Shown here: positions 1 through 64,000 of the stretch, in pieces
Layout: each line of letters opens with the position of its first letter
How positions within the stretch are numbered: the first letter of the stretch is position 1
Source: a virus
Taxonomy: Duplodnaviria > Heunggongvirae > Uroviricota > Caudoviricetes
Virus record (IMG/VR): IMGVR_UViG_3300027807_000001
Span: 83,285 to 147,284 of that record
Length of the DNA stretch: 64,000 nt
Direction: 5' to 3' (one strand)
The notes under the pieces: generated by a model
Database searches by the model: none
Told to the model about the DNA's origin: nothing
The model's input: the letters and a program-made list of their open reading frames with translations, nothing else
Translations under genes and position numbers: made by a program

Positions 1-246
1 GAAGTGGGGCGTGACCGAGAGCAAGCTGCGACAGATGTACTTTAAGTTGTATCGGATTTTGTAATGCGCACTTCACGGAAAAGGTGGCTAATGGATTTTG
101 TTACTGCAGCAGCGATTTGGATATTAATACTCATTATTGTCGGTCTCTTAACAGCCATAGCGCTTCTGACCTGCGCGTTATGCATAGTACCTCTGTACTT
201 ATACCGATTTTATAAAGTAGTAGCGAGGAAGCTCCGGAGAAAATAA

Positions 247-579
247 ATGCCGATACGCACGTTTGAACTGTTTAGAACCGACGATGAGACCGGCATCAGT
301 GGGGCAGGTAAGGTACTAGAGGGCTGCGTTTTCACTGATGGTGAGTGTGTCATTAGATGGGTAGCCCCTACGTCGCCAGGGCACAGCACTTCTACTTTCG
401 ATTCTTTCGGTTTATTCATGAGTATACATGTCGCGCCGCATCCAGACAATAAGACAAAAATTATCTTCAGTGATGGGGAAGAGTACTCCCACACTGAAAA
501 AGTTGAAGAGCAGACCCCCGTGGAAGTCCCAAAGAAACGGGTACGCCGTAAGAAAGAAATGGCTTCCAATGGAAAATAA
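247..579 (+). CDS. conserved phage hypothetical protein
   Basis: 110-aa ORF; N-terminal DETGISGAGKVLEGCVFTDG..VIRW resembles a recurrent small phage family. Confidence 0.6.
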   Translation: MPIRTFELFRTDDETGISGAGKVLEGCVFTDGECVIRWVAPTSPGHSTSTFDSFGLFMSIHVAPHPDNKTKIIFSDGEEYSHTEKVEEQTPVEVPKKRVRRKKEMASNGK

Positions 580-656
580 GTGTTTCTTCTGTTCAGATAC
601 AAATCTGTCCGTAGGACATTTGCAAGTATTCATCGGGGATAAGACATATCCTATTT

Positions 657-1019
657 GTGACAAATGTGATGAGACCATGCTCTCTATGTCTGAAGAAGAA
701 TATGCCGAAGATTAATTTGACTCAAACCGTAGAAGAGCGGGCGCTAGCCTTCCGGAAAGAGAAGTATTTAACTATGATGAGAAAGAGGCTTTCTCTCGTA
801 GCGCGTAGAGCATATAATTCAACATATGGAGGGGCAGATGCCATAGATGAATATAGGACTCGATGCTATCGCATACGGAAAATAAAGAGCCTCGGAGAGA
901 TGTTAGTAGTTGCCCACGACATGGGCTTAGATGTACCTACGACGGTAAAGTTGGCTTTACAACCATTCCTAGCGGTAACTAGTGACGATTTTATAAACGC
1001 ACCTGAAAAGTGGGACTGA
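657..1019 (+). CDS. hypothetical protein
   Basis: ORF in tightly packed + strand run; true start probably downstream (MPKINL). Confidence 0.5.
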   Translation: MTNVMRPCSLCLKKNMPKINLTQTVEERALAFRKEKYLTMMRKRLSLVARRAYNSTYGGADAIDEYRTRCYRIRKIKSLGEMLVVAHDMGLDVPTTVKLALQPFLAVTSDDFINAPEKWD

Positions 1020-1756
1020 TGAGAGCATATCATATAACACCTACGAGAATGATGACTACCCCATTCTTGTGGAAATCTGTTAACATGATGAAGTATGTGA
1101 ACAGAGACAGAGTGTTTGTAGTCACGCCAGAGACTAGAGAATGGTTGCGCGCAGGCCACTGGACTACAGTCACCCCCGAAAATTTAGCGCTATGCTTCCA
1201 ATATTCAGATCGTCCATTGGGGATCAATTGGGACGCTAACTCCCTTGCTGCCCAAAAGGTAATGGATGTTTTTATTGGTAATGCAGAATTGAGAGAGATT
1301 GCCCTTGGGAGTAGATATCTCCGCCCGGAAATGTACACTACATTCATGGAGTCTACGTACAAAGATGCTGTTATAGAGCATGCTGCCCTTCTTAAGAAAG
1401 CGGCGGACTCATATCGTTTCACAGGAAACGTCACTGCGTGGACTCCTCGCCTGCTTAGTAGAGCTGACACATATCACATAGAATTCATTTGGGATATACA
1501 CGTATCATCATATGGAACTGAAGAGTTAATAGCATACGAGGTTGCAAGTAGCGCACCTATAGACAAGATTCCCGATCACCTCATTCAGAAGATGCTTCCC
1601 TTCTTTCTTCCGAAGAGAAACGGCTGTCATAATGTTGTGGCAGAAAGGGACCTGTTCCGAGAAGCTATCCGCAGACAACTTCTCGTAATGAACACGCCCT
1701 CTACCGTTGTTGTAGGATCACAGCCTCGCCCAGTGTTTGTTCCAAAGTCGTTATAA
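1010..1756 (+). CDS. hypothetical protein
   Basis: 248-aa ORF, no motif recognised. Confidence 0.6.
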   Translation: MGLMRAYHITPTRMMTTPFLWKSVNMMKYVNRDRVFVVTPETREWLRAGHWTTVTPENLALCFQYSDRPLGINWDANSLAAQKVMDVFIGNAELREIALGSRYLRPEMYTTFMESTYKDAVIEHAALLKKAADSYRFTGNVTAWTPRLLSRADTYHIEFIWDIHVSSYGTEELIAYEVASSAPIDKIPDHLIQKMLPFFLPKRNGCHNVVAERDLFREAIRRQLLVMNTPSTVVVGSQPRPVFVPKSL

Positions 1757-1780
1757 TTTGTCATTCTCAGGAGAACTTAG

Positions 1781-2020
1781 ATGGCTACCAAGAGACGGAT
1801 AAGAAAAACACGAGAGCGTGTCCTCAGTGAGGGCGGTAGCGAAACGCTTTCTGTCCATAGTGTTATGGGCGATATAAGCGCTTCTTTATCGCGGAAGGTG
1901 CTAAGATATCTTAAGGTAAGACCCGGCGATCGATTGCAAGTTGTCGCCCGTAATGGGGTAATAGAAATTTCTCCTCTTCTCAGCGTGGATGACGAAATCA
2001 AACAGTATCTTTCTCATTAA
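1781..2020 (+). CDS. AbrB/MazE/SpoVT-type DNA-binding protein
   Basis: SLSRKVLRYLKVRPGDRLQVVARNGVIEISP fits the swapped-hairpin pattern. Confidence 0.55.
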   Translation: MATKRRIRKTRERVLSEGGSETLSVHSVMGDISASLSRKVLRYLKVRPGDRLQVVARNGVIEISPLLSVDDEIKQYLSH

Positions 2021-2029
2021 GAGACCAAA

Positions 2030-2995
2030 ATGTCTAATATTAGATTGTTTAAAGTCGGCGCCGATCCCGAATTCGGCCTACTCGATAATCAAGGTAGGTT
2101 AGTTGAGGCGTGCGACGTGATGCAGGTTCGTCATCGGTTCGGGTTAGATGGGTGCAGCGCCATTGCGGAGATGCGGCCGGAGCCTTCGATAAACCCTTCT
2201 CAAGTAGTAAGAAATCTCTATCAGGACATGGTAGAGGGTTACTATCGCAGCGAGAAGATGCAGAATCTTCGGTGGAAGGCGGGAAGCGTTGTGCAGAGCT
2301 CCCGACATACTACCAGGGACGAAATATTTACCATTGGAGGGCATATCCATCTGGGCATCCGGGCTGCTGTTGCCCCTAGAGTATTCGGAAGTCGCGAAAG
2401 CTACTACGAGGAGCTTGCCTCCTACCTAGATACTTATCTTGCTCAGATAATGCGTCTTCTAGAAGACCCTTTAGAGTTAAGTGATCGCGTAGAGAATGGC
2501 TACGGAGCTCTGGGAGATTACCGTAGTAATAGCCACGGTATGGAATACAGGACTCTGGGTAGCTGGCTTACTTCCCCGCGAATAGCAGAAGGGGCGCTGT
2601 GCCTAGCACAGACTGTCGCATACCAGCACATATGGATGACAGCGCACAAGAAAGAAGATTTCCTCCTGGAGAGGTTGTCTCCCTCATACACAGCAGGCTC
2701 GCAGGACTTTGAGGAGTCTTCTGTCAATTCTCATGAGCTTCGAACATACCGGAAAAAATTTCCAACTCTTCGAGATCAGATTAGAAGATTTAAGCTCTAC
2801 AAAAGACACGAACTTCCTATCGAGTTTATCTTCAAGTTAGTTGAGTCAAACCGAACTTGGTTCCCTGGAAAAGATATAGATATGAAGGTTGCTTGGGGGA
2901 TCACTTCTGCAGCCAGAATTGAAAATACAAGAAAGCCTGAAAGAGTGCTACCTGTCGTTAAATTCGAAGATATTTGGAAGAGAGCACTAGCATAA
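2030..2995 (+). CDS. phiEco32-like COOH-NH2 ligase type 2 (amidoligase)
   Basis: N-terminal VGADPEF, AEMRPEP, GGHIHLG and GMEYRTLGSW motifs. Confidence 0.75.
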   Translation: MSNIRLFKVGADPEFGLLDNQGRLVEACDVMQVRHRFGLDGCSAIAEMRPEPSINPSQVVRNLYQDMVEGYYRSEKMQNLRWKAGSVVQSSRHTTRDEIFTIGGHIHLGIRAAVAPRVFGSRESYYEELASYLDTYLAQIMRLLEDPLELSDRVENGYGALGDYRSNSHGMEYRTLGSWLTSPRIAEGALCLAQTVAYQHIWMTAHKKEDFLLERLSPSYTAGSQDFEESSVNSHELRTYRKKFPTLRDQIRRFKLYKRHELPIEFIFKLVESNRTWFPGKDIDMKVAWGITSAARIENTRKPERVLPVVKFEDIWKRALA

Positions 2996-3005
2996 ACGGA
3001 GAGTT

Positions 3006-3554
3006 ATGAGTATCACTTGGTCTAATGATGCAAACTTAGATCGTATTTGTTTAGACATCAACAAATACATTAGTAACTATCGAATGCGAAATTACTATAT
3101 TTATGGTCTGCAGCAAGACAATAGGCCCCATGTGGCTGTAGCGCCCTATGCGTCTCCTTTGCTTATTGACCTCTTTAAGAGAAGTAATTATACATTAGAG
3201 GTAAAAGAGAAGGCGTTGCGCTACTGTGATAACTGCGATACCTCTCACTCCCTTGGTGATTGTTGTTGTGATTCGAAGTGTGGTCTTTGTGATAGGCGCA
3301 ACATAACAATTGGACTACGTAGAGACGTAAGAAGCAGCCCAGCTATCGCTAGAAAGTTAGTAAAGACCATAATTTTTAGCTTAGAAGGTAAGTTGGTAGC
3401 ACCGCCCACTGTCAAATTGAATTTGGGTCGACATGTTAGAAAAGTATCTTTCATTCCGAAAAAGGCCTCCGCAAGTGCGGCTACCTCCCCAAACAAGCTG
3501 ACGAGCAAAGAGCTTGCTTCGTTAAACAGGGCTTTAAGTGCAGCCGACTTATAG
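3006..3554 (+). CDS. hypothetical protein with Cys cluster
   Basis: 182-aa ORF between amidoligase and amidotransferase; CDNC..CCCDSKCGLC. Confidence 0.6.
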   Translation: MSITWSNDANLDRICLDINKYISNYRMRNYYIYGLQQDNRPHVAVAPYASPLLIDLFKRSNYTLEVKEKALRYCDNCDTSHSLGDCCCDSKCGLCDRRNITIGLRRDVRSSPAIARKLVKTIIFSLEGKLVAPPTVKLNLGRHVRKVSFIPKKASASAATSPNKLTSKELASLNRALSAADL

Positions 3555-3602
3555 TATATGCGGGTATGCTGAAAAATTTTAAACTAGACACGGAGAACAA
3601 AC

Positions 3603-4454
3603 ATGTGTAGACTAGCGGCGTTCCCGCCGATGTTTCCCAAGAAGAAAGCTCTAGAGATCATAGAGGATTTTTGCCGAGGAAATGACGATGGGACTGGAAG
3701 CGTTTACGTTAAGGATGGAAAGTTTATTGTTAATAAGTGGAATGCTTCTTTTGAAGAGGTTGTGAAGAGGGGGCTACCCCTATTAGACCATATGCCTTTC
3801 AATGGGTGGACGTTAGCTCATGTGAGAGCCGCTTCTCACGGCGCCGTTACGTACAACAATACCCACCCCTTCGTGAAGGGTGATTTCGCTATGGTCCATA
3901 ACGGAATCTTTCAGGAGTATGCGCCGGTGCGCGCTGCGCTCGCAGTAGATCACACTTTCAGGGGCCAAACGGATAGCGAGGTAGCTGCCCGCCTGTGGCA
4001 GGTCGTCGGCAGAAAGAATTTTATTAAGACGGTAGACACCGGCGTCTACATGTTTCTAAAAAGAAATGGGAGAGTAGATGTTATTTGTAAGTCTGGAGGA
4101 GATTTAGTATATCAAAATACTAAATATGGAACAGTTATGGCTTCATCTCTTCCTCTCTCTTACAAAAGAACGTTATCTATTCTTGAAGGCGATTTGAAGC
4201 TTGGGAAGAATGGAAAAATTATTAATTCCAATTTAGAAAAGGATCCCGCTTCCAATTGGAATTGGACGTATAATCCTCCCGAGTGGGTAGATAGCTCCTA
4301 CGAAGAATCTCCTCCTAAGAAAGGGAAGAAAAAGAAGAGGTCTCGCAAAATAGACGATGTATGGAATTTTCCTGAAGAAGAAGTTTTTGGGGCCAGCGTA
4401 GATTCAGCAGATCGAGAACTGGCCGATAAAAATGGGTATATCTTTATAAGATAA
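3603..4454 (+). CDS. class II (Ntn) glutamine amidotransferase
   Basis: Cys2 nucleophile (MCRL), HVRAASHG..NTHPF, HNG, GQTDSE. Confidence 0.85.
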   Translation: MCRLAAFPPMFPKKKALEIIEDFCRGNDDGTGSVYVKDGKFIVNKWNASFEEVVKRGLPLLDHMPFNGWTLAHVRAASHGAVTYNNTHPFVKGDFAMVHNGIFQEYAPVRAALAVDHTFRGQTDSEVAARLWQVVGRKNFIKTVDTGVYMFLKRNGRVDVICKSGGDLVYQNTKYGTVMASSLPLSYKRTLSILEGDLKLGKNGKIINSNLEKDPASNWNWTYNPPEWVDSSYEESPPKKGKKKKRSRKIDDVWNFPEEEVFGASVDSADRELADKNGYIFIR

Positions 4455-4528
4455 TACTTCCGCATAGTCCTCACCTCACAAAAAGACTAGAGGACTCAGA
4501 GTATAATATATTAACAGAAGGCGTATTT

Positions 4529-5140
4529 GTGGTTAAGGAGATTGTGACAATGGGTATAGTGACGGACGTGTTAAGAAAAGCGTCAGCTAAGAAAAGTACG
4601 AAGCCATCGACAGATATGGTAGAGTTGACAGTAACTTCTGGTACACTTGCTAAGCACAAGCAAAAGTATGATGCAGCAAAAGTTGCTAAGGCAGAGTTAG
4701 AGCTCTCAGAAGAAGAGTTACTGGGTGAAGTAGTCCCTTCATACATTGAGAAGATTAAAGAAGAATATGTAAGCTCTGCGCGTATTCATGAAGGCGACAT
4801 TGAAGCGACGATTTCATGGAAAGATGCATATAGCAAAATTCCTGTTGAAAAGGCGGAAGAGATAAAGGATCTTGTAGGAAGCCGGTTTGATGACTACTTC
4901 AAAGAAGTTAACGAGATTGTTGTAAAAGAAGAAGTAGCGGCTAATCCTGAACTTTTAGAAGAGCTTATCAATGCTGTTGGCCCAGATACCTTCTCGAAGT
5001 ATTTCGATGTTGCGCAGCACTTAAGGCCGACAACGAGATTTACAGAAGAGAGGCACCGGACCTTATCCCCCTCTGTTAATGATCAGCTGAATGAAACTGT
5101 GCGACAGTATAAGCCCTCTGTGCGAGTCGTTGTTAAATAA
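4529..5140 (+). CDS. hypothetical protein
   Basis: 203-aa ORF preceded by TATAAT at 4502-4507. Confidence 0.6.
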   Translation: MVKEIVTMGIVTDVLRKASAKKSTKPSTDMVELTVTSGTLAKHKQKYDAAKVAKAELELSEEELLGEVVPSYIEKIKEEYVSSARIHEGDIEATISWKDAYSKIPVEKAEEIKDLVGSRFDDYFKEVNEIVVKEEVAANPELLEELINAVGPDTFSKYFDVAQHLRPTTRFTEERHRTLSPSVNDQLNETVRQYKPSVRVVVK

Positions 5141-5159
5141 CCTCCGGTACTTCGTTGCT

Positions 5160-5336
5160 ATGAATAGTAATAACGTATGTCTCGTTTGTCTTATTCATCC
5201 TGATTTGAAATGTAATTCATGTCAGAGACCATACTGCGGCAACTGTTGGATGACTCCGGATCGCAGATGTCACAACTCCCCATATGATCCAATAAGTAGC
5301 TGGAGATGGCCAAATACTCCAGAATTAGCCGGCTAA
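5160..5336 (+). CDS. Cys-rich micro-protein, divergent LCC/B-box-like member
   Basis: VCLVCLIHPDLKCNSCQRPYCGNCW. Confidence 0.55.
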   Translation: MNSNNVCLVCLIHPDLKCNSCQRPYCGNCWMTPDRRCHNSPYDPISSWRWPNTPELAG

Positions 5337-5500
5337 TATGAAAGCAGAAAAGATGTGCGACGACGGTGCACCCTGCACCTGGATTTCCGAAGAAGAGTAC
5401 GACGAGGAAGGAGACAGCCGCTTAGTTACTTTCTGTAGCAAATGCTTTCGCTATAAGAACAAAGTTAAAGAAAAAATCTCCCCTCCTGAGGATAAAAATC

Positions 5501-6058
5501 TTGACCAAGGAAGAATTCTGTAATCTTTCAGCTCATTCCCGTATAAAATATATCGGCTCAGACGAAGCACTAAAGGCAGTTCTCGTGCGTCACTCCAGCG
5601 TTGCCCTTACAAAGGGAGTTGTCGTGTCGTGGACAGTAGATAAGGCCAAGTCGAGTTGGAGCTCAGAAAAAGAACAAGGTCTTGTCCTCTACCTCTATAG
5701 CGGCCCGCTTGTGAAGAATATTATTCCGGAAGACTGGATTGTCGTTGATGCGAAGCGAGTAGATTTGGCTAGAGCCCGGGAAAAGAGGGCGGTAAAAGCT
5801 ACTGACTCTAGAGTTCGTCGAGAGCTTAATCAATTCTCTGAATCTTTCAGAAACATGAAGAATGTTAAGGCTCGCATCGATGAATGGCTAGAGAATGTTC
5901 CTTTCGCCTCAAGGTTTCAAATTTTAGCTAGTCTTACTGAAGAGCAAAAAGCTTGGCTAGATCTACTAGATCTTCCTCCTGAGGAAGTGATCGCGTTAAT
6001 TAAGAAAGCCAGCGGAGCACTCTCAGAGGGAAAGACTTTAGAGGTTAAGGATGAGTGA
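5501..6058 (+). CDS. hypothetical protein
   Basis: 185-aa ORF overlapping neighbours in operon fashion. Confidence 0.55.
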   Translation: MTKEEFCNLSAHSRIKYIGSDEALKAVLVRHSSVALTKGVVVSWTVDKAKSSWSSEKEQGLVLYLYSGPLVKNIIPEDWIVVDAKRVDLARAREKRAVKATDSRVRRELNQFSESFRNMKNVKARIDEWLENVPFASRFQILASLTEEQKAWLDLLDLPPEEVIALIKKASGALSEGKTLEVKDE

Positions 6059-6220
6059 GCTACCTTGCATTGTTAATAAGTCGCATACCCTGACCATAAC
6101 TGTTAAGAAAACAGACCAGGACCAAATAGGCTACTATTTTCCTGCCTGCGACTTCTGCGGGGCATCTCTTATAGGAGTAGAGCTTTGCGCCTTGCCTCAA
6201 CCGGTACCCCGGTAACCATT

Positions 6221-7324
6221 ATGAAACTTCCTATTCTATATAGACAAAACTCCAAGGGCACCCTCCAACAGTGGCACATCAGCGTGTCGGACAATAAAGT
6301 CACCACTGTGTACGGTCTATTTGGAGGCAAGATGCAGACCACAGTTGATGTCGTTAAAGAAGGTAAGAATGTCGGTCGGTCTAATGAAACCACTGCTTCA
6401 GAGCAAGCTGAGCTACAAGCGCAGCAGCAGTTCGCTGCTAAGCTGAAGGAAGGATATACACCTGACCGAACTCTTGCAGAGTCTACTAAGAACACCCTTG
6501 ATGCAGTAGAACCAATGTTAGCACATCCAATCGAAAATAAGTTAAAGTATGTTGTCTTTCCTGCGCTAGCGCAGCCCAAGCTAGACGGGGCTCGTTGTAT
6601 TGCTATTATGAAGAAGGGAAAGGTAAAACTTTGGTCTCGGACGCAGAAAGAGTATATTGCCTCTCCGCATATTGTTGCGGAGATTGAAAAGCTCCTGGGG
6701 CACAAGCAAGATTTGATTCTCGATGGCGAGCTATACAACCATGACTATAAGAAAGATTTTAACACTATCATGTCGCTGATTAAGCGGGAAGACGTACATC
6801 CTAATCATGAATTAGTCCAGTATCATATCTATGACGTTGTGGGCTCAGGCGTTTGGACTGACAGAACTAAAGTCTTAGCAGAGCTCGGGGTTGCTCGCTT
6901 CTGCAAGAAGGTCGAAACGGTTGTTGTTCGCTCTCAAGAAGAACTTGAAGAGTATCAAGCGGTATGCGTTGAGAATGGCTACGAAGGATGTATGTATCGT
7001 AACCCAGACGCTCTTTACGAGAACAAGAGAAGCTCAGGACTCTTAAAGGTCAAAGATTTTAAGGACGACGAATTTAAGATAGTTGACGTTGAAGAAGGTC
7101 GCGGCAAGCTCATGGGCCGCGTCGGTGCTTTCTATTGTGAGCTAAATGATGGAAGTGGTCGACAATTTAAAGCAAAGCCTATGGGGACATTAACCTACGT
7201 TGAGGAGCTTTGGAAGAATAAATCCGAGTGTCTTGGTAAGATGGCGACAGTTAAATATCAAAATCTTACACCTGATGGTATGCCGCGATTTCCTGTATTA
7301 AAGTGTATTCGCGACTACGAATAA
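6221..7324 (+). CDS. ATP-dependent DNA ligase
   Basis: KxDG motif (AQPKLDGARC), LDGELY, YHIYD, EGCMYR, LLKVK, OB-fold C-terminus; ATG chosen at 6221. Confidence 0.92.
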   Translation: MKLPILYRQNSKGTLQQWHISVSDNKVTTVYGLFGGKMQTTVDVVKEGKNVGRSNETTASEQAELQAQQQFAAKLKEGYTPDRTLAESTKNTLDAVEPMLAHPIENKLKYVVFPALAQPKLDGARCIAIMKKGKVKLWSRTQKEYIASPHIVAEIEKLLGHKQDLILDGELYNHDYKKDFNTIMSLIKREDVHPNHELVQYHIYDVVGSGVWTDRTKVLAELGVARFCKKVETVVVRSQEELEEYQAVCVENGYEGCMYRNPDALYENKRSSGLLKVKDFKDDEFKIVDVEEGRGKLMGRVGAFYCELNDGSGRQFKAKPMGTLTYVEELWKNKSECLGKMATVKYQNLTPDGMPRFPVLKCIRDYE

Positions 7325-7340
7325 AGTTGGAGTTAGTTAG

Positions 7341-7571
7341 ATGACTAACCGTCTCTGCTGTATTGTTAATCTAGACGTCGAATGCAGAGTATGTGGAAAG
7401 AAGTGGTGCGCCGAGTGCTGGGACACCTTTATCAGAAAAGATTCTCATAACGATTGTAAATGTACAAAAGACTCGACGCAAGAATTAACCTTCCGTGGAG
7501 TAGACCACGAAGGCAAGATAATATTTACTAGGGAGCCATTTAGGAAGCCAGAACGATATGTCTTTGAATGA
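7341..7571 (+). CDS. LCC/B-box-like zinc-finger micro-protein
   Basis: LCCIVNLDVECRVCGKKWCAECW. Confidence 0.7.
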   Translation: MTNRLCCIVNLDVECRVCGKKWCAECWDTFIRKDSHNDCKCTKDSTQELTFRGVDHEGKIIFTREPFRKPERYVFE

Positions 7572-7731
7572 ACTTTGTTGCCAAGTCAACCCTTTCTATA
7601 TCTGTAGCGGTTGTGGCTTTCGCCAGTGCCGTGATCATTGGCGACAATGGCGAAGTATTGACCAGACACACTTCGCACAAAACCAATGCGCAGTTACTAA
7701 GAGGCTCTTCCCCGTTATCTGGGTAGCTTAG
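7558..7731 (+). CDS. LCC/B-box-like zinc-finger micro-protein (not in ORF track)
   Basis: manual translation MSLNELCCQVNPFYICSGCGFRQCRDHW. Confidence 0.65.
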   Translation: MSLNELCCQVNPFYICSGCGFRQCRDHWRQWRSIDQTHFAQNQCAVTKRLFPVIWVA

Positions 7732-7754
7732 CTCAGGAGAGCAATCAGTAAAAT

Positions 7755-8132
7755 ATGTTCATCTTTGTCTACGGGACACTTCGCCGGGGTGGCAGCCTTA
7801 ATTATAAAATTCAGGACTTGAAAGAGCCTGTTGGAGTATTCCATACTCTCCCTAAATACACACTATACGATATGAGATGCCCTTGTCTGGCTAGAGGCGG
7901 GGGCACCAGCGTCGTAGGGGAGGTGTACGAAATACAAGATCTCGAGGAGATTGCAGATATACACAGCATGGAAGTCCACGCAGGCTACACCCTAGAGCAA
8001 GTAGAGCTAGAAGGCTTCTCAGAAGAGGTGCACGCATACTTTCAAGCGCCTGAGCCAAGCTGGGGGAACAACATTATCGATAGCGGCGACTATATTCGTT
8101 ATAAGCTGAATCGGTATGAAGAAAACCAATAA
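7755..8132 (+). CDS. gamma-glutamylcyclotransferase (AIG2-like)
   Basis: FVYGTLRRG signature, VVGEVYEI. Confidence 0.8.
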   Translation: MFIFVYGTLRRGGSLNYKIQDLKEPVGVFHTLPKYTLYDMRCPCLARGGGTSVVGEVYEIQDLEEIADIHSMEVHAGYTLEQVELEGFSEEVHAYFQAPEPSWGNNIIDSGDYIRYKLNRYEENQ

Positions 8133-8337
8133 AAGCAAGTTATGCTGTGAAGTTTCACCCAAGTATAACTGCGTTATTTGTAACCACAAAGAGTGTAGAG
8201 ATCATTGTGCCGTCTCGGGCTACAATCGGGGTAAACACTGGTTTTGGTATCCCTTTTCTGCAACAGAATCTCGAGATAATGTATTGACATTGGCAGAGAT
8301 CTGTCGAGAATGTTACCGTAAACATTACATTGACTAA
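8116..8337 (+). CDS. LCC/B-box-like zinc-finger micro-protein
   Basis: LCCEVSPKYNCVICNHKECRDHC. Confidence 0.65.
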   Translation: MKKTNKSKLCCEVSPKYNCVICNHKECRDHCAVSGYNRGKHWFWYPFSATESRDNVLTLAEICRECYRKHYID

Positions 8338-8695
8338 AATTAAAATAGAACGTGAAGAGAAGTTAGACGTTATCGTCGGCAATAGAGTCTACAAAGTAGG
8401 CACTCTTTATCACGTTGTAAACGGTGACGACAGGAATCACGCTTACATTCTAAAGAGGATTTATAAGGTTGGCCGGGACTGGATGTTGGCGTTAGGCGAA
8501 CATAATTATGATGCAGAGATTAGAGGCAACGACTTAGAAGCATCGGACATGCGCAACTTTCGCAAGTGTGAGTGTAGCTTCCTTTGTCAAGGGTTTATTT
8601 TAAAGAACTTCAAATGGATTTAGCAATCAAGCTTCGCTCTATCATAGAAAAGACTAAGGAAATGTTAAACTATTTCCCACATATTAAAACCATCA

Positions 8696-9211
8696 ATGGA
8701 CAAGGAGCATCGGCGGGACGCGCTGGAGAATCGGCGCCGACACATCTACGAAGTGGGGAAGATCCCCTCCGAGATCAAACGTTTCCACAAAGCGATTAAG
8801 AATTTAACAAAGACCGAAAGGTTCATGTCGGCATTCCTACAATCTTGTATTAGATACGGGTATGTCACGTCTTATAGATCGCAGCAGGTCATACGACTGG
8901 GTACTTCTGATCAATACATCATCTCAGACTTCTTTCTTCATTATCCCGAAGTTATAATTGAAGTCGATGGTCCTGAACATCAAAGAGCTAAAGACGCTCT
9001 GCGAGATAAAGAAGTATATCGTCTCTTTGATTATAAAACAATTCGCGTTTCGAACAAAGATATAACTCGAAATAACAAGGCGGTTCGCACTCGATTAATT
9101 CGAGAACTAGCCAAAGCTGAAGGGCTTAGTATTAAAAAGATTCGTGATCGTGTAAAACAATATTGGCATTTACAAACTTTGGAAGGATTCAATAATGAAG
9201 TACAAGAGTAG
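8696..9211 (+). CDS. DUF559/Vsr-like PD-(D/E)xK endonuclease
   Basis: SDFFLHYPEVIIEVDGPEH..KDALRDKEV..IRVSN. Confidence 0.6.
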   Translation: MDKEHRRDALENRRRHIYEVGKIPSEIKRFHKAIKNLTKTERFMSAFLQSCIRYGYVTSYRSQQVIRLGTSDQYIISDFFLHYPEVIIEVDGPEHQRAKDALRDKEVYRLFDYKTIRVSNKDITRNNKAVRTRLIRELAKAEGLSIKKIRDRVKQYWHLQTLEGFNNEVQE

Positions 9212-9423
9212 GACCGACTGGTATAAAAGAGGTTCTCCGGTACTCGAGCGAAAAGTGCTATACTACGTCGCATGGACTATCAGCACGTCCCTCATGCTCC
9301 TCTCTGTTGTTTTAGCAGCTGTTGCTGTTTGGTGTTTAAGAGACATTCCAGATTTGCTACTGACGTGTCAGTTACTATTTATAGCATGGGGGCTATCATG
9401 GATAGCATGGATGGTATTACCTA

Positions 9424-9720
9424 GTGGCAAAGAAGAATAGAGACGCTCTTTGTTGTCAAATCAACCAGGTAGGTACCTGCGGCGTTTGCCTCAAAAAGTT
9501 GTGCGAAGACCACGCAGGTTTGTCGTACAGTGTCTGTAAAAGCAATAAGTGTTATACGATATACGTGTACAGAGCTACTGAACAAGCTAAAGCGTTAGAG
9601 CTGCAGAAGCAAATGCAGCTAGAACGGATGCGTAAAGACAGAAGAACTCCGACATCAAAAGATATATCTTCATCAGGATATCGTCTTCTCAAGAAGATAG
9701 AGTCCCGGAAAAAGAAATAA
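9424..9720 (+). CDS. LCC/B-box-like zinc-finger protein
   Basis: LCCQINQVGTCGVCLKKLCEDH. Confidence 0.65.
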   Translation: MAKKNRDALCCQINQVGTCGVCLKKLCEDHAGLSYSVCKSNKCYTIYVYRATEQAKALELQKQMQLERMRKDRRTPTSKDISSSGYRLLKKIESRKKK

Positions 9721-9796
9721 CTATAAGCTATGCTTATTTCAAAATAAGACTCCTTCTCCTCACAAAAAGACCAGTTGACGATTTGTAAAATATAAT

Positions 9797-10285
9797 ATGG
9801 AAGATTTCTATAACGAAGAATTAATCAAGGAACGTGGCTTTAGATGCAAAGACTGCTCTCAATTGATGCATCAGCATACGTTCACCGGCGACTGGCATAA
9901 GACAGGGGCGGTAGATCGCTGGGGAAATCCCACAACTGAATTCCGTTATAAAAATAAATGCGACGAGAATTTTCGCGCGCCGGGGGTTTGGTACAGTGAT
10001 CTTCGATACCCAAACCTCTTATTGATCAATAAGAAGTGGTATCATTTTTCTCACAGAGCTTCTATGCTCGCACTTGTTGTAAAGTCAGATGTAGCAGTTA
10101 CAGTGGACAGGAGAGATTCTTTACAGTCCCCTAAGCCAGTCCTTATTGAGACGTACGGGGATATGTATAACTTTGCTGCTCAGCAGGGGATTTTAGAAAA
10201 GCTTAAGCGGCTCGTAGATGCGGAGACGTTTAAGTCTATGCAGTCAAAGTCTATCGAAAGGGCAATGAAAAAGTTATCCGCGTAA
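9797..10285 (+). CDS. hypothetical protein
   Basis: 162-aa ORF, N-terminal CxxC. Confidence 0.55.
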   Translation: MEDFYNEELIKERGFRCKDCSQLMHQHTFTGDWHKTGAVDRWGNPTTEFRYKNKCDENFRAPGVWYSDLRYPNLLLINKKWYHFSHRASMLALVVKSDVAVTVDRRDSLQSPKPVLIETYGDMYNFAAQQGILEKLKRLVDAETFKSMQSKSIERAMKKLSA

Positions 10286-10519
10286 TATGAGTGAGCGATG
10301 TCTGCCATGCCTTGTACATGATAAGAAGTGGTGCAGCCACTTTCTCTACAGAGCAGAATGTGCTGAATGCGAGTGGGATCAACTATACGCTCGACAGATC
10401 TTGTCCATCGCATGTCCAAAGTGCCATAAGTGGATAACTCCTAAGAAGTTACAGCTAGGGAAAGATTATTATTAGTATCGAATTTTGTACAATATCACTT
10501 AAGAACAAAGGGGAAAGAA

Positions 10520-11059
10520 ATGACTATCGTAGAGGCCTTAAAAACCAAGAAGCGCTTAAATAAGAAGTTAGAGGATCTTCGCCGGAAGATTTCGGACTAC
10601 AGCGCCCATCTCGACTCTGAGAAGCCGGTGTATGGAGCAGACCAGAAGGCTCGTGTCGAAGGGTGGGTACAAGCCCACCGGGACTTAGTGTCCAAGATCG
10701 AGGAGCTTTCGATTGCCATCCAGAAGACTAATCTCGCGACTCAAGTAGAGATTACACTGGGCGGTAAGCCTGTAAAGAAGTCGATTTCTCAGTGGATCCT
10801 TCGCCGCACGTCGCTGGCTGCTCATGAGCAGGCTTGCTTTGCTGCTTTGCATGACCGCAATCTCAGAGATCAGACGGTCGTAGCCTCTGATGGTAAGACG
10901 AAGCAGACGATCTCAGTCGTTCGCTATTTCGATCCTGTCGAGCGTGATAGAATGGTAGATGTGTACCGCCACGAGCCGTCGATGATTGATCAGAAGCTTG
11001 AGGTCGTAAACGCAACTACTCAGTTGGTTGATGACGTGCAAGTTACGGAAGAAGCTTAA
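10520..11059 (+). CDS. coiled-coil protein, DIP1984-like
   Basis: MTIVEALKTKKRL..LEDLRRKI, LSIAIQKTNLAT, LEVVNATT resemble the MKLAEAL..-type DIP1984 pattern; SD AAAGGGG. Confidence 0.55.
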   Translation: MTIVEALKTKKRLNKKLEDLRRKISDYSAHLDSEKPVYGADQKARVEGWVQAHRDLVSKIEELSIAIQKTNLATQVEITLGGKPVKKSISQWILRRTSLAAHEQACFAALHDRNLRDQTVVASDGKTKQTISVVRYFDPVERDRMVDVYRHEPSMIDQKLEVVNATTQLVDDVQVTEEA

Positions 11060-11460
11060 GATCTAGACTGACCGACTACCTAAAGCTTCGGCGATGGGTG
11101 TGCTCAAATGGATATTCGGCAGTAAGAGCTAAGGTACTGAAAGCTCTTAATTGTACAACCGCTACGCAAAGAGAATAAAACCAGCAAAAAGGAACGCTAA
11201 TTAACGCGACAGTTAATTATTTCCAATTACATGGGAACATCGATCGGGCTCAATTGCCCAATGGTTAATTAGGGAGCAATCCCCAATAACTTCAAGGCTA
11301 AAGGCTTAAGGATCAAGTGATCAAGTTCACAAGGTATAAGGGGTAAGGGGTAAGGATCATCTGAATGGTATTACATTCAGAAACCCAAGAACAAGTTACC
11401 GTTTTTCCTTTTCTTCATCTGGAACTTCCTTGGCTTCCTTTTCGGGAGCGGGTCGTACAC
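11060..11460 (+). ncRNA. candidate ~400-nt structured RNA with AAG heptad repeats
   Basis: no credible ORF; several hairpins (UUCG and GCAA loops); nine AAG triplets at 7-8 nt spacing (11294-11354); downstream pyrimidine tract. Confidence 0.55.
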
Positions 11461-11493
11461 ATTTTGAAATGAAACGGGTGGGGAGGCCTGCAC

Positions 11494-11679
11494 ATGGTGA
11501 GTAAATTAACTCCTCCACTCTGTTGCTTAGTTAATCCTGTCTTTATCTGTAGCACTTGTGACCAGGACTTGTGCGCGGAATGTATGAGCAAATTCCATAC
11601 AGAAAAGGAAGGGTGGCATCAAAACTGCATACCCCCGCGCACCTCACTATGCCCCTGCGCGTTAACAGGCCCAATATGA
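11494..11679 (+). CDS. LCC/B-box-like zinc-finger micro-protein
   Basis: LCCLVNPVFICSTCDQDLCAECMSKFH. Confidence 0.7.
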   Translation: MVSKLTPPLCCLVNPVFICSTCDQDLCAECMSKFHTEKEGWHQNCIPPRTSLCPCALTGPI

Positions 11680-11860
11680 AACACCGACTAATATTTGAAG
11701 ATGTGATGAGAGCAAAGTGTTCTTGTGGAGAATGGGCTTATATAGGCCTTACCGCAGAAGCAAACGCTTCAATCAAAAAGGTATATAGGTACCATACTGA
11801 GCTTCAGACCTTACCGAGAAAGGTAGCACGAAAGGTAAAATCTAAGAAGAAGGGTTAGAT

Positions 11861-12091
11861 ATGATGTGTATTAATTGTGGAGTAGAGATTCCGTCAGCTC
11901 GGCTGGAAGTGATCCCCGAGACAAAGACTTGTGTAAATTGTAGCGAGGTCCAGCCGTATAAGGCCATTGTCAACGGTTCTGCAAAAAATAAGAACTTTGA
12001 AGTTCAAATTATCCCAGGGGATAGCCCTATAGTAGATTATCTCGAAGAGCAGGGGCAAAGAGGATTCTCTTCATTGTCTGACGACGAGTAA
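11861..12091 (+). CDS. TraR/DksA C4-type zinc-finger protein
   Basis: CINCGVEIPSARLEVIPETKTCVNC. Confidence 0.75.
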   Translation: MMCINCGVEIPSARLEVIPETKTCVNCSEVQPYKAIVNGSAKNKNFEVQIIPGDSPIVDYLEEQGQRGFSSLSDDE

Positions 12092-12108
12092 CAACACTTT
12101 TACAATAA

Positions 12109-12354
12109 ATGGCCGAAAAAGATTACATTTCCGTTAGAAAGGAGCAGCCTCTCTGCTGCATAATTAATCCTCGCTATATCTGCGATAAGTGCAGCTCACG
12201 CATCTGCGCAGATTGCTGCTACGTAAGTGATCAAGAAGTGATGAACAGTAATGTTAGTAACAAGCAGGTAACAATGCGACGAAAGGATCACATAGATACA
12301 TCGTGCATCGATTTAAATGACGAGATCCATTCAACATGGCGAAAAATAATCTAG
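12109..12354 (+). CDS. LCC/B-box-like zinc-finger micro-protein
   Basis: LCCIINPRYICDKCSSRICADCC. Confidence 0.7.
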   Translation: MAEKDYISVRKEQPLCCIINPRYICDKCSSRICADCCYVSDQEVMNSNVSNKQVTMRRKDHIDTSCIDLNDEIHSTWRKII

Positions 12355-12632
12355 ACAAAAGAAAATCAGAGCGTGCCCACGCAAAACGGAGAGCTAAGAG
12401 TCGGTACGCTCTCGACTTTACAAAAGAGATTCGTAATCTATTCATTAGAAAAATTCAGAGCAATGAGGCGAAGTTCCTTTCTAAGCAGTCAAGAAGAGTA
12501 TCTCTCTTTTCGCTTGACCACGAAGAGCAAAAGTATGTCGTTGTATACGACAGGCAAAGAGGAGAAATTGTAACTTTTCTTCCGGCAGATGCAAACAATA
12601 ATATAGACGGGAGTGCGCCATGGTTGAAATGA
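12336..12632 (+). CDS. hypothetical protein
   Basis: 98-aa basic ORF ending VVYDRQRGEIVTFLP. Confidence 0.55.
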   Translation: MAKNNLDKRKSERAHAKRRAKSRYALDFTKEIRNLFIRKIQSNEAKFLSKQSRRVSLFSLDHEEQKYVVVYDRQRGEIVTFLPADANNNIDGSAPWLK

Positions 12633-13396
12633 AAAGTACCCAATGGTGGAAAGAATTTAACGAAAAGTCTATTCTAATTGGGTATCGGGGTAGTAAAACG
12701 TTCGGCACCTTCCGTCCTAGCACCGACCCCAAATCTATAGATGACGTTGACGTTATGAGCGTTATAATACAGTCCCCAGAAGCTTACTACGGCTTCGGTA
12801 GGCAAGAGACATTCGAAAGAATGGAACTTCCTTGGGACGTTGTTGTATATGACGCACGCAAGTTCGTCAGTCTCTTGACCAAGATGAACCCTAACGTCCT
12901 ATCTCTTCTTTGGCTACCGAAGAATCTTTACATAAAGGTAACACCGCTCGGCCAACGTCTTATAGATAATAAGCATCTCTTTGTGAGTAAAGAAGCATAC
13001 AAGAGTTTTACTGGCTACGCGTACAGTCAGCTCCATAAGATGGAAAATGGCGCGTTTCAAGGTTACATGGGCGACAAGAGAAAACGACTTGTTGAAGCGC
13101 ATGGCTACGACACAAAGAATGCGAGTCACTTAATACGTCTCCTTAAGACCGGCATGGAGTTTCTTTCTACTGGTGAACTTAATGTCATGAGAGAAGATAA
13201 CACTTATCTCGTGGATATAAAGAACGGAAAGTATCCTGTTGAGTATATAAAATCCGAAGCAGATAGACTCTTCAAGCTATCAGAAACTGCACTAGTTAAT
13301 AGTAAACTGCCTGACCGGGTTGATCGAGAGAAGGCGGAAACATTACTTGTTGGTATAATGAAAGATTATTTCGCGGAATCGGTATGCAGAAGTTAA
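12620..13396 (+). CDS. RNA-repair-type DNA polymerase beta superfamily nucleotidyltransferase (RlaP/YcgL-like)
   Basis: GYRGSKTFG..STD..DVDV, NPNVLSLLW, GYAYSQL, KNASHLIRLL. Confidence 0.8.
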   Translation: MVEMKSTQWWKEFNEKSILIGYRGSKTFGTFRPSTDPKSIDDVDVMSVIIQSPEAYYGFGRQETFERMELPWDVVVYDARKFVSLLTKMNPNVLSLLWLPKNLYIKVTPLGQRLIDNKHLFVSKEAYKSFTGYAYSQLHKMENGAFQGYMGDKRKRLVEAHGYDTKNASHLIRLLKTGMEFLSTGELNVMREDNTYLVDIKNGKYPVEYIKSEADRLFKLSETALVNSKLPDRVDREKAETLLVGIMKDYFAESVCRS

Positions 13397-13619
13397 AGAA
13401 GGTTGAAGTAAAGAAGCTCACATCACTGCTTGTCGCTAGCTTCCAGGCAAAGTTAGAGCTTGAAAGATTAGACCGAAGTCTAGACAAGATGGCAGATTGG
13501 GCCCAATCTTCATCTCCGAAACATAAAATCTTTCTCACCTGCAAAAAGAAAATTCAGCGCCTAGAAGCGGAGAGGCGCTCTATCAATTATATGCTTTCTC
13601 CATTTGGAATTAAAATAGC

Positions 13620-13988
13620 ATGAATATGTTTAAAGATGCTTACGAGGAGCTTGAACGCATCCGTCATCTGGAAAAAGGATGGGATGGGTATCGCGGAGCA
13701 CCATTTTCTCCAGAATTAATCAACCATTGCAAAGCAGTAATAAACCAATTAGAACAGTACTGCGCGGACCACTGTGTGATGGTAAAAGAAATTTGTACGG
13801 GCCTAGCAAGCGACGGATCTATCGACATAGAAGTTCATTACAAGAATAAATCTATGTTCTTGATATTTTATCCAGATTCTTATAAAGATACATTTCAAGT
13901 GTATAAGAAAGAGGCGGCTGAGCAGAAGGAAACAGTATCTTTTCCTTTCCCGGATATCTCCGTACAATTTACGTGGCTTTTCAGTTAA
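13620..13988 (+). CDS. hypothetical protein
   Basis: LEKGWDGYRGAP motif typical of a widespread uncharacterised family. Confidence 0.55.
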   Translation: MNMFKDAYEELERIRHLEKGWDGYRGAPFSPELINHCKAVINQLEQYCADHCVMVKEICTGLASDGSIDIEVHYKNKSMFLIFYPDSYKDTFQVYKKEAAEQKETVSFPFPDISVQFTWLFS

Positions 13989-14589
13989 AAAAGTGGAAAA
14001 TAACAAAGATTTGTCGAGACGACAAGAAAGTGGACCAGTTGCTAAGATTCCGGACCGCGCCAATTTTGTTTGCAACATTAAGGGCCACTCATGGATCAGC
14101 GCTCCTAATACTACACATAAGTGTGTTGAATGTGGGCTGATTTATGATTGTAAGCCGAAGGAATCTAAATGTCCTATTGCCATTCAGATTCCCAAATGAC
14201 TTTGGTGCGCTACTTCTAAAGTAGAGATTTCAGCGTGGCTGAACATCTGAGCTAATTGCCCGCGCCAACCCACTTTCTTGGAGATTTTATGCCCTGGCAC
14301 CATGAACCTGAACTTACTAAAATTTTACCACCAGAGGTCCTTCTGACGAAAGAAGTACTCTGGGTATCCTCTTATAACGAACCCGACAGGTGGGTTAAAG
14401 ATCTTAAAGAAGCGCATTATTCGCTGATTGGGGAATACGAAGTAGACTTAAACCACAAGCTTCTCCGGTTTGAATTTGATGAATCCCTCCGAAAGGAGAT
14501 TCCCAATGCTCCTCACTTCCAGAGTGTTCTCATCAATAACACTTTACCTCCCGTAAAGCTAGGAAACTTTTTCGAGGCGACTAAATAAT

Positions 14590-15114
14590 ATGGCTATTGT
14601 TTCAACAAACCCTGTAAAGCGGTACATGCCTGGGGATCGTAAAAGAAAATTTTTTGAAGAACAACGGAGGAGATATCTCGCCCCTGATAAGACAGTGGCT
14701 TCAAAAGAAGCTGCCGACTTAGTTTTCCTTTTCAAAAAGAAGGCAACGAGCCGTCTCAAGAGATTTTATGAAGAGTCACAGCGGATGGACATAAAGTTTG
14801 CGGCTCTTCTTCAGAAAGTTGAAGACCTTGGGTATCATATTACACAGCTTCGCGCCAACGCCGTGGATGTGGAGTATTATAATAATCCGAGGAAGAAAAA
14901 TAAATTTGTCAGATTTTCCGTCTCAGCTCAACGCGGCAACCATACGTTCGAAGGTGAGCTCACCGTCACTCCTGCTTCTATGAACATCCAGTTGATGTGC
15001 CCTAATTTACGGGCAGTAAGATCCAAGGGAGGCTTTACTCTACATCACCTAAAAGTATCTTACTACCGATCAATAGTTGTCAATGATAACTATCTTGCGG
15101 CATTATTAAAATGA
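14590..15114 (+). CDS. hypothetical protein
   Basis: 174-aa ORF. Confidence 0.55.
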   Translation: MAIVSTNPVKRYMPGDRKRKFFEEQRRRYLAPDKTVASKEAADLVFLFKKKATSRLKRFYEESQRMDIKFAALLQKVEDLGYHITQLRANAVDVEYYNNPRKKNKFVRFSVSAQRGNHTFEGELTVTPASMNIQLMCPNLRAVRSKGGFTLHHLKVSYYRSIVVNDNYLAALLK

Positions 15115-15704
15115 ATAACCAAGACGACAAACAACTTATAGACTCCTCTTTTCTTTTTAAACGGAATTTTTATATAGATACGATAGTATGGCTTGAAGAC
15201 AATGTGCCAGGGTTTTACACCGCTGAGCGATTCTACCGCGACAATGACATATTTCATCCATCGCGCATCTTCAGAAAGATAACCAACGTTGCGCGGTGGC
15301 TTCCTCTTCTATGGAATGACTACGATTGGGACTACTATCCTTTGTACAAGATGCTCCACCAAAAGATTAAGTTCATGAAGGAGCATCACAGAGATCATCA
15401 CAACCACACCGATTGGGAAGAGGTGGTAGCGCAGCTACAGACAGTCGAAGATTGTTTGGATCGGTTATTAAGAGATAACTACCTTGAAAAGGAATGGGAT
15501 GCCCATCGCGCCCGGTTTCCAAGGGATAAATGGTTCGACAGCTGGGTACAATTACCTGATGGGTCACGCCAGATGCCATCTATGTCCGACGATGAGCGAG
15601 ATGCTTTTAAAATTCTCCACGACGAGGAGGAGAGACTCCGTCAAGCAGATCTAGATACTCTAGGGCAGACAATATCTAGGCACGTGAGGGGCTGGTGGGA
15701 TTAA
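15111..15704 (+). CDS. conserved phage hypothetical protein
   Basis: WNDYDWDYYPLYKMLHQKI..RGWWD C-terminus. Confidence 0.6.
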   Translation: MNNQDDKQLIDSSFLFKRNFYIDTIVWLEDNVPGFYTAERFYRDNDIFHPSRIFRKITNVARWLPLLWNDYDWDYYPLYKMLHQKIKFMKEHHRDHHNHTDWEEVVAQLQTVEDCLDRLLRDNYLEKEWDAHRARFPRDKWFDSWVQLPDGSRQMPSMSDDERDAFKILHDEEERLRQADLDTLGQTISRHVRGWWD

Positions 15705-15749
15705 GTTTTGTCGCTCTTGTGGATTAACTAATTAATTAAAGGAAATGGT

Positions 15750-16043
15750 ATGAATGAACAGACGCCTGCAGATTCGACGAACAAAGATAGTGATCTTGCA
15801 TTAGCAGAGCTCGGGCAAGCGGTGCATGCTCTAATACAGAACAATCTTCGGTATGAAGTGCTCATTCGCGCAGTAGTAGAATTACTAGAAGCTAAGAAGC
15901 TACCAGACGGCTCGTCTGTACTGACAACTGACGAACTGAATAATCGCGCAGGGGTCATTCGAAAAACGTTAATCGAGCAAGCTCAGAAGGCGCAGAAGGA
16001 TGCTCTACAGCCTTCTGCGGGAACTTCTCCGAAGAGTGCTTAA
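15750..16043 (+). CDS. hypothetical protein
   Basis: SD AAAGGA, 97-aa helical ORF. Confidence 0.55.
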   Translation: MNEQTPADSTNKDSDLALAELGQAVHALIQNNLRYEVLIRAVVELLEAKKLPDGSSVLTTDELNNRAGVIRKTLIEQAQKAQKDALQPSAGTSPKSA

Positions 16044-16233
16044 CCTTTGCTGCATAGTTAATACCACAGCGCGCTGCAACGGCTGTCACAAAAAATTGTG
16101 TATACGCCATGTAGAGCGTCAAACTCTTCTAGACCCTTCAGCAGAGGAGGGCCTATCACCTGAAGAATTGGAGAATGCCTTACTCTCCTGGTGCAGAGAG
16201 TGTTATCCTCCCAGAGTCGCAACGGACTACTAA
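16036..16233 (+). CDS. LCC/B-box-like zinc-finger micro-protein
   Basis: LCCIVNTTARCNGCHKKLCIRH; GTG start assumed. Confidence 0.65.
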   Translation: MLNLCCIVNTTARCNGCHKKLCIRHVERQTLLDPSAEEGLSPEELENALLSWCRECYPPRVATDY

Positions 16234-16726
16234 TGAAAAATCTCCCGGAGAAGCATGGCTGGGGCTTTTGCGGTAGTGAAATTCAGCTGCCAGCCGACCT
16301 ATTTAAACGTATCGTGGATTGCTACATAAATGTAGTTTATTATGCAGGCGTTGCAATGGTCGGTAAAAAGTTCCAAAATGATATGGAAGTCATCAGCGTC
16401 GATGCATGGAAATTTGCTTTCGACAAAGAGGATCTAGCAGCAGCATTAATTCACTTCTATTGCGATGCTCTGCCAACCTCATATCAAAAGATTATCCAGG
16501 AAACTATAGCTGCTCATCCTTTGAAGGGGAAAGCCCCTGCTACTATCCCGCTGAGTAGCAAAGCTGCTAAAGTTCGTTGGGAAGAATACGTAGATAAATT
16601 CGAGGCCCTCGAAGGGGAGGTCATGGCGTGGGCTCTTACTAATTTGGAAAAGATTCCTAATGCCCTTCCTAATTTCGACGGAGAATGGGAAGACGACGAA
16701 GATCAAGAGGACGAATAAGTTACCAC

Positions 16727-16755
16727 TTGCTTTTCTTGGCAAGTTATACTATAAT
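16727..16755 (+). promoter_or_regulatory. sigma70-type promoter
   Basis: TTGCTT (16727-32), 17-nt spacer, TATAAT (16750-55) in an intergenic gap. Confidence 0.65.
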
Positions 16756-17046
16756 ATAAGTGAGATACCCCTGCTAGGTAGGCTGATGCTTCCAAGGCGC
16801 CAGCGTCTTTAATATGAGTAAGAAAAAGAAAGAGACTGATACTGACGTTCCCATAGAACATCTGATAGATGAAATCTTAGGGAATATAGGCGTTGAAACA
16901 AATCCCCGTTATGACGATGATTGCAGCGGATGTAGTGGCACACCCTATGTTGTGGGCCGAGATGAGGCGTCAACTGAGCTGGCAACATTGTTTAAACGAT
17001 ATGTTCAGGCAGAATTACAGCGGCGAGGAATTACTGAGGTTATCTA

Positions 17047-17361
17047 ATGAGTAAAATTACTATCGAAGTAACTAAAGAGGATATTAAGAAGGGGGTGAAA
17101 GGGGAGGCAACTTCGTGCGCAATAGCTAGAGCGGCTAAACGCCAAGGTCTCCGCTTTGTCTGTGTAGCGGCTGATACAAAAGGTAAGGATGCTGTGTTCG
17201 CGTTTAAAGCAAAAGAAAAGCACTACGCCGGTATCTTACCGAAGTCAATAGCTAAATGGATTGATAGGTTCGATGCTGGCGATCCTGTCGAGCCCATTAC
17301 CGTTAATGTTGCGGTAAAAGAAATGTCTACAGAGGAATTTAACCACTGGCGCACAATATAA
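17047..17361 (+). CDS. conserved phage hypothetical protein
   Basis: ITIEVTKEDIKKG...SCAIARA motif. Confidence 0.55.
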   Translation: MSKITIEVTKEDIKKGVKGEATSCAIARAAKRQGLRFVCVAADTKGKDAVFAFKAKEKHYAGILPKSIAKWIDRFDAGDPVEPITVNVAVKEMSTEEFNHWRTI

Positions 17362-17646
17362 ATATGACTCCAATGTATTTGAGAGTACTGCTTGATGCAA
17401 AGCCAAGAGACTTTGGCTATACTGTAGTGGAGTACAATTTAACAAATGGTACCTTCAAAAAGATGGAAATCAAAGCGGAAGATACCAAAATGAGAGTGGA
17501 AGCTGCGGGACAACAATACGAAGCATATGTTCGGGGGTGGCAGTTAGTTCCAAAGAATCTTTGGATGAAAGACTTTGAAACGTACTTGTCACTCCGACAG
17601 ATGAGAGGGTATACGGGCGAAGTTCCGACGGCACTGGAAAAACAAA

Positions 17647-17835
17647 ATGGATGAAACAGTAACAGATTGGTTAGGCAGACCCCTTGGTATTATTAAGAAG
17701 GAGGGGGATAAATCGGTTGTCACCGATTGGCAAGGTAAGCCTCTAGGATCTGCAGATAGCAATGGAACGAAAGACTTCCTCGGACGTCCTTTAAGTCCAA
17801 AGAATGTACCAGGGATTTTAATCAAGAAGCAATAG
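17647..17835 (+). CDS. small beta-repeat protein
   Basis: three D[WF]xG[RK]PL repeats. Confidence 0.6.
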   Translation: MDETVTDWLGRPLGIIKKEGDKSVVTDWQGKPLGSADSNGTKDFLGRPLSPKNVPGILIKKQ

Positions 17836-17843
17836 GAGCGCTG

Positions 17844-18746
17844 ATGGCAAAGCTCAGCCCTTCGGGGTTGGATGAATATATTGGCCAAGAGCGTGTCAAA
17901 CGTAACCTACAAACGATAATATCGTCGGCAGATAGTCGACATTTATTCGATGATCCGATCGATCACATGTTGTTATGTGGACCGCCAGGCCTTGGAAAAA
18001 CGTCGTTAGCAGAGATCGTTGCAGCAGAATTACGCAGGCCTCTCGTAAAGTTTATGGGGCCGCAGTTGAAAGATGTAGAAGATCTTAACGTTATAACAAG
18101 CACCCTTCCATGGACATTCTTGTTCATTGATGAGATCCACGCACTCCCAACAAAAGTTGAAGAAGCGCTATACGAAGCAATGGATGACTTCAAATGGAAA
18201 GGTGAGCCTATCAATTCGTTTACCCTTATCGGAGCAACCACCAAAGAAGGCTTATTGAGTAAGCCCCTCAGAAGTCGGTTCACGATCGCGGAAACATTGA
18301 CCCTTTACTCCGTAGAAGACTTAAATAAAATCGTAAGTAGATCAGCGACAATTCTTAATTTGTCTATAGACGACAAGGCAGTGGAATTGGTGTCGCGCCG
18401 AGCTCGAGGTACCCCTAGAATAGCTAATCAGCTTCTGAAGCGTATAAGTTACTACAGCCGCGTTATAACGCCTGAAATCGCACAAAACGCTTTGGACAAC
18501 ATAGGAGTTGATTCTTTTGGCCTTGAGATGCGAGATCGCAGTATTCTAACAACGATCTCGAAAGACTTCAGCGGGGGCCCTGTTGGTATAGATTCATTAG
18601 CTTCAATTCTTGGTGAAGACGTGGCGACAATTGAAGCAAGAGAACCATACTTGGTATCCGCTGGGTTGATTCAGCGGACCGGGAAGGGAAGAATTCTAAC
18701 GTCATCGGGGCAAGAGTACGTCAAGTCTCTTGGAGATAAGAAATGA
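17844..18746 (+). CDS. ruvB: Holliday junction branch migration helicase RuvB
   Basis: YIGQE, GPPGLGKT, FIDEIH, IGATT, RSRF, RGTPRIANQLLKR, GGPVGIDSLA, EPYLV..GLIQRTGKGR. Confidence 0.92.
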   Translation: MAKLSPSGLDEYIGQERVKRNLQTIISSADSRHLFDDPIDHMLLCGPPGLGKTSLAEIVAAELRRPLVKFMGPQLKDVEDLNVITSTLPWTFLFIDEIHALPTKVEEALYEAMDDFKWKGEPINSFTLIGATTKEGLLSKPLRSRFTIAETLTLYSVEDLNKIVSRSATILNLSIDDKAVELVSRRARGTPRIANQLLKRISYYSRVITPEIAQNALDNIGVDSFGLEMRDRSILTTISKDFSGGPVGIDSLASILGEDVATIEAREPYLVSAGLIQRTGKGRILTSSGQEYVKSLGDKK

Positions 18747-19344
18747 AGAATCAGCCTGTGATTTTAACTAAAATTGTCAACCAGCTAGTCGAGGTCCGAT
18801 CAAAAAATCTTCTTCCGGCGAAGATAAAGATATCTCTCAAGGATCTAAAGAAACTGCTAAAACATTCTTCTAAGAATGGACTAAAGAAGCACATTAAAGA
18901 AACTGGCAGATTATGGGGTCTAGAAATTTCTTTGCTTGGTAAAGGATCTGCGATCCAGATCGTATCTAGGGATGAGGAAGAGCTGCCAGGTAGCCCGGAT
19001 AGCAGGCGCCAGAAGAGGAAATGACATGTGTAGTAATCATCTTAGCAAAGAGCAGGCAGAAGAGCAAATAGAGAAGATCCTAAACTACATAGAGGATCTA
19101 GACTCCTTTGTGCATGGTACAAAGCAAGAAGCTCTACTGCGTTCAATGTTTGTTGAACTTATCAAGTTAAGAGATGGCTACATTAATGTTCACTAAATAG
19201 CTGCGGATAGAGAATGGGCAAGTGTGATTCATGTAGCACCACTATTACAGGCGGTGTAAAAGTAACGTACCAGTATACGAGCGGGGATGTAATAGAGCAG
19301 GTGCTCATCTGTTTTAGTTGCTATTATCAATTGCGAATCAAGCC

Positions 19345-19464
19345 ATGATTAACCTCTGTTGTATAGTAAACCCATATTTATCATGCGACTCGTGCAATCA
19401 GAGGCTCTGCGAAGACTGCGTCAGTCCTCTCTGGAAATCTCATGGCCTAGAGGATCGAGGCTGA
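19345..19464 (+). CDS. LCC/B-box-like micro-protein; in-frame TGA followed by 32 more open codons to 19563
   Basis: MINLCCIVNPYLSCDSCNQRLCEDC. Confidence 0.6.
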   Translation: MINLCCIVNPYLSCDSCNQRLCEDCVSPLWKSHGLEDRG

Positions 19465-19596
19465 AAATTGTGGAAATGTCCTTCTACGCTTGAATACGTT
19501 ATCCTAGATGATAGGCTGGGCCCTGGTGCTCATTTTCGCAAATTCTATGGATTAATAATTTAAAATTGGTTTCGCCCCTTAGAAATAATATCTACA

Positions 19597-19761
19597 AACT
19601 TGACGCGGGCCAAGCAGCAATATTTGATATTACGGGGTCTGCGTTAGTGCCCGACATGGCTAGAGGCTCTGCGATGGAGATGGTTTCGCTTCCACAACGG
19701 CAGATGAGGTGCACCGTGTGGGAAGAGATTGGGTTTATTCTTCACGGCCCGTTACCAAGTT
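19597..19761 (+). ncRNA. candidate ~165-nt structured RNA
   Basis: ends pair (AACTTG/CAAGTT and CGGGCC/GGCCCG) enclosing internal stems. Confidence 0.35.
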
Positions 19762-20003
19762 AACTTCTCCACCTAACAAATTGTTAATTGGTATTTTTGT
19801 AAAATATAGTGTAAGATATATGAGTCACATATAAGGGAAACATTTAAAAGGTAATAGTATAACGTTTTTATAAAGGTATGCACGCGCTAGGCGACTTTTT
19901 GTCGAAGTCAAACAACCCCTCCTGCTTTATTGGTGAAACTTTACCTAAAACAGAATGGCCGACCCTACATAATAGCCGTAATTACCAGCAAGATAAAGCG
20001 GCC

Positions 20004-20087
20004 GGATCTCAGGTGAGTATGTAAACTTAGACGACGTTGTAAAGATTACATACCTCTGAATCCGACAAATGGGTCAGAGGTTTTTTT
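20004..20087 (+). terminator. intrinsic terminator with overlapping alternative (antiterminator) hairpin
   Basis: ACCTCTGA/TCAGAGGT stem plus T7 at 20052-20087; 20004-20024 can alternatively pair with 20046-20063. Confidence 0.6.
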
Positions 20088-20098
20088 ATTGATTTAAT

Positions 20099-20173
20099 GC
20101 CCTTATGGTGTAACAGATAGCATACGACGCTTCGAACGTCGCGGTGAGAGTGCAATTCTTTCTAAGGGCACCA
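20099..20173 (+). tRNA. tRNA-Arg(UCG)
   Basis: cloverleaf, CGACG-CTTCGAA-CGTCG, CCA; T-loop TGCAATT. Confidence 0.88.
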
Positions 20174-20425
20174 GATTTATGCACGATGAAGATATAGCTT
20201 GGTTAAAGTCAGAACTTTTATCCGGACAGTTCTTTTGGCGCATGCTCATATGTTCATGGAAACATCGGCTCGTATGGACTCAACTCAATGATCTCGGTAA
20301 TAATGAATGGGTACAAGTAAGTGGGAGATGCTACCCCCATTGCAACCACGAGTGCGAAATGTGGCACTGCACTAAGTGTCACCCTTGCGGAGAAGAGCTA
20401 GATAAGCTCTTTAAGAAGATTTGAC

Positions 20426-20496
20426 GCGCTTGTAGCTCAATGGAAGAGCACACGGTTGATAACCGTGCTACGAAAGTTCGATTCTTTCCTGGCGCA
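20426..20496 (+). tRNA. tRNA-Ile(GAU)
   Basis: CACGG-TTGATAA-CCGTG; no encoded CCA. Confidence 0.8.
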
Positions 20497-20652
20497 AGTT
20501 ATGATAACTGTAAAATCAAAAGTTCGAATCGTTGGTGTAGAAGGTAGTGGAAAGGTTTTATCGATTGATCCAGATGGTTTGTCGATCGTCGAAATGAAAG
20601 ATAAAGTAATCTCTGCACTTACCAGTGATTTGATACTAGTTAAATAGATTTA

Positions 20653-20745
20653 GCACTCGTGGCGCTTGGATGCGCGAGCCGCCTTATAAGCGGTTGACCT
20701 GCAGATGGCAGGACGGACTGGGTTCGATTCCCAGCGGGTGCACCA
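20653..20745 (+). tRNA. tRNA-Ile(UAU) with long variable arm
   Basis: GCCGC-CTTATAA-GCGGT, ~23-nt extra arm, acceptor stem identical to tRNA-Ile at 31183, CCA. Confidence 0.8.
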
Positions 20746-20748
20746 GAT

Positions 20749-20822
20749 GTGGCATTAGCATATGAGTAATGTAACTGGCTGTGACCCAGTAGAAACGGAT
20801 GCGAATTCCGTATGCCACCCCA
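20749..20822 (+). tRNA. tRNA-His(GUG)
   Basis: ACTGG-CTGTGAC-CCAGT, C73, CCA; base -1 is T. Confidence 0.85.
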
Positions 20823-20825
20823 ATT

Positions 20826-20903
20826 CGCGGGGTAGAGATCGGTTAGGATCTCCTGAGTCTCATAAGCTCGGCTAGGCAGGTGCAACCCCTGTCCCCGCAA
20901 CCA
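20826..20903 (+). tRNA. tRNA-Met(CAU), initiator-like
   Basis: C1:A72 mismatch, CTCATAA loop, CCA. Confidence 0.8.
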
Positions 20904-20906
20904 TTT

Positions 20907-20982
20907 GCCGCAGGAGCTAGTCTAGTGATAGCGTCCGTCTGAAGAACGGAAGAAGCAGGTGCGATCCCTGACTGCGGCACCA
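20907..20982 (+). tRNA. tRNA-Phe(GAA)
   Basis: TCCGT-CTGAAGA-ACGGA, CCA. Confidence 0.88.
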
Positions 20983-21060
20983 GTTTGAAGAGTATGACGG
21001 TCTCTTTCAAGTATATACGAAAGTATTGAATGTAAGATTGTATTAACCGTCTCCAATTTA

Positions 21061-21119
21061 GGACTTGTAGCTCAAATGGATAAAGTAGCCTCGACCTTAC
21101 CTTCTGCAAGGTCGAGGCT
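21061..21119 (+). pseudogene. 5' tRNA fragment fused to a perfect 12-bp hairpin
   Basis: GGACTTGTAGCTCAAATGGA (acceptor 5' strand plus D arm), then AGCCTCGACCTT/AAGGTCGAGGCT. Confidence 0.5.
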
Positions 21120-21196
21120 GAAATATAGGATATAATTTAGAATATCAGAAGGAATACCAACTAGAGCGCTACCACAGGCAGCGACAGGAAGCTATA

Positions 21197-21547
21197 TTGG
21201 CTCTTGGTGGCCACTGTGTGAATTGTGGCACAATAGAAAATTTAGAGTTGGATCACGTTAATCCTGCAACAAAAGAAATCGAGTTGGGCAGACTCTATGG
21301 CGTCGAAGAAGAGAAATTTTGGGATGAGGTAGCTAAATGCCAGGTGCTTTGTAGGAAATGCCACGAGTACAAATCTATTTTAGATGCAGGTAACACGCCT
21401 ACAAAAGGTAGAGATGTGCATGGGACGTTAACGGCATATAGATACTGTCGTAGTGACCCTAGAGGGTCGCGCTATCAACTCTGTAAAGATACTTGGAATA
21501 AGTGGAATAACGAATACAAGAAGCGCAGAAAGTTAGAAGGGCCATAA
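21197..21547 (+). CDS. HNH homing endonuclease (frame open upstream without ATG)
   Basis: LGGHCVNCG..LELDHVNP..CQVLCRKCH; stop codon lies inside tRNA-Lys 5' end. Confidence 0.8.
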   Translation: MALGGHCVNCGTIENLELDHVNPATKEIELGRLYGVEEEKFWDEVAKCQVLCRKCHEYKSILDAGNTPTKGRDVHGTLTAYRYCRSDPRGSRYQLCKDTWNKWNNEYKKRRKLEGP

Positions 21548-21613
21548 ACTTTTAAAGTGAAGTACTAGACTTTTAATCTAGCAAACTCGGGGCAGTACCG
21601 AGATGGCCCACCA
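21539..21613 (+). tRNA. tRNA-Lys(UUU)
   Basis: CTAGA-CTTTTAA-TCTAG, CCA; T-loop GGCAGTA. Confidence 0.82.
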
Positions 21614-21617
21614 ATTT

Positions 21618-21965
21618 ATGAAGTTCTTCACATATAATCAGAATAACAGCGGTGGCGACTTTTGGTATGATGAGAAGAGAGGTATCTCAACATTCGTCAT
21701 AATTGAAGCTGAATCTGCAAGTAAAGCTGACGCGAGGGCAGAAGAAATCGGATTATATTGGGATGGTGTAGGAAGTGGCACAGACTGTGACTGCTGTGGA
21801 GATAGATGGCACCCTAAGTATGACGGCGGTGGGGATGCTATCCCTTCTGTATACGGAGTACCCGTTCACTTTTTGACAGTAAAGAATGAACTCTCACGGT
21901 GGCAAAGTGGCTATGAATGTTTCGTGCATTACGCAGATGGGCGCATCATCGGGTTCTATAAATAA
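21618..21965 (+). CDS. conserved phage hypothetical protein
   Basis: FFTYNQNNSGG..IIEAES..DCDCCGDRW. Confidence 0.7.
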   Translation: MKFFTYNQNNSGGDFWYDEKRGISTFVIIEAESASKADARAEEIGLYWDGVGSGTDCDCCGDRWHPKYDGGGDAIPSVYGVPVHFLTVKNELSRWQSGYECFVHYADGRIIGFYK

Positions 21966-21966
21966 T

Positions 21967-22119
21967 ATGGAATTGTGTTGTTTAGTCAAGGGCGTATCGA
22001 GATGCCATAAGTGCAGTAATTTGTTATGTCAAAATCATAGATTCCTCCATTGCGATGGAACTTACTATTACCATAAAGAATGTCTCGAAGAGATCGCCTC
22101 TGCGAAATTAAAGATTTAG
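21967..22119 (+). CDS. LCC/B-box-like micro-protein
   Basis: MELCCLVKGVSRCHKCSNLLCQNH. Confidence 0.65.
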   Translation: MELCCLVKGVSRCHKCSNLLCQNHRFLHCDGTYYYHKECLEEIASAKLKI

Positions 22120-22193
22120 GTCTTATAGTGAAATGGCAATCACAGGACCCTGCGAAGGTCCAAGTTCAAGTTCAACTCTTGATAAGACCACCA
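22119..22193 (+). tRNA. tRNA-Arg(GCG)
   Basis: GGACC-CTGCGAA-GGTCC, CCA. Confidence 0.88.
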
Positions 22194-22200
22194 GATAGTC

Positions 22201-22307
22201 GGGCGCGAGGCGGGTTTAATTCCCGTTGTGGCAGGCAATGCTGTTTCTTGCAAGTGACTATACCCAAGAAAGCTGATGCTACATGGTGTATCGAGAACAT
22301 GCGCCCA
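22201..22307 (+). ncRNA. tRNA-shaped RNA with elongated central arm
   Basis: GGGCGCG/TGCGCCC acceptor-like stem plus A; D-like hairpin; TGTGGCA/TGCTACA stem enclosing TTCTTG/CAAGAA; TATCGAG T-like loop. Confidence 0.5.
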
Positions 22308-22322
22308 CGATTTGACGTTATA

Positions 22323-22394
22323 GCTTCTGAAGCTTTACTAGATGAGCACGGAGCTCTTACCTCCGGGAACCAGGCGCGATACCTGGCAGAAGCA
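22323..22394 (+). tRNA. tRNA-Lys(CUU), non-canonical elbow
   Basis: GCTTCTG/CAGAAGC acceptor, CGGAG-CTCTTAC-CTCCG, T-loop CGCGATA; ends ACCC. Confidence 0.75.
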
Positions 22395-22447
22395 CCCCTT
22401 TGTCGGAAGCAGACCTAATGGCTGCTTAATAATAACCTAGTAGAGAG

Positions 22448-22918
22448 GTGTTTAACATGAATGACCTAACGCCGTTTGATAGCTGGCGCAGAGAGTTGGA
22501 TAATATGTTCGGTGCTCTTCACGATGAGATGTTTAACGTCTTCGGAAGAAAGGATTCTTTTATCGACTTCGCGACAAAGAGTGCCTTTCCTAAAGTGAAT
22601 ATCTTACAGAAGGAAGAGGACTTGGTAGTTGAAGTTGCAATCCCGCATTACCATCCCGAAAACATTGAAGTGTCCATCCAAGATGGAATCTTAACTGTCA
22701 AAGGAGCGGCTGTTGCGGATTCGGCGCAAGACGGACAGTATTTAGTAAGAGAAGTCGCTAAGAGAGCTTTTTCTAGATCTTGGCAGCTTCCAAAGGAAAC
22801 CACAGAGGAGCAGGTTTCTGCTAAGTACGACCACGGCGTCCTTTACTTAACGATAAAGGGAATTGCCAAGAAGGTCGCGCCTAAGAAGGTCGTTAAGAAG
22901 ATAGAAATTAGTAAATAA
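22448..22918 (+). CDS. Hsp20/alpha-crystallin small heat-shock protein
   Basis: FPKVNI..VEVAIP..IEVSIQDGILTVKG..FSRSWQLP..SAKYDHGVLYL. Confidence 0.9.
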   Translation: MFNMNDLTPFDSWRRELDNMFGALHDEMFNVFGRKDSFIDFATKSAFPKVNILQKEEDLVVEVAIPHYHPENIEVSIQDGILTVKGAAVADSAQDGQYLVREVAKRAFSRSWQLPKETTEEQVSAKYDHGVLYLTIKGIAKKVAPKKVVKKIEISK

Positions 22919-22981
22919 CAAAGATCGGGATTATGGATGCACCAAGACCTGGATGTGATCCCGAGTCCAGGCACAATTTAT

Positions 22982-23057
22982 TACAGGGTAGTTTAATTGG
23001 TAAAACACGAAGCTTTGAACTTCGGTAATAAAGGTTCGACTCCCTTCAGGTACACCA
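22982..23057 (+). pseudogene. pseudo-tRNA-Gln(UUG)
   Basis: D, anticodon and T arms plus CCA present, acceptor strands do not pair. Confidence 0.55.
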
Positions 23058-23064
23058 GATTTAT

Positions 23065-23142
23065 TGGCACTTAGCTTTCAGGGTGAGAGCGCCGAGCTGT
23101 TAACTCGGAATGAGCCTGGTTCGATCCCAGGAGTGCCAGCCA
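23065..23142 (+). tRNA. tRNA-Asn(GUU)
   Basis: CCGAG-CTGTTAA-CTCGG, G73, CCA. Confidence 0.9.
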
Positions 23143-23148
23143 CTTTAT

Positions 23149-23222
23149 TGGAGAGTCGTCTAATGGTAGGACGTGAAGCTTTGAACTTCACTGTGGTGGT
23201 TCGATTCCATCCTCTCCAGCCA
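23149..23222 (+). tRNA. tRNA-Gln(UUG)
   Basis: TGAAG-CTTTGAA-CTTCA, CCA. Confidence 0.9.
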
Positions 23223-23229
23223 GATTAAT

Positions 23230-23304
23230 TCGAGATTCAGCCAACTGGTAGGCTATCGCACTCTGAATGCGACAATTGAGGTTCGAACCCTTGATCTCGA
23301 GCCA
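23230..23304 (+). tRNA. tRNA-Gln(CUG)
   Basis: TCGCA-CTCTGAA-TGCGA, CCA. Confidence 0.9.
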
Positions 23305-23546
23305 ATTTATGGAACAAAAGAAGGTACCTAAGTGTTTATACCCGAGATGTGAGGCGCTTCCTAAATGTCATTATGAAGGAAGAGGGGAATATTCAGGTGA
23401 TCACTTTAGTTACGAACCCGGTTCATGTTCCGAACTCGATTATGAGTATGCCACCCACAAGTGGATCTGTGATGAGCATTGGGATCTTCTGCAGTTTATC
23501 AAAGATTCAGATGTTCTTGAGTTTGATGAAGATTGAAATAATTAAT

Positions 23547-23622
23547 GGCCTCGTGGTGGAATGGCAGACACAGCGGTCTTAGAAGCCGCGCTTTGCGAGT
23601 TCGACTCTCGCCGAGGCTACCA
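23547..23622 (+). tRNA. tRNA-Leu(UAG), short variable loop
   Basis: GCGGT-CTTAGAA-GCCGC, 5-nt variable region, A73, CCA. Confidence 0.85.
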
Positions 23623-23882
23623 ATTTTAGAAGGAGATGCCTATGTAATGACTAAACATAGTCGCGCATGGTGCCTGCAGACTAATAATTCTAATTATCGG
23701 CGTACCATCGAAGTACGCGAAATGTGGTAATCTTCGAGGGCTCGCAAATCCTGAACCGAGCAAACCAATTTATGAAGCGAAACCGTACAGTAATCAAAAG
23801 TAAATTTCCTGCCCCTGGAGAGACCGCAAAGAAGTTTGGGGTATCCAAAGCTAGGTTAGCTTGGATTGTGAAACAAGCAAAT

Positions 23883-23957
23883 AGCGCGTTCGTCTACCGG
23901 CTAGGACAGTAGCCTTTCAAGCTACGAGAACGGGTTCAACTCCCGTACGCGCTACCA
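23883..23957 (+). tRNA. tRNA-Glu(UUC)
   Basis: GTAGC-CTTTCAA-GCTAC, CCA. Confidence 0.9.
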
Positions 23958-23961
23958 ATTT

Positions 23962-24115
23962 GACGTAGCGGCACAGAAGGGTGTGCATGGTGAAAACCTT
24001 AACTAGTATGCTGACTCTTTACTAGTACCCGAGACAGGTTGCTCCTGTCGAGGAGTGAGTTGATTCGCAATCAACCAAGTTGTCAGCGAGCGGGTATCAA
24101 GGCCCGCCTACGTCA
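23962..24115 (+). ncRNA. tRNA-shaped RNA with multi-hairpin, pseudoknotted central domain
   Basis: GACGTAG/CTACGTC acceptor plus A, GCAC/GTGC D arm, GCGGG/CCCGC T arm; four internal hairpins; 24009-15 complementary to 24082-88. Confidence 0.6.
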
Positions 24116-24123
24116 TTCAATCT

Positions 24124-24297
24124 GTGATACAGTTATGTTGCTTAATCAATACGCACATTCGGTGCGCGGAATGTCACGCACGACTTTGGTGTCGCGAATG
24201 TTATGAACGAGAGATGACCTCTCCATACAAAACGCATAGCCCCCTTTTCTGTGGTGACATTTGTCAGTTTGTGTATAATAAGAAGCGTGAGCGTTAA
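24124..24297 (+). CDS. LCC/B-box-like micro-protein (not in ORF track)
   Basis: QLCCLINTHIRCAECHARLWCREC. Confidence 0.6.
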   Translation: MIQLCCLINTHIRCAECHARLWCRECYEREMTSPYKTHSPLFCGDICQFVYNKKRER

Positions 24298-24299
24298 TT

Positions 24300-24419
24300 A
24301 TGGCATGTTTAGCATGTCTCGTTAATCCAATAAGGCGATGCAGGAAATGCCTAGAAATATTCTGTGATGATTGTTACTTCTTGACGACGAGACTGATTTC
24401 CGCTAAACTGCGGGCGTAG
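24300..24419 (+). CDS. LCC-variant micro-protein (not in ORF track)
   Basis: MACLACLVNPIRRCRKCLEIFCDDC. Confidence 0.55.
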   Translation: MACLACLVNPIRRCRKCLEIFCDDCYFLTTRLISAKLRA

Positions 24420-24420
24420 C

Positions 24421-24458
24421 AAAAAAGACCGGTCTCAGGGGGCAAACCCTGAGACCGG
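24421..24458 (-). terminator. intrinsic terminator for the - strand peptide gene
   Basis: perfect 12-bp stem CCGGTCTCAGGG/CCCTGAGACCGG followed on - strand by TCTTTTTT. Confidence 0.7.
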
Positions 24459-24465
24459 GTACGGA

Positions 24466-24534
24466 TTACTTAACCAACATCAGTACGAGCTTCACGGCGA
24501 GCAGAACCAACTGCTCTACGAGTTGCTTGTTCAT
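24466..24534 (-). CDS. 22-aa hydrophobic peptide antisense to the tRNA array
   Basis: MNKQLVEQLVLLAVKLVLMLVK; GAGG SD; own terminator. Confidence 0.55.
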   Translation of the reverse strand: MNKQLVEQLVLLAVKLVLMLVK

Positions 24535-24607
24535 GTAGTCCTCTAAGTATAAAGAATGTGTGGATTCGGATTGCGATAACGTAGTCCGACTTAAAAAGAT
24601 TGTATTA

Positions 24608-24681
24608 CAGGGATTAGCATAAAAGTAATGTACCCGCCTTGGAAGCGAGAGAAAGTAGCGCAATACTACTATCCCTGACCA
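24608..24681 (+). tRNA. tRNA-Pro(UGG)
   Basis: CCCGC-CTTGGAA-GCGAG, CCA; T-loop CGCAATA. Confidence 0.8.
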
Positions 24682-24685
24682 TTTT

Positions 24686-24838
24686 ATGAAACAGATACGG
24701 TTATGTTGTTTGGTAAATCGGATCTTTGAATGTGCACAATGCAAAACTAGCCAGTGCTGGCACTGTGCGATGAGAGAATTTTGCTGTCCACATCCCATGA
24801 GATTTCACCTAAATGAATATGTTATGGAACCAGATTAA
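24686..24838 (+). CDS. LCC/B-box-like micro-protein (not in ORF track)
   Basis: RLCCLVNRIFECAQCKTSQCWHC. Confidence 0.6.
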   Translation: MKQIRLCCLVNRIFECAQCKTSQCWHCAMREFCCPHPMRFHLNEYVMEPD

Positions 24839-24920
24839 GCATCAGAGGCCCTAATGGCAGGGCAGTGGACTGTAAATCCATGGCTTCGGCAAGTAGGTTC
24901 GATTCCTACCTGATGCACCA
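24839..24920 (+). tRNA. tRNA-Tyr(GUA)
   Basis: GTGGA-CTGTAAA-TCCAT, variable arm, CCA. Confidence 0.9.
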
Positions 24921-25249
24921 ATTTACACACCAGGAGTTCATTGTTTATGGGGATGTATGATGACGTTGAATTTGAGATGAGCTGCCCCAGCTGCGGTGAA
25001 AAAGTAAGTGGCTTTCAATCAAAAGATGGACCATGTCTTTTGTTGAAGGTAAATGTTTCGCAGATTCGCAACTTCTACACGTCTTGTAGTAAGTGCAGCA
25101 CCTGGATAGACTGTGTCTATATTCCTCCTACTGGGGTAGGGACCATTGTGGCTTCTTATCAAAAAGAGGGGGTTCGCCGAGAAGAGAAGATTCTATGGGA
25201 TTCTAGCGCCGAGAAGGAACTAGAACATTCTAGTTGAGAGTAACTTATT

Positions 25250-25334
25250 GGTGAGTTGGGAGAGCGGCTTAATCCAGAGTCCTGCTAAGACTCCGACTGT
25301 CAAAGGTCCGTTGGTTCAAATCCAACACTCACCG
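25250..25334 (+). tRNA. tRNA-Ser(GCU)
   Basis: GAGTC-CTGCTAA-GACTC, long arm, G73. Confidence 0.88.
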
Positions 25335-25343
25335 CCGATTTAA

Positions 25344-25428
25344 GGAGATGTGGCCGAGTGGTTTAAGGCAGCGGTCTTGAAAACCGCCAGGTGTAACAGC
25401 CTCTAGAGTTCGAATCTCTACGTCTCCG
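25344..25428 (+). tRNA. tRNA-Ser(UGA)
   Basis: GCGGT-CTTGAAA-ACCGC, long arm. Confidence 0.88.
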
Positions 25429-25436
25429 TTCTTTTT

Positions 25437-25523
25437 GGAAGATCAACTGATCAAGGATCAGCGCCGTCTCGAAAGCGGCTGGGTCGCAATGCGACTGAGG
25501 AGCGTGACCTCGATCTTCCGCCA
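25437..25523 (+). tRNA. tRNA-Ser(CGA)
   Basis: GCCGT-CTCGAAA-GCGGC, long arm, CCA; T-loop AGCGTGA. Confidence 0.85.
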
Positions 25524-25524
25524 T

Positions 25525-25612
25525 GGTGAGTTATCCAATCAAGGATTGGCCTCGTTTGGAAAGCGAGTGGCTCGCGTGAGCGAGTATAGGGCAGGACTAT
25601 AGCTCACCGCCA
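25525..25612 (+). tRNA. tRNA-Ser(GGA)
   Basis: CTCGT-TTGGAAA-GCGAG, long arm, CCA; T-loop GGCAGGA. Confidence 0.82.
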
Positions 25613-25614
25613 AT

Positions 25615-26030
25615 ATCCGTACGGCGAGCTTACTTTCTACTCGAAACAACAGGAAGAGTTAGCCACGGCTTAAAGAGGCCCTTAGCGGGGTGCCGTGCAA
25701 GATTGTATCAAGGTCTGTTGAGGAAGATTCTATCAGGAGTAATCCTGACGAAGCCAAATCGAAAGAGGAGGCAACCGACGCCAGCGGTAAAGAATCCACG
25801 TAAGCCCTATACCTTAAGGTATCGAAAAGAAGGAGTCCAAAAGGACGGTAAACTTCCTATTTCGATGGGCCATCACAGCTGGGCTAGCACTAATTAGGCG
25901 GTGGGGTAAGCCGTACCGGAGGAGGGCCTTTAGGCTTAGTAACTCCGAGAAGGTCTCTTATAAGGCTAGCTGAAAGAGATCCAGTACGCGGATGTGGGGA
26001 TAAAGACAAGGTCAGCTTGATACAATTAAT
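25615..26030 (+). ncRNA. candidate large ornate ncRNA (GOLLD/ROOL-class context)
   Basis: no credible ORF; termini pair (ATCCG..GTAC with GTAC..CGGAT); many short hairpins; flanked by tRNAs. Confidence 0.55.
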
Positions 26031-26034
26031 TTAT

Positions 26035-26105
26035 GGGAGTAAAGTGTTTCAGCAGCACAGCGGTCTCCAAAACCGTTAGGCCTGGTGCGACTCCAGGTGC
26101 TCCCG
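26035..26105 (+). tRNA. tRNA-Trp(CCA)
   Basis: GCGGT-CTCCAAA-ACCGT, G73; T-loop TGCGACT. Confidence 0.85.
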
Positions 26106-26110
26106 CCGCT

Positions 26111-26263
26111 ATGAATAAATCAGCGACAGATTTAGTATGCATCGTTAACGGGCATGATTGGTGGATTGTAGATCCTCACCTGAATAAATTCAGAGGTTAC
26201 TGGTGTAAACAATGCTTGCGAAAGACTGCTCGTCCGCTGACACTCGAAGACTTAGGTTTATAG
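26111..26263 (+). CDS. Cys/His micro-protein, hybrid of LCC and CxxxGHxW types
   Basis: LVCIVNGHDW..WCKQC. Confidence 0.55.
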   Translation: MNKSATDLVCIVNGHDWWIVDPHLNKFRGYWCKQCLRKTARPLTLEDLGL

Positions 26264-26266
26264 TTT

Positions 26267-26431
26267 ATGTTTCTTAAAAACTTATGCAAGATATTAGGAC
26301 ATGATTGGGGTAAATTTATTACTTCCCGCTGCCGCCCGCGCTATGCCTATAGGAATTGTCGACGTAAGTGTGGAGCCTTTCAAACAAAAACAGGAATCGA
26401 TTACGGCACAACAATCATAACATATGGGTAA
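26267..26431 (+). CDS. DUF1660-like CxxxGHxW micro-protein (not in ORF track)
   Basis: LCKILGHDW..CRRKC. Confidence 0.55.
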   Translation: MFLKNLCKILGHDWGKFITSRCRPRYAYRNCRRKCGAFQTKTGIDYGTTIITYG

Positions 26432-26585
26432 ATCTTTACTGTGTCTCATTAAGGGGCATCAATGGTATTGGGCAGAATCAGGTAAGTACAGATGTGCGCA
26501 AGCAGGCGACGGATGTACCGCATATAGTAGATTTTTGTCGTTTAAAGGTAACGGGGAAGATGTGACCATAGCCCATTACGAATAA
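26424..26585 (+). CDS. DUF1660-like micro-protein (not in ORF track)
   Basis: LLCLIKGHQW. Confidence 0.5.
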   Translation: MGKSLLCLIKGHQWYWAESGKYRCAQAGDGCTAYSRFLSFKGNGEDVTIAHYE

Positions 26586-26586
26586 T

Positions 26587-26658
26587 GCACCGTTAGACAA
26601 GTGGGAAGTCGAAAGTCTGCAAAACTTTTATGAGCGCGTTCGATTCGCGCACGGTGCT
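26587..26658 (+). tRNA. tRNA-Cys(GCA)
   Basis: AAAGT-CTGCAAA-ACTTT, U73. Confidence 0.85.
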
Positions 26659-26690
26659 GATTTTCTATGTTCATAACTAAAGCAGCAACA

Positions 26691-26778
26691 GCCGGTATGG
26701 TGGAATGGCAGACACGGGCGCCTTAAGAGCGCTCGATCGAAAGATCACCTGCAGGTTCAAGTCCTGCTACCGGTACCA
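26691..26778 (+). tRNA. tRNA-Leu(UAA)
   Basis: GGCGC-CTTAAGA-GCGCT, long arm, CCA. Confidence 0.9.
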
Positions 26779-26782
26779 ATTT

Positions 26783-26941
26783 ATGAAACTTTGTTGTATA
26801 GTTAATACTTATAGCTTTTGTAAGCTATGTGGTTTAAAAGTATGTCGCCAATGTATAATTATTCAAGGTAAATGTCCTAAAAGTATCTGGAATGAAATTC
26901 TCTGGAATGAAATTCATAGATGGTATATAGTGGAGAGATAA
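26783..26941 (+). CDS. LCC/B-box-like micro-protein
   Basis: MKLCCIVNTYSFCKLCGLKVCRQC. Confidence 0.65.
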   Translation: MKLCCIVNTYSFCKLCGLKVCRQCIIIQGKCPKSIWNEILWNEIHRWYIVER

Positions 26942-26942
26942 A

Positions 26943-27143
26943 ATGTCATAGGAATTATGTTGTTTAGTGAATGGCAGTGAAGAGTGCTATAAGTGTAAAG
27001 ATAAAATTTGTACGGATCATTGCAGAGGGTTTAACGAAAAATTGCCGTGCAGATGTGGCACTTGTAATGATACCGAATTAAGGACCTATTGTCTTCCATG
27101 CGTTGATAAATTTCAACCAGCAGATTACTACGAGGCAGATTAA
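26943..27143 (+). CDS. LCC/B-box-like micro-protein with in-frame TAG at codon 3
   Basis: SD GGAGA, ATG TCA TAG GAA TTA TGT TGT; ELCCLVNGSEECYKCKDKICTDHC. Confidence 0.55.
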
Positions 27144-27168
27144 TATGTCGTAGAACAATTTAATTTCG

Positions 27169-27636
27169 TTGCCATGTTTAACTGCAGGAAAACATATTCC
27201 ATGCGAAATATCTTATCGTGTAGAAAAAGATAAATATGGGCGTATTAAACATAGATATGCAGGGTGTCAAGTTCATCACAGGACAAAGCAGCAGAACCGG
27301 CGAGAGTATTGTACTTATGGAATACAGTTTCATTGTTACTGCGGATTAGATTTAAAGTGTAGTTGGAACCCCCGTATTCGGGATTACGAATTTTCCGTTT
27401 TTGAAAAGACTTTCTGTACGCCAGCAGCTCATTATCAACAGTATATACAATGTCCCGCTAACTTCAAAAGCGAAAGCAAGATGTGTGGTTGGCATGGATT
27501 AAAATATCCTCACTGTCGCCTTTGTAAAGAGCCTCTCTTAGGAGAACCTCTTGGAAAAGTTAATGGCAAATGGGTATACAGTCCCTTTAGTTTAGCAAAA
27601 AGAATTTGGCGTACATTAACTGCCTCCGTAACCTAA
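27169..27636 (+). CDS. Cys-rich hypothetical protein
   Basis: 155-aa ORF; stop overlaps the CUA tRNA. Confidence 0.55.
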   Translation: MPCLTAGKHIPCEISYRVEKDKYGRIKHRYAGCQVHHRTKQQNRREYCTYGIQFHCYCGLDLKCSWNPRIRDYEFSVFEKTFCTPAAHYQQYIQCPANFKSESKMCGWHGLKYPHCRLCKEPLLGEPLGKVNGKWVYSPFSLAKRIWRTLTASVT

Positions 27637-27696
27637 TAGCAAGGTAGCCACCTCTAAAGTGCGCGTATGAGGGTGCAAATCCCTCCGGCGGCTCCA
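27622..27696 (+). tRNA. amber suppressor-type tRNA (anticodon CUA)
   Basis: acceptor 6/7 paired, D arm ACCT/AGGT, loop CTCTAAA, anticodon stem with 1-nt bulge, GAGGG/CCCTC T arm, U73, CCA. Confidence 0.7.
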
Positions 27697-27703
27697 ATTT
27701 GTT

Positions 27704-27777
27704 GCCTCCTTAGCTCAGTGGCAGAGCAGTAGTTTTGTAAACTACCTACCTCAGTTCGATTCTGGGAGGAGGCTCCA
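27704..27777 (+). tRNA. tRNA-Thr(UGU)
   Basis: GTAGT-TTTGTAA-ACTAC, CCA. Confidence 0.88.
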
Positions 27778-27781
27778 ATTT

Positions 27782-28153
27782 ATGAGAATGTGGAAAGTAG
27801 ATCCAACTAAGATGTGTCGTAAACACCTACTAGGCGAGCATGTCGAGATGCATATGTTCGTAGGCTCCCTCAACAAAGGGACTATAAAGGATTTTCCAAA
27901 TTCTCGCTTTGTGAAAGAGGGGCTGGTTGAGGTCCACTACCTTAAAGCCCGCCATGAAGAGTTAGTGGCTGAGATGGGGAGGAGGGGTTACGTCCACAAA
28001 ACTCCTTTGCCTGCTTTCGAAGAATACGTATGTGGTTCAATAGACGTTGCCGCTAACGAAAAAGAACTTGGGCGTAGATGTGGCGACTGCCAGTTTGAAA
28101 ATGATGGCCTCCCCTCATCGTCCCCAAGAAAACAGAATATTCACAAGAGGTAA
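27782..28153 (+). CDS. denV: pyrimidine dimer DNA glycosylase / endonuclease V family
   Basis: MRMWKVDP..MCRKHLLGEHVEMH..LKARHEELVAEMGRRGYVH. Confidence 0.75.
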   Translation: MRMWKVDPTKMCRKHLLGEHVEMHMFVGSLNKGTIKDFPNSRFVKEGLVEVHYLKARHEELVAEMGRRGYVHKTPLPAFEEYVCGSIDVAANEKELGRRCGDCQFENDGLPSSSPRKQNIHKR

Positions 28154-28156
28154 GGG

Positions 28157-28792
28157 TTGAATTACAACGAGTGGCTGATTAAGCAAGCGGTAGAGAAGGC
28201 TAAAGCAGAAATAAATTCTGCGGAGTCTGAAGACGACGCAGTTGAGGCGCCAGAAGAAGCGGCTGCGCTTGACCCTCGCAAAGATAAAAAAGTTTCAATG
28301 AATCGGCAGGTCCTAGAAGGAGATCCCTTTTTCGCCATCCGAAAAAATCAAGTTAAGTGGCCTACTATTCGTAAGGTGTTCATGGACGATGACAATGTCG
28401 CCCAAATTAAAAAGTATGCGACAGGGAAAGGGCGCTCTATTGTATTTCTTGATGGGACTTACGAAACCAAGCTTAACCGGTATGTAGGTAAGTCTCCTGT
28501 AGAGCGCGCCGTCTTCTTTGAGTTTATGCTCAAGGATAAAAATATCTCTGGCGCCATCTTTATCTTATGCTGGATTGGTAATTTTCATAACGGGTGTATT
28601 TTTCATGCGGCGCCCCAATTTCCTCAGATGAACTGTTGGGTCGAAGCGCTTGGCCAAGAAAAAGCGACCCTGTTTTTTGAAAAACACGCTTTCAAGGTTT
28701 ATAAGGAGATCGTTAATATTCTCCATGGCGGTGGACCTATTATAGACGATGAGGTTCGCAAGTTCATTGAGAACGGTAATAAGATAATTTAG
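28157..28792 (+). CDS. hypothetical protein
   Basis: 211-aa ORF; N-terminus similar to ORF 28891. Confidence 0.6.
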   Translation: MNYNEWLIKQAVEKAKAEINSAESEDDAVEAPEEAAALDPRKDKKVSMNRQVLEGDPFFAIRKNQVKWPTIRKVFMDDDNVAQIKKYATGKGRSIVFLDGTYETKLNRYVGKSPVERAVFFEFMLKDKNISGAIFILCWIGNFHNGCIFHAAPQFPQMNCWVEALGQEKATLFFEKHAFKVYKEIVNILHGGGPIIDDEVRKFIENGNKII

Positions 28793-28890
28793 AGCTGTCC
28801 GTAGGGGCCTTTCTATCGCTTCGAGTCCCTTACCAACCCCGGAGCAGAGCGATGTCAGGGTGAGGGCGGGCAGCTTGGCTTTAAGAAATT

Positions 28891-29244
28891 ATGGAAAATT
28901 ATAAACAGTGGGTAATTAAACAGGGGATAGAGAAAGCTGTTAAATCGCTTTCTAAAGAAGCAGGCGGCAAGGAAGTTGTAGAGCTAGTGAAAGATCCTAC
29001 TTGGCAAAAACTACGGGAGTCATTTGTAGGCACCTGGAAGAAAACCCCTGATGAAAATGTGCGTAGGCTTAAGCAGTTCCTGGGCACTAATCCCAGTATA
29101 GACAAGTTACGCATTGTACTTAATTATCTAACTTGTAGCGGCTTTCGCACAGGAAATATTAAGCACGCCGGTGCTGATAAATTACGCGATTGGGTAAGAA
29201 ATCGTCTAGCGGAGAAGAGGGAGAAACTAAAACAGGGCTCGTAG
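28891..29244 (+). CDS. hypothetical protein
   Basis: 117-aa ORF; NYxxWxIKQxxEKA shared with ORF 28157; stop inside tRNA-Arg(UCU). Confidence 0.6.
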   Translation: MENYKQWVIKQGIEKAVKSLSKEAGGKEVVELVKDPTWQKLRESFVGTWKKTPDENVRRLKQFLGTNPSIDKLRIVLNYLTCSGFRTGNIKHAGADKLRDWVRNRLAEKREKLKQGS

Positions 29245-29309
29245 TCTAACGGCAAGGCGACCGCCTTCTAAGCGGTATCATGAGAGTTCAATTCTCTCCG
29301 AGCCCACCA
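29235..29309 (+). tRNA. tRNA-Arg(UCU)
   Basis: ACCGC-CTTCTAA-GCGGT, CCA. Confidence 0.9.
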
Positions 29310-29313
29310 CTTT

Positions 29314-29487
29314 ATGAAACTCTGTTGTCAGATTAATCCATTTATCTGGTGTTACAATTGTAGTTTGTCTTTCTGCATTAGCTGTACGGATGATCACATG
29401 AATACTCACTCTAAGGGAACACGTATTCGATGGGATTTTCATTGCAACAGAAACTTAGATAATCCATTAGAGTTTTATAAATCCTAA
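29314..29487 (+). CDS. LCC/B-box-like micro-protein (not in ORF track)
   Basis: MKLCCQINPFIWCYNCSLSFCISCTDDH. Confidence 0.65.
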   Translation: MKLCCQINPFIWCYNCSLSFCISCTDDHMNTHSKGTRIRWDFHCNRNLDNPLEFYKS

Positions 29488-29701
29488 AGGTCTAGTGAGA
29501 TATGAGTTTACAGTCTGATTTGTGTAAGATTCTTTATCATGATTGGCAGTACGAAGGTCCAGACACGTATTGCGCAAGATGTGATAAAGGATGGGTCTAC
29601 GAAGAAGATTGGGATGAATATTGTAAACGTCTTTCGCAAGCAGAGAAAAATCAGCACCAAGGTAAATTACTTTTAGCCTCTTGTCGTCAAAATAAAGAAT
29701 A

Positions 29702-29776
29702 GCGTTTGTAGCTCAATAGCAGAGCGCTCCCTTGACATGGGAGAGGTAGTAGGAGCGTTACCTACCAGGCGCACCA
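29702..29776 (+). tRNA. tRNA-Val(GAC)
   Basis: CTCCC-TTGACAT-GGGAG, CCA; T-loop AGCGTTA. Confidence 0.85.
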
Positions 29777-29782
29777 ATTTAT

Positions 29783-29859
29783 GGAACCGTAGAGGAGCGG
29801 CCGTCCTCATCTCCCTGTCACGGAGAGAAACGCGGGTTCGAATCCCGTCGGTTCCGCCA
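29783..29859 (+). tRNA. tRNA-Asp(GUC)
   Basis: TCTCC-CTGTCAC-GGAGA, CCA. Confidence 0.9.
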
Positions 29860-29866
29860 TTTTATA

Positions 29867-29942
29867 GCTCAGTTCGCCTAGCGGTATGGCGCCTCTCCTA
29901 CACAGAGGAATAATGTTGGTTCAACTCCAACACTGAGCACCA
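29867..29942 (+). tRNA. tRNA-Val(UAC)
   Basis: CCTCT-CCTACAC-AGAGG, CCA. Confidence 0.85.
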
Positions 29943-30058
29943 CTTTATAGTATGCACTGAGTGAATGATCGATTCTTCCTAGGAATTCACTTGGGCTATA
30001 AACTTCCACCTGCCCCATGGAAGAGAGTAGGTGTGATTCCTACTTGGGGCACAGATTT

Positions 30059-30118
30059 GCGGGATTAGCATAAAAGTAATGCGCGTCATTGCCAATGATG
30101 ATAAAGGGGAGCGTTACC
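30059..30118 (+). pseudogene. 3'-truncated tRNA-Gly(GCC)
   Basis: CGTCA-TTGCCAA-TGATG intact; breaks inside T arm; no 3' acceptor strand. Confidence 0.6.
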
Positions 30119-30168
30119 ATCTGGAGCGAAACACCTAACGTGGGTTACTATCTGATACTTTAATAAGT

Positions 30169-30585
30169 ATGGATAAGAAATGTAAGAAGTGCGGGGAAGT
30201 AAAGCCGTTGGAGTCGTTTAACCAGCGGAGTGATCGTAAAGATGGTCGCGTAAGTAATTGCAAGGATTGCCATCATAAGTACGCCAAGAAGGTCTATAAG
30301 AACAACAAAGGGACTTTTATTGGCCGCGTTGCAAAGGGGCACAAAGAGCGAAGACAGTTCTTTTACGATTTAAAGGATAATAAACCCTGCGCCGACTGTA
30401 AAGTTGTGCACCGTTACTTCGCGCTAGACTACGATCATCGAGACCCTTCACAAAAAAGTTTTAACGTATCGCAGTTAATACAATGGACGAACAAAGAAAA
30501 GATTCTCGCAGAGATCGCGAAGTGCGATCTCATTTGTTCTAACTGTCACAGATACCGTACTTTCAAACGTAAGATGCAGGTATAG
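30169..30585 (+). CDS. HNH homing endonuclease
   Basis: CKKCGEVKPLESF..CKDC; PCADC..LDYDHRDP..KCDLICSNCHRYRT; stop inside tRNA-Gly. Confidence 0.82.
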   Translation: MDKKCKKCGEVKPLESFNQRSDRKDGRVSNCKDCHHKYAKKVYKNNKGTFIGRVAKGHKERRQFFYDLKDNKPCADCKVVHRYFALDYDHRDPSQKSFNVSQLIQWTNKEKILAEIAKCDLICSNCHRYRTFKRKMQV

Positions 30586-30649
30586 TTTAGTGGTAAAATT
30601 CCTCGTCGCCAACGAGAGGATACGAGTTCGATTCTCGTTACCTGCTCCA
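30576..30649 (+). tRNA. tRNA-Gly(GCC)
   Basis: GCAGGTA/TACCTGC acceptor, TCGCCAA loop, U73, CCA. Confidence 0.82.
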
Positions 30650-30655
30650 ATTTAC

Positions 30656-30730
30656 GTCCTTATAGTGAAATGGCAATCATAGGAGTTTCCTAAACTCTTG
30701 GTCTGAGTTCGACTCTCAGTAAGGACACCA
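30656..30730 (+). tRNA. tRNA-Arg(CCU)
   Basis: GGAGT-TTCCTAA-ACTCT, CCA. Confidence 0.88.
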
Positions 30731-30756
30731 ATTTAGTTCCGCAGGTATGAGGAGCT

Positions 30757-31080
30757 ATGTATTACAATCCGGAGCAGTACGGACTTGAAATCGTCGAAGA
30801 GTTAAACGATCCAGACGCGAGCTATTCCTTTGATATGTTCGTCATTTGGATTCGCAAGGTGGACGGAGAGTTGTTCTACGGAACAGATAGTGGCTGCTCC
30901 TGTCCTTCTCCTTTCGAAAAGATCTCTGGGGTCGAGGAGCTAACGCGACTAGGAGATCTGGCTTCTTTCGAAAGAGAACTTATCGCTTGGGGCTCGAGAT
31001 ACTTTGACGCTCAAGAGCTTCAAGCTGTCGTCGATAAAGTTCGAGTAGCAAAGATGTATAAGTGTACATTGCTACTATAA
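30757..31080 (+). CDS. conserved phage hypothetical protein
   Basis: SD GAGGAG; YSFDMFVIW..GTDSGCSCPSPFE. Confidence 0.7.
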   Translation: MYYNPEQYGLEIVEELNDPDASYSFDMFVIWIRKVDGELFYGTDSGCSCPSPFEKISGVEELTRLGDLASFERELIAWGSRYFDAQELQAVVDKVRVAKMYKCTLLL

Positions 31081-31101
31081 CGGAGTCGAAAGACTCCAAA
31101 T

Positions 31102-31177
31102 GGGCCTTAGGTGTAGTTGGGTGCACGTCTGCTTTGCAAGCAGAAGGTAGCGAGTTCGATCCTCGCAAGGTCCACCA
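31102..31177 (+). tRNA. tRNA-Ala(UGC)
   Basis: G3:U70, TCTGC-TTTGCAA-GCAGA, CCA. Confidence 0.9.
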
Positions 31178-31182
31178 ATTTA

Positions 31183-31257
31183 GCACTCGTAGCTCAATGG
31201 CAGAGCGGTCTCTCGATAGGGGATTGGTTCGTGGTTCAAGTCCACGCGGGTGCACCA
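31183..31257 (+). tRNA. tRNA-Ile(GAU), second copy
   Basis: TCGATAG loop, GCACTCG/CGGGTGC acceptor, CCA. Confidence 0.8.
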
Positions 31258-31535
31258 TATGAAATGTCAGAAGTGTCAAGATGAAGGGCTTAGAAGTAGA
31301 CTTTTTGTCAAACAAGTAGATAGTCCCGCTACAAGTGTTCAGGTGTATTATGATGAGAATGGTAAACTGCATCAGCACGATCCAGTAGGAATGTCTACAG
31401 ACTATAGATGTAGTAATGGTCATTCCTGGACAGCATACGCAACTCCATTTTGTTTTAACTGCAGTGAATAGCAATATAAGGTTCTGAGGGAGTGCCTTAC
31501 CCAACGGTATAAATAACCAGTCCCTCTCCAATTTT

Positions 31536-31609
31536 GCGGGTGTAGTTCAATGGTAGAATACCTTCCTTCCAAGTAGAAGACGCCGGTTCGATTCCGGTCA
31601 CCCGCTCCA
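31536..31609 (+). tRNA. tRNA-Gly(UCC)
   Basis: CTTCCAA loop, imperfect anticodon stem, U73, CCA. Confidence 0.8.
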
Positions 31610-31686
31610 ATCTCTAGGCTGGCTGCATCCTAGGATGGTGTTAATACGCCGAAAGTGACGGACTGTAAGAGTCAGCTTCAATTTAA

Positions 31687-31759
31687 GCCTACGTATTCCA
31701 ACGGCAGAGAAAGTGGTCTAAGAAGCCATAAAGTAAAGGTTCGAATCCTTTCGTAGGCA
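31687..31759 (+). tRNA. tRNA-Leu(AAG), short variable loop
   Basis: GTGGT-CTAAGAA-GCCAT; A34; no encoded CCA. Confidence 0.8.
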
Positions 31760-31767
31760 AATTTTAA

Positions 31768-31843
31768 GGTCCTGTGGCGGAATGGCATACGCGGTCGTCT
31801 CAAACACGATCTTTTGAGAGTTCGACTCTCTCCAGGACTACCA
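31768..31843 (+). tRNA. tRNA-Leu(CAA), short variable loop
   Basis: GTCGT-CTCAAAC-ACGAT, CCA. Confidence 0.85.
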
Positions 31844-31849
31844 ATTTAT

Positions 31850-31924
31850 AGCGGGGTAGAGCAGTGGTAGCTCGCAAGGCCCATAACCTTGAGGTCGGTG
31901 GTTCAAATCCATCCCCCGCAACCA
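31850..31924 (+). tRNA. tRNA-Met(CAU), initiator-like
   Basis: 1:72 mismatch, CAAGG-CCCATAA-CCTTG, CCA. Confidence 0.88.
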
Positions 31925-31927
31925 TTT

Positions 31928-32116
31928 ATGGAATTATGTTGCATGCTTAATCCGTTATTTCAGTGTCGTTACTGTTTAAATAAAGTATGCGACGTTCATG
32001 TAAGAAAAGAGATGGTCTTAATTTATTACGAATATCTAGCAACAGCTAAAGCGCTAGGAGCAGATATTTCGTTGTTCTCGTATAACTGTGGTTGCCAAGA
32101 TGATAGCGAAATATGA
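31928..32116 (+). CDS. LCC/B-box-like micro-protein
   Basis: MELCCMLNPLFQCRYCLNKVCDVH. Confidence 0.65.
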   Translation: MELCCMLNPLFQCRYCLNKVCDVHVRKEMVLIYYEYLATAKALGADISLFSYNCGCQDDSEI

Positions 32117-32295
32117 ATTGCCCTGTTTGTGGGTATGTCCTTCAATTTATACCATGGGATGGATTGTCTGCTTCGGATGAAATATGTCCATCCTGTGGAA
32201 TTCAGTTCGGATACGACGACGCTGCTGGTGGAAATGTTCAAGCGCGTGAAGAAATTTATAAGCGTTGGCGAATCAAAAATAAATAACAATTTATT

Positions 32296-32369
32296 GCCGC
32301 GGTAGTTCAAAAGTAGAACAGGGCTTTCATAAGGCCAAAACGAAGGAGCATTACCTTCTCGCGGTACCA
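32296..32369 (+). tRNA. tRNA(CAU), elongator Met or Ile2
   Basis: TTCATAA loop, CCA; T-loop AGCATTA. Confidence 0.78.
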
Positions 32370-32373
32370 ATTT

Positions 32374-32520
32374 ATGAATCTATGTTGTATTGTTAACGGA
32401 GATGCATGTGTTTGTGGAGAACTAATGTGTGACGATCATTGGTGGTATCCTGAAATCAATCATCCTCATTGGACTAGTGAAGGGCAATGTCGTAAAATAG
32501 TAAGCGCCACCAAGGTGTAG
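32374..32520 (+). CDS. LCC micro-protein (not in ORF track)
   Basis: MNLCCIVNGDACVCGELMCDDH; stop inside tRNA-Thr. Confidence 0.6.
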   Translation: MNLCCIVNGDACVCGELMCDDHWWYPEINHPHWTSEGQCRKIVSATKV

Positions 32521-32577
32521 ATAACGACATAATTGTTTCGTAAACAATAGAGCTGAGTGTGAGTCTCAGTGGTGGCT
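32506..32577 (+). tRNA. tRNA-Thr(CGU)
   Basis: ATTGT-TTCGTAA-ACAAT; T-loop TGTGAGT. Confidence 0.75.
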
Positions 32578-32694
32578 CCGATTTATGTTATTAACAGAAG
32601 CGATTTGTAAAATTTTAGGGCATGCATTAGAGGACCTGGATGTCGCGTATTTCCCAAGAGAGATACAAAATGATGGAATTGTACATCAATAACC

Positions 32695-32769
32695 GCTGGT
32701 ATAGTGATAATGGCAGCACAAACCCTTGGTAAGGGTTAAGTTCGAGTTCGATCCTCGGTACCAGCTCCA
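32695..32769 (+). tRNA. tRNA-Thr(GGU)
   Basis: AACCC-TTGGTAA-GGGTT, CCA. Confidence 0.88.
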
Positions 32770-32865
32770 ATTTGTCGGGAGGAGAAACAATATGAAGCAC
32801 TGGTTAGAAGCAGCATTAATCTGTTTCGGAAGTAGTAGGTAGATCTTAAATAAGGGAGAATTGAT

Positions 32866-33519
32866 ATGGCTGACACGCTAGTCTTAAATAGATCGTTCTA
32901 TGCTGTGCATGTCTCAGATTGGCAGAAAGCTGTCACTCTCCTCTATACAGGGCACGCAAAGGCCGTTGATGAAAATCTCATAACATATGACTTTAATGAT
33001 TGGGTGGAGTTATCCAAGCTAATGGAGAAGAATGGGAAAGGTTTTGTTCATACTTCTTCCCTCCGTATTGCAGTGCCTGAAGTTATTCAGTTAACCAGGT
33101 ATGATAAGCTTCCACGGCAGGAAGTTAAATTCTCCCGTAGAAATGTGTTAGAGCATTATAACTTCCAGTGCTGCTACTGCGGAAAGCGCTTTACTAAGTC
33201 TACCAAATCCTCGAAGGAGGAGCTTCCTGAGTGGAACTTAGATCATGTTATACCTCGATCTAAGGGCGGGAAGTCAAACTGGGACAATATCGTCTTAGCT
33301 TGTCTACCGTGTAACTCTATCAAGGATGATAAGCTTCTCGGGGACGTTATTTACCCAAAGGGGCATCCTAGAGCGGGCCAGCCGATGACGCTAAAAGTTA
33401 AGCCGCACCGTCCAGAGTGGAAGGGTTCTCGTACTCTTGTATCAACCAATGCGATCATCCCAGTAAGTTGGCAGCGCTTAATTGACGCTAAGTATTGGGA
33501 GTCGGAGTTAGATCCGTAG
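32866..33519 (+). CDS. HNH endonuclease (McrA/HNH_5-like)
   Basis: TLVLNRSF, FSRRNVL..CCYCG..LDHVIPRSKGGKSNWDNIVLACLPCNSIK. Confidence 0.88.
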   Translation: MADTLVLNRSFYAVHVSDWQKAVTLLYTGHAKAVDENLITYDFNDWVELSKLMEKNGKGFVHTSSLRIAVPEVIQLTRYDKLPRQEVKFSRRNVLEHYNFQCCYCGKRFTKSTKSSKEELPEWNLDHVIPRSKGGKSNWDNIVLACLPCNSIKDDKLLGDVIYPKGHPRAGQPMTLKVKPHRPEWKGSRTLVSTNAIIPVSWQRLIDAKYWESELDP

Positions 33520-33529
33520 GAGGAAAGTA

Positions 33530-33874
33530 ATGCTGCAGAAAGGGGATGTTGTGAGGGCACGGGGTAAGCTAAAGAAGATAGCTGATTTCGTAGCCAGCCT
33601 TGACAAAGAAGACTTGAGAATACTAGCAAGCTTCTTCGAAGGGGACGCGAAAGGTCCTGCGGATGCGAAAAAGCTTAAGAAACCCTTGGTTATTAATAAC
33701 TTCTATAATGCTGGGGCAGAGATTGAAGTTCGTCTTTCGAAAGAGGATCTCTGGTCTGACAAATTAGAATACTGGGAGAAAGTAGAGGGAGACGAAGAAG
33801 GATCTCCAGTTCTTCCTGTGGACAAAAAGCCTTTGGAACCCACCGGGGCTATATCCGAGAAGATGACGAATTAA
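33530..33874 (+). CDS. hypothetical protein
   Basis: SD AGGAGG; last gene of the + strand block. Confidence 0.6.
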   Translation: MLQKGDVVRARGKLKKIADFVASLDKEDLRILASFFEGDAKGPADAKKLKKPLVINNFYNAGAEIEVRLSKEDLWSDKLEYWEKVEGDEEGSPVLPVDKKPLEPTGAISEKMTN

Positions 33875-33883
33875 TTAGGCATA

Positions 33884-33927
33884 GAAAAGGCCGATGCATT
33901 AAGTAACATGCATCGGCCTTTTCTTTT
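33884..33927. terminator. bidirectional terminator at the strand convergence
   Basis: GAAAAGGCCGATGCAT/ATGCATCGGCCTTTTC 16-bp inverted repeat with T/A tracts. Confidence 0.85.
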
Positions 33928-33930
33928 GGT

Positions 33931-35889
33931 TTAGTTGCGTTCCGCGGCCAGATTAACCTCGTCAGTTACAAACCACGCAGCTTGCCCTGGTTCAAAAGAA
34001 ACTAATACACGCATCAAAGGCTCAGGCCCATGCTCTGGGCACATATAGAGATCCGGGCGGATCTCGAGAATCTTTCCTTTCTTTCCATGATATCGCTCAT
34101 CCACGTTGGGATTGTTTGACACTACTTCGACAGAATCATCCTCTTTAAGGCTCGCTCTCTTTTCTATAGCGGGCTCTAATTCGGGTTGTTCCATAACTGT
34201 ATCAAAAGGAACGTTATTCCCTTGCATAACGTCTTGGGGGCTTGTCCGAGAGCTCGGGAATGCATTCTGGCGATGTCGTTCAACCATCTTCATTGTTGTG
34301 AAGATACGGCTCTTAAGTTCTTTTAAGAAGTCTTCTTCTGAAGTCGTAGAGGGGAGATAATCTACGATCTCTAGCACAGCGTCTTCAGCTAGGCGGCTAA
34401 CCTCTTCTGTGTCAGGATTGAGTGTCACTTCCCCGCCTGGAAGATCCTCGTACGCCAAATTATTGGATAACTTATCAACTAACTGCTGTAACATCTGCGC
34501 AGCAGGCGCTCTATACTTCTCGACAAGCGCGCGTTGCTTATCAGTTAACGGCAGAGTAGCCAACTTCTTAATATCAGAAGGTCCCCCTACTAATGTAGGA
34601 AAGGATATATAGTCGAACTTGCCCGCTAGAGAGCTAGCCCATTCTGACGCCAACTGAGCCTTATCAGGCCCTACTAGCGCGCCCACCTGTTCCAGGGAAG
34701 GACCTGCCCAGGCTTGTGTCGGATAAGCGACCTTCTCAAGACCTGGCGGCTTTTCTAGGCCAAGGATTTTCTTAGCTTTATCTGCCCGCCCAGGGGTGAG
34801 CTTGCTAAGAAAATTATAAAACCATCCCGTGACGGCATCTGCTTTAACACCAAACTTGTCTGCTATATTTTTATACAAAGCCTCCGGTGTCGATCCTCCA
34901 TAGGCTTTGTATATCTTTTGAACATCCTCTAAAATTTTTTTGTCTGTAAGTCGTCGATTTTCTATAGTAACTGTGTTAGAGTCCGGTAGGTATCTAAACC
35001 AGAAGTTATCTGCGTCGCCACCACTGCGGTGTCCTTGGGCTGTTTGTGGAACGTTTTGGATTAATGTAGCAACCTCGTCGCCTCCAAGTTTTCTTACTTC
35101 ATCCATAGTTAAGGAAGCGAACATACCTTGGGGGTATGATTTGTATTTGCTTTCAGGAATCTGATTGAGAACGAAATTTCTAAGAAGTTCTCTAGTACGT
35201 ACCTGAGGAACAACTTCCTGTTTTACTTTTGCTTTTCGGCTACCCGCTAAATACTTTTCTGCTTCAGCGTTAATTTTACTACGCATTCCTTCAAAGCTTG
35301 CGCTCAAATTAACTCCAATCTCTGTATCTAATTGAGAATCGTAGCGATAACTAACGAGTGGAACTGCTTTGCCTGCATGATCTTTAGCGGCACCAGAGGA
35401 CCAGTATAGTCCTTCCGACTTTTCTTTTATCGCTTTAAAGACATGCGCAAAGATTGTAGGTAGCGACTGCTCGGCTAGACGTATGAGGGGCATGAGCTTT
35501 TCACCCCGAGCAGTGTATTGTTTGATAGCTCCCGCGATCGCAGCCATTATCCCTGTGATTTGTAATTCCAGAGATACAGTAGATCCATCTGCCGGATCTC
35601 CTTTGATTAGCTTTGCTCCTCCTGAAAAAGTTTTTGCGGTACCAGGAAATTCTCTGAAAACAATTCTGCCATCAAATGGCATGACCTCGCCAAAGTTGAT
35701 TGGAGCATCAATTGGGGCTATTACAGATACAGATGTTTGCGCATCAATACCGCTCCAAAAAGTTGTCGCGTCGATAATGGTTTCCTTCTCAGGTTGCAAT
35801 GTAGGTCCCTCTGCTACAGGTGGTTTCTCTGCAGGGACGTCCTCTAAGGGGGATTCCTCGGGCAGTAAAGGTTCTTCAGCTTCAGGCAT
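33931..35889 (-). CDS. 652-aa modular protein with C-terminal SH3/KOW-like barrel; putative virion protein
   Basis: EKVA and KRASL motifs; LKEDDSVEVV..GKKGKILEI. Confidence 0.6.
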   Translation of the reverse strand: MPEAEEPLLPEESPLEDVPAEKPPVAEGPTLQPEKETIIDATTFWSGIDAQTSVSVIAPIDAPINFGEVMPFDGRIVFREFPGTAKTFSGGAKLIKGDPADGSTVSLELQITGIMAAIAGAIKQYTARGEKLMPLIRLAEQSLPTIFAHVFKAIKEKSEGLYWSSGAAKDHAGKAVPLVSYRYDSQLDTEIGVNLSASFEGMRSKINAEAEKYLAGSRKAKVKQEVVPQVRTRELLRNFVLNQIPESKYKSYPQGMFASLTMDEVRKLGGDEVATLIQNVPQTAQGHRSGGDADNFWFRYLPDSNTVTIENRRLTDKKILEDVQKIYKAYGGSTPEALYKNIADKFGVKADAVTGWFYNFLSKLTPGRADKAKKILGLEKPPGLEKVAYPTQAWAGPSLEQVGALVGPDKAQLASEWASSLAGKFDYISFPTLVGGPSDIKKLATLPLTDKQRALVEKYRAPAAQMLQQLVDKLSNNLAYEDLPGGEVTLNPDTEEVSRLAEDAVLEIVDYLPSTTSEEDFLKELKSRIFTTMKMVERHRQNAFPSSRTSPQDVMQGNNVPFDTVMEQPELEPAIEKRASLKEDDSVEVVSNNPNVDERYHGKKGKILEIRPDLYMCPEHGPEPLMRVLVSFEPGQAAWFVTDEVNLAAERN

Positions 35890-36524
35890 TATCTTTCTCC
35901 AGCCTTAAAAATAGAAATTGAGGCCGTGCGACTTTGTAAATCTATTCTATCTGCTTTAATATGGACGTCTGTGGGTAATCTTTCTTCTAAGAATGTTACA
36001 ATTCTCGCTAGCGTCTGTACCTCGTCGAGGTCAGTAGAAATAGAGTCAGCCTCCCAACTACATTCAACTTTAATTTTATCGGGGGTTAGAGTAAATGTGG
36101 CAGATACAGGCGACAGTGCCCCTAATTTCATGGCGGGCATAGCTTCAAAGAATGCGGGTGATTGGACAGGCGCCACGTACGGGGTATTCTTGTATGACCA
36201 GTATCCTTCTCCCATAGTGCCAGGTTGATCTCCGGGCTTATTGGATCGTTCTCTCTCTTTACCTACCTTATTTTTATCCTCTTGAAGCTTCTTCTTTCGA
36301 TTCCAATCCTTGAAGCGATTCCAGAGTTCCTCTTGATTGACCGGCTGAGGAAAGCCGCTGAAGTTTTGACTGTCTCCAAGATAATCATGATAGGCTTGAG
36401 ATGGATCACCCCGGTGGGATTCTTCGCCGTAGTCATCTTTTTCGGATAACTGCTTCGTCATTATTTCGTCGGTTTCCCAGCTATCGTATGTTGCGGACTC
36501 TATATTTATATCGCTAGGGTTCAT
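35889..36524 (-). CDS. hypothetical protein
   Basis: 211-aa ORF in - strand operon. Confidence 0.6.
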   Translation of the reverse strand: MNPSDINIESATYDSWETDEIMTKQLSEKDDYGEESHRGDPSQAYHDYLGDSQNFSGFPQPVNQEELWNRFKDWNRKKKLQEDKNKVGKERERSNKPGDQPGTMGEGYWSYKNTPYVAPVQSPAFFEAMPAMKLGALSPVSATFTLTPDKIKVECSWEADSISTDLDEVQTLARIVTFLEERLPTDVHIKADRIDLQSRTASISIFKAGER

Positions 36525-37453
36525 ACTTCTCCTTTAGTTATATGAGGGCATACTCCACCGTTCATCCGTTTGCCGTGGTTACAATTTGCACAAAGTAGCT
36601 GAAAACGTGTTTGGTCCGGATTCTTGAGTATGTACCGCGCGCTATTTGAGCCGCAGCTTCTATTTACTTCTAAGTGTCCATCGTTATTGATGTGATCGAA
36701 ATTTAGGAATAGTAGCTCCTCTACAGAACATCCGGGGCAGTTGCATACATTACCCAAAACCCTCTTGGCCCGAACTACAATTTCCTGACCAATGGCGCTT
36801 TGAATTCTTACACACTCTCGACACTTTCCTTTTGGAGTTCGACCAACAATTGAGAAAATATGGCCATGAACACAATGCTGGGTTGTAGGACGGTTACCTC
36901 TTTTTCTTGGAAGACGTTTGACCGCTTGTGTAGAAGAAGAGCTAATGTGAGGACAGATCCCATTATTCATCCTTTTCCCGTGATTACAATTCGAGCAAAG
37001 TAACTGCAGTTTTGTTTGCCCTGGATTATTTATGACAAAGCGAGCGGAAACGTTAGCGCTTTTGTAATTTTCCATAAATCCATCATTATCCACATGGTCA
37101 AATTCCAAAAACTGAGATTCTTTTTCGTCACACCCAGGGCAGTTACATCTACTACCAAGAAGACTTTTTGCCAAAGCGATACGTTTTCGATTAAAGAGCT
37201 TGGTTTCTATTGCTTTACAAGCAACGCACTGTCCTAAAAGAGTGCGACCGCGTACTGAAAGAAGGTGCCCGTGACTACAAACAAGCTTTTTAACTACACC
37301 TTTCTTAGGATGAATTTTACCTCTCGTAGTAACACGCTGTCTTTGACACTCATTACATCCATTACTCTTACTCCGACCAACAATAAAGGTATCATGCCCT
37401 TTGGGACAAAATTGCTTTTTTAGGTAATCCCAGTTCCTTTCTCTTGTACCCAT
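36521..37453 (-). CDS. tandem double-HNH endonuclease
   Basis: two copies of LGxxCNCPGC..L[EN]FDH[VI]xNDG..LQLLCxNCNHGKRMNxGxCPH, plus CxxGH motifs. Confidence 0.75.
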   Translation of the reverse strand: MGTRERNWDYLKKQFCPKGHDTFIVGRSKSNGCNECQRQRVTTRGKIHPKKGVVKKLVCSHGHLLSVRGRTLLGQCVACKAIETKLFNRKRIALAKSLLGSRCNCPGCDEKESQFLEFDHVDNDGFMENYKSANVSARFVINNPGQTKLQLLCSNCNHGKRMNNGICPHISSSSTQAVKRLPRKRGNRPTTQHCVHGHIFSIVGRTPKGKCRECVRIQSAIGQEIVVRAKRVLGNVCNCPGCSVEELLFLNFDHINNDGHLEVNRSCGSNSARYILKNPDQTRFQLLCANCNHGKRMNGGVCPHITKGEV

Positions 37454-37457
37454 AAAT

Positions 37458-37631
37458 TTAACCTATCCATACATAGTCGTGTTCATGGCCCCATATCACT
37501 TTACGTCCAGGAATTATCGCGTCGTCAAGGGGGTTCCAAGCGCTAATATCCCTTCCGAAGTCATCAGCACAAACCTTCTTATTGCACTTTTGACAGTACC
37601 ACTCTGGATTAATTAGACAGCAAAGCTTCAT
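37458..37631 (-). CDS. LCC/B-box-like micro-protein (not in ORF track)
   Basis: MKLCCLINPEWYCQKCNKKVCADD. Confidence 0.65.
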   Translation of the reverse strand: MKLCCLINPEWYCQKCNKKVCADDFGRDISAWNPLDDAIIPGRKVIWGHEHDYVWIG

Positions 37632-40600
37632 TTAAAGGTCCTCTCCAAATTCATCTTTGGGCGCGCCATATTCCTTTCGGCGCCTTGCTATCTCCTCTTC
37701 GACGGCTTTACGCTGTTCTTCGGTAAATTCACTGCTGCCGGAATAAGGAGCTTTTTCTTGGGCAGGGGCAACGACCTGGGGAACTGCACGAGGTCCTCTT
37801 ACACCTGGGCTCTTCCAGCGGTCGTAGAAGTACTGCTTCTTTAAGTTTGCATCGGGAGTGTCTGGAATTGGAGGCACCCCATATTGGTTACGGAAATCCG
37901 CTAATTCTTTCTTAAGAAGAATATATTGTTTTTTATCTTCTATGGAGTCACTTTCTTTTAACTTATCCATAGATTTGAGTCTTTCTAGAAGATCTTTTCG
38001 TGCTTTGTCATATTTTTCTTTTGCTGTCTCTAGTTGCTCGCCACGATTTATGTATTTTAATTTTCCGTTCGACAAAGAAATTCCCGCGGCGCGAAGTCGC
38101 TCTAAAGTAGATCCTGCCTTCTTTTCGTGATCTACTGCACGTAAAAGAAGCTCTTTTCCTTCCGGAGGAAGCTGATTATTAAGCTTCTTTAAGAAGTCAT
38201 TGGTAACCTCAACTTTCTTTTTCTCTGCTTCAGAAATAAGATCAGACCATGGAGAATGAAATTTGCTTACGTCCATAGGAGTCAATCTTTTGCCCCGGCT
38301 GTACTCAGGCAGGGCGGATGAATTCCCCATCAATATCCATGCTGCTGGAGTTACTCGGTACTTCTCTCCATCTATATCCGCATAAGGTTCTATTGTTCCC
38401 GACAATTTAAACCACTGATCTTCTAACTTTTTATATTGGGTAATTGAATCGTTTAGCTCTTTGACGCCCGGGGCAATAGGATTTCCTTCTGAATCCACCT
38501 CAACCTGTAGACGTTTGTAGAAGGGGAGTAGCTTTTGGGCTGCCTTCTGGCTCTCCTCCTGCTCTTCAGAAAAGCGTTTGCGTAAAGGCTCCGTAAATTT
38601 CCAAGCCATCTCCTCTCTACTTTTCTCCAAATCAGCTAATCCTTCTACTGCCGTTTTAGGAAGTTCTTTGAATCCTTGTATATCTTTGTCATATGTTTTG
38701 AGATAAGCCTGGTAAGTCTGCCACGTGTTACCACCACTTCCATACTCTTTTTTAAAAGCATCATCGTGTTTGATGGCATCTGCTAAAGAACTACGCCACA
38801 TTGCATTGCGCTCTAGCAGCTGAAGCTGCGCAACGCGGAACTCTAGATCTCCTTTAACAGCAGCCGACGCTCTGTCTAGATTTTTTTGGGCAGCATCTAT
38901 TCTTTCTTTAAATGCGCTCAGGGCTTTCTCAATAGATTCCCACTGTTCATCCGATACATTTGAAGGTCGCTGCTTATTGATTTCGTATTTTTCTTTAGCC
39001 TCATCTATCCATGCTCTTAAGGTGGCTATCTGTTTTGTGGCGTCTGGCAACTTTTGTGCAATTTTTTCTAAATCACGAAGAGCCTCTCTACCTTCCTCCA
39101 TAGAAGGGTACTCGCTCATTCTTTCTTTGATCTCGTTATCAAGTTCCGCCTGCACCGTCTTCCACTCGTTAAAAGAACTGATACCGTAGCGGCGTCCATG
39201 CTCTCCGAGCACCTCTCTACGAATTTCGGGGTACTTGTCCCATACAGTAAAAGCGTCCTGAGCTGTCTTGGCCAGCTCTTCTATCTTACGTGTTTGTTCT
39301 TCAGGATTTAGCTGATCTAGTACCGCAAATGCGGGACCTTCTTTTGCCATCGCTAAATACTTTTCGATGGCAGCTTTAGCGGCCGGATCTTTTTCTTTTT
39401 TGATGTGCTGCTTTAAAATGTCGAAGCGTTTATGATGTGTTAGCCATTCAATCGCTTGCTTCCGTACTTCTTCATTGGAGTTAGCGAGTGCCTCAGTCAT
39501 GAACTCGGTATCTCCTAGATCGCCGAGATTAAGAACAATGTTGCGCTGTAATACAGGCCGTTTATGCGTTGCTCTATAGATGTCCTTGAGTTGGTTTGTA
39601 TACCCAAGATCAATCAAATACTTGATGGCCAAAGGGTGCCATGGTGTATAGAGTGCGCGGCCTAAGGCCTGGGCGTCTTTTAAATCAAAGAGGGAGCGAA
39701 GCGCTTCTTCTTGGATCCCAGTAGCGGCGGGAAGTTTAAGAAGCTGTTCAATGACCTCAGATAACTGATTAGCGGTAGCGACAGAAAGAATTTTTTGAAG
39801 CCCCTTCTTTTCATTTTTAAATTCGCGTATAGCGTGCTGCAGCCCCTCAACATCCTTGGAAGCTCCTAAAAATTCTATGGCTTTAAATGCTTCAGCATCC
39901 TCTCCACTGAGCATCTTGAGTGCTTCTTCTCTAGAAGAAGGATCTGCAGCCGCTTCCTTGTGCACCATTTGCTTAGGATCGCCGAGCTCTTCTACATCCT
40001 GCTCTTCTTTATCTTTAAAAATAATCTTATAGATGGTGTTGAGGAGAGAGCGCCATTTTCCTTCGGGGCGCCCGTAAAATTGACGCACGTCTTTAAGTAA
40101 AAGATTGTCGTCGCGATCACCCAGAGGAACTGCAGAGCTATACCCTACTTGTGGATTGGACAGTGGCCAGGTAGTTGGAGGTTGGCGCGATTCAAGTTCG
40201 ATACTGCCCAAAGGCAGAGCGCCTTCTTTCTCAAAAGAGGTTTCATCGATATCTTCTTCTTTTTCAGGAAGGGGAAGACTATTCTTGGTAGTTTTTTGCG
40301 TGGCATATTGGGCATACCATCGAATATCTTTAACCAATAAGGATAATAATTCCTCTTTATTCTTAACAGATAACGATTCGAATGTCGTCTGGTACTTAAG
40401 CTGAGACGCCCAGTTGAGAAATTCCGTTAGTTTACTAACCTCCTTAAGATCCGCATGAGTAGAAACTAGTGTCTCCTGAAGTTTAGTGATTCTAACTTCT
40501 TTTTCTTCTACGTCCTTAAGATTCTGACGAACTTCCACAATCTTCTTCTTAAGGGAATCAATTTCTTCTTTAAAGTCGACGGCATCGCGAGCCTGAGTCG

Positions 40601-43600
40601 CCAAAGTGAGCTGCCCTTCAGCATTTTCCAAATTATCTTGGTTGAGAGCCACCTTGGCATGAAAGATATAATCTTTCGCAGAGGGCTGCATTACTTTGGT
40701 TTCTGGTTTCTCTTTCTTGAGCTCTATTTCGCGAGGCAGCCCAAAATGTGCGCGCATTTTGGCCCGAACTCGTGGATCTGCGTCTTGTAATCCAATAATA
40801 ATAAGTTTACGTACGCCAGGAAGAACTTCCTCAGAAAAGGTATATTTGCCTGGCGTGATAATTTTTAGATTATTATCAAGTACCGGAGCTGTTTCTTCTA
40901 CGACAAGTTTCTTGGGTAGCTTATCTACAATTTCATATACGATATCGCGCAATTCTGAGTAAGGCTCATTCGCAAGTTGCACTAGCATCCATTCTGGGAT
41001 ATCTTCTGCAGGTTGATCCCTTCTCCCTTTCGCCTTCTGGGGATTGAATACGAACTCTCCTTTATTGGTCCATGGAAGAAAATCGACGGATGGGTTAATC
41101 ATTAGCGTATAAGCTAATGCGCGTATATCCGCGTCTGCGTCCTCTGCGGCCTCTGTTAGTAGATTCTTTGTTGCTTTGAAGCGACCTGAAGAGCTATATC
41201 CCCTACTCTCTTTGCCAACACCGTAGGCGAGTACAAGGGTGTTCAGCGCTTCCTTTCTCAGAGAAGCAGGTAGATCCTTTGTCTTCCATACAGCAAATAA
41301 CCCTTCTTCTCCTGAAGTACCTGCAGTCTCAAGGCGACGAACTGCAGCGCTCTGCACTGCGTAAGGTTCTTGTTTAAACTTGTCAGAAAGAATATACTCC
41401 TGAACTCTTTCGACATCAGCGTCGCGTAATACTTTACGTTTTGCCTCGATGCTTCCTCCTGTAGGAAACATTTCATTCCCATCTAAAACCAAATTAGCTT
41501 GGGCGGCGTAGTCGCTGCTCGCAGGTTTTGATAGCTTGCCTGCTAGTATATTCACCTGCTCTTTAAGTTTTGCGACATCTTGATTAGACCAGCTTGCAGG
41601 AAGAAGCTTATATTTTGCTATCGCCTCAGATAGTTCTTTAAAACGACGTTCTCGAAGGAGTGTCTTATAGAGACCAGATACGATTGCTTTATGTAGCGCT
41701 GGATTTTCTTTTCCAGAACTCTGCAGGTCTTTAAACGCTTGATCCCAATCTTCTGAGATAGCGCTTTGAAGCAGCCTAGACTCCCAGGAAAGACGTGTTT
41801 TAACATCGGTGTCAGGTTGATTTCTACGAAAGAGTTTTGAAATTTCAACTGCTTTAGCGGTGATCCGGCCGGATAGCCAATCAGCTAACCCTTTTCTCTC
41901 CTGGCCTTTTTTGACCGCAGTAGATAAGAAGTCGCTTGCGTCAAAATACCCCACGACAGTTCCGGGTATACAATTGGGACCTTTCACGTAGCGAACCTGG
42001 TATACAACCTCAGATGAAGTTGTCAACGGCTTAAAAGGCTTATCGTTGGCTCCTCGATTACTTTTCCCAACGCCTGGAAGAAAGAAAATAGGAGCCCTAT
42101 CGCCTTCCTGGGGGATAGGGATGGTGGGCGTCTTACCTTCCTGCATCTTTTCTGCAGGCGACTTATTAACCGGATGCACTTTAGCTTGTTCGGGATCTAC
42201 GCCTTTAAGTCTGTCTGTGCTGGATGGCTTATTTCCGATACGAGTAGCCTCATACTCCCCCGAAATATTTTCTGGAGTATCTATTGTTAGAGTCAGGGAG
42301 GGGATATAAAAACGGGCAGCAATGTCCGGATCCATATCCAGAATAGCTTGCTTGGTCATACCTTCAGTGCGACCAACTTGCTCGGCTTCATCCTTTGACA
42401 GGGGCTTTTTCATCTTCTTAAGCATATGAAGAAGGCGATTAGGATTAATTTTATCCCACAGACGTGTATACGCTTTTGATGCGTCAGATCCTTCAACACT
42501 TTCGTCGTCTGCGGGCGGATATAACGTTTCTACAGGATACTTGTAATCACCTGTTCCACCTCCATCGTTGTGTTGATCCCAGAAAGGTTGCATGGGGAGA
42601 GTAGGCATGAAAGCTGCGGTGAGTTCCGCGGCTCCTAAAGGGGTGTTATTAATTTTACTCTTCTTTGTAAGCGCGAAAAGTTTGTTGAGAAGATACTTAG
42701 CCTTCTCTGGGTCTGTCTTTTCAACTTCGCCTATCTGTCGAATAAACTCTTCTTTTTCTTTTTCTGATAAAGGTTTTGTGACAGGAATCTTGGTTAAAGG
42801 AAGAGCAGGAGCTAGATTATCCTCTTTGGCAATGATAGGGGGTCTAGAATCGTCTCCAGGGATGGTAGGAGTCAAGGCTACTTCGTAAGTGACACCCCAT
42901 ACATTATCACTAGAAACGGCTACTACAGTACCTGTTCCTGCTGTCTTTAATTCATTAACAAATGTTCGGTCGTATTCATTCTGCTCTTTTGAAACTCCGG
43001 GTGGAGGAGTAGCTGGAACTGTTGGTAAGTTAATGAATGTAACTTTATCGCCTGGTTTGAATTTCGCAGCCTCTTTTTTAATGGCGCCACCGAGTTGTTT
43101 TTGTAAATCCTGATGCATCCGTCTGATTTGCGTCGCAGTCGCGCCTTCACGAGATACACTATTAAGTAAGTTAAAGACTCTTACGTTCTTTTGTCGGGAA
43201 GGGTTATCCGCCAAATACTTCCCTAGTTTCGCTAAGCTGCCCTGGACACTATCGCTGTCCCATCTCATCTCTTCACGCAGCTTTTCCCAGGCTTCATCTT
43301 TACCGATGCGCTGAATTTCTTTAAAAGAAAGAATCTTTGCTTCTTCGTTAATTGAAGAAGTTAATTGACTAAGGGGAGCAGAATCGTCGGTTAATTGAAT
43401 AATTTCAGGACTGGAGATGACGGCAGATAACTTAGTTCCTATTTTAATAACTTTATCATTTGCCACTGAGAATACATCTTGCATAGAATACTGCAGAGAG
43501 GAGTGAGCTACCCTGACTTTCTTAAATTTCTGAGGATTGACCCAGACGATACCAGTGTTGTCTGCCACGAAACCTGTGGGCACCTTGCCCGCATACCTAT

Positions 43601-44021
43601 AGTTTCCATCTTCATCAGAATATGCCGTAAGATAAAATTGATTATTTTCAATAGCAATAATTGCTAATGTTTTAATACCTTTCTTTTGCATATCAGGTTG
43701 CCCTGGTACTACATCTAATGAAAAGATGTACTTATTCCGATCAAAATCAAGCCCAAACTGATTTTGTTCACGATCTCTTTCAATATTTAAAAGATTCCCG
43801 CCGCGAACAATGGTTTGTAACTTCTTTATAGTCTTGGGGGCGGTATTAAATAATTTCTGGATGTTTTCTGCAGCAATGTCTCTAAACTTATTTTCATTGC
43901 TAATAAAACCGTTAATGTCAAGGCAGCTCTGCAGAGCAGTAGCGACATCCGAGGGAAAATCCCCGATGCAAAAAGTTACTTCACGCTTCTCGAGATTAAA
44001 GTTCATTGAGGTATAAGCCAC
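37632..44021 (-). CDS. 2129-aa modular protein, putative virion protein
   Basis: KKEAAKFKPGDKV SH3-like module, HEAT-like segments (DADPRVR, NSNEEVRKQA), coiled coils. Confidence 0.65.
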   Translation of the reverse strand: MAYTSMNFNLEKREVTFCIGDFPSDVATALQSCLDINGFISNENKFRDIAAENIQKLFNTAPKTIKKLQTIVRGGNLLNIERDREQNQFGLDFDRNKYIFSLDVVPGQPDMQKKGIKTLAIIAIENNQFYLTAYSDEDGNYRYAGKVPTGFVADNTGIVWVNPQKFKKVRVAHSSLQYSMQDVFSVANDKVIKIGTKLSAVISSPEIIQLTDDSAPLSQLTSSINEEAKILSFKEIQRIGKDEAWEKLREEMRWDSDSVQGSLAKLGKYLADNPSRQKNVRVFNLLNSVSREGATATQIRRMHQDLQKQLGGAIKKEAAKFKPGDKVTFINLPTVPATPPPGVSKEQNEYDRTFVNELKTAGTGTVVAVSSDNVWGVTYEVALTPTIPGDDSRPPIIAKEDNLAPALPLTKIPVTKPLSEKEKEEFIRQIGEVEKTDPEKAKYLLNKLFALTKKSKINNTPLGAAELTAAFMPTLPMQPFWDQHNDGGGTGDYKYPVETLYPPADDESVEGSDASKAYTRLWDKINPNRLLHMLKKMKKPLSKDEAEQVGRTEGMTKQAILDMDPDIAARFYIPSLTLTIDTPENISGEYEATRIGNKPSSTDRLKGVDPEQAKVHPVNKSPAEKMQEGKTPTIPIPQEGDRAPIFFLPGVGKSNRGANDKPFKPLTTSSEVVYQVRYVKGPNCIPGTVVGYFDASDFLSTAVKKGQERKGLADWLSGRITAKAVEISKLFRRNQPDTDVKTRLSWESRLLQSAISEDWDQAFKDLQSSGKENPALHKAIVSGLYKTLLRERRFKELSEAIAKYKLLPASWSNQDVAKLKEQVNILAGKLSKPASSDYAAQANLVLDGNEMFPTGGSIEAKRKVLRDADVERVQEYILSDKFKQEPYAVQSAAVRRLETAGTSGEEGLFAVWKTKDLPASLRKEALNTLVLAYGVGKESRGYSSSGRFKATKNLLTEAAEDADADIRALAYTLMINPSVDFLPWTNKGEFVFNPQKAKGRRDQPAEDIPEWMLVQLANEPYSELRDIVYEIVDKLPKKLVVEETAPVLDNNLKIITPGKYTFSEEVLPGVRKLIIIGLQDADPRVRAKMRAHFGLPREIELKKEKPETKVMQPSAKDYIFHAKVALNQDNLENAEGQLTLATQARDAVDFKEEIDSLKKKIVEVRQNLKDVEEKEVRITKLQETLVSTHADLKEVSKLTEFLNWASQLKYQTTFESLSVKNKEELLSLLVKDIRWYAQYATQKTTKNSLPLPEKEEDIDETSFEKEGALPLGSIELESRQPPTTWPLSNPQVGYSSAVPLGDRDDNLLLKDVRQFYGRPEGKWRSLLNTIYKIIFKDKEEQDVEELGDPKQMVHKEAAADPSSREEALKMLSGEDAEAFKAIEFLGASKDVEGLQHAIREFKNEKKGLQKILSVATANQLSEVIEQLLKLPAATGIQEEALRSLFDLKDAQALGRALYTPWHPLAIKYLIDLGYTNQLKDIYRATHKRPVLQRNIVLNLGDLGDTEFMTEALANSNEEVRKQAIEWLTHHKRFDILKQHIKKEKDPAAKAAIEKYLAMAKEGPAFAVLDQLNPEEQTRKIEELAKTAQDAFTVWDKYPEIRREVLGEHGRRYGISSFNEWKTVQAELDNEIKERMSEYPSMEEGREALRDLEKIAQKLPDATKQIATLRAWIDEAKEKYEINKQRPSNVSDEQWESIEKALSAFKERIDAAQKNLDRASAAVKGDLEFRVAQLQLLERNAMWRSSLADAIKHDDAFKKEYGSGGNTWQTYQAYLKTYDKDIQGFKELPKTAVEGLADLEKSREEMAWKFTEPLRKRFSEEQEESQKAAQKLLPFYKRLQVEVDSEGNPIAPGVKELNDSITQYKKLEDQWFKLSGTIEPYADIDGEKYRVTPAAWILMGNSSALPEYSRGKRLTPMDVSKFHSPWSDLISEAEKKKVEVTNDFLKKLNNQLPPEGKELLLRAVDHEKKAGSTLERLRAAGISLSNGKLKYINRGEQLETAKEKYDKARKDLLERLKSMDKLKESDSIEDKKQYILLKKELADFRNQYGVPPIPDTPDANLKKQYFYDRWKSPGVRGPRAVPQVVAPAQEKAPYSGSSEFTEEQRKAVEEEIARRRKEYGAPKDEFGEDL

Positions 44022-44700
44022 GAGCTTCTAATTTGATGAAGTCGCCTGCCAAGATAAGCCCCAGGGTTGGATTGTCAATGTAAGAGGTACTTATGCCTAT
44101 AACGCGGCCATCATCTGTAATAACAGGTCCGCCGCTGTTGCCGTTGTTGAGGGGGCAGCTAACTTGGATTAAATGAAGGTAAGGTTGGTCATACCAACGA
44201 TCAGCGCTTACGATACCATCTGCAGCACTCCAAAAAAGAAAATGTGGGTGACCCAGTGCAGTCACGTGTGTGCCCGCCGGCGGTGCATTCACAGCAATTT
44301 GTAACGCAGGTATCTTAGGCATCTTTTCGATGTACAGAACTGCTACATCTATAATTTTATTATATCTAACAACCTTGGCGTGATATACCGAATCATTCTG
44401 CCAAAATTTAACTTTAAGATTCTTCTGTTTTTTCCCTAGACAGTTGGTTAGCCCATGTGCTACTGTAGTCACATACCCCTTATTGGAGGAGACAAACCCT
44501 GAAGTTAAAATTAATCCATCCTTATAGGGGCACCCTATGGCTACTACACTCTCGTTCGTTTGCTCTATAACCTCTGGAAGAGGAGTTGGCCTTATTGCAA
44601 TACTATAGAATTGCGTGAACGTCAAAAGGAGCGTTAGCGCGTAGATTCCGTTGCGCACGGGAACTTCAAAGAATTTCTGCAAGATGTACTCCATTGACAT
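43996..44700 (-). CDS. trypsin-like (S1, HtrA-type catalytic domain) serine protease with N-terminal hydrophobic segment
   Basis: TVAHG, DVAVL, GNSGGP catalytic triad. Confidence 0.88.
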   Translation of the reverse strand: MSMEYILQKFFEVPVRNGIYALTLLLTFTQFYSIAIRPTPLPEVIEQTNESVVAIGCPYKDGLILTSGFVSSNKGYVTTVAHGLTNCLGKKQKNLKVKFWQNDSVYHAKVVRYNKIIDVAVLYIEKMPKIPALQIAVNAPPAGTHVTALGHPHFLFWSAADGIVSADRWYDQPYLHLIQVSCPLNNGNSGGPVITDDGRVIGISTSYIDNPTLGLILAGDFIKLEARGLYLNEL

Positions 44701-45190
44701 CTAAGGGGCCTGTCCATCTTCTGGAGGCTTCTCTGGGCTTTCCTTTCCTTCTAGCACCATTTTTAGATATTTGTCGTATTCTTCCAATCTAAAATAATAA
44801 ACATCCACATACTTATGGCATTTAGTGCACTCGGTGTATATAGACGCATAGACTCTACCACGCCAGCTTAAGACGTGGTAGAAGGCCCATAACCTGCAGT
44901 AAGCGCACAGAACTCTAGAGTTCGTTAACATGCCGTCATCTTTATAGATAGGCGGCACCTATCGCCGCGTGTTGGCTAGGGGTGCTAGTGCCTATTGTTT
45001 ACTTTGATTCTGAGGGCGCTTTGGGTGCAGCTGCCTTCTCTTCTTCAATCGCAAGATAGCAATTGCAGGTGCCGCAAAATACGACGTTGCGCGCTTCGCC
45101 AATTGCAATTTTCTTCAGATTTGAAGTCTTCTCGCGACAGTTTGAACAATGGTAAGTTCCTGACATAATTATTTTCTCCTTAAGTATAAC

Positions 45191-46030
45191 CTAAACGTAC
45201 ATCTTTCCGTTGGCCATTACACATCCATCGACAACTTTGATAACGCGACCATCGAAGACTCCGGATGGAAGTACATCAGCACTCCAAAATCCATTTGCCC
45301 AACGGGTACTCCCGTCTGTTAAATATCCAGGATTCAATCTGCACAGGCAAGGAACCATTGTATACTGGTTAGTAGATCGTTGATCTCCGCTGTTGTGCTG
45401 TAATTCAGTAGCTTCGGTGTGGTGATGTCCACAAATAACGCTGCGCGCAGGAAACTTTCTGCGCATAGCTGCTATAGATCCTACTTGGTGTCCATGAATA
45501 TACGTTAGACGTCCTAAGCTTAGTTCCTTTCCAAAAGGAAGAACTTTAAAGCCGAGCGTATCTGTTTGAAGATGACGCACTAGAAGATCGGCTAAAACCT
45601 GTTTGCGAATCTCCGCTAAATCTGATTTAAATGTCATACTCTCAACACCAAGTGTAACATTGCCGGCTAGGGCGGGGTAAGTCATGCACGCCCAGTATAG
45701 CCATTCCTCGTGGTTGCCAGGGATATAAATCTTTTCGCAGTTTGCGGGGAGTACAGATGCTAGCTCTTTCAAAACTTCGCGCCCAGACTTAAGCTCCTGT
45801 TCTAACATGCCGCGAAGTTTTTCCAATCCAATGTATTTGAATTCTTTTTCATTCCAATGTGACGCCCACTCAAGGTTAAGGAAATCGCCGCCGATAAGAA
45901 AGTGCGTTGGCTTATAATCCTTAATGTAACTGTACACAGGCGATAAGTTGATGTTGTGGGGGCAGTGCACGTCGAAGAGAGCAACATGTCTCTTCATGGT
46001 GGGAGCGAGCGATACTTTCTTGACACTCAT
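45191..46030 (-). CDS. calcineurin-like metallophosphoesterase
   Basis: DVH, GGDFL, GNHE, HGH, GHHH. Confidence 0.8.
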   Translation of the reverse strand: MSVKKVSLAPTMKRHVALFDVHCPHNINLSPVYSYIKDYKPTHFLIGGDFLNLEWASHWNEKEFKYIGLEKLRGMLEQELKSGREVLKELASVLPANCEKIYIPGNHEEWLYWACMTYPALAGNVTLGVESMTFKSDLAEIRKQVLADLLVRHLQTDTLGFKVLPFGKELSLGRLTYIHGHQVGSIAAMRRKFPARSVICGHHHTEATELQHNSGDQRSTNQYTMVPCLCRLNPGYLTDGSTRWANGFWSADVLPSGVFDGRVIKVVDGCVMANGKMYV

Positions 46031-46044
46031 CTATTTTCCTCTCA

Positions 46045-46173
46045 TCAAGCAGAGTTAATTGCTACTCGTTCTGCTTTATTCTCTTCGTAATATTTCTTGT
46101 TACCCGCAGCACATTTTTCTTTATTTGCTTTACGGTAAAGAATGTCGTACTGCTTCTTCTCTAACTTTGTCAT
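46045..46173 (-). pseudogene. truncated homing-endonuclease-type N-terminus
   Basis: MTKLEKKQYDILYRKANKEKC..KKYYEENK then stop. Confidence 0.4.
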
Positions 46174-46206
46174 ATCGCTATTCTATAATACACCTTTCCG
46201 ACTAAA

Positions 46207-47325
46207 TTACTTTTCGGGAGTTCCTGCGGGTTTTCGGAAAGGTGCTAAAGCTTTATAAACTTCGCCGACTAGCTTTCCGTCATCCTCTGCTAGTGCGGCG
46301 TGCTCTAAAGACTCATGACGATAAGCATCTCCAAGACGAACCCACTTCTCCTTCTCTTTTGCATCGTTCGTATCGTTAGATAACTTATAACAAGCTGCCG
46401 CGCGCGAACCCCAAGTCCATGCTGTCTCGGTGTTGATCATTACTTCTGTTTTACCCTTAACTTCTCCTAGGGCTTTTTCGACATTAAGCATTGACGCTCC
46501 TGCGGTTGCTACAATATTATACTTATGAAGTATATCTTTTAGACTTTGCGACGGAGAATGTATCTTCCCTTCTAGATAGCCTTGCACTTCCAGGGCGGAA
46601 GTTTCTCCATATTCTCGTTGAATACGCGTTAGTAAGAATGTAAGAAGCTGATCTCCCTGTTTATAAAATGCGCTGAAAGGATTTTTAACTTCTTGTCCGG
46701 GATGTCCGGCAGGCTCCCATGTGTTGCTGGGGTAATCTTGCTTAACATTACGATTACCAATGTCTAGCTGGCTCTCTCCCATCCCTTTCGGATCACCGAC
46801 TCTTCTTTGTTGAATACGAAGATCTTCGCGTCCGGTCGCAAGAGGGACGGCTATAAGACGCTCAGGTTGCGAGGTGTATAGCACATCTGTATCCTCATCG
46901 CGAATGTCAAAGGTTTTATCTGCGTTTATTCGCTCAATAAATCCCGTATACTCAGCACCCCAGGGCGCCTTATCATTCTTTTTAACACGAACTCTGTCGC
47001 CTATTTGAAAAGCTACTAATTCAATACGACCGATAGGTAGAAATGACGACATCGGTTCTGCTAATGCCCCTGGGTTACTTTTACTGAAATTAACTGCCTG
47101 ATTTTGTCCGGGCCATTTGTTATGCTTACCCATTCCTTTGTCAGTGAACTCTTGGGAACCTACTTGGAGTGATCCGATATTTTCATAAACGATTTTGGTC
47201 GCCTCATCTAAAGAAATATCATTACCGTGAGCTACAGCGGTGCATAGATCACAAAAAACGTCGTAGGGTAGAGTAGTCTGATACCCTGCTACTTGTTTCT
47301 TAATGTACTCCTGCGGTGAATTCAT
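46207..47325 (-). CDS. modular protein with SH3-like module; putative virion protein
   Basis: FQIGDRVRVKK..YTGFIERIN..TFDIR. Confidence 0.6.
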   Translation of the reverse strand: MNSPQEYIKKQVAGYQTTLPYDVFCDLCTAVAHGNDISLDEATKIVYENIGSLQVGSQEFTDKGMGKHNKWPGQNQAVNFSKSNPGALAEPMSSFLPIGRIELVAFQIGDRVRVKKNDKAPWGAEYTGFIERINADKTFDIRDEDTDVLYTSQPERLIAVPLATGREDLRIQQRRVGDPKGMGESQLDIGNRNVKQDYPSNTWEPAGHPGQEVKNPFSAFYKQGDQLLTFLLTRIQREYGETSALEVQGYLEGKIHSPSQSLKDILHKYNIVATAGASMLNVEKALGEVKGKTEVMINTETAWTWGSRAAACYKLSNDTNDAKEKEKWVRLGDAYRHESLEHAALAEDDGKLVGEVYKALAPFRKPAGTPEK

Positions 47326-50162
47326 TACACTTTTCTACAAGCCGGGCAGGGAGTAGCTCCTTCATCTTTGCACTTCGCACACGAAACAGATAGCCATAAT
47401 TCATCGTCCATGCATGAGCAAGGGAGACTGCCAACACCAGCACATTTAGCGCATACATCTAAACTTGAACGTGTCCACTTCATTTTTTGGCCAGGATTTG
47501 ATGGATCTTCAGTTTCGAAGTCGTTACCCATGTCCTCGGTTATTTCTTTTTCAATAGTTTGCTTTCCATCAGGGCTTGTATATTTATATTTCACTGCCTC
47601 TTTCTTCAATTCTTTTGGAGGTGTGAACTCTTTGGAGGGGGCAGCTTCTTCCGGAAGTATTTCTGGGGCTTCCTTTTTAACAGGGACCCGCACCTCTACG
47701 TGGGCTGACTGAAGATACTTAACAAATTCCTTGAGATCTTTCTTTGAGTATTGGTAGTTATTCTTTGGGTCTGCCATCCATTCTTCAATATCGGCAGTTG
47801 TAACCACAGTGGGTTGATGGTCATAACTATTTAAAAATTCTTGAACAGCGTCAAAATTAGGTTTAATGACCGCCTCTTTCTTTAGTTCCTCTGCGTTGAG
47901 CGCAGCTGATTCTTCTGAGGGATTGCTCTTTGCCTGAATTTCTGCTTCAAATTCTTTTTCAAGAGCGGTGTACGCCTCTGGGTTCTTTTGCTTTAAATTC
48001 TGTATTGCTTTAAGAAGAGATTCCGTGACTGCAGAAGGCGGAGCAATGCTCTCTGCGACCTTTTGAAGACTCATCTTGCCTGCTTTACTTAAAGCTTCTT
48101 CAGGCAATGTAACGTTGCCGCCGCAATCAAGCTCTACTAGATAAAATTCTTCAGCGCCATCATTGGCCGCCAAGATTACCTTCTCTCGGACAGTGCCTAG
48201 CTCCCCTTTGTATGACTCGCCGTTGAGTTCAACTGTACCAACTTTAACCCGATCTCCTAGCTGATACTTATACGAGAGGCCCTCATTTTCCCAAGGGTAT
48301 TTCTCTAGATCTGATGCTGCTTCTTTAAGAATTGCTACTTTATCTAAGTTAGCAACTTTAGTAATTCCAAGAATATTACCAGAGGTAAAAGCCACTTCTG
48401 CGTCGTTGCAATCGGTGATCACTACCTCTGTGCCCTCAGGTAATGCGCCCACAGATGTGTTAAGGACGGCGTTGTCGCCTGCGTTAAAGATCATTTTGGA
48501 CTCCTGCGAAGATCCTTTCATGTGTTTAAATTGTTCCATTTGTTGTAAGTGATGTTTTGCTTCAGATTCTGTTTTATGTGAAGATAAAATTTCATGCGTC
48601 TTATGGCTTTTGATTACCCAAGGGGCTTCTTCTCCTTTTGAATTCTTATGTCCAGGCACATGTTCTACGTAGGCCACCACCATAAGAGATGCCTTCTTGC
48701 TCGACTTGCATGTGCCACATGTGCAGCTGTCTCCGTAGCATCTTTCATGAGCGCCAAGGTCACACTGTGTACAAAGGCCATCGGCTGCTTCCGAAAAAAC
48801 AGAAAGGTCAGAGCTGGTTTTAACTTCTCCAACCAATTCAGATTCCTTCCTAAAAGAAAGAATTTGATCTTTAGCTTCCTTAGTTATAGGACTGGTTGGT
48901 GCTTCGTTTTGAACATTAGAATTTCCGCGATTGGGTTCCACAAATACTCCGGTGCCGTCTGAATTCGCTACTCCAACGTTCGCTTTACCTTCTTGCCCTA
49001 CTTCACTGGGCATTCTTTTAGAAGCGACCCATTCTGCGTAAACTTTACGGGCAACTCTCTGCACATTTTCTTCTACATACTGAGGAGCTTTTTCAACAAG
49101 ATACTCCGCCACTTTCTTTTCAATATCTTCTTCGCTGCCCTGGATATTAGAAGCTGCTAGCCATTCTGCTAACACAGTTACTAGCTGTTTTTCTTCTTCC
49201 GCACTTGGTCCTCGAGTATTTGGTTTAATAATAGATGATACGTCTGCTGCCACTTTGTTTAAATTTGATTTAGTTTCCATGGGGATCCAGTGGTCATGTA
49301 AAAACTTAAGATTGCCGTCCATCTTTGTAATATCATTATGCCTCTTTTCTAACGCAAATAAAGAGGCCTTGAGTCTATCTTTTTCGGAATCTTGTGCAGA
49401 ACTTATCTCTTCTTTAAGATTTTTAATCTGGTCATCTAGCCCTTCTACTTCATAAAACCGAGGCAACTTGCGATGAGCTTTTTCTAAAAACGTTTCTAGC
49501 GGTAAATTTTCATCGAGGATATCTACAATGTCGTCTACAGGTTTCTCTCCAACCTGTTTATTCTTGTCAGAAGGCATCCGTACCATTTCAGATATGACTG
49601 GTGCGACTTTTAACCAGATGTCTTGTTCCGTTCTTGATTTCGAAGGAGCTCTTGGGGGTGCGGGAGTTTCTTTGACTTTAATAATATCGTCTTTTGAGTA
49701 ATCCGCTTCTGGGGAGTCAGGGTGACGTTTCCACGGCTTACTTTTGTGAGTCTTTCCGTTAACCAGCTGATCTTTATAAGCCTCTACTGACTTCTCTAAT
49801 CTTTCTTCTCTTGTTGCCTGTCTAGACAAGAGCTTAGTTCTAAAATAATCTTTTGCTTGATAAGCGAGACGGGCCAACCTGTCCTCGAAAGCTTTTTTAA
49901 CGTTGTGCATTTGATCTAAAGGAACATGCTCTTTGACTAGGATACCGAACTCATCTTTTTGCCCTAGAAGAGCGTTTCTAAGATCGTTGACTGCAGCAGC
50001 AAACGCTTCGTAGTCTTTATCTGAGAATTTCCCCCACAACTTGTCGTCAGCATACTCTTTAAATATCTCTTCGCTAACAAATAAAAAATCTAAGGCGTCA
50101 TTACGTTCCTGCAGTAATGGCCTCACTTTTTCTACAACTTCTTTCGCGTCTTGCTCGCTCAT
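47325..50162 (-). CDS. 945-aa modular protein with many K-x-A motifs; putative head protein
   Basis: eight or more KEA/KVA/KKA sites separating short modules incl. YQLGDRVKV and Cys knuckles. Confidence 0.65.
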   Translation of the reverse strand: MSEQDAKEVVEKVRPLLQERNDALDFLFVSEEIFKEYADDKLWGKFSDKDYEAFAAAVNDLRNALLGQKDEFGILVKEHVPLDQMHNVKKAFEDRLARLAYQAKDYFRTKLLSRQATREERLEKSVEAYKDQLVNGKTHKSKPWKRHPDSPEADYSKDDIIKVKETPAPPRAPSKSRTEQDIWLKVAPVISEMVRMPSDKNKQVGEKPVDDIVDILDENLPLETFLEKAHRKLPRFYEVEGLDDQIKNLKEEISSAQDSEKDRLKASLFALEKRHNDITKMDGNLKFLHDHWIPMETKSNLNKVAADVSSIIKPNTRGPSAEEEKQLVTVLAEWLAASNIQGSEEDIEKKVAEYLVEKAPQYVEENVQRVARKVYAEWVASKRMPSEVGQEGKANVGVANSDGTGVFVEPNRGNSNVQNEAPTSPITKEAKDQILSFRKESELVGEVKTSSDLSVFSEAADGLCTQCDLGAHERCYGDSCTCGTCKSSKKASLMVVAYVEHVPGHKNSKGEEAPWVIKSHKTHEILSSHKTESEAKHHLQQMEQFKHMKGSSQESKMIFNAGDNAVLNTSVGALPEGTEVVITDCNDAEVAFTSGNILGITKVANLDKVAILKEAASDLEKYPWENEGLSYKYQLGDRVKVGTVELNGESYKGELGTVREKVILAANDGAEEFYLVELDCGGNVTLPEEALSKAGKMSLQKVAESIAPPSAVTESLLKAIQNLKQKNPEAYTALEKEFEAEIQAKSNPSEESAALNAEELKKEAVIKPNFDAVQEFLNSYDHQPTVVTTADIEEWMADPKNNYQYSKKDLKEFVKYLQSAHVEVRVPVKKEAPEILPEEAAPSKEFTPPKELKKEAVKYKYTSPDGKQTIEKEITEDMGNDFETEDPSNPGQKMKWTRSSLDVCAKCAGVGSLPCSCMDDELWLSVSCAKCKDEGATPCPACRKV

Positions 50163-50164
50163 CT

Positions 50165-50821
50165 TTAAGAAAGGTATGAATTGGTATCTCGGGAAGGGTC
50201 AGCAACTATATCAACTTTCCGATTAGGAAACTTCTTGGCTAGCGCCCTTGCTTTGATTTGTAAATCGGGCAAAAATGAAGATGTGCGGACATTCTGCCAA
50301 ATACCATTTTCATCTTGCGCTATCAGCTGGTATGAAGCTGGCTCTGATTTTTTATTCATTGAGAAAGGTCCTCCTACTTCTATGTTCTCGGGGCGTACTG
50401 GAGTTGGTTCTCCTTTGGTGCGCTCTCCAAGAGATTCTTTTATGGGTTTAACTGTATAAGGTATATTTGCAATATTGCAGGCTAGCTGCAGCACTAGATT
50501 ATAACGATAGGCTGCCCCTCCCTCTGACCATTCTTCCGGAATGATAAAAAAGACAACAGATGCAGCGCTGTGCTGCTTGAGGACTTTCGCGGTTTCTTTT
50601 CCTAAGCTCTCAACCTCATCTATGTCTATAATATGATCCTGAAGAGGAATAGCGTTCTCTTCGAATACTAATCCATATTCTGATGTAATTACCGCAAATT
50701 CCTCTCCGGCATCCTTCGCTAACTGTCGCACGTACCAAACACGATCAGAATAGTAGCGTCTGTGGGGAGGGAGAGGGTTAGGATCTGGATTAGCTGTTTT
50801 GGAGCCGTAGGTTACGTACAT
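50165..50821 (-). CDS. hypothetical protein, weak YaaA/DUF6884-like N-terminus
   Basis: YYS..FAVITSEYGLV..IPLQD. Confidence 0.45.
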   Translation of the reverse strand: MYVTYGSKTANPDPNPLPPHRRYYSDRVWYVRQLAKDAGEEFAVITSEYGLVFEENAIPLQDHIIDIDEVESLGKETAKVLKQHSAASVVFFIIPEEWSEGGAAYRYNLVLQLACNIANIPYTVKPIKESLGERTKGEPTPVRPENIEVGGPFSMNKKSEPASYQLIAQDENGIWQNVRTSSFLPDLQIKARALAKKFPNRKVDIVADPSRDTNSYLS

Positions 50822-50825
50822 TGTA

Positions 50826-52196
50826 TTAAGATAGACCTTCTTCTTTCTCTACGGGGTTCTTCGACTTGACTACATCAAAAGTATCGTGCGCGTCATCAAA
50901 CGAGTAATAGCTCGGGTACATAGTTCCTTCTACCTTGATGATGTAAGTTTTATCGTCATCATTTACGTAGGCGACGTGGGCGCGCGCTCCGTTGTGTTTG
51001 GCCTCTAAGGATGTCCCGGCTTTCCACTTCGAGGCAGCTTCTTTATATACTGCTTCATCTTGAGAGGCGTCTACGCGCATCTGACATTCGTTGCAAGTAT
51101 TTTCAGCGGTGCAGCTGCAGGATGCCTCCTTTTTCGGATTCATTTTCTGTTGGCGCTTTTCCTCCTCTTTCTTAGGATCGGGGTCTGCAGGTAAATCTAC
51201 AATCTCATGCCCGTCATGCGCCTTATCTCCGGGAGCGGGTACTTTACCGCATTTCATGCACCACGCTTCTGCTTCTTTCTTTAATCCTTTGCGAGCGGTG
51301 TCGCTGCGATCTAATTTAGCTACTCCTGTCTTGGGGTAGAGCTCTAGCGCCCGCTCTCGCGCTTCTTTCTCTTTCTCATTCTGTTCATGGACCGCTTCAA
51401 AGAATGCCGCTGAGTCTAGCTGGCTATGTTGCGGTATTAAGTTAAAAAGTCGCTGCTCCGCCTTCTTTCTATTCTTCTTTACTTCCCCTAGAGTTGTGTG
51501 GAAGTACTCTGCATAATTTTCGGGAACAGGTTTCCCCATGCCTACAAGTTCTCTTTCGGTTAGCTGTTCTGCTAAAACAAAATCAGATAGCCCCATCGTT
51601 AAGCGTTCCCAGTCTCGCTGGATCGTCTGCGCGCGCGTTTCATCAGCGCTATAGGCTGCTTCCTTTATAAATTTAGGAACTACTGAATCGCTGGTGGCGA
51701 ACTTCTCTGCACCATCTTTATTTGGTGGAAGAATATCGCCGATATTAATATTTGACATTTTGTTAATCCCCTCATCTAAAAGTCCCAATTGATCTTGCAA
51801 AATCTTGTTTGGCAATTCTTGTTGCAACTTCTTTTGTCGTCTCGCATCGTTATATTGTTTCAGCTTTTCAATATTTACAGGATCGTTCTTATAGGCTATG
51901 TCCGCCTGGGTGTGTCCCTGCAACTGATGGTATTCTCGAAACTTATTTTTACAGTCTTCAGCCAGCCCGTTCCAAAAATCTTTCCACATTTCTTTAGCGA
52001 GTTCTGGATCCTTTACACGCGCTAAAGAAATATCTGTCCAATCTTTCTGTTGTGCAGGCGTTATACTTTTATAGAATTCATCCCAAAAATCTTTGCGCAT
52101 CTTGTTCTGTTCTTCTAGATCAAGACCTTCGAATTCTTTTAAAAACTGTTTATCTAGCTTAGACTCTTTAATTAAATCTATTAACCAATGATCCAT
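50826..52196 (-). CDS. 456-aa modular protein with four KEA motifs
   Basis: IKEAAY, KKEAEA, KKEASC, YKEAAS. Confidence 0.62.
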   Translation of the reverse strand: MDHWLIDLIKESKLDKQFLKEFEGLDLEEQNKMRKDFWDEFYKSITPAQQKDWTDISLARVKDPELAKEMWKDFWNGLAEDCKNKFREYHQLQGHTQADIAYKNDPVNIEKLKQYNDARRQKKLQQELPNKILQDQLGLLDEGINKMSNINIGDILPPNKDGAEKFATSDSVVPKFIKEAAYSADETRAQTIQRDWERLTMGLSDFVLAEQLTERELVGMGKPVPENYAEYFHTTLGEVKKNRKKAEQRLFNLIPQHSQLDSAAFFEAVHEQNEKEKEARERALELYPKTGVAKLDRSDTARKGLKKEAEAWCMKCGKVPAPGDKAHDGHEIVDLPADPDPKKEEEKRQQKMNPKKEASCSCTAENTCNECQMRVDASQDEAVYKEAASKWKAGTSLEAKHNGARAHVAYVNDDDKTYIIKVEGTMYPSYYSFDDAHDTFDVVKSKNPVEKEEGLS

Positions 52197-53383
52197 GTTA
52201 TAGAAGGGTTTTGTTTCTTAGATGGGCTAGTCCGTTTACGAAGCTGATAAAAGCATCGCGCACTTCATCTTGATATGCGTGATCTGTCATCTTATCACGA
52301 ATTTCCTGCCACTTCATCTCACAGCTCAAGCATAGAAAACAATTAACTTTAGGTCCCGGTTTTGTCGAAGTTTCTATGCGCGCTTGGCATCGAGTACATC
52401 TGAGGATGTACGCTAGACTCTTCTCGTTTTCCATTAAAATATCTCCACTGTCTCTACTACCTGGCTTGTTATTACTTTTATTCCTCGGTAGACTTGCAGA
52501 GCGTAGGGTGAGCGGACTTTTCCGTGTTTTTGGGATATATCTTGGAATAACATCTCTTGCTGCATCTGACGAAAAAGATTTTCATTTAAAACAATGACCG
52601 AAGCTCTCTTCGCCTGCCCTTCAATTTCACTGATACGATCATCTACTATCTGAAAGATGCTATCCATTATCATTTCTGTTCCTCAACTCGGGCCCCGCAA
52701 CTTCTATTCCCGCAAGCGCCGCATATCTTTTCTATCTGTTCGCGAGTATATTCCTTACCTATCTCTTTAAAAGTTTTTAGGGCACCTTCTGAAGCTACTC
52801 TTTCAAAACAGCATTCGGAGCATATAATCTCATTTTCTAACAGGGGGCAGTGAAAGTAGAATACGTGAACGCCAAGACTACATTCGCACATTGAACATAT
52901 ATAAAACCCGCGTTCTTTAGCTTCGACATGTCCTTTGCAACTATTCATAAAGGTGCGGGTATTTTTCTCGCAGGTTCGCGGATTTTTCTGTTATTGTGCT
53001 ATCCGCCATCCCTTCTGCACCATATTTCCCAGTAGATTGTCTATTAAACATCTTATAATGACGTATCTGTTCATCTGAGAAGGAGTGCTGGGCAAGCCGG
53101 GATATCTGTATGGCTCTAAAATACTCGTCTCCTTTTTCTGTAAGCTGATACATATCTAAGCGAGGATCGTTTGCGGTGTAAAGTCGCCTGACCCATCTAC
53201 AAAATAATAGCCGCTTTCTGAAGATGCCCTCGAAGCGGCGCTGGGATATCCTGAGTAGGGTGCACCCTAGTTGTATTGTTTCAAAGTATGAATGGGGGAC
53301 GTTATCTGCAAAAAGCGCAAGCATCCTTCGGTCTGTTTCAGTATACATCAGGCTTTTCCTAAACTATTGGACATTCTATTTCT

Positions 53384-53989
53384 TTAATATCCTTTCTTTT
53401 TCTTAAGATCATTAATTAAATTAACGACCTCTTCTCCGTTATCTTCTCCCATTGCTAACGCTAGATACCCGAGAGTTCTGCGGCGAAGGGCTTGGTCTGT
53501 TTCGCTTACTTTGCGGGCCAACCCTAGCGGTTTTATGTAATCTTCTAGCTTCTTTCCAGCGACCTTAAAGAAGCTCTTTTCTGCGAGAATTTGTTCGTAA
53601 AACATGGAGGGGGTATTGAACTCCATGTCGAGGGCTTCTTTAAGCCTTAAATTTGTTATAGTAAGCTGCATAACTATTGAGTCGGGAGATACATTTGCGA
53701 TAAACGCAGCGATGCGCGCAACATAGATCTTGTCTTCAATGTCTAAGTAAATTTGCGCCGCTCTCACGTCTTTTAGAATATCCAAATTAAAATTAGATAG
53801 AGGGTACTGACATACTAAGGTATAATTAAGAATATTCTTATCGAATAAGGCTGTAGTGTACACCTGCGACCAGAACCTTATGGTGAGCAAGTTGTTCTTT
53901 AAAACAAAATTACCCTTAGTATCTGCTTCTTTCGTTGGCAAGGTTACTAAGTCCTTAACTGCTTTTGTCTTCTTATTTTTTTTAATCAT
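53384..53989 (-). CDS. hypothetical protein
   Basis: 201-aa ORF. Confidence 0.55.
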   Translation of the reverse strand: MIKKNKKTKAVKDLVTLPTKEADTKGNFVLKNNLLTIRFWSQVYTTALFDKNILNYTLVCQYPLSNFNLDILKDVRAAQIYLDIEDKIYVARIAAFIANVSPDSIVMQLTITNLRLKEALDMEFNTPSMFYEQILAEKSFFKVAGKKLEDYIKPLGLARKVSETDQALRRRTLGYLALAMGEDNGEEVVNLINDLKKKKGY

Positions 53990-54353
53990 TGGACATCCCC
54001 TGCTTCACCTAGAATTTCTTTCTCAAGTTTACCCTGTATTCTAGGGATGCGCTTAAGCTGAGAATTGACATTATTGATCTCTTGAACACAAGAAACTACT
54101 TGGTAGCGTATATTGTCCCTTGCAACCATGTCGGGGGTGGAAACATACGACTTACTTAGTTGTACTAGCTCGCCGTACTGAGCGTCTAGTAGTGCGTGGG
54201 CTTCTGTAGTGAAATCTTTTATAAATCCAAACCATATATGTAGCTTCTCTACAGGGTCGGTGTACTCCAGAAGGGACTCTTCGATTTCATCAACACGTCT
54301 TTTAATAAAAAGGTCGTATGGCATAGTATATACTCTTATGAATAATACACTTT

Positions 54354-55058
54354 TTAAAGAACGTCTTTAAAAGTTTCGGCCATGTCCTGGTGGCTTTTTA
54401 TCTCTTCGTAGAACTTTCCTTTTATTTCCTCTACCTTGTCTGGAGCTACTCTCATAACAACCATGAAGAATAGCTGGATTAGTTTATAGAGCTGAGAATT
54501 GACCATCTCCGTCAGATGAGCGTTAGACTCTTCAGCTAGTTCTCCGGATAACTTAAGCTGAGTCTGTACCATGCTATGTATCTCTTTCAGGTAGTGCCCT
54601 ACGACTGCCTCTAATCCTGCAGTAGTTCCTTCCATCTCTTGAAGAGCTTCTATATGCTTCATTCGCTGAATACACTTCTTAATGAGACGCTCTAGTAACT
54701 CTTTTTTGTTAGAGATGTCGGTGCTGCCGTCTAGAATAGCGATGCGTTCTGCTGAAAAAGACTGTAATTCTGATTTTTCAACGATGGCAAGTTCTGTCCG
54801 TGTTGGCTCTATAACTGTTCCGGAAGCTATGGAAAGTTTTTTCTTAGCTTCGTACCAGTCTATGTAAGTGCCTATTGTAGGCGGAGTAGGTACCCCTTGC
54901 GAACCTTTGTAATTTGCTTTGATATAGCCTTCGATGGCCCATTCTCTTTTGCCGCTGTCGATCATCTGATTAATTTCCATCAGAAGTTTTTTAGGTAAAA
55001 GGAGCATCTTCGATTTGTAATTACGAATATCTCCTTCTGTTTCAAACGTTCTTTTCAT
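54354..55058 (-). CDS. hypothetical protein, possibly terminase small subunit-like
   Basis: N-terminal SKMLLLPKKLLMEINQMI resembles the Mu gp27-type HTH start; helical C-terminus. Confidence 0.35.
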   Translation of the reverse strand: MKRTFETEGDIRNYKSKMLLLPKKLLMEINQMIDSGKREWAIEGYIKANYKGSQGVPTPPTIGTYIDWYEAKKKLSIASGTVIEPTRTELAIVEKSELQSFSAERIAILDGSTDISNKKELLERLIKKCIQRMKHIEALQEMEGTTAGLEAVVGHYLKEIHSMVQTQLKLSGELAEESNAHLTEMVNSQLYKLIQLFFMVVMRVAPDKVEEIKGKFYEEIKSHQDMAETFKDVL

Positions 55059-55064
55059 AAAAGG

Positions 55065-55907
55065 TTATCGGCGTACTGTCCAAAAATCGTCAGTTAAATC
55101 GGGATTAGTCATGAAGTCGTACGGGAGATAAAAGTATCCTTTGTCGCCCCAGTAAGGACCCCAACTATTCCGTACGATAAACATCCTCGTCTGATCAGAA
55201 TATCCGACGCACATTACAGCGTGGCCACCCAGACGCTGTTCGTTAGTTGTAGGTATTGGAACTATTCCTGTCGATGCAACAGAATCACTTTCGAATGACT
55301 CAAATACTTGGAAGCCAAAAACAAAAGGATACCCGAGCGCTAAGCAGCTTTTTAAAGCGGCTATATCTGTCCCATCGAGAGACTGGTACAAACTTATCTT
55401 ATGGTTAGCTGCTTCTGCGAAACTAGCAGGAGTAGGTTGCTTAAACGCTAGAGAAGGATCGTATGGCCAGGTGATTTCAGAGCAAGCTCCTGTCGCTACT
55501 AACGATTTAATTCCATCACGCAACTGAGCCCCATTATCTTGGGTAGGATCTCCCTCTATCATACGCTCATTCCAGTATATAAAAAGACGGCTAAACGGGA
55601 TAAAATCTGTTCCGAATTCTTCTGGCTGGTTTGTTTGCCCAGCAGCCTCTTCTTGTAGTTCTAAAAACCCAAGAGCGCCTGCTAATGCATTAGCTGTGCA
55701 GGATCCTAGATCTCCTTGGTTAACGACTGGAGGGCACTTAGCGCGCAGATCAACTGAGGAAGGAAAATCAGAGGGGGCGTATGTGTAGGTTATATCTCTA
55801 AAATCAAACTTATCTTTAACCCAGTTATAACGCCTCTTAGGATAGGCAGTGGCGGCGCCAAAAAAGAGATCCCGAACTTTTTGAATCCAGCTAAGTAGTA
55901 TGTGCAT
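55065..55907 (-). CDS. papain-like (C1A) cysteine protease
   Basis: VDLR..NQGDLGSCTANA, GHAVMCVGY, VRNSWGPYWGDKGYFY. Confidence 0.92.
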   Translation of the reverse strand: MHILLSWIQKVRDLFFGAATAYPKRRYNWVKDKFDFRDITYTYAPSDFPSSVDLRAKCPPVVNQGDLGSCTANALAGALGFLELQEEAAGQTNQPEEFGTDFIPFSRLFIYWNERMIEGDPTQDNGAQLRDGIKSLVATGACSEITWPYDPSLAFKQPTPASFAEAANHKISLYQSLDGTDIAALKSCLALGYPFVFGFQVFESFESDSVASTGIVPIPTTNEQRLGGHAVMCVGYSDQTRMFIVRNSWGPYWGDKGYFYLPYDFMTNPDLTDDFWTVRR

Positions 55908-58150
55908 TACTCTACCTCTTCAAATAGCGGAGTGAATGGAGTTTCGAGTTCAGCTAAAATATCTATATGTTTTCTTAAGGCAGCCAACATGTCATCCGGC
56001 AGATCTTCTGTAATTTCTACAGTATCAACTAAATTATTATTAATGTGTAATCGTGCGGTAGTCTTTAATTCATCAGTAGGTCGTAACTCTAAGAGTATGA
56101 GTTTCGGACTATCTCCACCAATAAATGAAAGGTAACACTGGGGTGATACGACATTGCGTTTGTAGTAGTGAGATAGCACGTTGTTCGCAGAGTCTACGAG
56201 TGTGCAATACTTTTGAATGTCCTCTTTAATTGTAAGGACATCATTACCATTATCTAAGCGGATGTTATACCATTTATCATTAAATGTACTGGTTATAGTC
56301 CCTGTTTCGTTAATGGACATTACTTTTACAGGGTCCCCTTCATTGTAAATAAACCGGCGTAGGGGAGAGATTGATCCATTTTCTGTTTCCTGAAAGAAGT
56401 TTTGAATCTCAGGGAGGTCTAGTAGCGTAGATACAATTTTCTTTTTAAGCCCAGTGATACGCGGAGGAGACAATTTCATCATCCGAGCCGTATCAGGATT
56501 TGAAAAATTGGACTCGTACAGATAAGAGTATGCCTTGAAGAGCTGAGGACTTTCGCTGGAAAGTTTTTGCTCTATCTTATTTCGTAGAAGTGTATAATTG
56601 AGTCCACCTTCTTTTCTGAGGGTAGAAATAGAAGTGAGGAATTCCTCTAGCGCCTGCTGCTTCTTTAATTTCTTAGTCTCCTCAACTAGCGCAGCGATCT
56701 CCGGCTGCTTCATTAAAAATTCCATTATGTAAGGGACAGATCCGCTCGTCTGCCCTTTAAAAGGACCGTGAATCAGATTGCGGATTCTCGCTGCGTTAGG
56801 CTGGGAAAGTGCAAGATACTCTTTCTGCGCCTCTTTGAGCTCATCAGCTGCTTTGGGATTACTTTTGGCTTTCTCTTTAAGCTGTCTGAAGAAGTCAGTG
56901 ACTAAGCGCTGTCGCTTCTCAGCATCTTCTATTTTACTTGCAGTGGGAGGGATAGTAGCTGGGAGGGAAGAAACGTCTACCTGGTGCTTCTTTAGGAAGG
57001 CTATCTCTTTTGCACGAGGCCTGCTTGTTTCTAAGCCGTATGCACGAGCAACATCAGATGCTTTTTCACAGTCAATAAAGATTCTCTTAAAAATGTCTAG
57101 AAGACGATTAGCTGATTCTTGTGTAAACTTGCTACCGGGCTTATTAACTCTTGCTTCAAGCCATTTACGAAAAGGTTCATAGTATTCGTTAAAGTCAAAT
57201 AGATTTTCTTCCTTTGCACGCTCGGCAACAGTCTCTTCCAGAGAGAGAGATTCTTCCCCTCCTAAGGGCTGTGTTAACGATAGAGGGATTCCTCCCTTGG
57301 ATGGATCTGCTTGCCGCGCGAAAGCATCCTTGCGAGACTTGATCTCATTTTCCATTGCGCGAAAGAGATAAGTACCCAGGCTTGCTCTTTGCCCTTCAAA
57401 CCCGGCACTTCCAGTATTTGTATCTTCCGCTTTAAAGGGATTGTAAGACCTTATAGCCCTCATGACCACAGCGTGAGCAAAATCATCTACGACATCTTGG
57501 TCTACATCACCTGTTTCTGGATTAAAAGCTGCTCGGCCTGTTTTAGGATCGACTACTTCTTTTCCTTTTTTAACTGCGAAGCCTTTGGCTAGATCGAGGA
57601 CAGGGCTGCTACCCGCGCTGCCGGTACCACCTGACCATTTGGATGGGTCGAGTCCGGTGACTTCAGACCACTGTTCAGCAAGTTCGGGGTCCGGTGCACG
57701 CAACATATCAGATTGTTCATCCTGAGTTAAGAAAGGACCATGCCATCCTACTTCTACTCTTGAAGGATATATGGAGGTAAATAATTCCTTGACCTTCTCT
57801 GCTTGTTTTGTCGCTTTTTCTAATTCTTCAGGAGGGGTATCGGGAGGGAAAAACTCTTTTGCAGGAGGAAGAGGAGTCTGCCCCGACTCCTTCTTTTCGC
57901 GGTATTGTAGCTGGAGCGCCTTATTAACGGCATCACCGTAGCTGTTATTGAGGGTATTTAACTCTTGTTTAGCAGTGAGCCACTCTTGGCGCTTTTGTCG
58001 CCATTCATCTGTGGATCCTATCATGCCTGCTTCTTTTAAAAGCAAATATGCCCATACCCGTGCTTGGTCGCTAAACTTGTGGAGCAACTCTAACTGTTCA
58101 GAGGATAGATCGTCGTCGCTGTTCGATTTGACGTAGATAATGGCGCTCAT
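55907..58150 (-). CDS. 747-aa sigma70-like protein (region 2-like, two region 4-like HTHs, C-terminal SH3/KOW)
   Basis: RAIRSYNP..SLGTYLFRAMENEI..LSLTQPLGGEESLSLEETV; ASDVARAYGL; NPDTARMMKLSPPRITGLKKK; YNEGDPVKV. Confidence 0.5.
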   Translation of the reverse strand: MSAIIYVKSNSDDDLSSEQLELLHKFSDQARVWAYLLLKEAGMIGSTDEWRQKRQEWLTAKQELNTLNNSYGDAVNKALQLQYREKKESGQTPLPPAKEFFPPDTPPEELEKATKQAEKVKELFTSIYPSRVEVGWHGPFLTQDEQSDMLRAPDPELAEQWSEVTGLDPSKWSGGTGSAGSSPVLDLAKGFAVKKGKEVVDPKTGRAAFNPETGDVDQDVVDDFAHAVVMRAIRSYNPFKAEDTNTGSAGFEGQRASLGTYLFRAMENEIKSRKDAFARQADPSKGGIPLSLTQPLGGEESLSLEETVAERAKEENLFDFNEYYEPFRKWLEARVNKPGSKFTQESANRLLDIFKRIFIDCEKASDVARAYGLETSRPRAKEIAFLKKHQVDVSSLPATIPPTASKIEDAEKRQRLVTDFFRQLKEKAKSNPKAADELKEAQKEYLALSQPNAARIRNLIHGPFKGQTSGSVPYIMEFLMKQPEIAALVEETKKLKKQQALEEFLTSISTLRKEGGLNYTLLRNKIEQKLSSESPQLFKAYSYLYESNFSNPDTARMMKLSPPRITGLKKKIVSTLLDLPEIQNFFQETENGSISPLRRFIYNEGDPVKVMSINETGTITSTFNDKWYNIRLDNGNDVLTIKEDIQKYCTLVDSANNVLSHYYKRNVVSPQCYLSFIGGDSPKLILLELRPTDELKTTARLHINNNLVDTVEITEDLPDDMLAALRKHIDILAELETPFTPLFEEVE

Positions 58151-58240
58151 TAGGTTGTTATATGGTATATACCAGGGAACAGAGAATTTTCCTACTGCTA
58201 TTTACTATATAAAGTAAACTATAATATAAAAGCGACAAAT

Positions 58241-58603
58241 CTAGGATAGATTGAGCTGTTTTTTTATTTTCTTGACGCATGCGGTCAGCACTATACTTAC
58301 GTAAGGCTGAGTGACGCTAAATGCGTCGGCTATCTGAACTTCGCTCATTCCTATCACGTAGTAGGATGTAAAAAATTGGAACTGCACTTCTGTCAGTACT
58401 TTTGTCGCCGCGATAAATAAATTATTTACCATGGTTTCTTTCCGCTTGTGGTAGGACTCCCTCTCTTCCGCTAGATCGGGGGCAGGCTGCTTACTCAGTA
58501 GCAGTTCAACTTCTTCAACATCCAGCGGGATCTCTCGCTGGAATCTCCAAGCGACCCTATTCAGGTTAATGTCTACCTGACTCTGAAAATTATTGTCGCT
58601 CAT
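58241..58603 (-). CDS. sigma70 region 4-type HTH protein
   Basis: LTEVQFQFF..YVIGMSEVQIADAFSVTQPYVS..VKKIKK. Confidence 0.7.
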   Translation of the reverse strand: MSDNNFQSQVDINLNRVAWRFQREIPLDVEEVELLLSKQPAPDLAEERESYHKRKETMVNNLFIAATKVLTEVQFQFFTSYYVIGMSEVQIADAFSVTQPYVSIVLTACVKKIKKQLNLS

Positions 58604-59211
58604 TAGGCGTCGTCTGAAGGTAACGTTTCGCTTTCAGGTTCGTAGCTTCTTAGTACTCCAGTTAAAAATTCTAGCCCTACATTGACTCGGGTAGGCCTGC
58701 CAAATACATTCATTTCAAGCACAGCGTGCCCTGCGCGAATTTCAATGATAGTCCCTTTGCATCCAATAAAAGGGCCGTTGCACACTTCTATTAGGGTACC
58801 AATTTTTAGGCTGGGTGCTTCGAAATTCTCGACTTCTAGCTGCTTGAACGATTCTAATTGCTTGATTCTTTGAACTTCCTCTTCAGAGAGAGCTGCAGGG
58901 ATTTTAGTTCCTGTCACATACAAAAAGTATGCGGGAATTTTTCTTTCTGTCAGAAACTCTTCGAAAGCAATTGGATCGTGAATTGCTACAAGGGTGTAGT
59001 CGTAAAATAAAAACTGCTTACGTAGCACTGTTGTATTGCGTAATTTGCGTGGCTGAAAATATCCAGGCATCCAGAAGGTAGGCGTTTCGGGGGCGGCCCC
59101 TATACTCGAATTGATTGTGCGTATATTAGCAATTCCGTTTGTTTTCAATACGTAATATCGTTTTACGGATGTATCAATTACAGGTACGTCGGCTGTTATT
59201 GCGTCTCCCAT
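58603..59211 (-). CDS. NusG/RfaH-family transcription factor paralog
   Basis: NGN-like YYVL..LFYDYTLV; KOW IGTLIEVCNGPFIGCKGTI..VLEMNVFGRPTRV. Confidence 0.8.
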   Translation of the reverse strand: MGDAITADVPVIDTSVKRYYVLKTNGIANIRTINSSIGAAPETPTFWMPGYFQPRKLRNTTVLRKQFLFYDYTLVAIHDPIAFEEFLTERKIPAYFLYVTGTKIPAALSEEEVQRIKQLESFKQLEVENFEAPSLKIGTLIEVCNGPFIGCKGTIIEIRAGHAVLEMNVFGRPTRVNVGLEFLTGVLRSYEPESETLPSDDA

Positions 59212-59222
59212 GAGAGTCCCCC

Positions 59223-59723
59223 TTACTTCCAGCTCTTGCCAGAAGCTATTGCTTTTATTGTTGCGGCTCTTACTCGGAAAGCGCGGGCAAGGAATGCATG
59301 AGATTTAGTCGGGAGTAGTTCTCTAATTAGGCTGACACTTTCTGTAGTTAGTTTTGCGCTGCCACTTTTAGCGCCTCTTGGTCCTTTATTAAGTCCAGTA
59401 CGCCAAGCGTGACGGACATTTTCAGCGAGGGATACATATTCTAAATTATCCCAGTGATTGTTGCTTTTATTTCCATCTTTATGGTTTACTTGATCGTCCA
59501 GTGAAGCGGGACCTATAAAAGCTTCGGCGACTAATCTATGGACTAAATAGTTCTTCCCCTGGCCTTCTGAGGTAGGAAGCCATACAGCTAGATATCCTTT
59601 GCTGATGTAGCTTGGCTTTATTGGTCCAGGTTTTGAAGTTCTGGAAGAAGTTATTCTACGAACGTTTCCTAAGTCGGAAACTTCGTAATTAGTATTGTGG
59701 ATTATCTTTACCCATCGTTCCAT
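59223..59723 (-). CDS. NUMOD4-HNH homing endonuclease
   Basis: YEVSDLGNVR, VHRLVAEAF, VNHKDGNKSNNHWDNLE. Confidence 0.88.
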   Translation of the reverse strand: MERWVKIIHNTNYEVSDLGNVRRITSSRTSKPGPIKPSYISKGYLAVWLPTSEGQGKNYLVHRLVAEAFIGPASLDDQVNHKDGNKSNNHWDNLEYVSLAENVRHAWRTGLNKGPRGAKSGSAKLTTESVSLIRELLPTKSHAFLARAFRVRAATIKAIASGKSWK

Positions 59724-60351
59724 AAGATCGAATCCTTTCGGATAGATTGAGGGATTGCAATCTTAAAAAGGCATCAGCGCCATTATTCTTTACAAAGGAA
59801 TCTGGGTCTGATCCTGTGGGTAGATTTATCTGCCGGTACTGAATGCCATTATCTTTTAACATACGAATGATTTTTTGAGCACAGTCTCGTCCGGCTTGAT
59901 CCCCATCAGTTGCTACTATAATCTCTTCTGCGAATCTCATCAGCAAGCTTAGCTGTTCTAGTGAAAGCTTGGATCCCAGCATGGCTACGCTATTTTTGAT
60001 TCCATTTTCATAAAGCGTTAACAAGTCAAAGTTTCCTTCAACAATGACTGCTTTACGCGTACGCAGTATCTCTTTGTATGTTACATTGAGACCAAACAAA
60101 TGACGACTCTTGGTGTATTTAGAGTGTATATATCTTTTAACATCCACGGACCTAGAGGCGACTGCGACTAAGTTATTATACAGATCTTTTATGGGAAATA
60201 GAACCGTGTCGTGGAATCGAAAATCTATGAGGGGTGCAAACTCTGGATTGGTACACTGTCCATAGCTATCACATGTGCCGATTTCAAAGGCTCTGATAGT
60301 TTCGTTGGAGAGCCCTCTGCTGCGTAGATAATCTAAATACTTATTAGACAT
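59689..60351 (-). CDS. dnaG: DnaG-like primase catalytic/Toprim core (no zinc-binding domain)
   Basis: YLRSRGL, VLFPI, LFGL, VEGNFD, DGDQAG, DPDSF. Confidence 0.85.
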   Translation of the reverse strand: MSNKYLDYLRSRGLSNETIRAFEIGTCDSYGQCTNPEFAPLIDFRFHDTVLFPIKDLYNNLVAVASRSVDVKRYIHSKYTKSRHLFGLNVTYKEILRTRKAVIVEGNFDLLTLYENGIKNSVAMLGSKLSLEQLSLLMRFAEEIIVATDGDQAGRDCAQKIIRMLKDNGIQYRQINLPTGSDPDSFVKNNGADAFLRLQSLNLSERIRSYGTMGKDNPQY

Positions 60352-61129
60352 TAGCGGTTTTAGCTACCCATCTTTTCATTGTAGTGATATTGTGGACTAT
60401 AGCGTTCATCTGCTCTTGATCAACGTCTACATCAAAGTAATTCTCAGGGCGAGAAAGTTTGGGGCCTACTAGACCTGTAGTAGCGTGTAGCCTATTCTTG
60501 GATAGTCCTTGTACCACAGGGAGAGAAGTGTCGCATGATCGGATGTTAGGGGCCTGATGCATTGTCAGTTCTATAGGGTTATTTCCCATCCCTAGCAGGT
60601 GGATTGGCTTCTTAAGATTGCCTGCAGCTGTATGCGTTGCGAGATGCACTGCTCTAACCCTCGCATTCGTAAGATCTGGGGCAAAACTCTTGCATCCTAC
60701 GTAACTGAAACCCACTACATCAATATGTGGATTGTCGCGCATATGCGCTAAACAATTTAGCCAGTCAGGTACATTAGCGCCCTGAACTACCCCCATGACC
60801 CGGAATTTACCTAGATTCCCGGAATCGTCGAGATACTTAATAAAGTCATTTGTCGCCTTTATAGTTTTCTTCGAACTACCAAATGCGTCAGGGGCTACTA
60901 TCTCTGTGGCGTTGAGGCGCTTTGCAGCGTCAACTATTTGTGGAGAAGATAAGGGCTGGCTCAGTTCGAAAGCAGAATTGTCACAGATGGTGTAGTTGTT
61001 TGCTTTCTTATAGTGCTCTAGGTATGTTGGATCATCTACTAAGTGCGCGAGCGCAAAATTATAATCATTATGTACTCCTAAAGTTTTAAGATGCTTTGTG
61101 GGCAGCTCAAAGGCTAATTCTATTGGCAC
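60344..61129 (-). CDS. TGT-fold (tRNA-guanine transglycosylase/DpdA-like) protein
   Basis: CDNSAFE, GVVQG, IHLLG, SCDTSLP fall at the TGT catalytic motif positions. Confidence 0.65.
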   Translation of the reverse strand: MPIELAFELPTKHLKTLGVHNDYNFALAHLVDDPTYLEHYKKANNYTICDNSAFELSQPLSSPQIVDAAKRLNATEIVAPDAFGSSKKTIKATNDFIKYLDDSGNLGKFRVMGVVQGANVPDWLNCLAHMRDNPHIDVVGFSYVGCKSFAPDLTNARVRAVHLATHTAAGNLKKPIHLLGMGNNPIELTMHQAPNIRSCDTSLPVVQGLSKNRLHATTGLVGPKLSRPENYFDVDVDQEQMNAIVHNITTMKRWVAKTANV

Positions 61130-61709
61130 TTGTTTTCTCCAGTACTGTCTTAATTATATCTAGGCGATCTTCTACAGAACCTTCTATCTGATAAACTTTT
61201 AGATTGTACTGCCGGATAATTCTGGTTTGAATATCATCTATCTTGCGACGATATTCTTCATCAGGGGAACGTATTCCGTCTAATTCCAACTTAACATCTT
61301 CTGTGAGGGGTATGTGAAAAATATGCGAATATTTTTTGCACTGTTCTACGATATTATCATTATACCATTTCAACAAGTTAAGTTTTTTTGCTTGCTCCTC
61401 CGCGTTGATATCCCCACTATTAAGCAATGCATAAGAGAACCTATCGATAATAGTCCGGTCTGCTATGAGCACCTTGCCCGCATTTTCACGTTCCAGCCTA
61501 ATGTACTCATCTTCTATTAGCTGCTGAGTCGAAGCATTCGCTTCTTTGTTAATCTTAAAGCCACGTCGTTCTAGAGATCTAGCAACCTCTGCTATATGAA
61601 CAACAGGGACCCCATACATCTTTTCAAGTAGAGGGATCGTAGGTTTGATCAGAGTGGTCTTTCCTACAGAGGCAGTTCCTACGAAAGCGATGTATGGGGT
61701 CTTATTCAT
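61107..61709 (-). CDS. P-loop nucleotide kinase / AAA_28-like ATPase
   Basis: GTASVGKTT, IADRTIIDRFSY. Confidence 0.75.
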   Translation of the reverse strand: MNKTPYIAFVGTASVGKTTLIKPTIPLLEKMYGVPVVHIAEVARSLERRGFKINKEANASTQQLIEDEYIRLERENAGKVLIADRTIIDRFSYALLNSGDINAEEQAKKLNLLKWYNDNIVEQCKKYSHIFHIPLTEDVKLELDGIRSPDEEYRRKIDDIQTRIIRQYNLKVYQIEGSVEDRLDIIKTVLEKTSANRISL

Positions 61710-61712
61710 AAT

Positions 61713-62669
61713 TTAATAGAATGCGCGATTGAGCGACTTCCATTCTCCCGCTATCTTCTTCTGGCTAATATACGCTGTCGCGTTATGATGATGGATACTC
61801 TCAAAGTTTCTGACACGGACTTTTGCCCAGACAGCCTCAGGGAGAGAGTGTACTTTCCTCATAACATCTCTAGCGACATCTTCTACAAACTTAGGATTTT
61901 CATACCCTTGAATGGTTACGAATTTTTCATCAGGTCTCTTAAGAAGAGTATATAGTTCTGCAGAGCCTGACGTTTCAGAAATGCGAATTAGATCTTCCAG
62001 CCAAGCCCCGGGGCTGATGGGATCTGTTCTTACTTGTAGAGTAACTAATCCCCTCTGGGCGTGGGCACCCTTGCCTACGTCAGCCGCGGCGTCTGTCACA
62101 CACATTGCCTTACTGCAGGGGCAATATGTAGCGATAGGGACGTTTACTTCTACGACGAACCGAGTCTTTCCGTCTTGCATCTGTCCTACAAATGCGCATT
62201 CATACGCCATTGGGCTTTCTCTTTTAGAGACTGGAGTAGTTTTATTCATCCAGAACTGAAAAGTAGTCTTGACATAGACATCGGGAGTTTCTAATCTATC
62301 AGAAAGCGACTTAAGAAGATCGGGAAAGTCATACCCTGATAGTGAACGACCCGCGCCGTAATCCAATAAAAGTTCGGCGAACCGGCTCATATTTGTGCCT
62401 TTAAGGGCTGGATCTAATGATCCATACATATCAAAAGTACCCAGTGTTTGTATTTCACCACCGGTCTTTCGTTTAACTACAAGAGGAAATACAACACCAT
62501 CGATGCCGACTCGATTAATTGCTAATCCACGTGTATCTTCTACAGCATGAATATCCGGCAACGAAGATTTATTGTATCCTGTCAATTCTCCGGGATTTGC
62601 GTCCGTAACTGCTGCGTGCTCCGTGTTCATTACTATCTCCATTTTATTTGCCGCTACTACCGAATCCAT
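61713..62669 (-). CDS. folE2: GTP cyclohydrolase IB (FolE2)
   Basis: INRVGI, KGTNMSRF, TYCPCSK, AHAQRG, LLKRPDEKFVT, NPKFVED, ESIHHHNA. Confidence 0.9.
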   Translation of the reverse strand: MDSVVAANKMEIVMNTEHAAVTDANPGELTGYNKSSLPDIHAVEDTRGLAINRVGIDGVVFPLVVKRKTGGEIQTLGTFDMYGSLDPALKGTNMSRFAELLLDYGAGRSLSGYDFPDLLKSLSDRLETPDVYVKTTFQFWMNKTTPVSKRESPMAYECAFVGQMQDGKTRFVVEVNVPIATYCPCSKAMCVTDAAADVGKGAHAQRGLVTLQVRTDPISPGAWLEDLIRISETSGSAELYTLLKRPDEKFVTIQGYENPKFVEDVARDVMRKVHSLPEAVWAKVRVRNFESIHHHNATAYISQKKIAGEWKSLNRAFY

Positions 62670-63162
62670 TCTCTCCTCTATTGCTAGTGGAGAGTTCGTT
62701 TACAATTTCAAATTCAGTTGGAATAACTTTCTGCAAAGATATCTGACCGATTCTATCGCCCTTCTTAACGTTATAATAAGTTTTTGATAGGTTATGAAGA
62801 ATGGTTCCTAATTTTCCTTTATAATTTTCGTCCACAGTGCCAACGTGGCAGAAGATTCCTCTTGAAGCTAAACCGCTTCTTCCGTTGATCATTACTTTGT
62901 ACCCTTGTGGAATTTCTAAACCAAAACCACAATCTACGGAAGCAGTCGTGCCTGGGGGAATCTCTACATCCTCTACGCTATAGATATCAAACGCGGCATC
63001 GCCTACACGCTGCATTTTTGGTAACTGAGCGTCAGGATGCATTAGCTTTACTCCTACTACCGCAGGAAGAAGAGAACTATCTAATGTTTCTGATAATGTT
63101 CTCCAAGCTGCGGCTGCTCTAACGGCCACCTCTATCGCTACGACTTTCTTAGTTTCATCCAT
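62644..63162 (-). CDS. dut: trimeric dUTPase
   Basis: AAFDI, GRSGLA, GTVDENYKG, GDRIGQ, RGENGFGSSG. Confidence 0.92.
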   Translation of the reverse strand: MDETKKVVAIEVAVRAAAAWRTLSETLDSSLLPAVVGVKLMHPDAQLPKMQRVGDAAFDIYSVEDVEIPPGTTASVDCGFGLEIPQGYKVMINGRSGLASRGIFCHVGTVDENYKGKLGTILHNLSKTYYNVKKGDRIGQISLQKVIPTEFEIVNELSTSNRGENGFGSSGK

Positions 63163-63433
63163 AATGTATATTACAGATGAAACTGCGTAATTTTCACAAG
63201 GCCTTCAGGCGCAAAAATTGCGTTTTTCTTTCCTGAATTAATTTTTTCAACCATCTTACGAAATGCGGATAATTCTTCTGCAGTGGGAAATATACCCCGG
63301 TCGCAATTACCCAATTCATAAACTGTTAATGTGTTCGCGCGCGTGTTAACAGCACCTATCTGTAGCCCAGTGATTCTGGATAGTGACCTTCTTTTCGATT
63401 TAACTTTCTTTTCGTTTTTAGCCATAGTATCCC

Positions 63434-64000
63434 TTAAGCCTTTACTTCTGTTAATGCTCCCCAGCGCTGCCCTTTCTTAATTTCAGCAGCCATCGCGACG
63501 TTGATGCCTTCAATGGGACGTTCGATTCCTTCTTTAATTATTTTCAACGATTCAGTTATTTCTTCATCAGGTACTTCATAAATAACCGAGTCGTGAACAG
63601 TTAACACGAGCTGCCCTTTCATTCCCCTCTTTTCAAATTCTCTTTTAATACGCGCTCCAGCAATCATGCACATATCTGAAGCTCCTGATTGAATAGGACT
63701 ATTCTTCGCCTGCCTTTCTGCTTCGGATCGAACCATTTCATCGTTACTATTAATGCCAGGGAGCCTGCGCAGACGTCCGAAGTGATTCTTTACGTATCCA
63801 TTTGTGCGTGCGAAGTTTACCGTATCCTTGAGCCATCTCTTTGCTTTGGGGTAGCGATTAAAGAAGATCTGTACAACCTTTTCGGCTTCATCTTCACTGA
63901 TGCCCAATTGTTGTGCGACAGACCATGTGCTCCTTCCATACATAAGTCCGAATACAATAGCTTTCGCGTCCTGTCGTTGTTTCTTTGTGACTTGCTCAAG
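63434..64000 (-). CDS. polA: family A DNA polymerase, 3' end (gene continues beyond window)
   Basis: motif B RQDAKAIVFGLMYG, AKNSPIQSGASD, motif C VHDSVIYE. Confidence 0.92.
   Translation of the reverse strand, partial: LEQVTKKQRQDAKAIVFGLMYGRSTWSVAQQLGISEDEAEKVVQIFFNRYPKAKRWLKDTVNFARTNGYVKNHFGRLRRLPGINSNDEMVRSEAERQAKNSPIQSGASDMCMIAGARIKREFEKRGMKGQLVLTVHDSVIYEVPDEEITESLKIIKEGIERPIEGINVAMAAEIKKGQRWGALTEVKA

Follow-up and report, generated by a model that had tools for sequence, protein, structure and literature searches.

A family of 63 small proteins with a predicted RING-like zinc finger in the genome of an uncultured peat-moss phage

Results

The stretch of DNA analyzed (the window, 64,000 nt) corresponds to positions 83,285–147,284 of IMGVR_UViG_3300027807_000001, the 210-kb genome of an uncultured, contractile-tailed peat-moss phage. 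The window contains 19 members of a family of small proteins, here called LCC, of which an HMM search (E<0.01) recovered 63 genome-wide. These proteins, 38–139 aa long (median 68), occupy 6.1% of the phage DNA. Their genes, 61 of the 63 on the plus strand between 21 and 116 kb of the genome, are single-gene cassettes of a plus-strand accessory arm, where their neighbors are tRNAs, a tmRNA, RNA-repair genes and DNA-metabolism genes. This context includes an RlaP-like RNA-repair nucleotidyltransferase, a ligase, HNH endonucleases and 37 tRNAs.

The original prediction, made from the sequence alone, had listed at least 17 LCC ORFs in the window, and all 17 exist. Each listed start translates to L-C-C-x-[VIL]-[NKS]-x3-4-C-x2-C-x4-5-C-x2-[CHD], and nine of the 17 ORFs are under 60 aa, in line with the remark that many fall below the 60-aa cutoff. 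The expression LCC..[NKS].{3,6}C..C gave 16 six-frame matches in the window, against none in 50 shuffles and none with the reversed pattern; the 17th listed copy (32374), with its shorter spacing, was missed by this expression.

In the first part of the window, the member at 5160..5336 (+, 58 aa, HMM E 1.1e-5) is a variant with a CxxC first knuckle (CLVCLIHP..., C-x2-C-x7-C-x2-C-x4-C-x2-C). The gene at 7341..7571 (+, 76 aa, E 1.4e-11) overlaps by 14 nt with that at 7558..7731 (+, 57 aa), which has the top HMM score (E 3.8e-15) and whose AF2 model (pLDDT 77.5) gave RING-like matches. The member at 8116..8337 (+, 73 aa, E 1.3e-10) has Ser replacing Asn, and the one at 9424..9720 (+, 98 aa, GTG start, E 2.9e-9) ends in a basic tail (net +14), the 3' end of the gene lying within a strain-specific replacement (9637-10217). 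They are followed by 11494..11679 (+, 61 aa, E 3.2e-13) and 12109..12354 (+, 81 aa, identified by HMM, AF2 pLDDT 79.1), the latter belonging to an 'H-x4-C' distal-pair subfamily. The member at 16000..16233 (+, translation and HMM) comprises 77 aa from the ATG at 16000 or 65 aa from the GTG at 16036, and that at 19345..19464 (+, 39 aa, E 9.2e-14) is a minimal one. At least these last two are uncalled in the gene calls of a public assembly.

A tRNA array extends over 20099..32769 (+), with 32 genes detected by ARAGORN and 5 more by Infernal, and six LCC members, two genes of a second family and further Cys-rich mini-genes are interleaved in it. The LCC member at 21967..22119 (+, 50 aa, translation and HMM) has Lys replacing Asn, and its stop abuts a tRNA-Arg gene. 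Moss metatranscriptome contigs, 100% identical to the phage DNA, span 21998-22198 here and 8095-8298 at the 8116 gene (a single contig), although such contigs alone do not prove transcription or translation. The member at 24124..24297 (+, 57 aa, GTG start, E 2.4e-11) has five residues between ligand pairs 2 and 3. The minimal one at 24300..24419 (+, 39 aa, E 1.2e-8) has a CxxC first knuckle and six Cys only; judged from this ligand count, members of its kind may bind fewer than two zinc ions.

Several starts lie directly behind tRNA 3' ends. The ATG is 4 nt past the CCA of a tRNA (24608-24678 + CCA) at 24686..24838 (+, 50 aa, translation and HMM), and translation and tRNA searches placed it 4 nt past the CCA of tRNA-Leu at 26783..26941 (+, 52 aa), 4 nt past that of tRNA-Arg at 29314..29487 (+, 57 aa) and 3 nt past that of tRNA-Met at 31928..32116 (+, 62 aa). 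At 32374..32520 (+, 48 aa, E 2.2e-3), 4 nt past another tRNA (32296-32366 + CCA), the shortened spacing that had been predicted is due to a C-x-C second pair. The ORFs starting at 16036, 19345, 21967, 26783 and 31928 are each nested in a longer mechanical ORF; those around 26783 and 31928 run across tRNA genes, which makes the internal ATG the plausible start of these two. The start listed at 26943 was only partly right, since the motif is intact (26952..27143, +) but the ATG ORF meets a TAG at codon 3 (MS*ELCC...), and no in-frame ATG, GTG or TTG lies upstream of the CC. This copy is a probable recent pseudogene, unless it is expressed by read-through. Beyond the array, the gene at 37458..37631 (-, 57 aa, E 1.8e-14), with Asp at ligand 6, is directly downstream of a gene for a 2129-aa protein (37632-44021).

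Five variants had also been proposed, of which those at 5160 and 24300 are true members by their HMM scores. The ORFs at 6051..6215 (+) and 26111..26263 (+, ATG 3 nt past tRNA-Trp) belong instead to the second, non-LCC family (L-x-C-[LIV]-[IV]-[NK]-G-H ... C-x2-C), which also includes a gene absent from the earlier list, 26424..26585 (+). Only 16 N-terminal columns are shared between the two families (hhalign probability 72%). The second family resembles LCC in its N-terminal motif and its niche in the array, including the position right behind a tRNA, but lacks the C-x2-C-x4-C-x2-C core and probably has a single zinc site. The fifth variant, a Cys-rich 62-aa ORF at 10287..10475 (+), is below the HMM threshold and of doubtful relation to LCC (CLPCLVH..., with another spacing); an RNA contig spanning 10179-10392 covers part of it.

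Among 212 LCC members, the spacing is rigid in 210, where pairs 1 and 2 are separated by 8 residues and pairs 2 and 3 by 4. The first pair is an adjacent CC in 202 members and CxxC in 10, and ligand 6 is C in 126, H in 80 and D in 6. A distal His/Cys...Cys pair is present in 164 members, a median of 13 residues (range 6-26) after ligand 6. This fourth pair is heterogeneous, and none is recognizable in the other 48. Leu is encoded by all six of its codons in a set of 44 strict members, in which TGT and TGC occur at about 50:50 at each of five tallied Cys positions, while Cys codon positions 1 and 2 and Leu codon position 2 are invariant. Since third positions are randomized and Cys positions 1 and 2 are fixed, conservation is at the level of the protein and not of the DNA, as had been proposed.

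A RING-like binuclear treble-clef finger, of the class that includes the B-box, is the predicted fold of the first ~30 residues. The AF2 models of two members (12109 and 7558) share a topology of short helix, beta-hairpin and helix, with the elements ordered as N-terminal ligand pair, beta-hairpin knuckle, a helix from the third pair onward and a C-terminal fourth pair. For the 57-aa model (7558), RING, U-box, SP-RING or B-box domains dominated the top 50 PDB representatives, matching residues 2-57 with Z values of 2.7-4.4 that are low in absolute terms; the best was the Ubr1 RING (Z 4.4, rmsd 3.1 Å, 54 aligned). A shape search of the ESM Atlas returned RING clusters at TM 0.47-0.55, and Foldseek with the 81-aa model (12109) gave no significant match. 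Sequence matches of members were weak, to ANCHR-like B-box, B-box, AN1, IBR and RING domains.

The B-box resemblance claimed earlier is thus supported for the spacing and the predicted fold class, rather than for strict membership of the B-box family. The B-box1-type spacing is C-x2-C-x7-12-C-x2-C-x4-C-x2-C-x3-6-H-x2-8-H. In the LCC series (C-C or C-x2-C, x8, C-x2-C, x4, C-x2-[CH], and at a distance [HC]...C), pairs 2 and 3 match this pattern exactly in 210 of 212 members, and the CxxC variants reproduce the B-box1 spacing; a further likeness is the beta-hairpin knuckle of the predicted fold, with the next helix beginning at the third pair. However, only 6 of 48 members matched PF22586 (best E 4.6e-4, also the best against any Pfam family) and 4 of 48 matched PF00643 (best E 5.7e-3), short of the curated B-box thresholds, and most of the 48 had no B-box match. 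LCC also differs from B-box and RING domains in the adjacent cysteines of its first pair, an unusual first knuckle, in the long variable loop ahead of the fourth pair, a pair that roughly one member in four lacks, and in consisting of stand-alone proteins of a bacteriophage with no detected E1 or JAB.

The family has no entry in the curated libraries searched (Pfam, PHROGs, NCBIfam and PADLOC), which agrees with the earlier view that it is not a described phage family, and a tblastn search of 50,697 deposited phage genomes with member 7341 as query returned nothing at E<=1. In contrast, 327 clusters of metagenomic proteins matched the family (E<=1e-3), nearly all of them small proteins with an N-terminal motif, and a second IMG/VR contig carries LCC arrays of ~30 copies within 14.8 kb.

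Over whole genes, tails included, dN/dS was 0.07 and 0.15 in two orthologue pairs, far below 1; the lower value is for the orthologues of member 16000 in relatives L032 and L033. Neighboring real genes gave 0.02-0.27 and spurious overlapping frames 1.8-4.9. The tails, described earlier as unrelated, are therefore conserved between orthologues, and most members hold the distal ligand pair. Because this pair probably completes the second zinc site in the roughly three quarters of members that have it, most of the variable part would be a loop within the fold. Within the genome, paralogues are at most 61% identical, with no recent duplicates. The closest relative of most members is a protein of another phage, and 57 of the 63 have a relative in a different phage or a metagenome with 26-55% identity and an alignment that takes in no less than 80% of the member. 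Positional orthologues are 36-59% identical (36% for 12109 in L032, 56-59% for 16000 in L032 and L033). One LCC member of L032 has no counterpart in this genome, and in three relatives a member is inserted between two conserved genes of the minus-strand arm that are separated here by 12 nt. Member 7341 differs from the related strains X3/X4 by 13 nonsynonymous and 5 synonymous SNPs, 18 in total and in a roughly neutral ratio. None of them lies before codon 18; the core Cys are kept and one distal Cys is lost. These results indicate that the LCC ORFs are real genes under selection, forming a lineage-specific, undescribed family of old paralogues that are individually under purifying selection, yet are gained, lost and replaced among relatives.

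Discussion

The reading favored here, to which we give a probability of about 0.6, is that the LCC proteins are real, stand-alone RING-like binuclear zinc scaffolds whose loop and tail vary, serving as diversified binding modules of the accessory arm. According to the models, the first ~30 residues would fold as a RING/B-box-like cross-brace zinc finger. Zinc 1 would be held by the two N-terminal cysteines (adjacent in most members and spaced as CxxC in a few) and the third pair at the helix start, and zinc 2 by the CxxC knuckle of the beta-hairpin and the distal His/Cys...Cys pair. The loop from ligand 6 to the distal pair and the C-terminal tail would form the variable surface. Each copy would most likely be a zinc-stabilized binder of a different host or phage macromolecule, acting during takeover or counter-defense, and no catalytic role is expected. 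The RNA-repair genes and the tRNA array are compatible with an anti-defense or host-binder role, and are not diagnostic of it.

More tentatively, the 63 paralogues could be a phage "binder library", in which a rigid RING-like zinc scaffold displays a variable loop and tail. Each copy would then neutralize or redirect its own host factor, in many cases a defense protein, and gain and loss of cassettes would reshuffle the repertoire from strain to strain. Such a library would be the bacteriophage equivalent of the multigene families that serve host range and immune evasion in large eukaryotic viruses. T4-type phages have hyperplastic regions of small early host-takeover genes, which come from many unrelated families. 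The LCC arm resembles these regions in its long same-strand runs of small, fast-turnover accessory genes among tRNAs and homing endonucleases, whereas here one family supplies 63 small genes.

Nucleic-acid-binding zinc fingers, either specific regulators of transcription or translation or structural DNA/RNA-binding proteins, are an unlikely alternative. The only precedent in the literature, a zinc-ribbon expansion of ~35 copies in Bacillus phage G that was termed unprecedented, was read in this way (PMC7824862). In both cases a very small zinc-binding protein has expanded into many paralogues within a large phage genome, but by its description the phage G protein is a four-Cys ribbon, whereas LCC has six to eight ligands and a predicted RING-like fold; LCC also has nearly twice as many copies in a genome of less than half the size, and member 7341 had no match in the tblastn search described above, the records of which should include phage G. 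The pI of the 63 members (median 8.2) exceeds 8 in 34, several tails are strongly basic, as in 9424, and six members lie within the tRNA array; on the other hand, 19 members are near neutral and 10 acidic. Such a mixed, basic-biased distribution is equally consistent with binding to nucleic acids and to proteins. The alignment contains no conserved basic surface motif outside the ligands, and the nearest folds (RING, U-box and B-box) are mainly protein-interaction modules, both of which speak against this alternative.

It is less probable still that these genes behave as selfish, moron-like mini-gene cassettes, spreading and decaying while benefiting the phage little, their core being conserved for folding only. 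Such cassettes would agree with the turnover among close relatives, the insertion between conserved genes, the nonsense codon in one copy and the near-neutral changes in 7341. Nevertheless, the low dN/dS across whole orthologues, the divergence of the paralogues and the near full-length relatives of 57 members in other phages and metagenomes stand against them, and no associated mobility gene was seen.

The RING/U-box-like predicted fold would also suit E3-like or decoy domains engaging a bacterial ubiquitin-like conjugation or defense machinery (E2/E1-type enzymes). This is very improbable, as neither a ThiF-type E1 nor a Prok-JAB was found in the phage genome (positive controls were detected) and one pathway would not need 63 diverged copies. 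Finally, a repeated DNA or RNA element (promoter, processing site or recombination site) with incidental ORFs, suggested by several copies lying directly behind tRNA 3' ends beside a conserved ATTTATG trailer, was rejected because the codon data rule it out, and the in-frame position of 61 of the 63 copies on the coding strand, the low dN/dS and the empty reversed-pattern control likewise oppose it.

One undescribed family thus makes up 6% of the DNA of one phage and has matches in hundreds of metagenomic clusters while being invisible to curated libraries. If the copies are specific binders, they would offer ready-made, small, zinc-stabilized inhibitors or adaptors of bacterial proteins and a model for the evolution of phage repertoires. 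The family would also represent the use of a predicted RING-like fold, its first knuckle being two adjacent cysteines, outside the context of ubiquitin.

Inventory of the LCC Family

The IMG/VR record of this uncultured peat-moss phage comprised 210,348 bp with direct terminal repeats, and the window spans its bases 83,285–147,284. Translation showed that the 17 starts listed in the original prediction were all real members of the LCC family (named by their start coordinate in the window), with L-C-C-x-[VIL]-[NKS], C-x2-C, 4–5 residues and C-x2-[C/H/D]. The strict motif, used as a regular expression, matched 16 times over the six frames of the window but never in 50 shuffles; the 17th copy, 32374, lay outside these matches and had the shorter spacing already ascribed to it. 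A profile of the motif region retrieved 63 ORFs genome-wide at E<0.01; their median length was 68 aa, and they made up 6.1% of the genome. Sixty-one were found on the plus strand, at 21–116 kb of the genome, and two on the minus strand, one of these (window 37458–37631) directly after a 2129-aa gene. This long minus-strand ORF (window 37632–44021), followed by the LCC gene within 4 nt, had a weak HEAT-repeat as its sole Pfam match, and most large minus-strand proteins of the phage were without a match in PHROG and Pfam.

The window held 19 members, the 17 listed ORFs together with 5160 and 24300. The latter two, proposed as variants, proved to be true members with CxxC instead of CC as the first pair; of the other three proposed variants, 6051 and 26111 belonged to a second family of mini-proteins (L-x-C-[LIV]-[IV]-[NK]…C-x2-C) and 10287 was doubtful. 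The second family, with a further window gene at 26424 that had been missed, had only the first ~16 columns in common with the LCC family (hhalign probability 72%). The copy placed at 26943 read ATG-TCA-TAG, with the motif only afterward, and was either a recent pseudogene or dependent on read-through.

Ligand Geometry and Predicted Fold

The spacing of the ligands was nearly constant, with eight residues between pairs 1 and 2 and four between pairs 2 and 3 in 210 of 212 family sequences, and ligand 6 was Cys in 126, His in 80 and Asp in six of them. In the ten CxxC variants the second Cys aligned with the second Cys of CC; therefore, the adjacent cysteines have replaced the usual knuckle. A distal [H/C]…C pair, which would close a second zinc site, was present in 164 of the 212 sequences at a median of 13 residues after ligand 6, in the subtypes H-x4-C, C-x2-C and H-x6-9-C-P (the assignment of cysteines to individual zincs being putative).

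AlphaFold2 with family alignments predicted confident models for members 12109 (81 aa, pLDDT 79.1) and 7558 (57 aa, pLDDT 77.5). In both, a short helix over LCC came first, then a beta-hairpin with the CxxC knuckle and then a helix from the third pair. The top 50 PDB representatives for the 57-aa model were mostly RING, U-box, SP-RING or B-box domains, over residues 2–57, the best being the Ubr1 RING (Z 4.4, rmsd 3.1 Å, 54 residues), Nse1 (Z 4.0) and TRIM69 (Z 3.8), and an Atlas shape search returned RING clusters at TM 0.47–0.55. With the 81-aa model, Foldseek gave no match at E≤0.001 in the PDB, AFDB clusters or BFVD and only weak B-box/RING rows, and the best VIA-align score, Z 3.3, was counted insignificant. 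Since the Z-values were low, the reading was limited to the level of topology, at which the predicted fold is a RING-like binuclear treble clef (for the fold class, see PMC4506424). The B-box likeness claimed in the original prediction was partly supported, as a predicted RING/B-box-type topology, and Z-values of at most 4.4 are no proof of membership in the B-box or RING families. A homodimer prediction with zinc, at a score of 0.19 against a mark of 0.42, gave no verdict.

Constraint and Turnover of the Copies

The codons of the 44 strict members varied at synonymous positions: all six leucine codons were in use at the conserved Leu, and at every one of the five tallied Cys positions the shares of TGT and TGC were roughly even, near their genome-wide usage. 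Positions 1 and 2 of the Cys codons and position 2 of the Leu codon were invariant. Between two related phage contigs, the counterparts of member 16036 differed with a dN of 0.15 and a dS of ~2.0 (ratio 0.07), and two other relatives gave a dN/dS of 0.15 for a member located in their conserved minus-strand arm; as an internal control, neighboring real genes gave 0.02–0.27 and spurious overlapping frames 1.8–4.9. Both orthologue ratios were far below 1, and together with the codon pattern they bore out the claim that the protein rather than a DNA site is conserved.

At the strain level the constraint was less uniform than between orthologues. Among the 40 of 366 differences listed, 18 fell within the 228 nt of member 7341 when compared with two related strains, none of them before codon 18; 13 were nonsynonymous and five synonymous, the core cysteines were unchanged and one distal Cys was lost. 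One of these strains (X4) also carried an 18-nt in-frame insertion at window 7548, inside the overlap of genes 7341 and 7558, which looked like the sequence around the start of 7558. The contigs encoding P0065 and P0010 belonged to a single sample series, in two runs; the P0065 contigs matched the window at 100% identity, and neither set yielded usable strain data.

Paralogues within the genome were at most 61% identical, the best match of 50 of the 63 members lay outside the genome, in another phage or metagenome, and 57 of the 63 aligned over at least 80% of their own length to an outside protein at 26–55% identity. These comparisons indicate that the expansion is old and that the copies have been kept one by one.

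The family content nevertheless varied among relatives. In two contigs syntenic with window 11.5–23 kb (L032 and L033), the positional counterpart of 12109 was only 36% identical, compared with 56–65% for its neighbors, and L032 had one member without a counterpart in our phage. Two conserved minus-strand-arm genes, only 12 nt apart in our genome, had a family member between them in three relatives. Furthermore, the related strains X3 and X4, 95–99% identical elsewhere, replaced whole segments by sequence of other length (window 9637–10217, 21080–21608, 23047–23546 and 24368–24568), one of these segments being situated in the cluster of Asn/Gln tRNAs. Even among close strains, the accessory arm is a mosaic of cassettes.

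Distribution

Searched with a profile, 1.84 billion representative proteins gave 327 metagenomic clusters at E≤1e-3, nearly all of 57–160 aa and beginning with M-x(1-4)-LCCxVNP. A degenerate DNA pattern located the family in eight further IMG/VR contigs, one with ~30 copies within 14.8 kb and two with a tail sheath 53–55% identical to that of our phage (genome 191829–194162, minus strand; positions 4545–6878 of genome piece L016). The nearest cultured tail sheaths, at 28–29% identity, were those of the cluster-C, Bxz1-like mycobacteriophages, which carry a tmRNA and about 30 tRNAs; a mycobacterial host was argued against by the GC content of 44%.

The family was absent from PHROGs, NCBIfam, PADLOC and 50,697 deposited phage genomes, had only weak matches in Pfam, and no paper describing it was found in the literature searched, in agreement with the view that it is not a described phage family. 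A 10-kb part of the window had no megablast match among deposited phages. A word-based search with member 7558 alone found no homologue and, with the family alignment, only proteins of the same genome and one other; a cluster look-up of ten relatives yielded no names. Loci found via the ligase gene belonged to unrelated genomes of 25% GC that lacked the family. A pattern scan of 185,579 species-representative genomes gave 52 single matches, about the chance expectation by our own estimate, and since none had the full motif it provided no clue to a prophage or host. The zinc-ribbon expansion of phage G, with ~35 copies and called “unprecedented” by its authors (PMC7824862), comes closest as a precedent.

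Accessory Arm and Possible Function

The plus-strand accessory arm carried a tmRNA and genes for a DNA/RNA ligase, an RlaP-type RNA-repair nucleotidyltransferase, a RuvB-like ATPase, HSP20, HNH and DUF559 endonucleases, and a phiEco32-like COOH-NH2 ligase with an amidotransferase. Tiny Cys proteins from several families were common in the arm as a whole, among them unrelated zinc-ribbon-type ORFs at window 11861–12091 (DksA/TraR-like by a precomputed Pfam match), 19214–19348, 24947–25237, 31259–31471 and 32113–32286. ThiF-type E1 and JAB proteins were not found in the phage genome, and the “Acb5” label of a neighboring gene in the precomputed annotation was not reproduced by the Pfam scan.

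Very probably, the LCC proteins constitute a new, phage-restricted family of zinc mini-proteins with a predicted RING-like fold. Because of the fold class, the stand-alone architecture, the location in the accessory arm and a set of paralogues that is old and maintained yet subject to turnover, the members would be diversified binding modules for host takeover or counter-defence, and we give this combined explanation a probability of roughly 0.6. Nucleic-acid binding, with which the basic bias in the pI of the members is consistent, was the main rival and is considered unlikely. A lipoprotein lipobox was rejected, there being no signal peptide and the motif lying at residues 2–10, as was eukaryote-type N-terminal dual palmitoylation, since the virus is a bacteriophage by its tail-sheath homologue, tmRNA and CCA-encoding tRNAs.

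tRNA Array and Transcription

ARAGORN and Infernal together gave about 37 tRNAs in the window, five of them (20907–20979, 21539–21610, 24608–24678, 27622–27693 and 32296–32366) above the Rfam gathering score by Infernal and unreported by ARAGORN. Nearly all tRNA genes, in the array (window 20099–32769) and genome-wide, encoded CCA, after which came a conserved A/T-rich trailer (CCA-ATTTA, CTTTA or GATTTA); this trailer may act as a signal for processing and at the same time fix the mRNA 5′ end. Where an ORF followed, its ATG belonged to the trailer (CCA-ATTT-ATG), 3–6 nt from the tRNA. Ten such ORFs were present in the window: five LCC genes (24686, 26783, 29314, 31928 and 32374) and the second-family gene 26111, all starting 3–4 nt past the tRNA 3′ end, and four others, three of them small and Cys-rich. 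Leaderless translation as a special trait of these copies was discarded, because an SD-like motif preceded only 20 of the 63 members and weak SD use is thus general here. A scan for sigma-70 promoters and terminators gave no signal clearly above shuffles.

In two moss metatranscriptome runs, members 8116 and 21967 and the doubtful ORF 10287 were each partly covered by contigs of 100% identity, weak evidence of transcription and none of translation. The deepest RNA by far covered a non-coding stretch (window 11073–11426) downstream of a DUF6847 gene, at contig depths of 45 and 66 compared with 0–6 elsewhere.

Additionally, the tRNA array contained two sub-threshold Rfam matches, both in plus-strand orientation, a raiA RNA (window 25704–26024, 61 bits against a gathering score of 101) and a CyVA-1 sRNA (28796–28872, 37.7 against 41.4 bits). 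At window 2030–4454, the phiEco32-like COOH-NH2 ligase (PF14395, E 4e-39) lay near the class-II glutamine amidotransferase-like gene, with a 182-aa ORF in between, and this pair may form a small-molecule or peptide-modification module.

What the first reader, a model, noticed from the sequence alone, without database searches (positions are those of the whole stretch)
10520..11460. Coiled-coil gene followed by a ~400-nt structured RNA with nine AAG triplets at 7-8 nt spacing
Seen: directly after the stop of a DIP1984-like protein is a non-coding stretch with hairpins GC-TTCG-GC, AAGAGCT/AGCTCTT, TAATTAAC/GTTAATTA, GGG-AGCAAT-CCC and CTGAATG/CATTCAG. AAG triplets occur at 11294, 11301, 11308, 11315, 11323, 11331, 11338, 11345 and 11352. 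A CTT/CCTT-rich tract at 11402-11442 can pair with AAAAGGAACG (~11187-11196) or with the repeats. Established: ring-shaped RNA-binding proteins such as TRAP read regularly spaced triplets. Inference: a two-component protein plus RNA module, in which an oligomer of the upstream protein binds the periodic repeats, or the repeat/pyrimidine pairing acts as a switch. This is the best candidate here for an undescribed ribonucleoprotein system.
Basis: partly seen in the sequence, partly recalled or inferred. Interest (0 to 1): 0.8.

Follow-up and report, generated by a model that had tools for sequence, protein, structure and literature searches.

The report
Heptad-repeat RNA beside DUF6847 gene
Right behind a small phage gene of unknown function lies a real, knotted non-coding RNA of about 310-390 bases, present in RNA libraries, that displays nine evenly spaced AAG units; the gene-plus-RNA pair recurs in almost every relative examined and matches no catalogued RNA family, so it is probably an undescribed protein-RNA particle whose job is still unknown.

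Summary
Nine AAG triplets sit at the stated positions, 7-8 nt apart, and this run is unique in the 210-kb phage genome. The 434-nt gap after the DUF6847/DIP1984-like gene is a structured RNA. Its core is 11152-11459, closed by an end-to-end helix, and it contains an H-type pseudoknot. Six hairpins or helices covary.

Two moss metatranscriptomes each hold one contig confined to the gap. A covariance model of the 3' domain finds one same-strand copy next to the gene in 82 of 94 homologous loci. Starting from the RNA instead, 6 of 6 testable loci carry the gene.

Rfam 15 has no match, and no paper on the protein family's function was found.

Whether the protein binds the repeats is untested. Modelling supports a symmetric homodimer, not a nine-membered ring. 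The repeat/pyrimidine "switch" shows no covariation.

The best reading is a dedicated RNP or titration module: several protein dimers dock on a phased AAG array. Three phased AAGs over the gene's own ribosome-binding site hint at autoregulation.

This scan has met the same family before on other DNA (about 50 genomes). Here it is independently re-derived.

The parts
10501..10517 (+). Three phased AAG triplets (10501, 10508, 10515; spacing 7, 7) covering the Shine-Dalgarno region, ending 2 nt before the ATG of the DUF6847 gene. Candidate autoregulatory site.
   Evidence: Read directly from the sequence. At least two phased AAG occur in the 30 nt before the start in 21 of 65 DUF6847 genes, against 12 of 184 neighbouring ORFs that have an SD (odds ratio 6.8, p 1e-6). 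The function is inferred.
10520..11059 (+). DUF6847 / DIP1984-like gene, 179 aa. Helical protein with two small beta hairpins.
   Evidence: PF20935 E 1.7e-7, above its cutoff. AlphaFold2 model pLDDT 91.2. The only significant PDB fold match is 3KDQ (E 7.7e-5, TM 0.53-0.62). 372 cluster representatives at E<=1e-3.
11060..11151 (+). Poorly conserved 5' leader with hairpins (GC-UUCG-GC; AAGAGCU/AGCUCUU 11123-11148). In relative L091 a tRNA-like gene occupies this place.
   Evidence: Alignment A2. RNA-library contigs start at 11073 and 11103. tRNA model hit in L091 at 2549-2622, 36.9 bits.
11152..11459 (+). Structured core of the non-coding RNA (about 308 nt), closed by helix P0.
   Evidence: RNAalifold on four close relatives gives 53 pairs, 19 with compensatory changes. 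The family-wide tests are listed under the sub-parts.
11152..11173 (+). P0, 5' strand of the closing helix. Pairs with 11438-11459.
   Evidence: Own 5'/3' strands give -21.2 kcal/mol against -13.7 for mismatched partners. 0 of 20,000 permutations reach this, over 14 loci. Compensatory changes TGTAC/GTACA -> TCATA/TATGA and CCGC/GCGG -> TTGC/GCAA.
11181..11194 (+). Pseudoknot 5' strands: Pk1 CCAG (11181-84) and Pk2 AAAAGGAA (11187-94).
   Evidence: Native duplex -8.8 against -5.5 kcal/mol, 0 of 20,000 permutations, 12 loci. Examples: AAAGAGAA/UUCUCUUU, AAAAAUAGA/UCUAUUUUU, GCAGAA/UUCUGC.
11198..11219 (+). H1: 8-bp hairpin with the conserved hexaloop GCGAnA, preceded by the conserved GAACGC.
   Evidence: Found at the same relative place in 14 or more loci with different stems. 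6 of 7 pairs are compensated among 4 relatives.
11221..11283 (+). Variable domain: H2 (11221-37), H3 (GGGC/GCCC 11246-59) and H4 (GGGA-GCAA-UCCC 11272-83). Many relatives have a tRNA or tRNA-like gene here instead.
   Evidence: ARAGORN finds tRNAs with odd anticodons between H1 and the repeats in relatives. Sub-threshold YrlA match on such an insert in L011.
11293..11359 (+). Array of nine phased units, consensus [C/U/A]AAG[G]N[U], period 7-8 nt, with no conserved pairing partner.
   Evidence: The family's modal count is 9 strict AAG units, median span 75 nt. AAG triplets are mostly unpaired in a constrained fold. No covariation with the U-rich strand.
11360..11381 (+). H5: 8-bp hairpin closing the array on its 3' side.
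   Evidence: Kept with compensatory change in relatives. Variable in sequence and length across the family.
11385..11433 (+). Hairpin Pa (11385-89 with 11429-33) plus Pb (AAGUU 11393-97 with AACUU 11423-27). Its loop carries the pseudoknot 3' strands Pk2 (11405-12) and Pk1 (11419-22).
   Evidence: the count of structure pairs on 58 sequences: 88.1% paired against 33-56% when slid. 105 compensatory cells against 19-49, and 0 of 500 shuffles reach the observed value.
11432..11438 (+). Invariant GGCUUCC, which joins Pa to the 3' strand of P0.
   Evidence: G136, G137 and T139-C142 are invariant and C138 is nearly invariant in the 58-sequence alignment.
11304..11459 (+). Match to covariance model R1 (3' domain). 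The only strong match in the genome; the only other hit under E 1 is 10.1 bits at E 0.46.
   Evidence: 90 bits, E 1.6e-22.
11073..11426 (.). Stretch covered by single contigs of two metatranscriptome runs (X6 11073-11426, X5 11103-11419).
   Evidence: Contigs cannot show the strand or the true ends.

Best explanation
The gap after the DUF6847 gene encodes a stable non-coding RNA of a new, widespread family that is inherited as a unit with that gene.

Shown: the RNA folds into a closed scaffold. An end-to-end helix P0 closes it. An H-type pseudoknot forms when the loop of the Pa/Pb hairpin pairs with an A-rich strand near the 5' end. This scaffold holds out an unpaired array of nine [C/U/A]AAG units spaced 7-8 nt apart, flanked by hairpins H4 and H5.

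Inferred: the array is a docking platform for several copies of the DUF6847 protein, which probably acts as a symmetric dimer. The RNA and protein would then form one multi-copy particle, or the RNA titrates the protein in the way CsrB titrates CsrA.

Inferred: the three phased AAG units over the gene's own ribosome-binding site would let free protein repress its own translation.

What the particle does for the phage is unknown. Its frequent placement in tRNA operons, and the tRNA-like inserts in relatives, point loosely to RNA metabolism.
For: The RNA is real and structured:
- Pa/Pb covary in 58 sequences: 88% paired against 33-56% when slid, and 105 compensatory cells against 19-49.
- The pseudoknot strands co-vary (0 of 20,000 permutations). 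So do the closing-helix strands (0 of 20,000).
- RNAalifold on 4 relatives gives 19 of 53 pairs compensated.

Transcription:
- Two RNA libraries from two studies each hold one contig confined to 11073-11426. Word depths are 45 and 66, against 2-3 for the contigs on the coding sequence. The tool warns that contig depth is a poor measure of expression.

Linkage:
- 82 of 94 homologous loci have exactly one R1 match, always on the gene's strand.
- Loci found by an RNA pattern alone carry the gene in 6 of 6 testable cases.
- Even relatives with 30%-identical proteins and a different scaffold keep two sets of four phased AAG units.

The array is the conserved feature:
- AAG is the best-phased trinucleotide downstream in 56 of 89 loci.
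- The modal count is 9 units with A-A-G invariant.

Self-association:
- Complex prediction scored 0.74 against a best control of 0.02. That mark was reached by 20 of 30 proteins solved as pairs of one chain and by 1 of 23 solved as single chains.
- The runs agree in at least 85% of contacts, and the partner's pLDDT is at least 84.
- The same residues form the interface on both copies, so the interface is symmetric.
- A relative (3KDQ) is solved, so the pass may come from memory.

Ribosome-binding site:
- Phased AAGs are enriched there (odds ratio 6.8, p 1e-6).
Against: - No protein-RNA contact was tested. Gene linkage alone does not prove binding.
- A symmetric dimer does not by itself explain a 7-8 nt period or an odd number of units.
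- Most invariant residues include several acidic ones (D19, D55, E152, E161). This would also suit an enzyme.
- The RNA-library contigs stop at 11419/11426, short of the 3' strands of Pb, Pa and P0. The mature RNA may therefore be cut or differently ended. This is only a weak hint.
- The ribosome-binding-site enrichment rests on related, non-independent loci, and SD sequences are AAG-rich anyway.
Confidence: 0.5

Rival explanations
1. The RNA acts on a host factor rather than on DUF6847. It could be a sponge or decoy for a host RNA-binding protein, nuclease or the ribosome, such as CsrA, S1, Hfq, an SD-directed or anticodon nuclease. On this reading it travels with the gene only because the two act in the same pathway or share a transcript.
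For: The last unit of the array in many relatives reads CAAGGAUGU. From memory, that fits the CsrA SELEX consensus RUACARGGAUGU, and many units look like the start of an SD sequence. The RNA sits in tRNA operons, and relatives carry tRNA-like inserts. RNA-library contigs over the RNA have higher word depth than those on the mRNA.
Against: Only A-A-G is invariant. The next base is G in 57% of units, and GGA is present in 2 of 9 units here. The strict one-to-one, same-strand linkage holds across very different hosts and in both gene orders. That is not expected for a host-directed decoy. The hosts include phyla where CsrA is not universal.
Confidence: 0.2
2. This is a toxin-antitoxin-like or enzyme-substrate pair. 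DUF6847 would be an enzyme, such as a metal-dependent RNase or RNA-modifying enzyme, that recognises AAG. The multi-site RNA would be its inhibitor, substrate or precursor, as ToxI is for ToxN.
For: The module is self-contained and mobile between phages and bacterial chromosomes, with unrelated neighbours. Conserved acidic and polar residues lie outside the predicted dimer interface. RNA contigs have higher word depth than mRNA contigs. RNA-library contigs end near the conserved CUGG|AACUU junction, a weak hint of cleavage.
Against: There is no nuclease or toxin family match in Pfam, NCBIfam or PADLOC. No fold match exists other than 3KDQ. The repeats are 7 nt inside a large scaffold, not 34-45-nt tandem units. 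The RNA usually follows rather than precedes the gene.
Confidence: 0.15
3. This is a DNA-level element. The 7-8-bp repeats would be iterons or operator sites for a DNA-binding protein, such as a replication origin or a regulatory region for the downstream genes.
For: It is a phased short repeat in an intergenic region. The next gene starts 34 nt after the core.
Against: Compensatory base-pair changes in six helices, including G-U pairs, only make sense for RNA of the + strand. The strand is fixed relative to the gene in 82 of 82 matches. RNA-library contigs are confined to the element. No sigma-70 promoter-like site was found.
Confidence: 0.03
4. This is a chance low-complexity tract, or the remnant of a decayed gene.
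For: None beyond the short ORFs of 35-58 codons that overlap the region.
Against: The chain of nine is unique in the genome and absent from shuffles. The element is conserved with 1-nt indels and RNA-type covariation in relatives.
Confidence: 0.01

Closest known systems
CsrA-CsrB / RsmA-RsmZ protein-titrating RNAs
   Same: The RNA carries many copies of a 3-5-nt motif, which could hold several copies of a small symmetric dimeric protein. A motif also overlaps a ribosome-binding site. RNA-library contigs over the RNA have high word depth.
   Different: The motif is AAG, not GGA. The units lie in a phased 7-8-nt single-stranded array, not in hairpin loops. The protein is a helical DUF6847, not CsrA. 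The RNA gene is always adjacent to the protein gene. Binding is untested.
TRAP (MtrB) with the trp leader, and HutP with the hut terminator (Bacillus)
   Same: Regularly spaced triplets are read by an oligomer.
   Different: From memory, TRAP reads 11 (G/U)AG separated by 2-3 nt with an 11-mer beta ring. Here the period is 7-8 nt, the protein is helical and the only modelled interface is a dimer. The RNA is a stand-alone scaffolded transcript, not an attenuator leader.
Type III toxin-antitoxin systems (ToxIN, CptIN, TenpIN)
   Same: A two-part protein plus repeat-RNA module that moves between phages and bacteria. RNA contigs have higher word depth than mRNA contigs.
   Different: From memory, those repeats are 34-45 nt in pure tandem, lie upstream of the toxin behind a terminator, and the toxin has a ToxN/Kid-like RNase fold. 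None of this holds here.
Ro60 (Rsr) with bacterial Y RNAs (YrlA, Rfam RF02553)
   Same: A structured RNA partner of one protein, often carrying a tRNA-like domain and found near RNA-repair genes. RlaP lies 1.2 kb downstream here.
   Different: There is no RF02553 match in the window. Only a sub-threshold match exists (34.5 bits against a cutoff of 69), on the tRNA-like insert of one relative. The protein is not a TROVE/Ro60 protein. Y RNAs have no heptad array.
DIP1984 family / Pfam DUF6847 (crystal structure 3KDQ, Corynebacterium diphtheriae; function unknown)
   Same: The protein is a member by Pfam score and by fold.
   Different: It falls below NCBIfam's own cutoff. No RNA partner is recorded for the family in any source searched.
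Phage T5 gene T5.085 (annotated 'tail fiber protein', phrog_1491) and the unannotated 360-nt gap after it
   Same: The window protein matches phrog_1491 over its full length (E 8.6e-6), and T5.085 is a core member (E 3e-82). The gap behind it carries about 11 phased AA[A/G/C] units at 7-8 nt, four of them strict AAG.
   Different: T5.085 does not reach PF20935 or my profile (hhalign probability 2.5%). R1 does not match the T5 gap (10.9 bits). It is at best a distant, altered version.
Large ornate phage/bacterial RNAs (ROOL, GOLLD, OLE, raiA)
   Same: A large, intricately folded RNA of unknown function, frequent in phages and near tRNAs.
   Different: No Rfam match at gathering or at E<=10. It is smaller, has a dedicated protein gene and a phased repeat array.

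Membership tests
DUF6847 / DIP1984 protein family | Score above Pfam PF20935 gathering cutoff | tested here: met
   31.7 bits against a cutoff of 27, covering 2-141 of 141 profile positions.
DUF6847 / DIP1984 protein family | Score above NCBIfam NF038048 cutoff | tested here: not met
   46.1 bits against a cutoff of 70. It is a divergent subfamily.
DUF6847 / DIP1984 protein family | Fold of PDB 3KDQ | tested here: met
   Foldseek E 7.7e-5, TM 0.53-0.62. It is the only hit with E<=0.001.
Any Rfam 15 family (incl. ROOL, GOLLD, YrlA, RAGATH-27 RF03100, tmRNA, ribozymes) | Covariance-model match at the gathering score | tested here: not met
   Window: only tRNAs elsewhere, and nothing relevant at E<=10 on 10900-11700. 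In 20 + 12 related loci only embedded tRNAs reach threshold.
TRAP-type RNA target | About 11 (G/U)AG triplets separated by 2-3 nt; MtrB-family protein | tested here: not met
   The units are [C/U/A]AAG at 7-8 nt. The protein has no MtrB match and is mainly helical.
CsrB/RsmZ-type sponge | Many GGA motifs, mostly in hairpin loops; CsrA partner | tested here: not met
   GGA is present in 2 of 9 units. Position 5 is G in 57% of units and position 6 is A in 17%. The units are not in hairpins. The adjacent protein is not CsrA.
Type III toxin-antitoxin | Tandem 34-45-nt repeats upstream of a ToxN/CptN/TenpN-fold RNase gene | tested here: not met
   The repeat period is 7-8 nt, the RNA lies downstream, and there is no such domain or fold.
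Type III toxin-antitoxin | Protein toxic alone and neutralised by the RNA | not testable with these tools
   Needs expression experiments.
The new 'DUF6847-associated heptad RNA' family (defined here by model R1 and helices P0, Pk, H1) | 3' domain with Pa/Pb, invariant GGCUUCC, preceded by phased AAG units | tested here: met
   R1 scores 90 bits, E 1.6e-22 at 11304-11459.
The new 'DUF6847-associated heptad RNA' family (defined here by model R1 and helices P0, Pk, H1) | Adjacent, same-strand DUF6847 gene | tested here: met
   Gene 10520-11059 on the + strand. 82 of 94 loci overall.
The new 'DUF6847-associated heptad RNA' family (defined here by model R1 and helices P0, Pk, H1) | Protein binds the AAG array | not testable with these tools
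   Only self-association of the protein could be modelled.

The most novel reading that the evidence does not exclude
A previously undescribed class of ribonucleoprotein particle shared by phages and bacteria. A pseudoknotted, end-closed scaffold RNA presents about nine to ten AAG units at a fixed 7-8-nt pitch. Four to five symmetric DUF6847 dimers polymerise on them. The array folds back so that each dimer bridges one unit of the first half and one of the second. Free protein feeds back on its own ribosome-binding site through the same phased AAG code.
Probability: 0.35. Interest if true: 0.85.

Novelty: categorically new. Interest (0 to 1): 0.75.

Why it matters
Neither the RNA nor the protein has a described function. 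Yet the pair is kept together in hundreds of phage lineages, from jumbo phages to (probably) the model phage T5, and in bacterial chromosomes. Selection that strong implies an important, unrecognised activity.

The RNA gives DUF6847/DIP1984 its first concrete functional lead: a phased AAG code. That makes the family directly testable by EMSA, RIP-seq and cryo-EM.

If the particle model holds, it adds a new way in which proteins read periodic RNA, beside TRAP, HutP, CsrA and viral nucleocapsids. It also adds a new accessory RNA to phage biology, next to phage tRNAs and tmRNA. If it acts on host defence or RNA repair, it matters for phage-host conflict.

Tried and rejected
- RNAalifold on the raw 58-sequence MAFFT alignment found only 2 pairs. 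The helices had to be set by hand and tested with the count of structure pairs and permutation tests.
- blastn and tblastn of the region, the window protein and a second family member (P0050) against 50,697 deposited phage genomes found nothing. The T5 link rests only on phrog_1491 and on reading the T5 gap.
- The profile search of PDB sequences found nothing. The AlphaFold-DB Swiss-Prot fold search gave nothing meaningful. PADLOC gave nothing.
- The phrog_1491 label 'tail fiber protein' is rejected as an annotation artefact. The gene lies among early genes and tRNAs in both phages.
- Literature searches for DUF6847, DIP1984, PF20935, 3KDQ, RAGATH-27 and T5 non-coding RNAs found nothing relevant.
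- The promoter/terminator consensus scan found no site that explains the RNA's ends.
- RNA-library contigs do not cover 11427-11459, nor the genes on either side beyond 10974 and 11509. Missing cover from contigs proves nothing. I do not use it as evidence for the RNA's ends, for cleavage or against co-transcription.
No loose ends or joints were reported.
- The 16-base DNA pattern scan mostly returned chance matches: 73 of 80 failed the covariance model.
- The coding potential of the gap was considered and rejected, because of 1-nt indels and RNA-type covariation.
Full report
**Context.** The window is bases 83285-147284 of a complete 210,348-bp phage genome with direct terminal repeats. It carries 32 tRNA genes. 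Earlier notes of this scan describe it as an uncultivated jumbo phage from peat moss. All sequencing runs that hold the region and carry an uncoded organism label are moss metagenomes.

The finding lies in an accessory-gene region. Upstream is a DUF559 endonuclease-like gene. Downstream are small zinc-finger genes, a DksA/TraR-type zinc finger and an RlaP nucleotidyltransferase. The same order is seen in related jumbo-phage contigs.

**The observation.**
- A chain of nine at 7-8 nt spacing is unique in the genome. The runner-up has four, and shuffled genomes reach three or four.
- The preceding gene (10520-11059, 179 aa) is DUF6847 by Pfam. It is a sub-cutoff DIP1984 relative by NCBIfam.
- Its AlphaFold2 model (pLDDT 91) has one significant PDB neighbour, the function-unknown 3KDQ.
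- The gap to the next gene is 434 nt.

**It is a conserved element tied to the gene.** I collected 46 close homologues and 372 cluster representatives. I then fetched 89 loci from viral and genome collections plus five contigs of the closest relatives.
- In the 600 nt after the stop codon, AAG is the best 7-8-nt-phased trinucleotide in 56 of 89 loci. Upstream, distal and coding controls give shorter chains.
- The typical layout is five units (7-7-7-8), then a spacer slot, then four more. Some loci have the element immediately upstream of the gene instead.
- Over 77 non-redundant loci the modal number of strict AAG units is nine, the median span is 75 nt, and the unit reads [C/U/A]-A-A-G-[G 57%]-N-[U 58%].
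- A covariance model of the 3' domain (R1) hits the window once at 11304-11459 (90 bits). It hits exactly one same-strand site in 82 of 94 loci, including 24 loci not used to build it.
- In the reverse direction, a DNA pattern scan of viral contigs gave seven true R1 hits. All six with enough flank have a DUF6847 ORF just upstream, and the seventh abuts a contig end.
- Bacterial MAG loci whose protein is only about 30% identical lack the R1 domain. They still carry two sets of four phased AAG units split by a hairpin, amid unrelated chromosomal genes. The array is therefore the feature that follows the protein most faithfully.

**It is a folded RNA.** Read from 58 aligned 3' domains and the four closest relatives, the window's RNA has the following parts:
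- P0: 11152-73 with 11438-59.
- A conserved AGAGAAUAAAAC-type joiner.
- Pk1: CCAG 11181-84 with CUGG 11419-22.
- Pk2: 11187-94 with 11405-12.
- H1: 11198-11219, with the conserved loop GCGAnA.
- A variable domain H2-H4: 11221-83.
- The array: 11293-11359.
- H5: 11360-81.
- Pa: 11385-89 with 11429-33.
- Pb: AAGUU 11393-97 with AACUU 11423-27.
- The invariant GGCUUCC: 11432-38.

Pk pairs the loop of the Pa/Pb hairpin with a strand outside it, so the fold is an H-type pseudoknot.

The tests gave these results:
- Pa/Pb are 88% paired against 33-56% when the partner is slid. There are 105 compensatory cells against 19-49, and no shuffle of 500 reaches the observed value.
- For Pk, each locus's own strands pair at -8.8 kcal/mol against -5.5 for foreign partners (0 of 20,000 permutations, 12 loci).
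- For P0 the values are -21.2 against -13.7 kcal/mol (0 of 20,000, 14 loci).
- RNAalifold on only four relatives independently recovers P0, H1, H4, H5, Pa and Pb, with 19 of 53 pairs compensated.

The loci are related, so these counts are not probabilities. The variety of pair types is still hard to explain otherwise.

It has no comparative support: own partners give -10.5 against -10.3 kcal/mol for foreign ones, p = 0.33. With the known helices enforced, most AAG triplets are predicted to be unpaired.

**It is in RNA libraries.** Two moss metatranscriptome runs from two studies each contain a single contig confined to the gap: 11103-11419 at word depth 65.6, and 11073-11426 at depth 45.4. Contigs on the coding sequence in the same runs have depth 2-3.3.

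The tool warns of three limits: contig depth is a poor measure of expression, contigs show neither strand nor ends, and RNA libraries can contain DNA. Contaminating DNA would not favour this 350-nt piece, so I read this as consistent with a discrete RNA. It is not proof of its boundaries. Both contigs stop 33-40 nt short of the conserved 3' strands, which is at most a weak hint of processing.

**The protein.** The model is a long helical hairpin (3-27, 39-73), a beta hairpin, a third helix, a second small sheet and a C-terminal helix.

Four copies modelled together pass the self-association test. The score is 0.74, and the best of three controls is 0.02. That mark was reached by 20 of 30 proteins solved as pairs of one chain and by 1 of 23 solved as single chains. 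The runs agree in at least 85% of contacts, and the partner's pLDDT is at least 84. The interface uses the same residues on both copies, so it is a symmetric dimer. Because a relative (3KDQ) is solved, the pass may reflect memory.

Most invariant residues lie outside that interface: D19, W49, Q51, D55, T70, N71, W92, R96, E152, E161 and N164. They could form an RNA-binding or a catalytic surface.

**A side observation that fits the model.** The gene's own leader carries AAG at 10501, 10508 and 10515. These are again 7 nt apart and end 2 nt before the ATG. Two or more phased AAGs occur in the last 30 nt before the start in 21 of 65 DUF6847 genes. For neighbouring SD-bearing ORFs the figure is 12 of 184 (odds ratio 6.8, p 1e-6).

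**What it most likely is.** Shown: a new, widespread, structured RNA, transcribed here, that is co-inherited with DUF6847 and presents a phased AAG array.

Inferred: the array is where several DUF6847 dimers dock, giving a particle or a CsrB-like titration device with feedback on the gene's own ribosome-binding site.

Rivals are a host-directed decoy (0.2), a toxin- or enzyme-type pair (0.15), a DNA-level element (0.03) and chance (0.01).

**Comparison with the known.**
- Rfam 15 has no match in the window at gathering score or at E<=10. Nor does it match in 32 related loci, apart from embedded tRNAs and one sub-threshold YrlA hit on a tRNA-like insert.
- The defining features of TRAP, CsrB, type III TA and Ro60/Y RNA were tested and not met (see the membership table).
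- No paper on DUF6847/DIP1984 function was found.
- In phage T5, gene T5.085 shares phrog_1491 with the window protein. It is mis-labelled 'tail fiber protein'. An unannotated gap follows it with about eleven phased AA[A/G/C] units. However, it matches neither PF20935, nor my profile, nor R1, so T5 is a plausible but unproven distant version.

**Verdict.** The element belongs to an uncatalogued RNA family that this scan has already met on other DNA, in about 50 genomes. Here it was re-derived independently.

Noticed in passing
window 10501-10517: Three AAG triplets 7 nt apart overlie the ribosome-binding site of the DUF6847 gene itself. The same phasing is enriched before homologous genes (21 of 65 against 12 of 184 neighbouring ORFs).
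   Followed up: partly
window 10500-11000 vs flanks: The DUF6847 gene has G+C of 0.49-0.54, against about 0.40-0.45 in neighbouring genes and in the RNA. This may mark a horizontally acquired cassette.
   Followed up: no
window 9637-10217: A 98%-identical strain in two other DNA runs replaces these 579 bases (most of the 162-aa ORF 9797-10285) with 552 unrelated bases. From 10523 onward there are almost no differences. This looks like a gene-cassette swap just upstream of the module.
   Followed up: no
L002, L008, L015, L024, L040, L055, L072, L078 (between H1 and the repeats): Relatives carry tRNA-shaped genes inside the RNA with unusual anticodons (AGG, ACU, AUU, AAU) or 2-nt 'anticodons'. 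One such insert in L011 gives a sub-threshold YrlA match. They may be structural tRNA-like domains rather than decoding tRNAs.
   Followed up: partly
L084, L085, L086, L089 (about +130 to +260 after the stop): Distant bacterial homologues (about 30% identity) keep two sets of four phased AAG units separated by a G+C-rich hairpin, but lack the R1 3' domain. This is a second architecture of the same idea.
   Followed up: partly
L217 (phage T5) 43142-43504, minus strand: The unannotated gap after T5.085 ('tail fiber protein', phrog_1491) holds about 11 phased AA[A/G/C] units. The T5 record annotates several other 'stable RNAs with unknown functions' but not this gap.
   Followed up: partly
window 11494-11679 and 12109-12354: The genes that follow the RNA belong to the expanded LCC/B-box-like zinc-finger mini-protein family already noted for this genome. 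There is a weak B-box Pfam match.
   Followed up: no
window 11460-11466 and the 3' ends of many relatives: The 3' strand of the closing helix P0 is often followed by a short U run: CAUUUUG here, and UUUUU or UUUUUU in L009, L021, L036, L065 and L073. The whole-molecule closing helix may double as a terminator-like 3' end signal.
   Followed up: no
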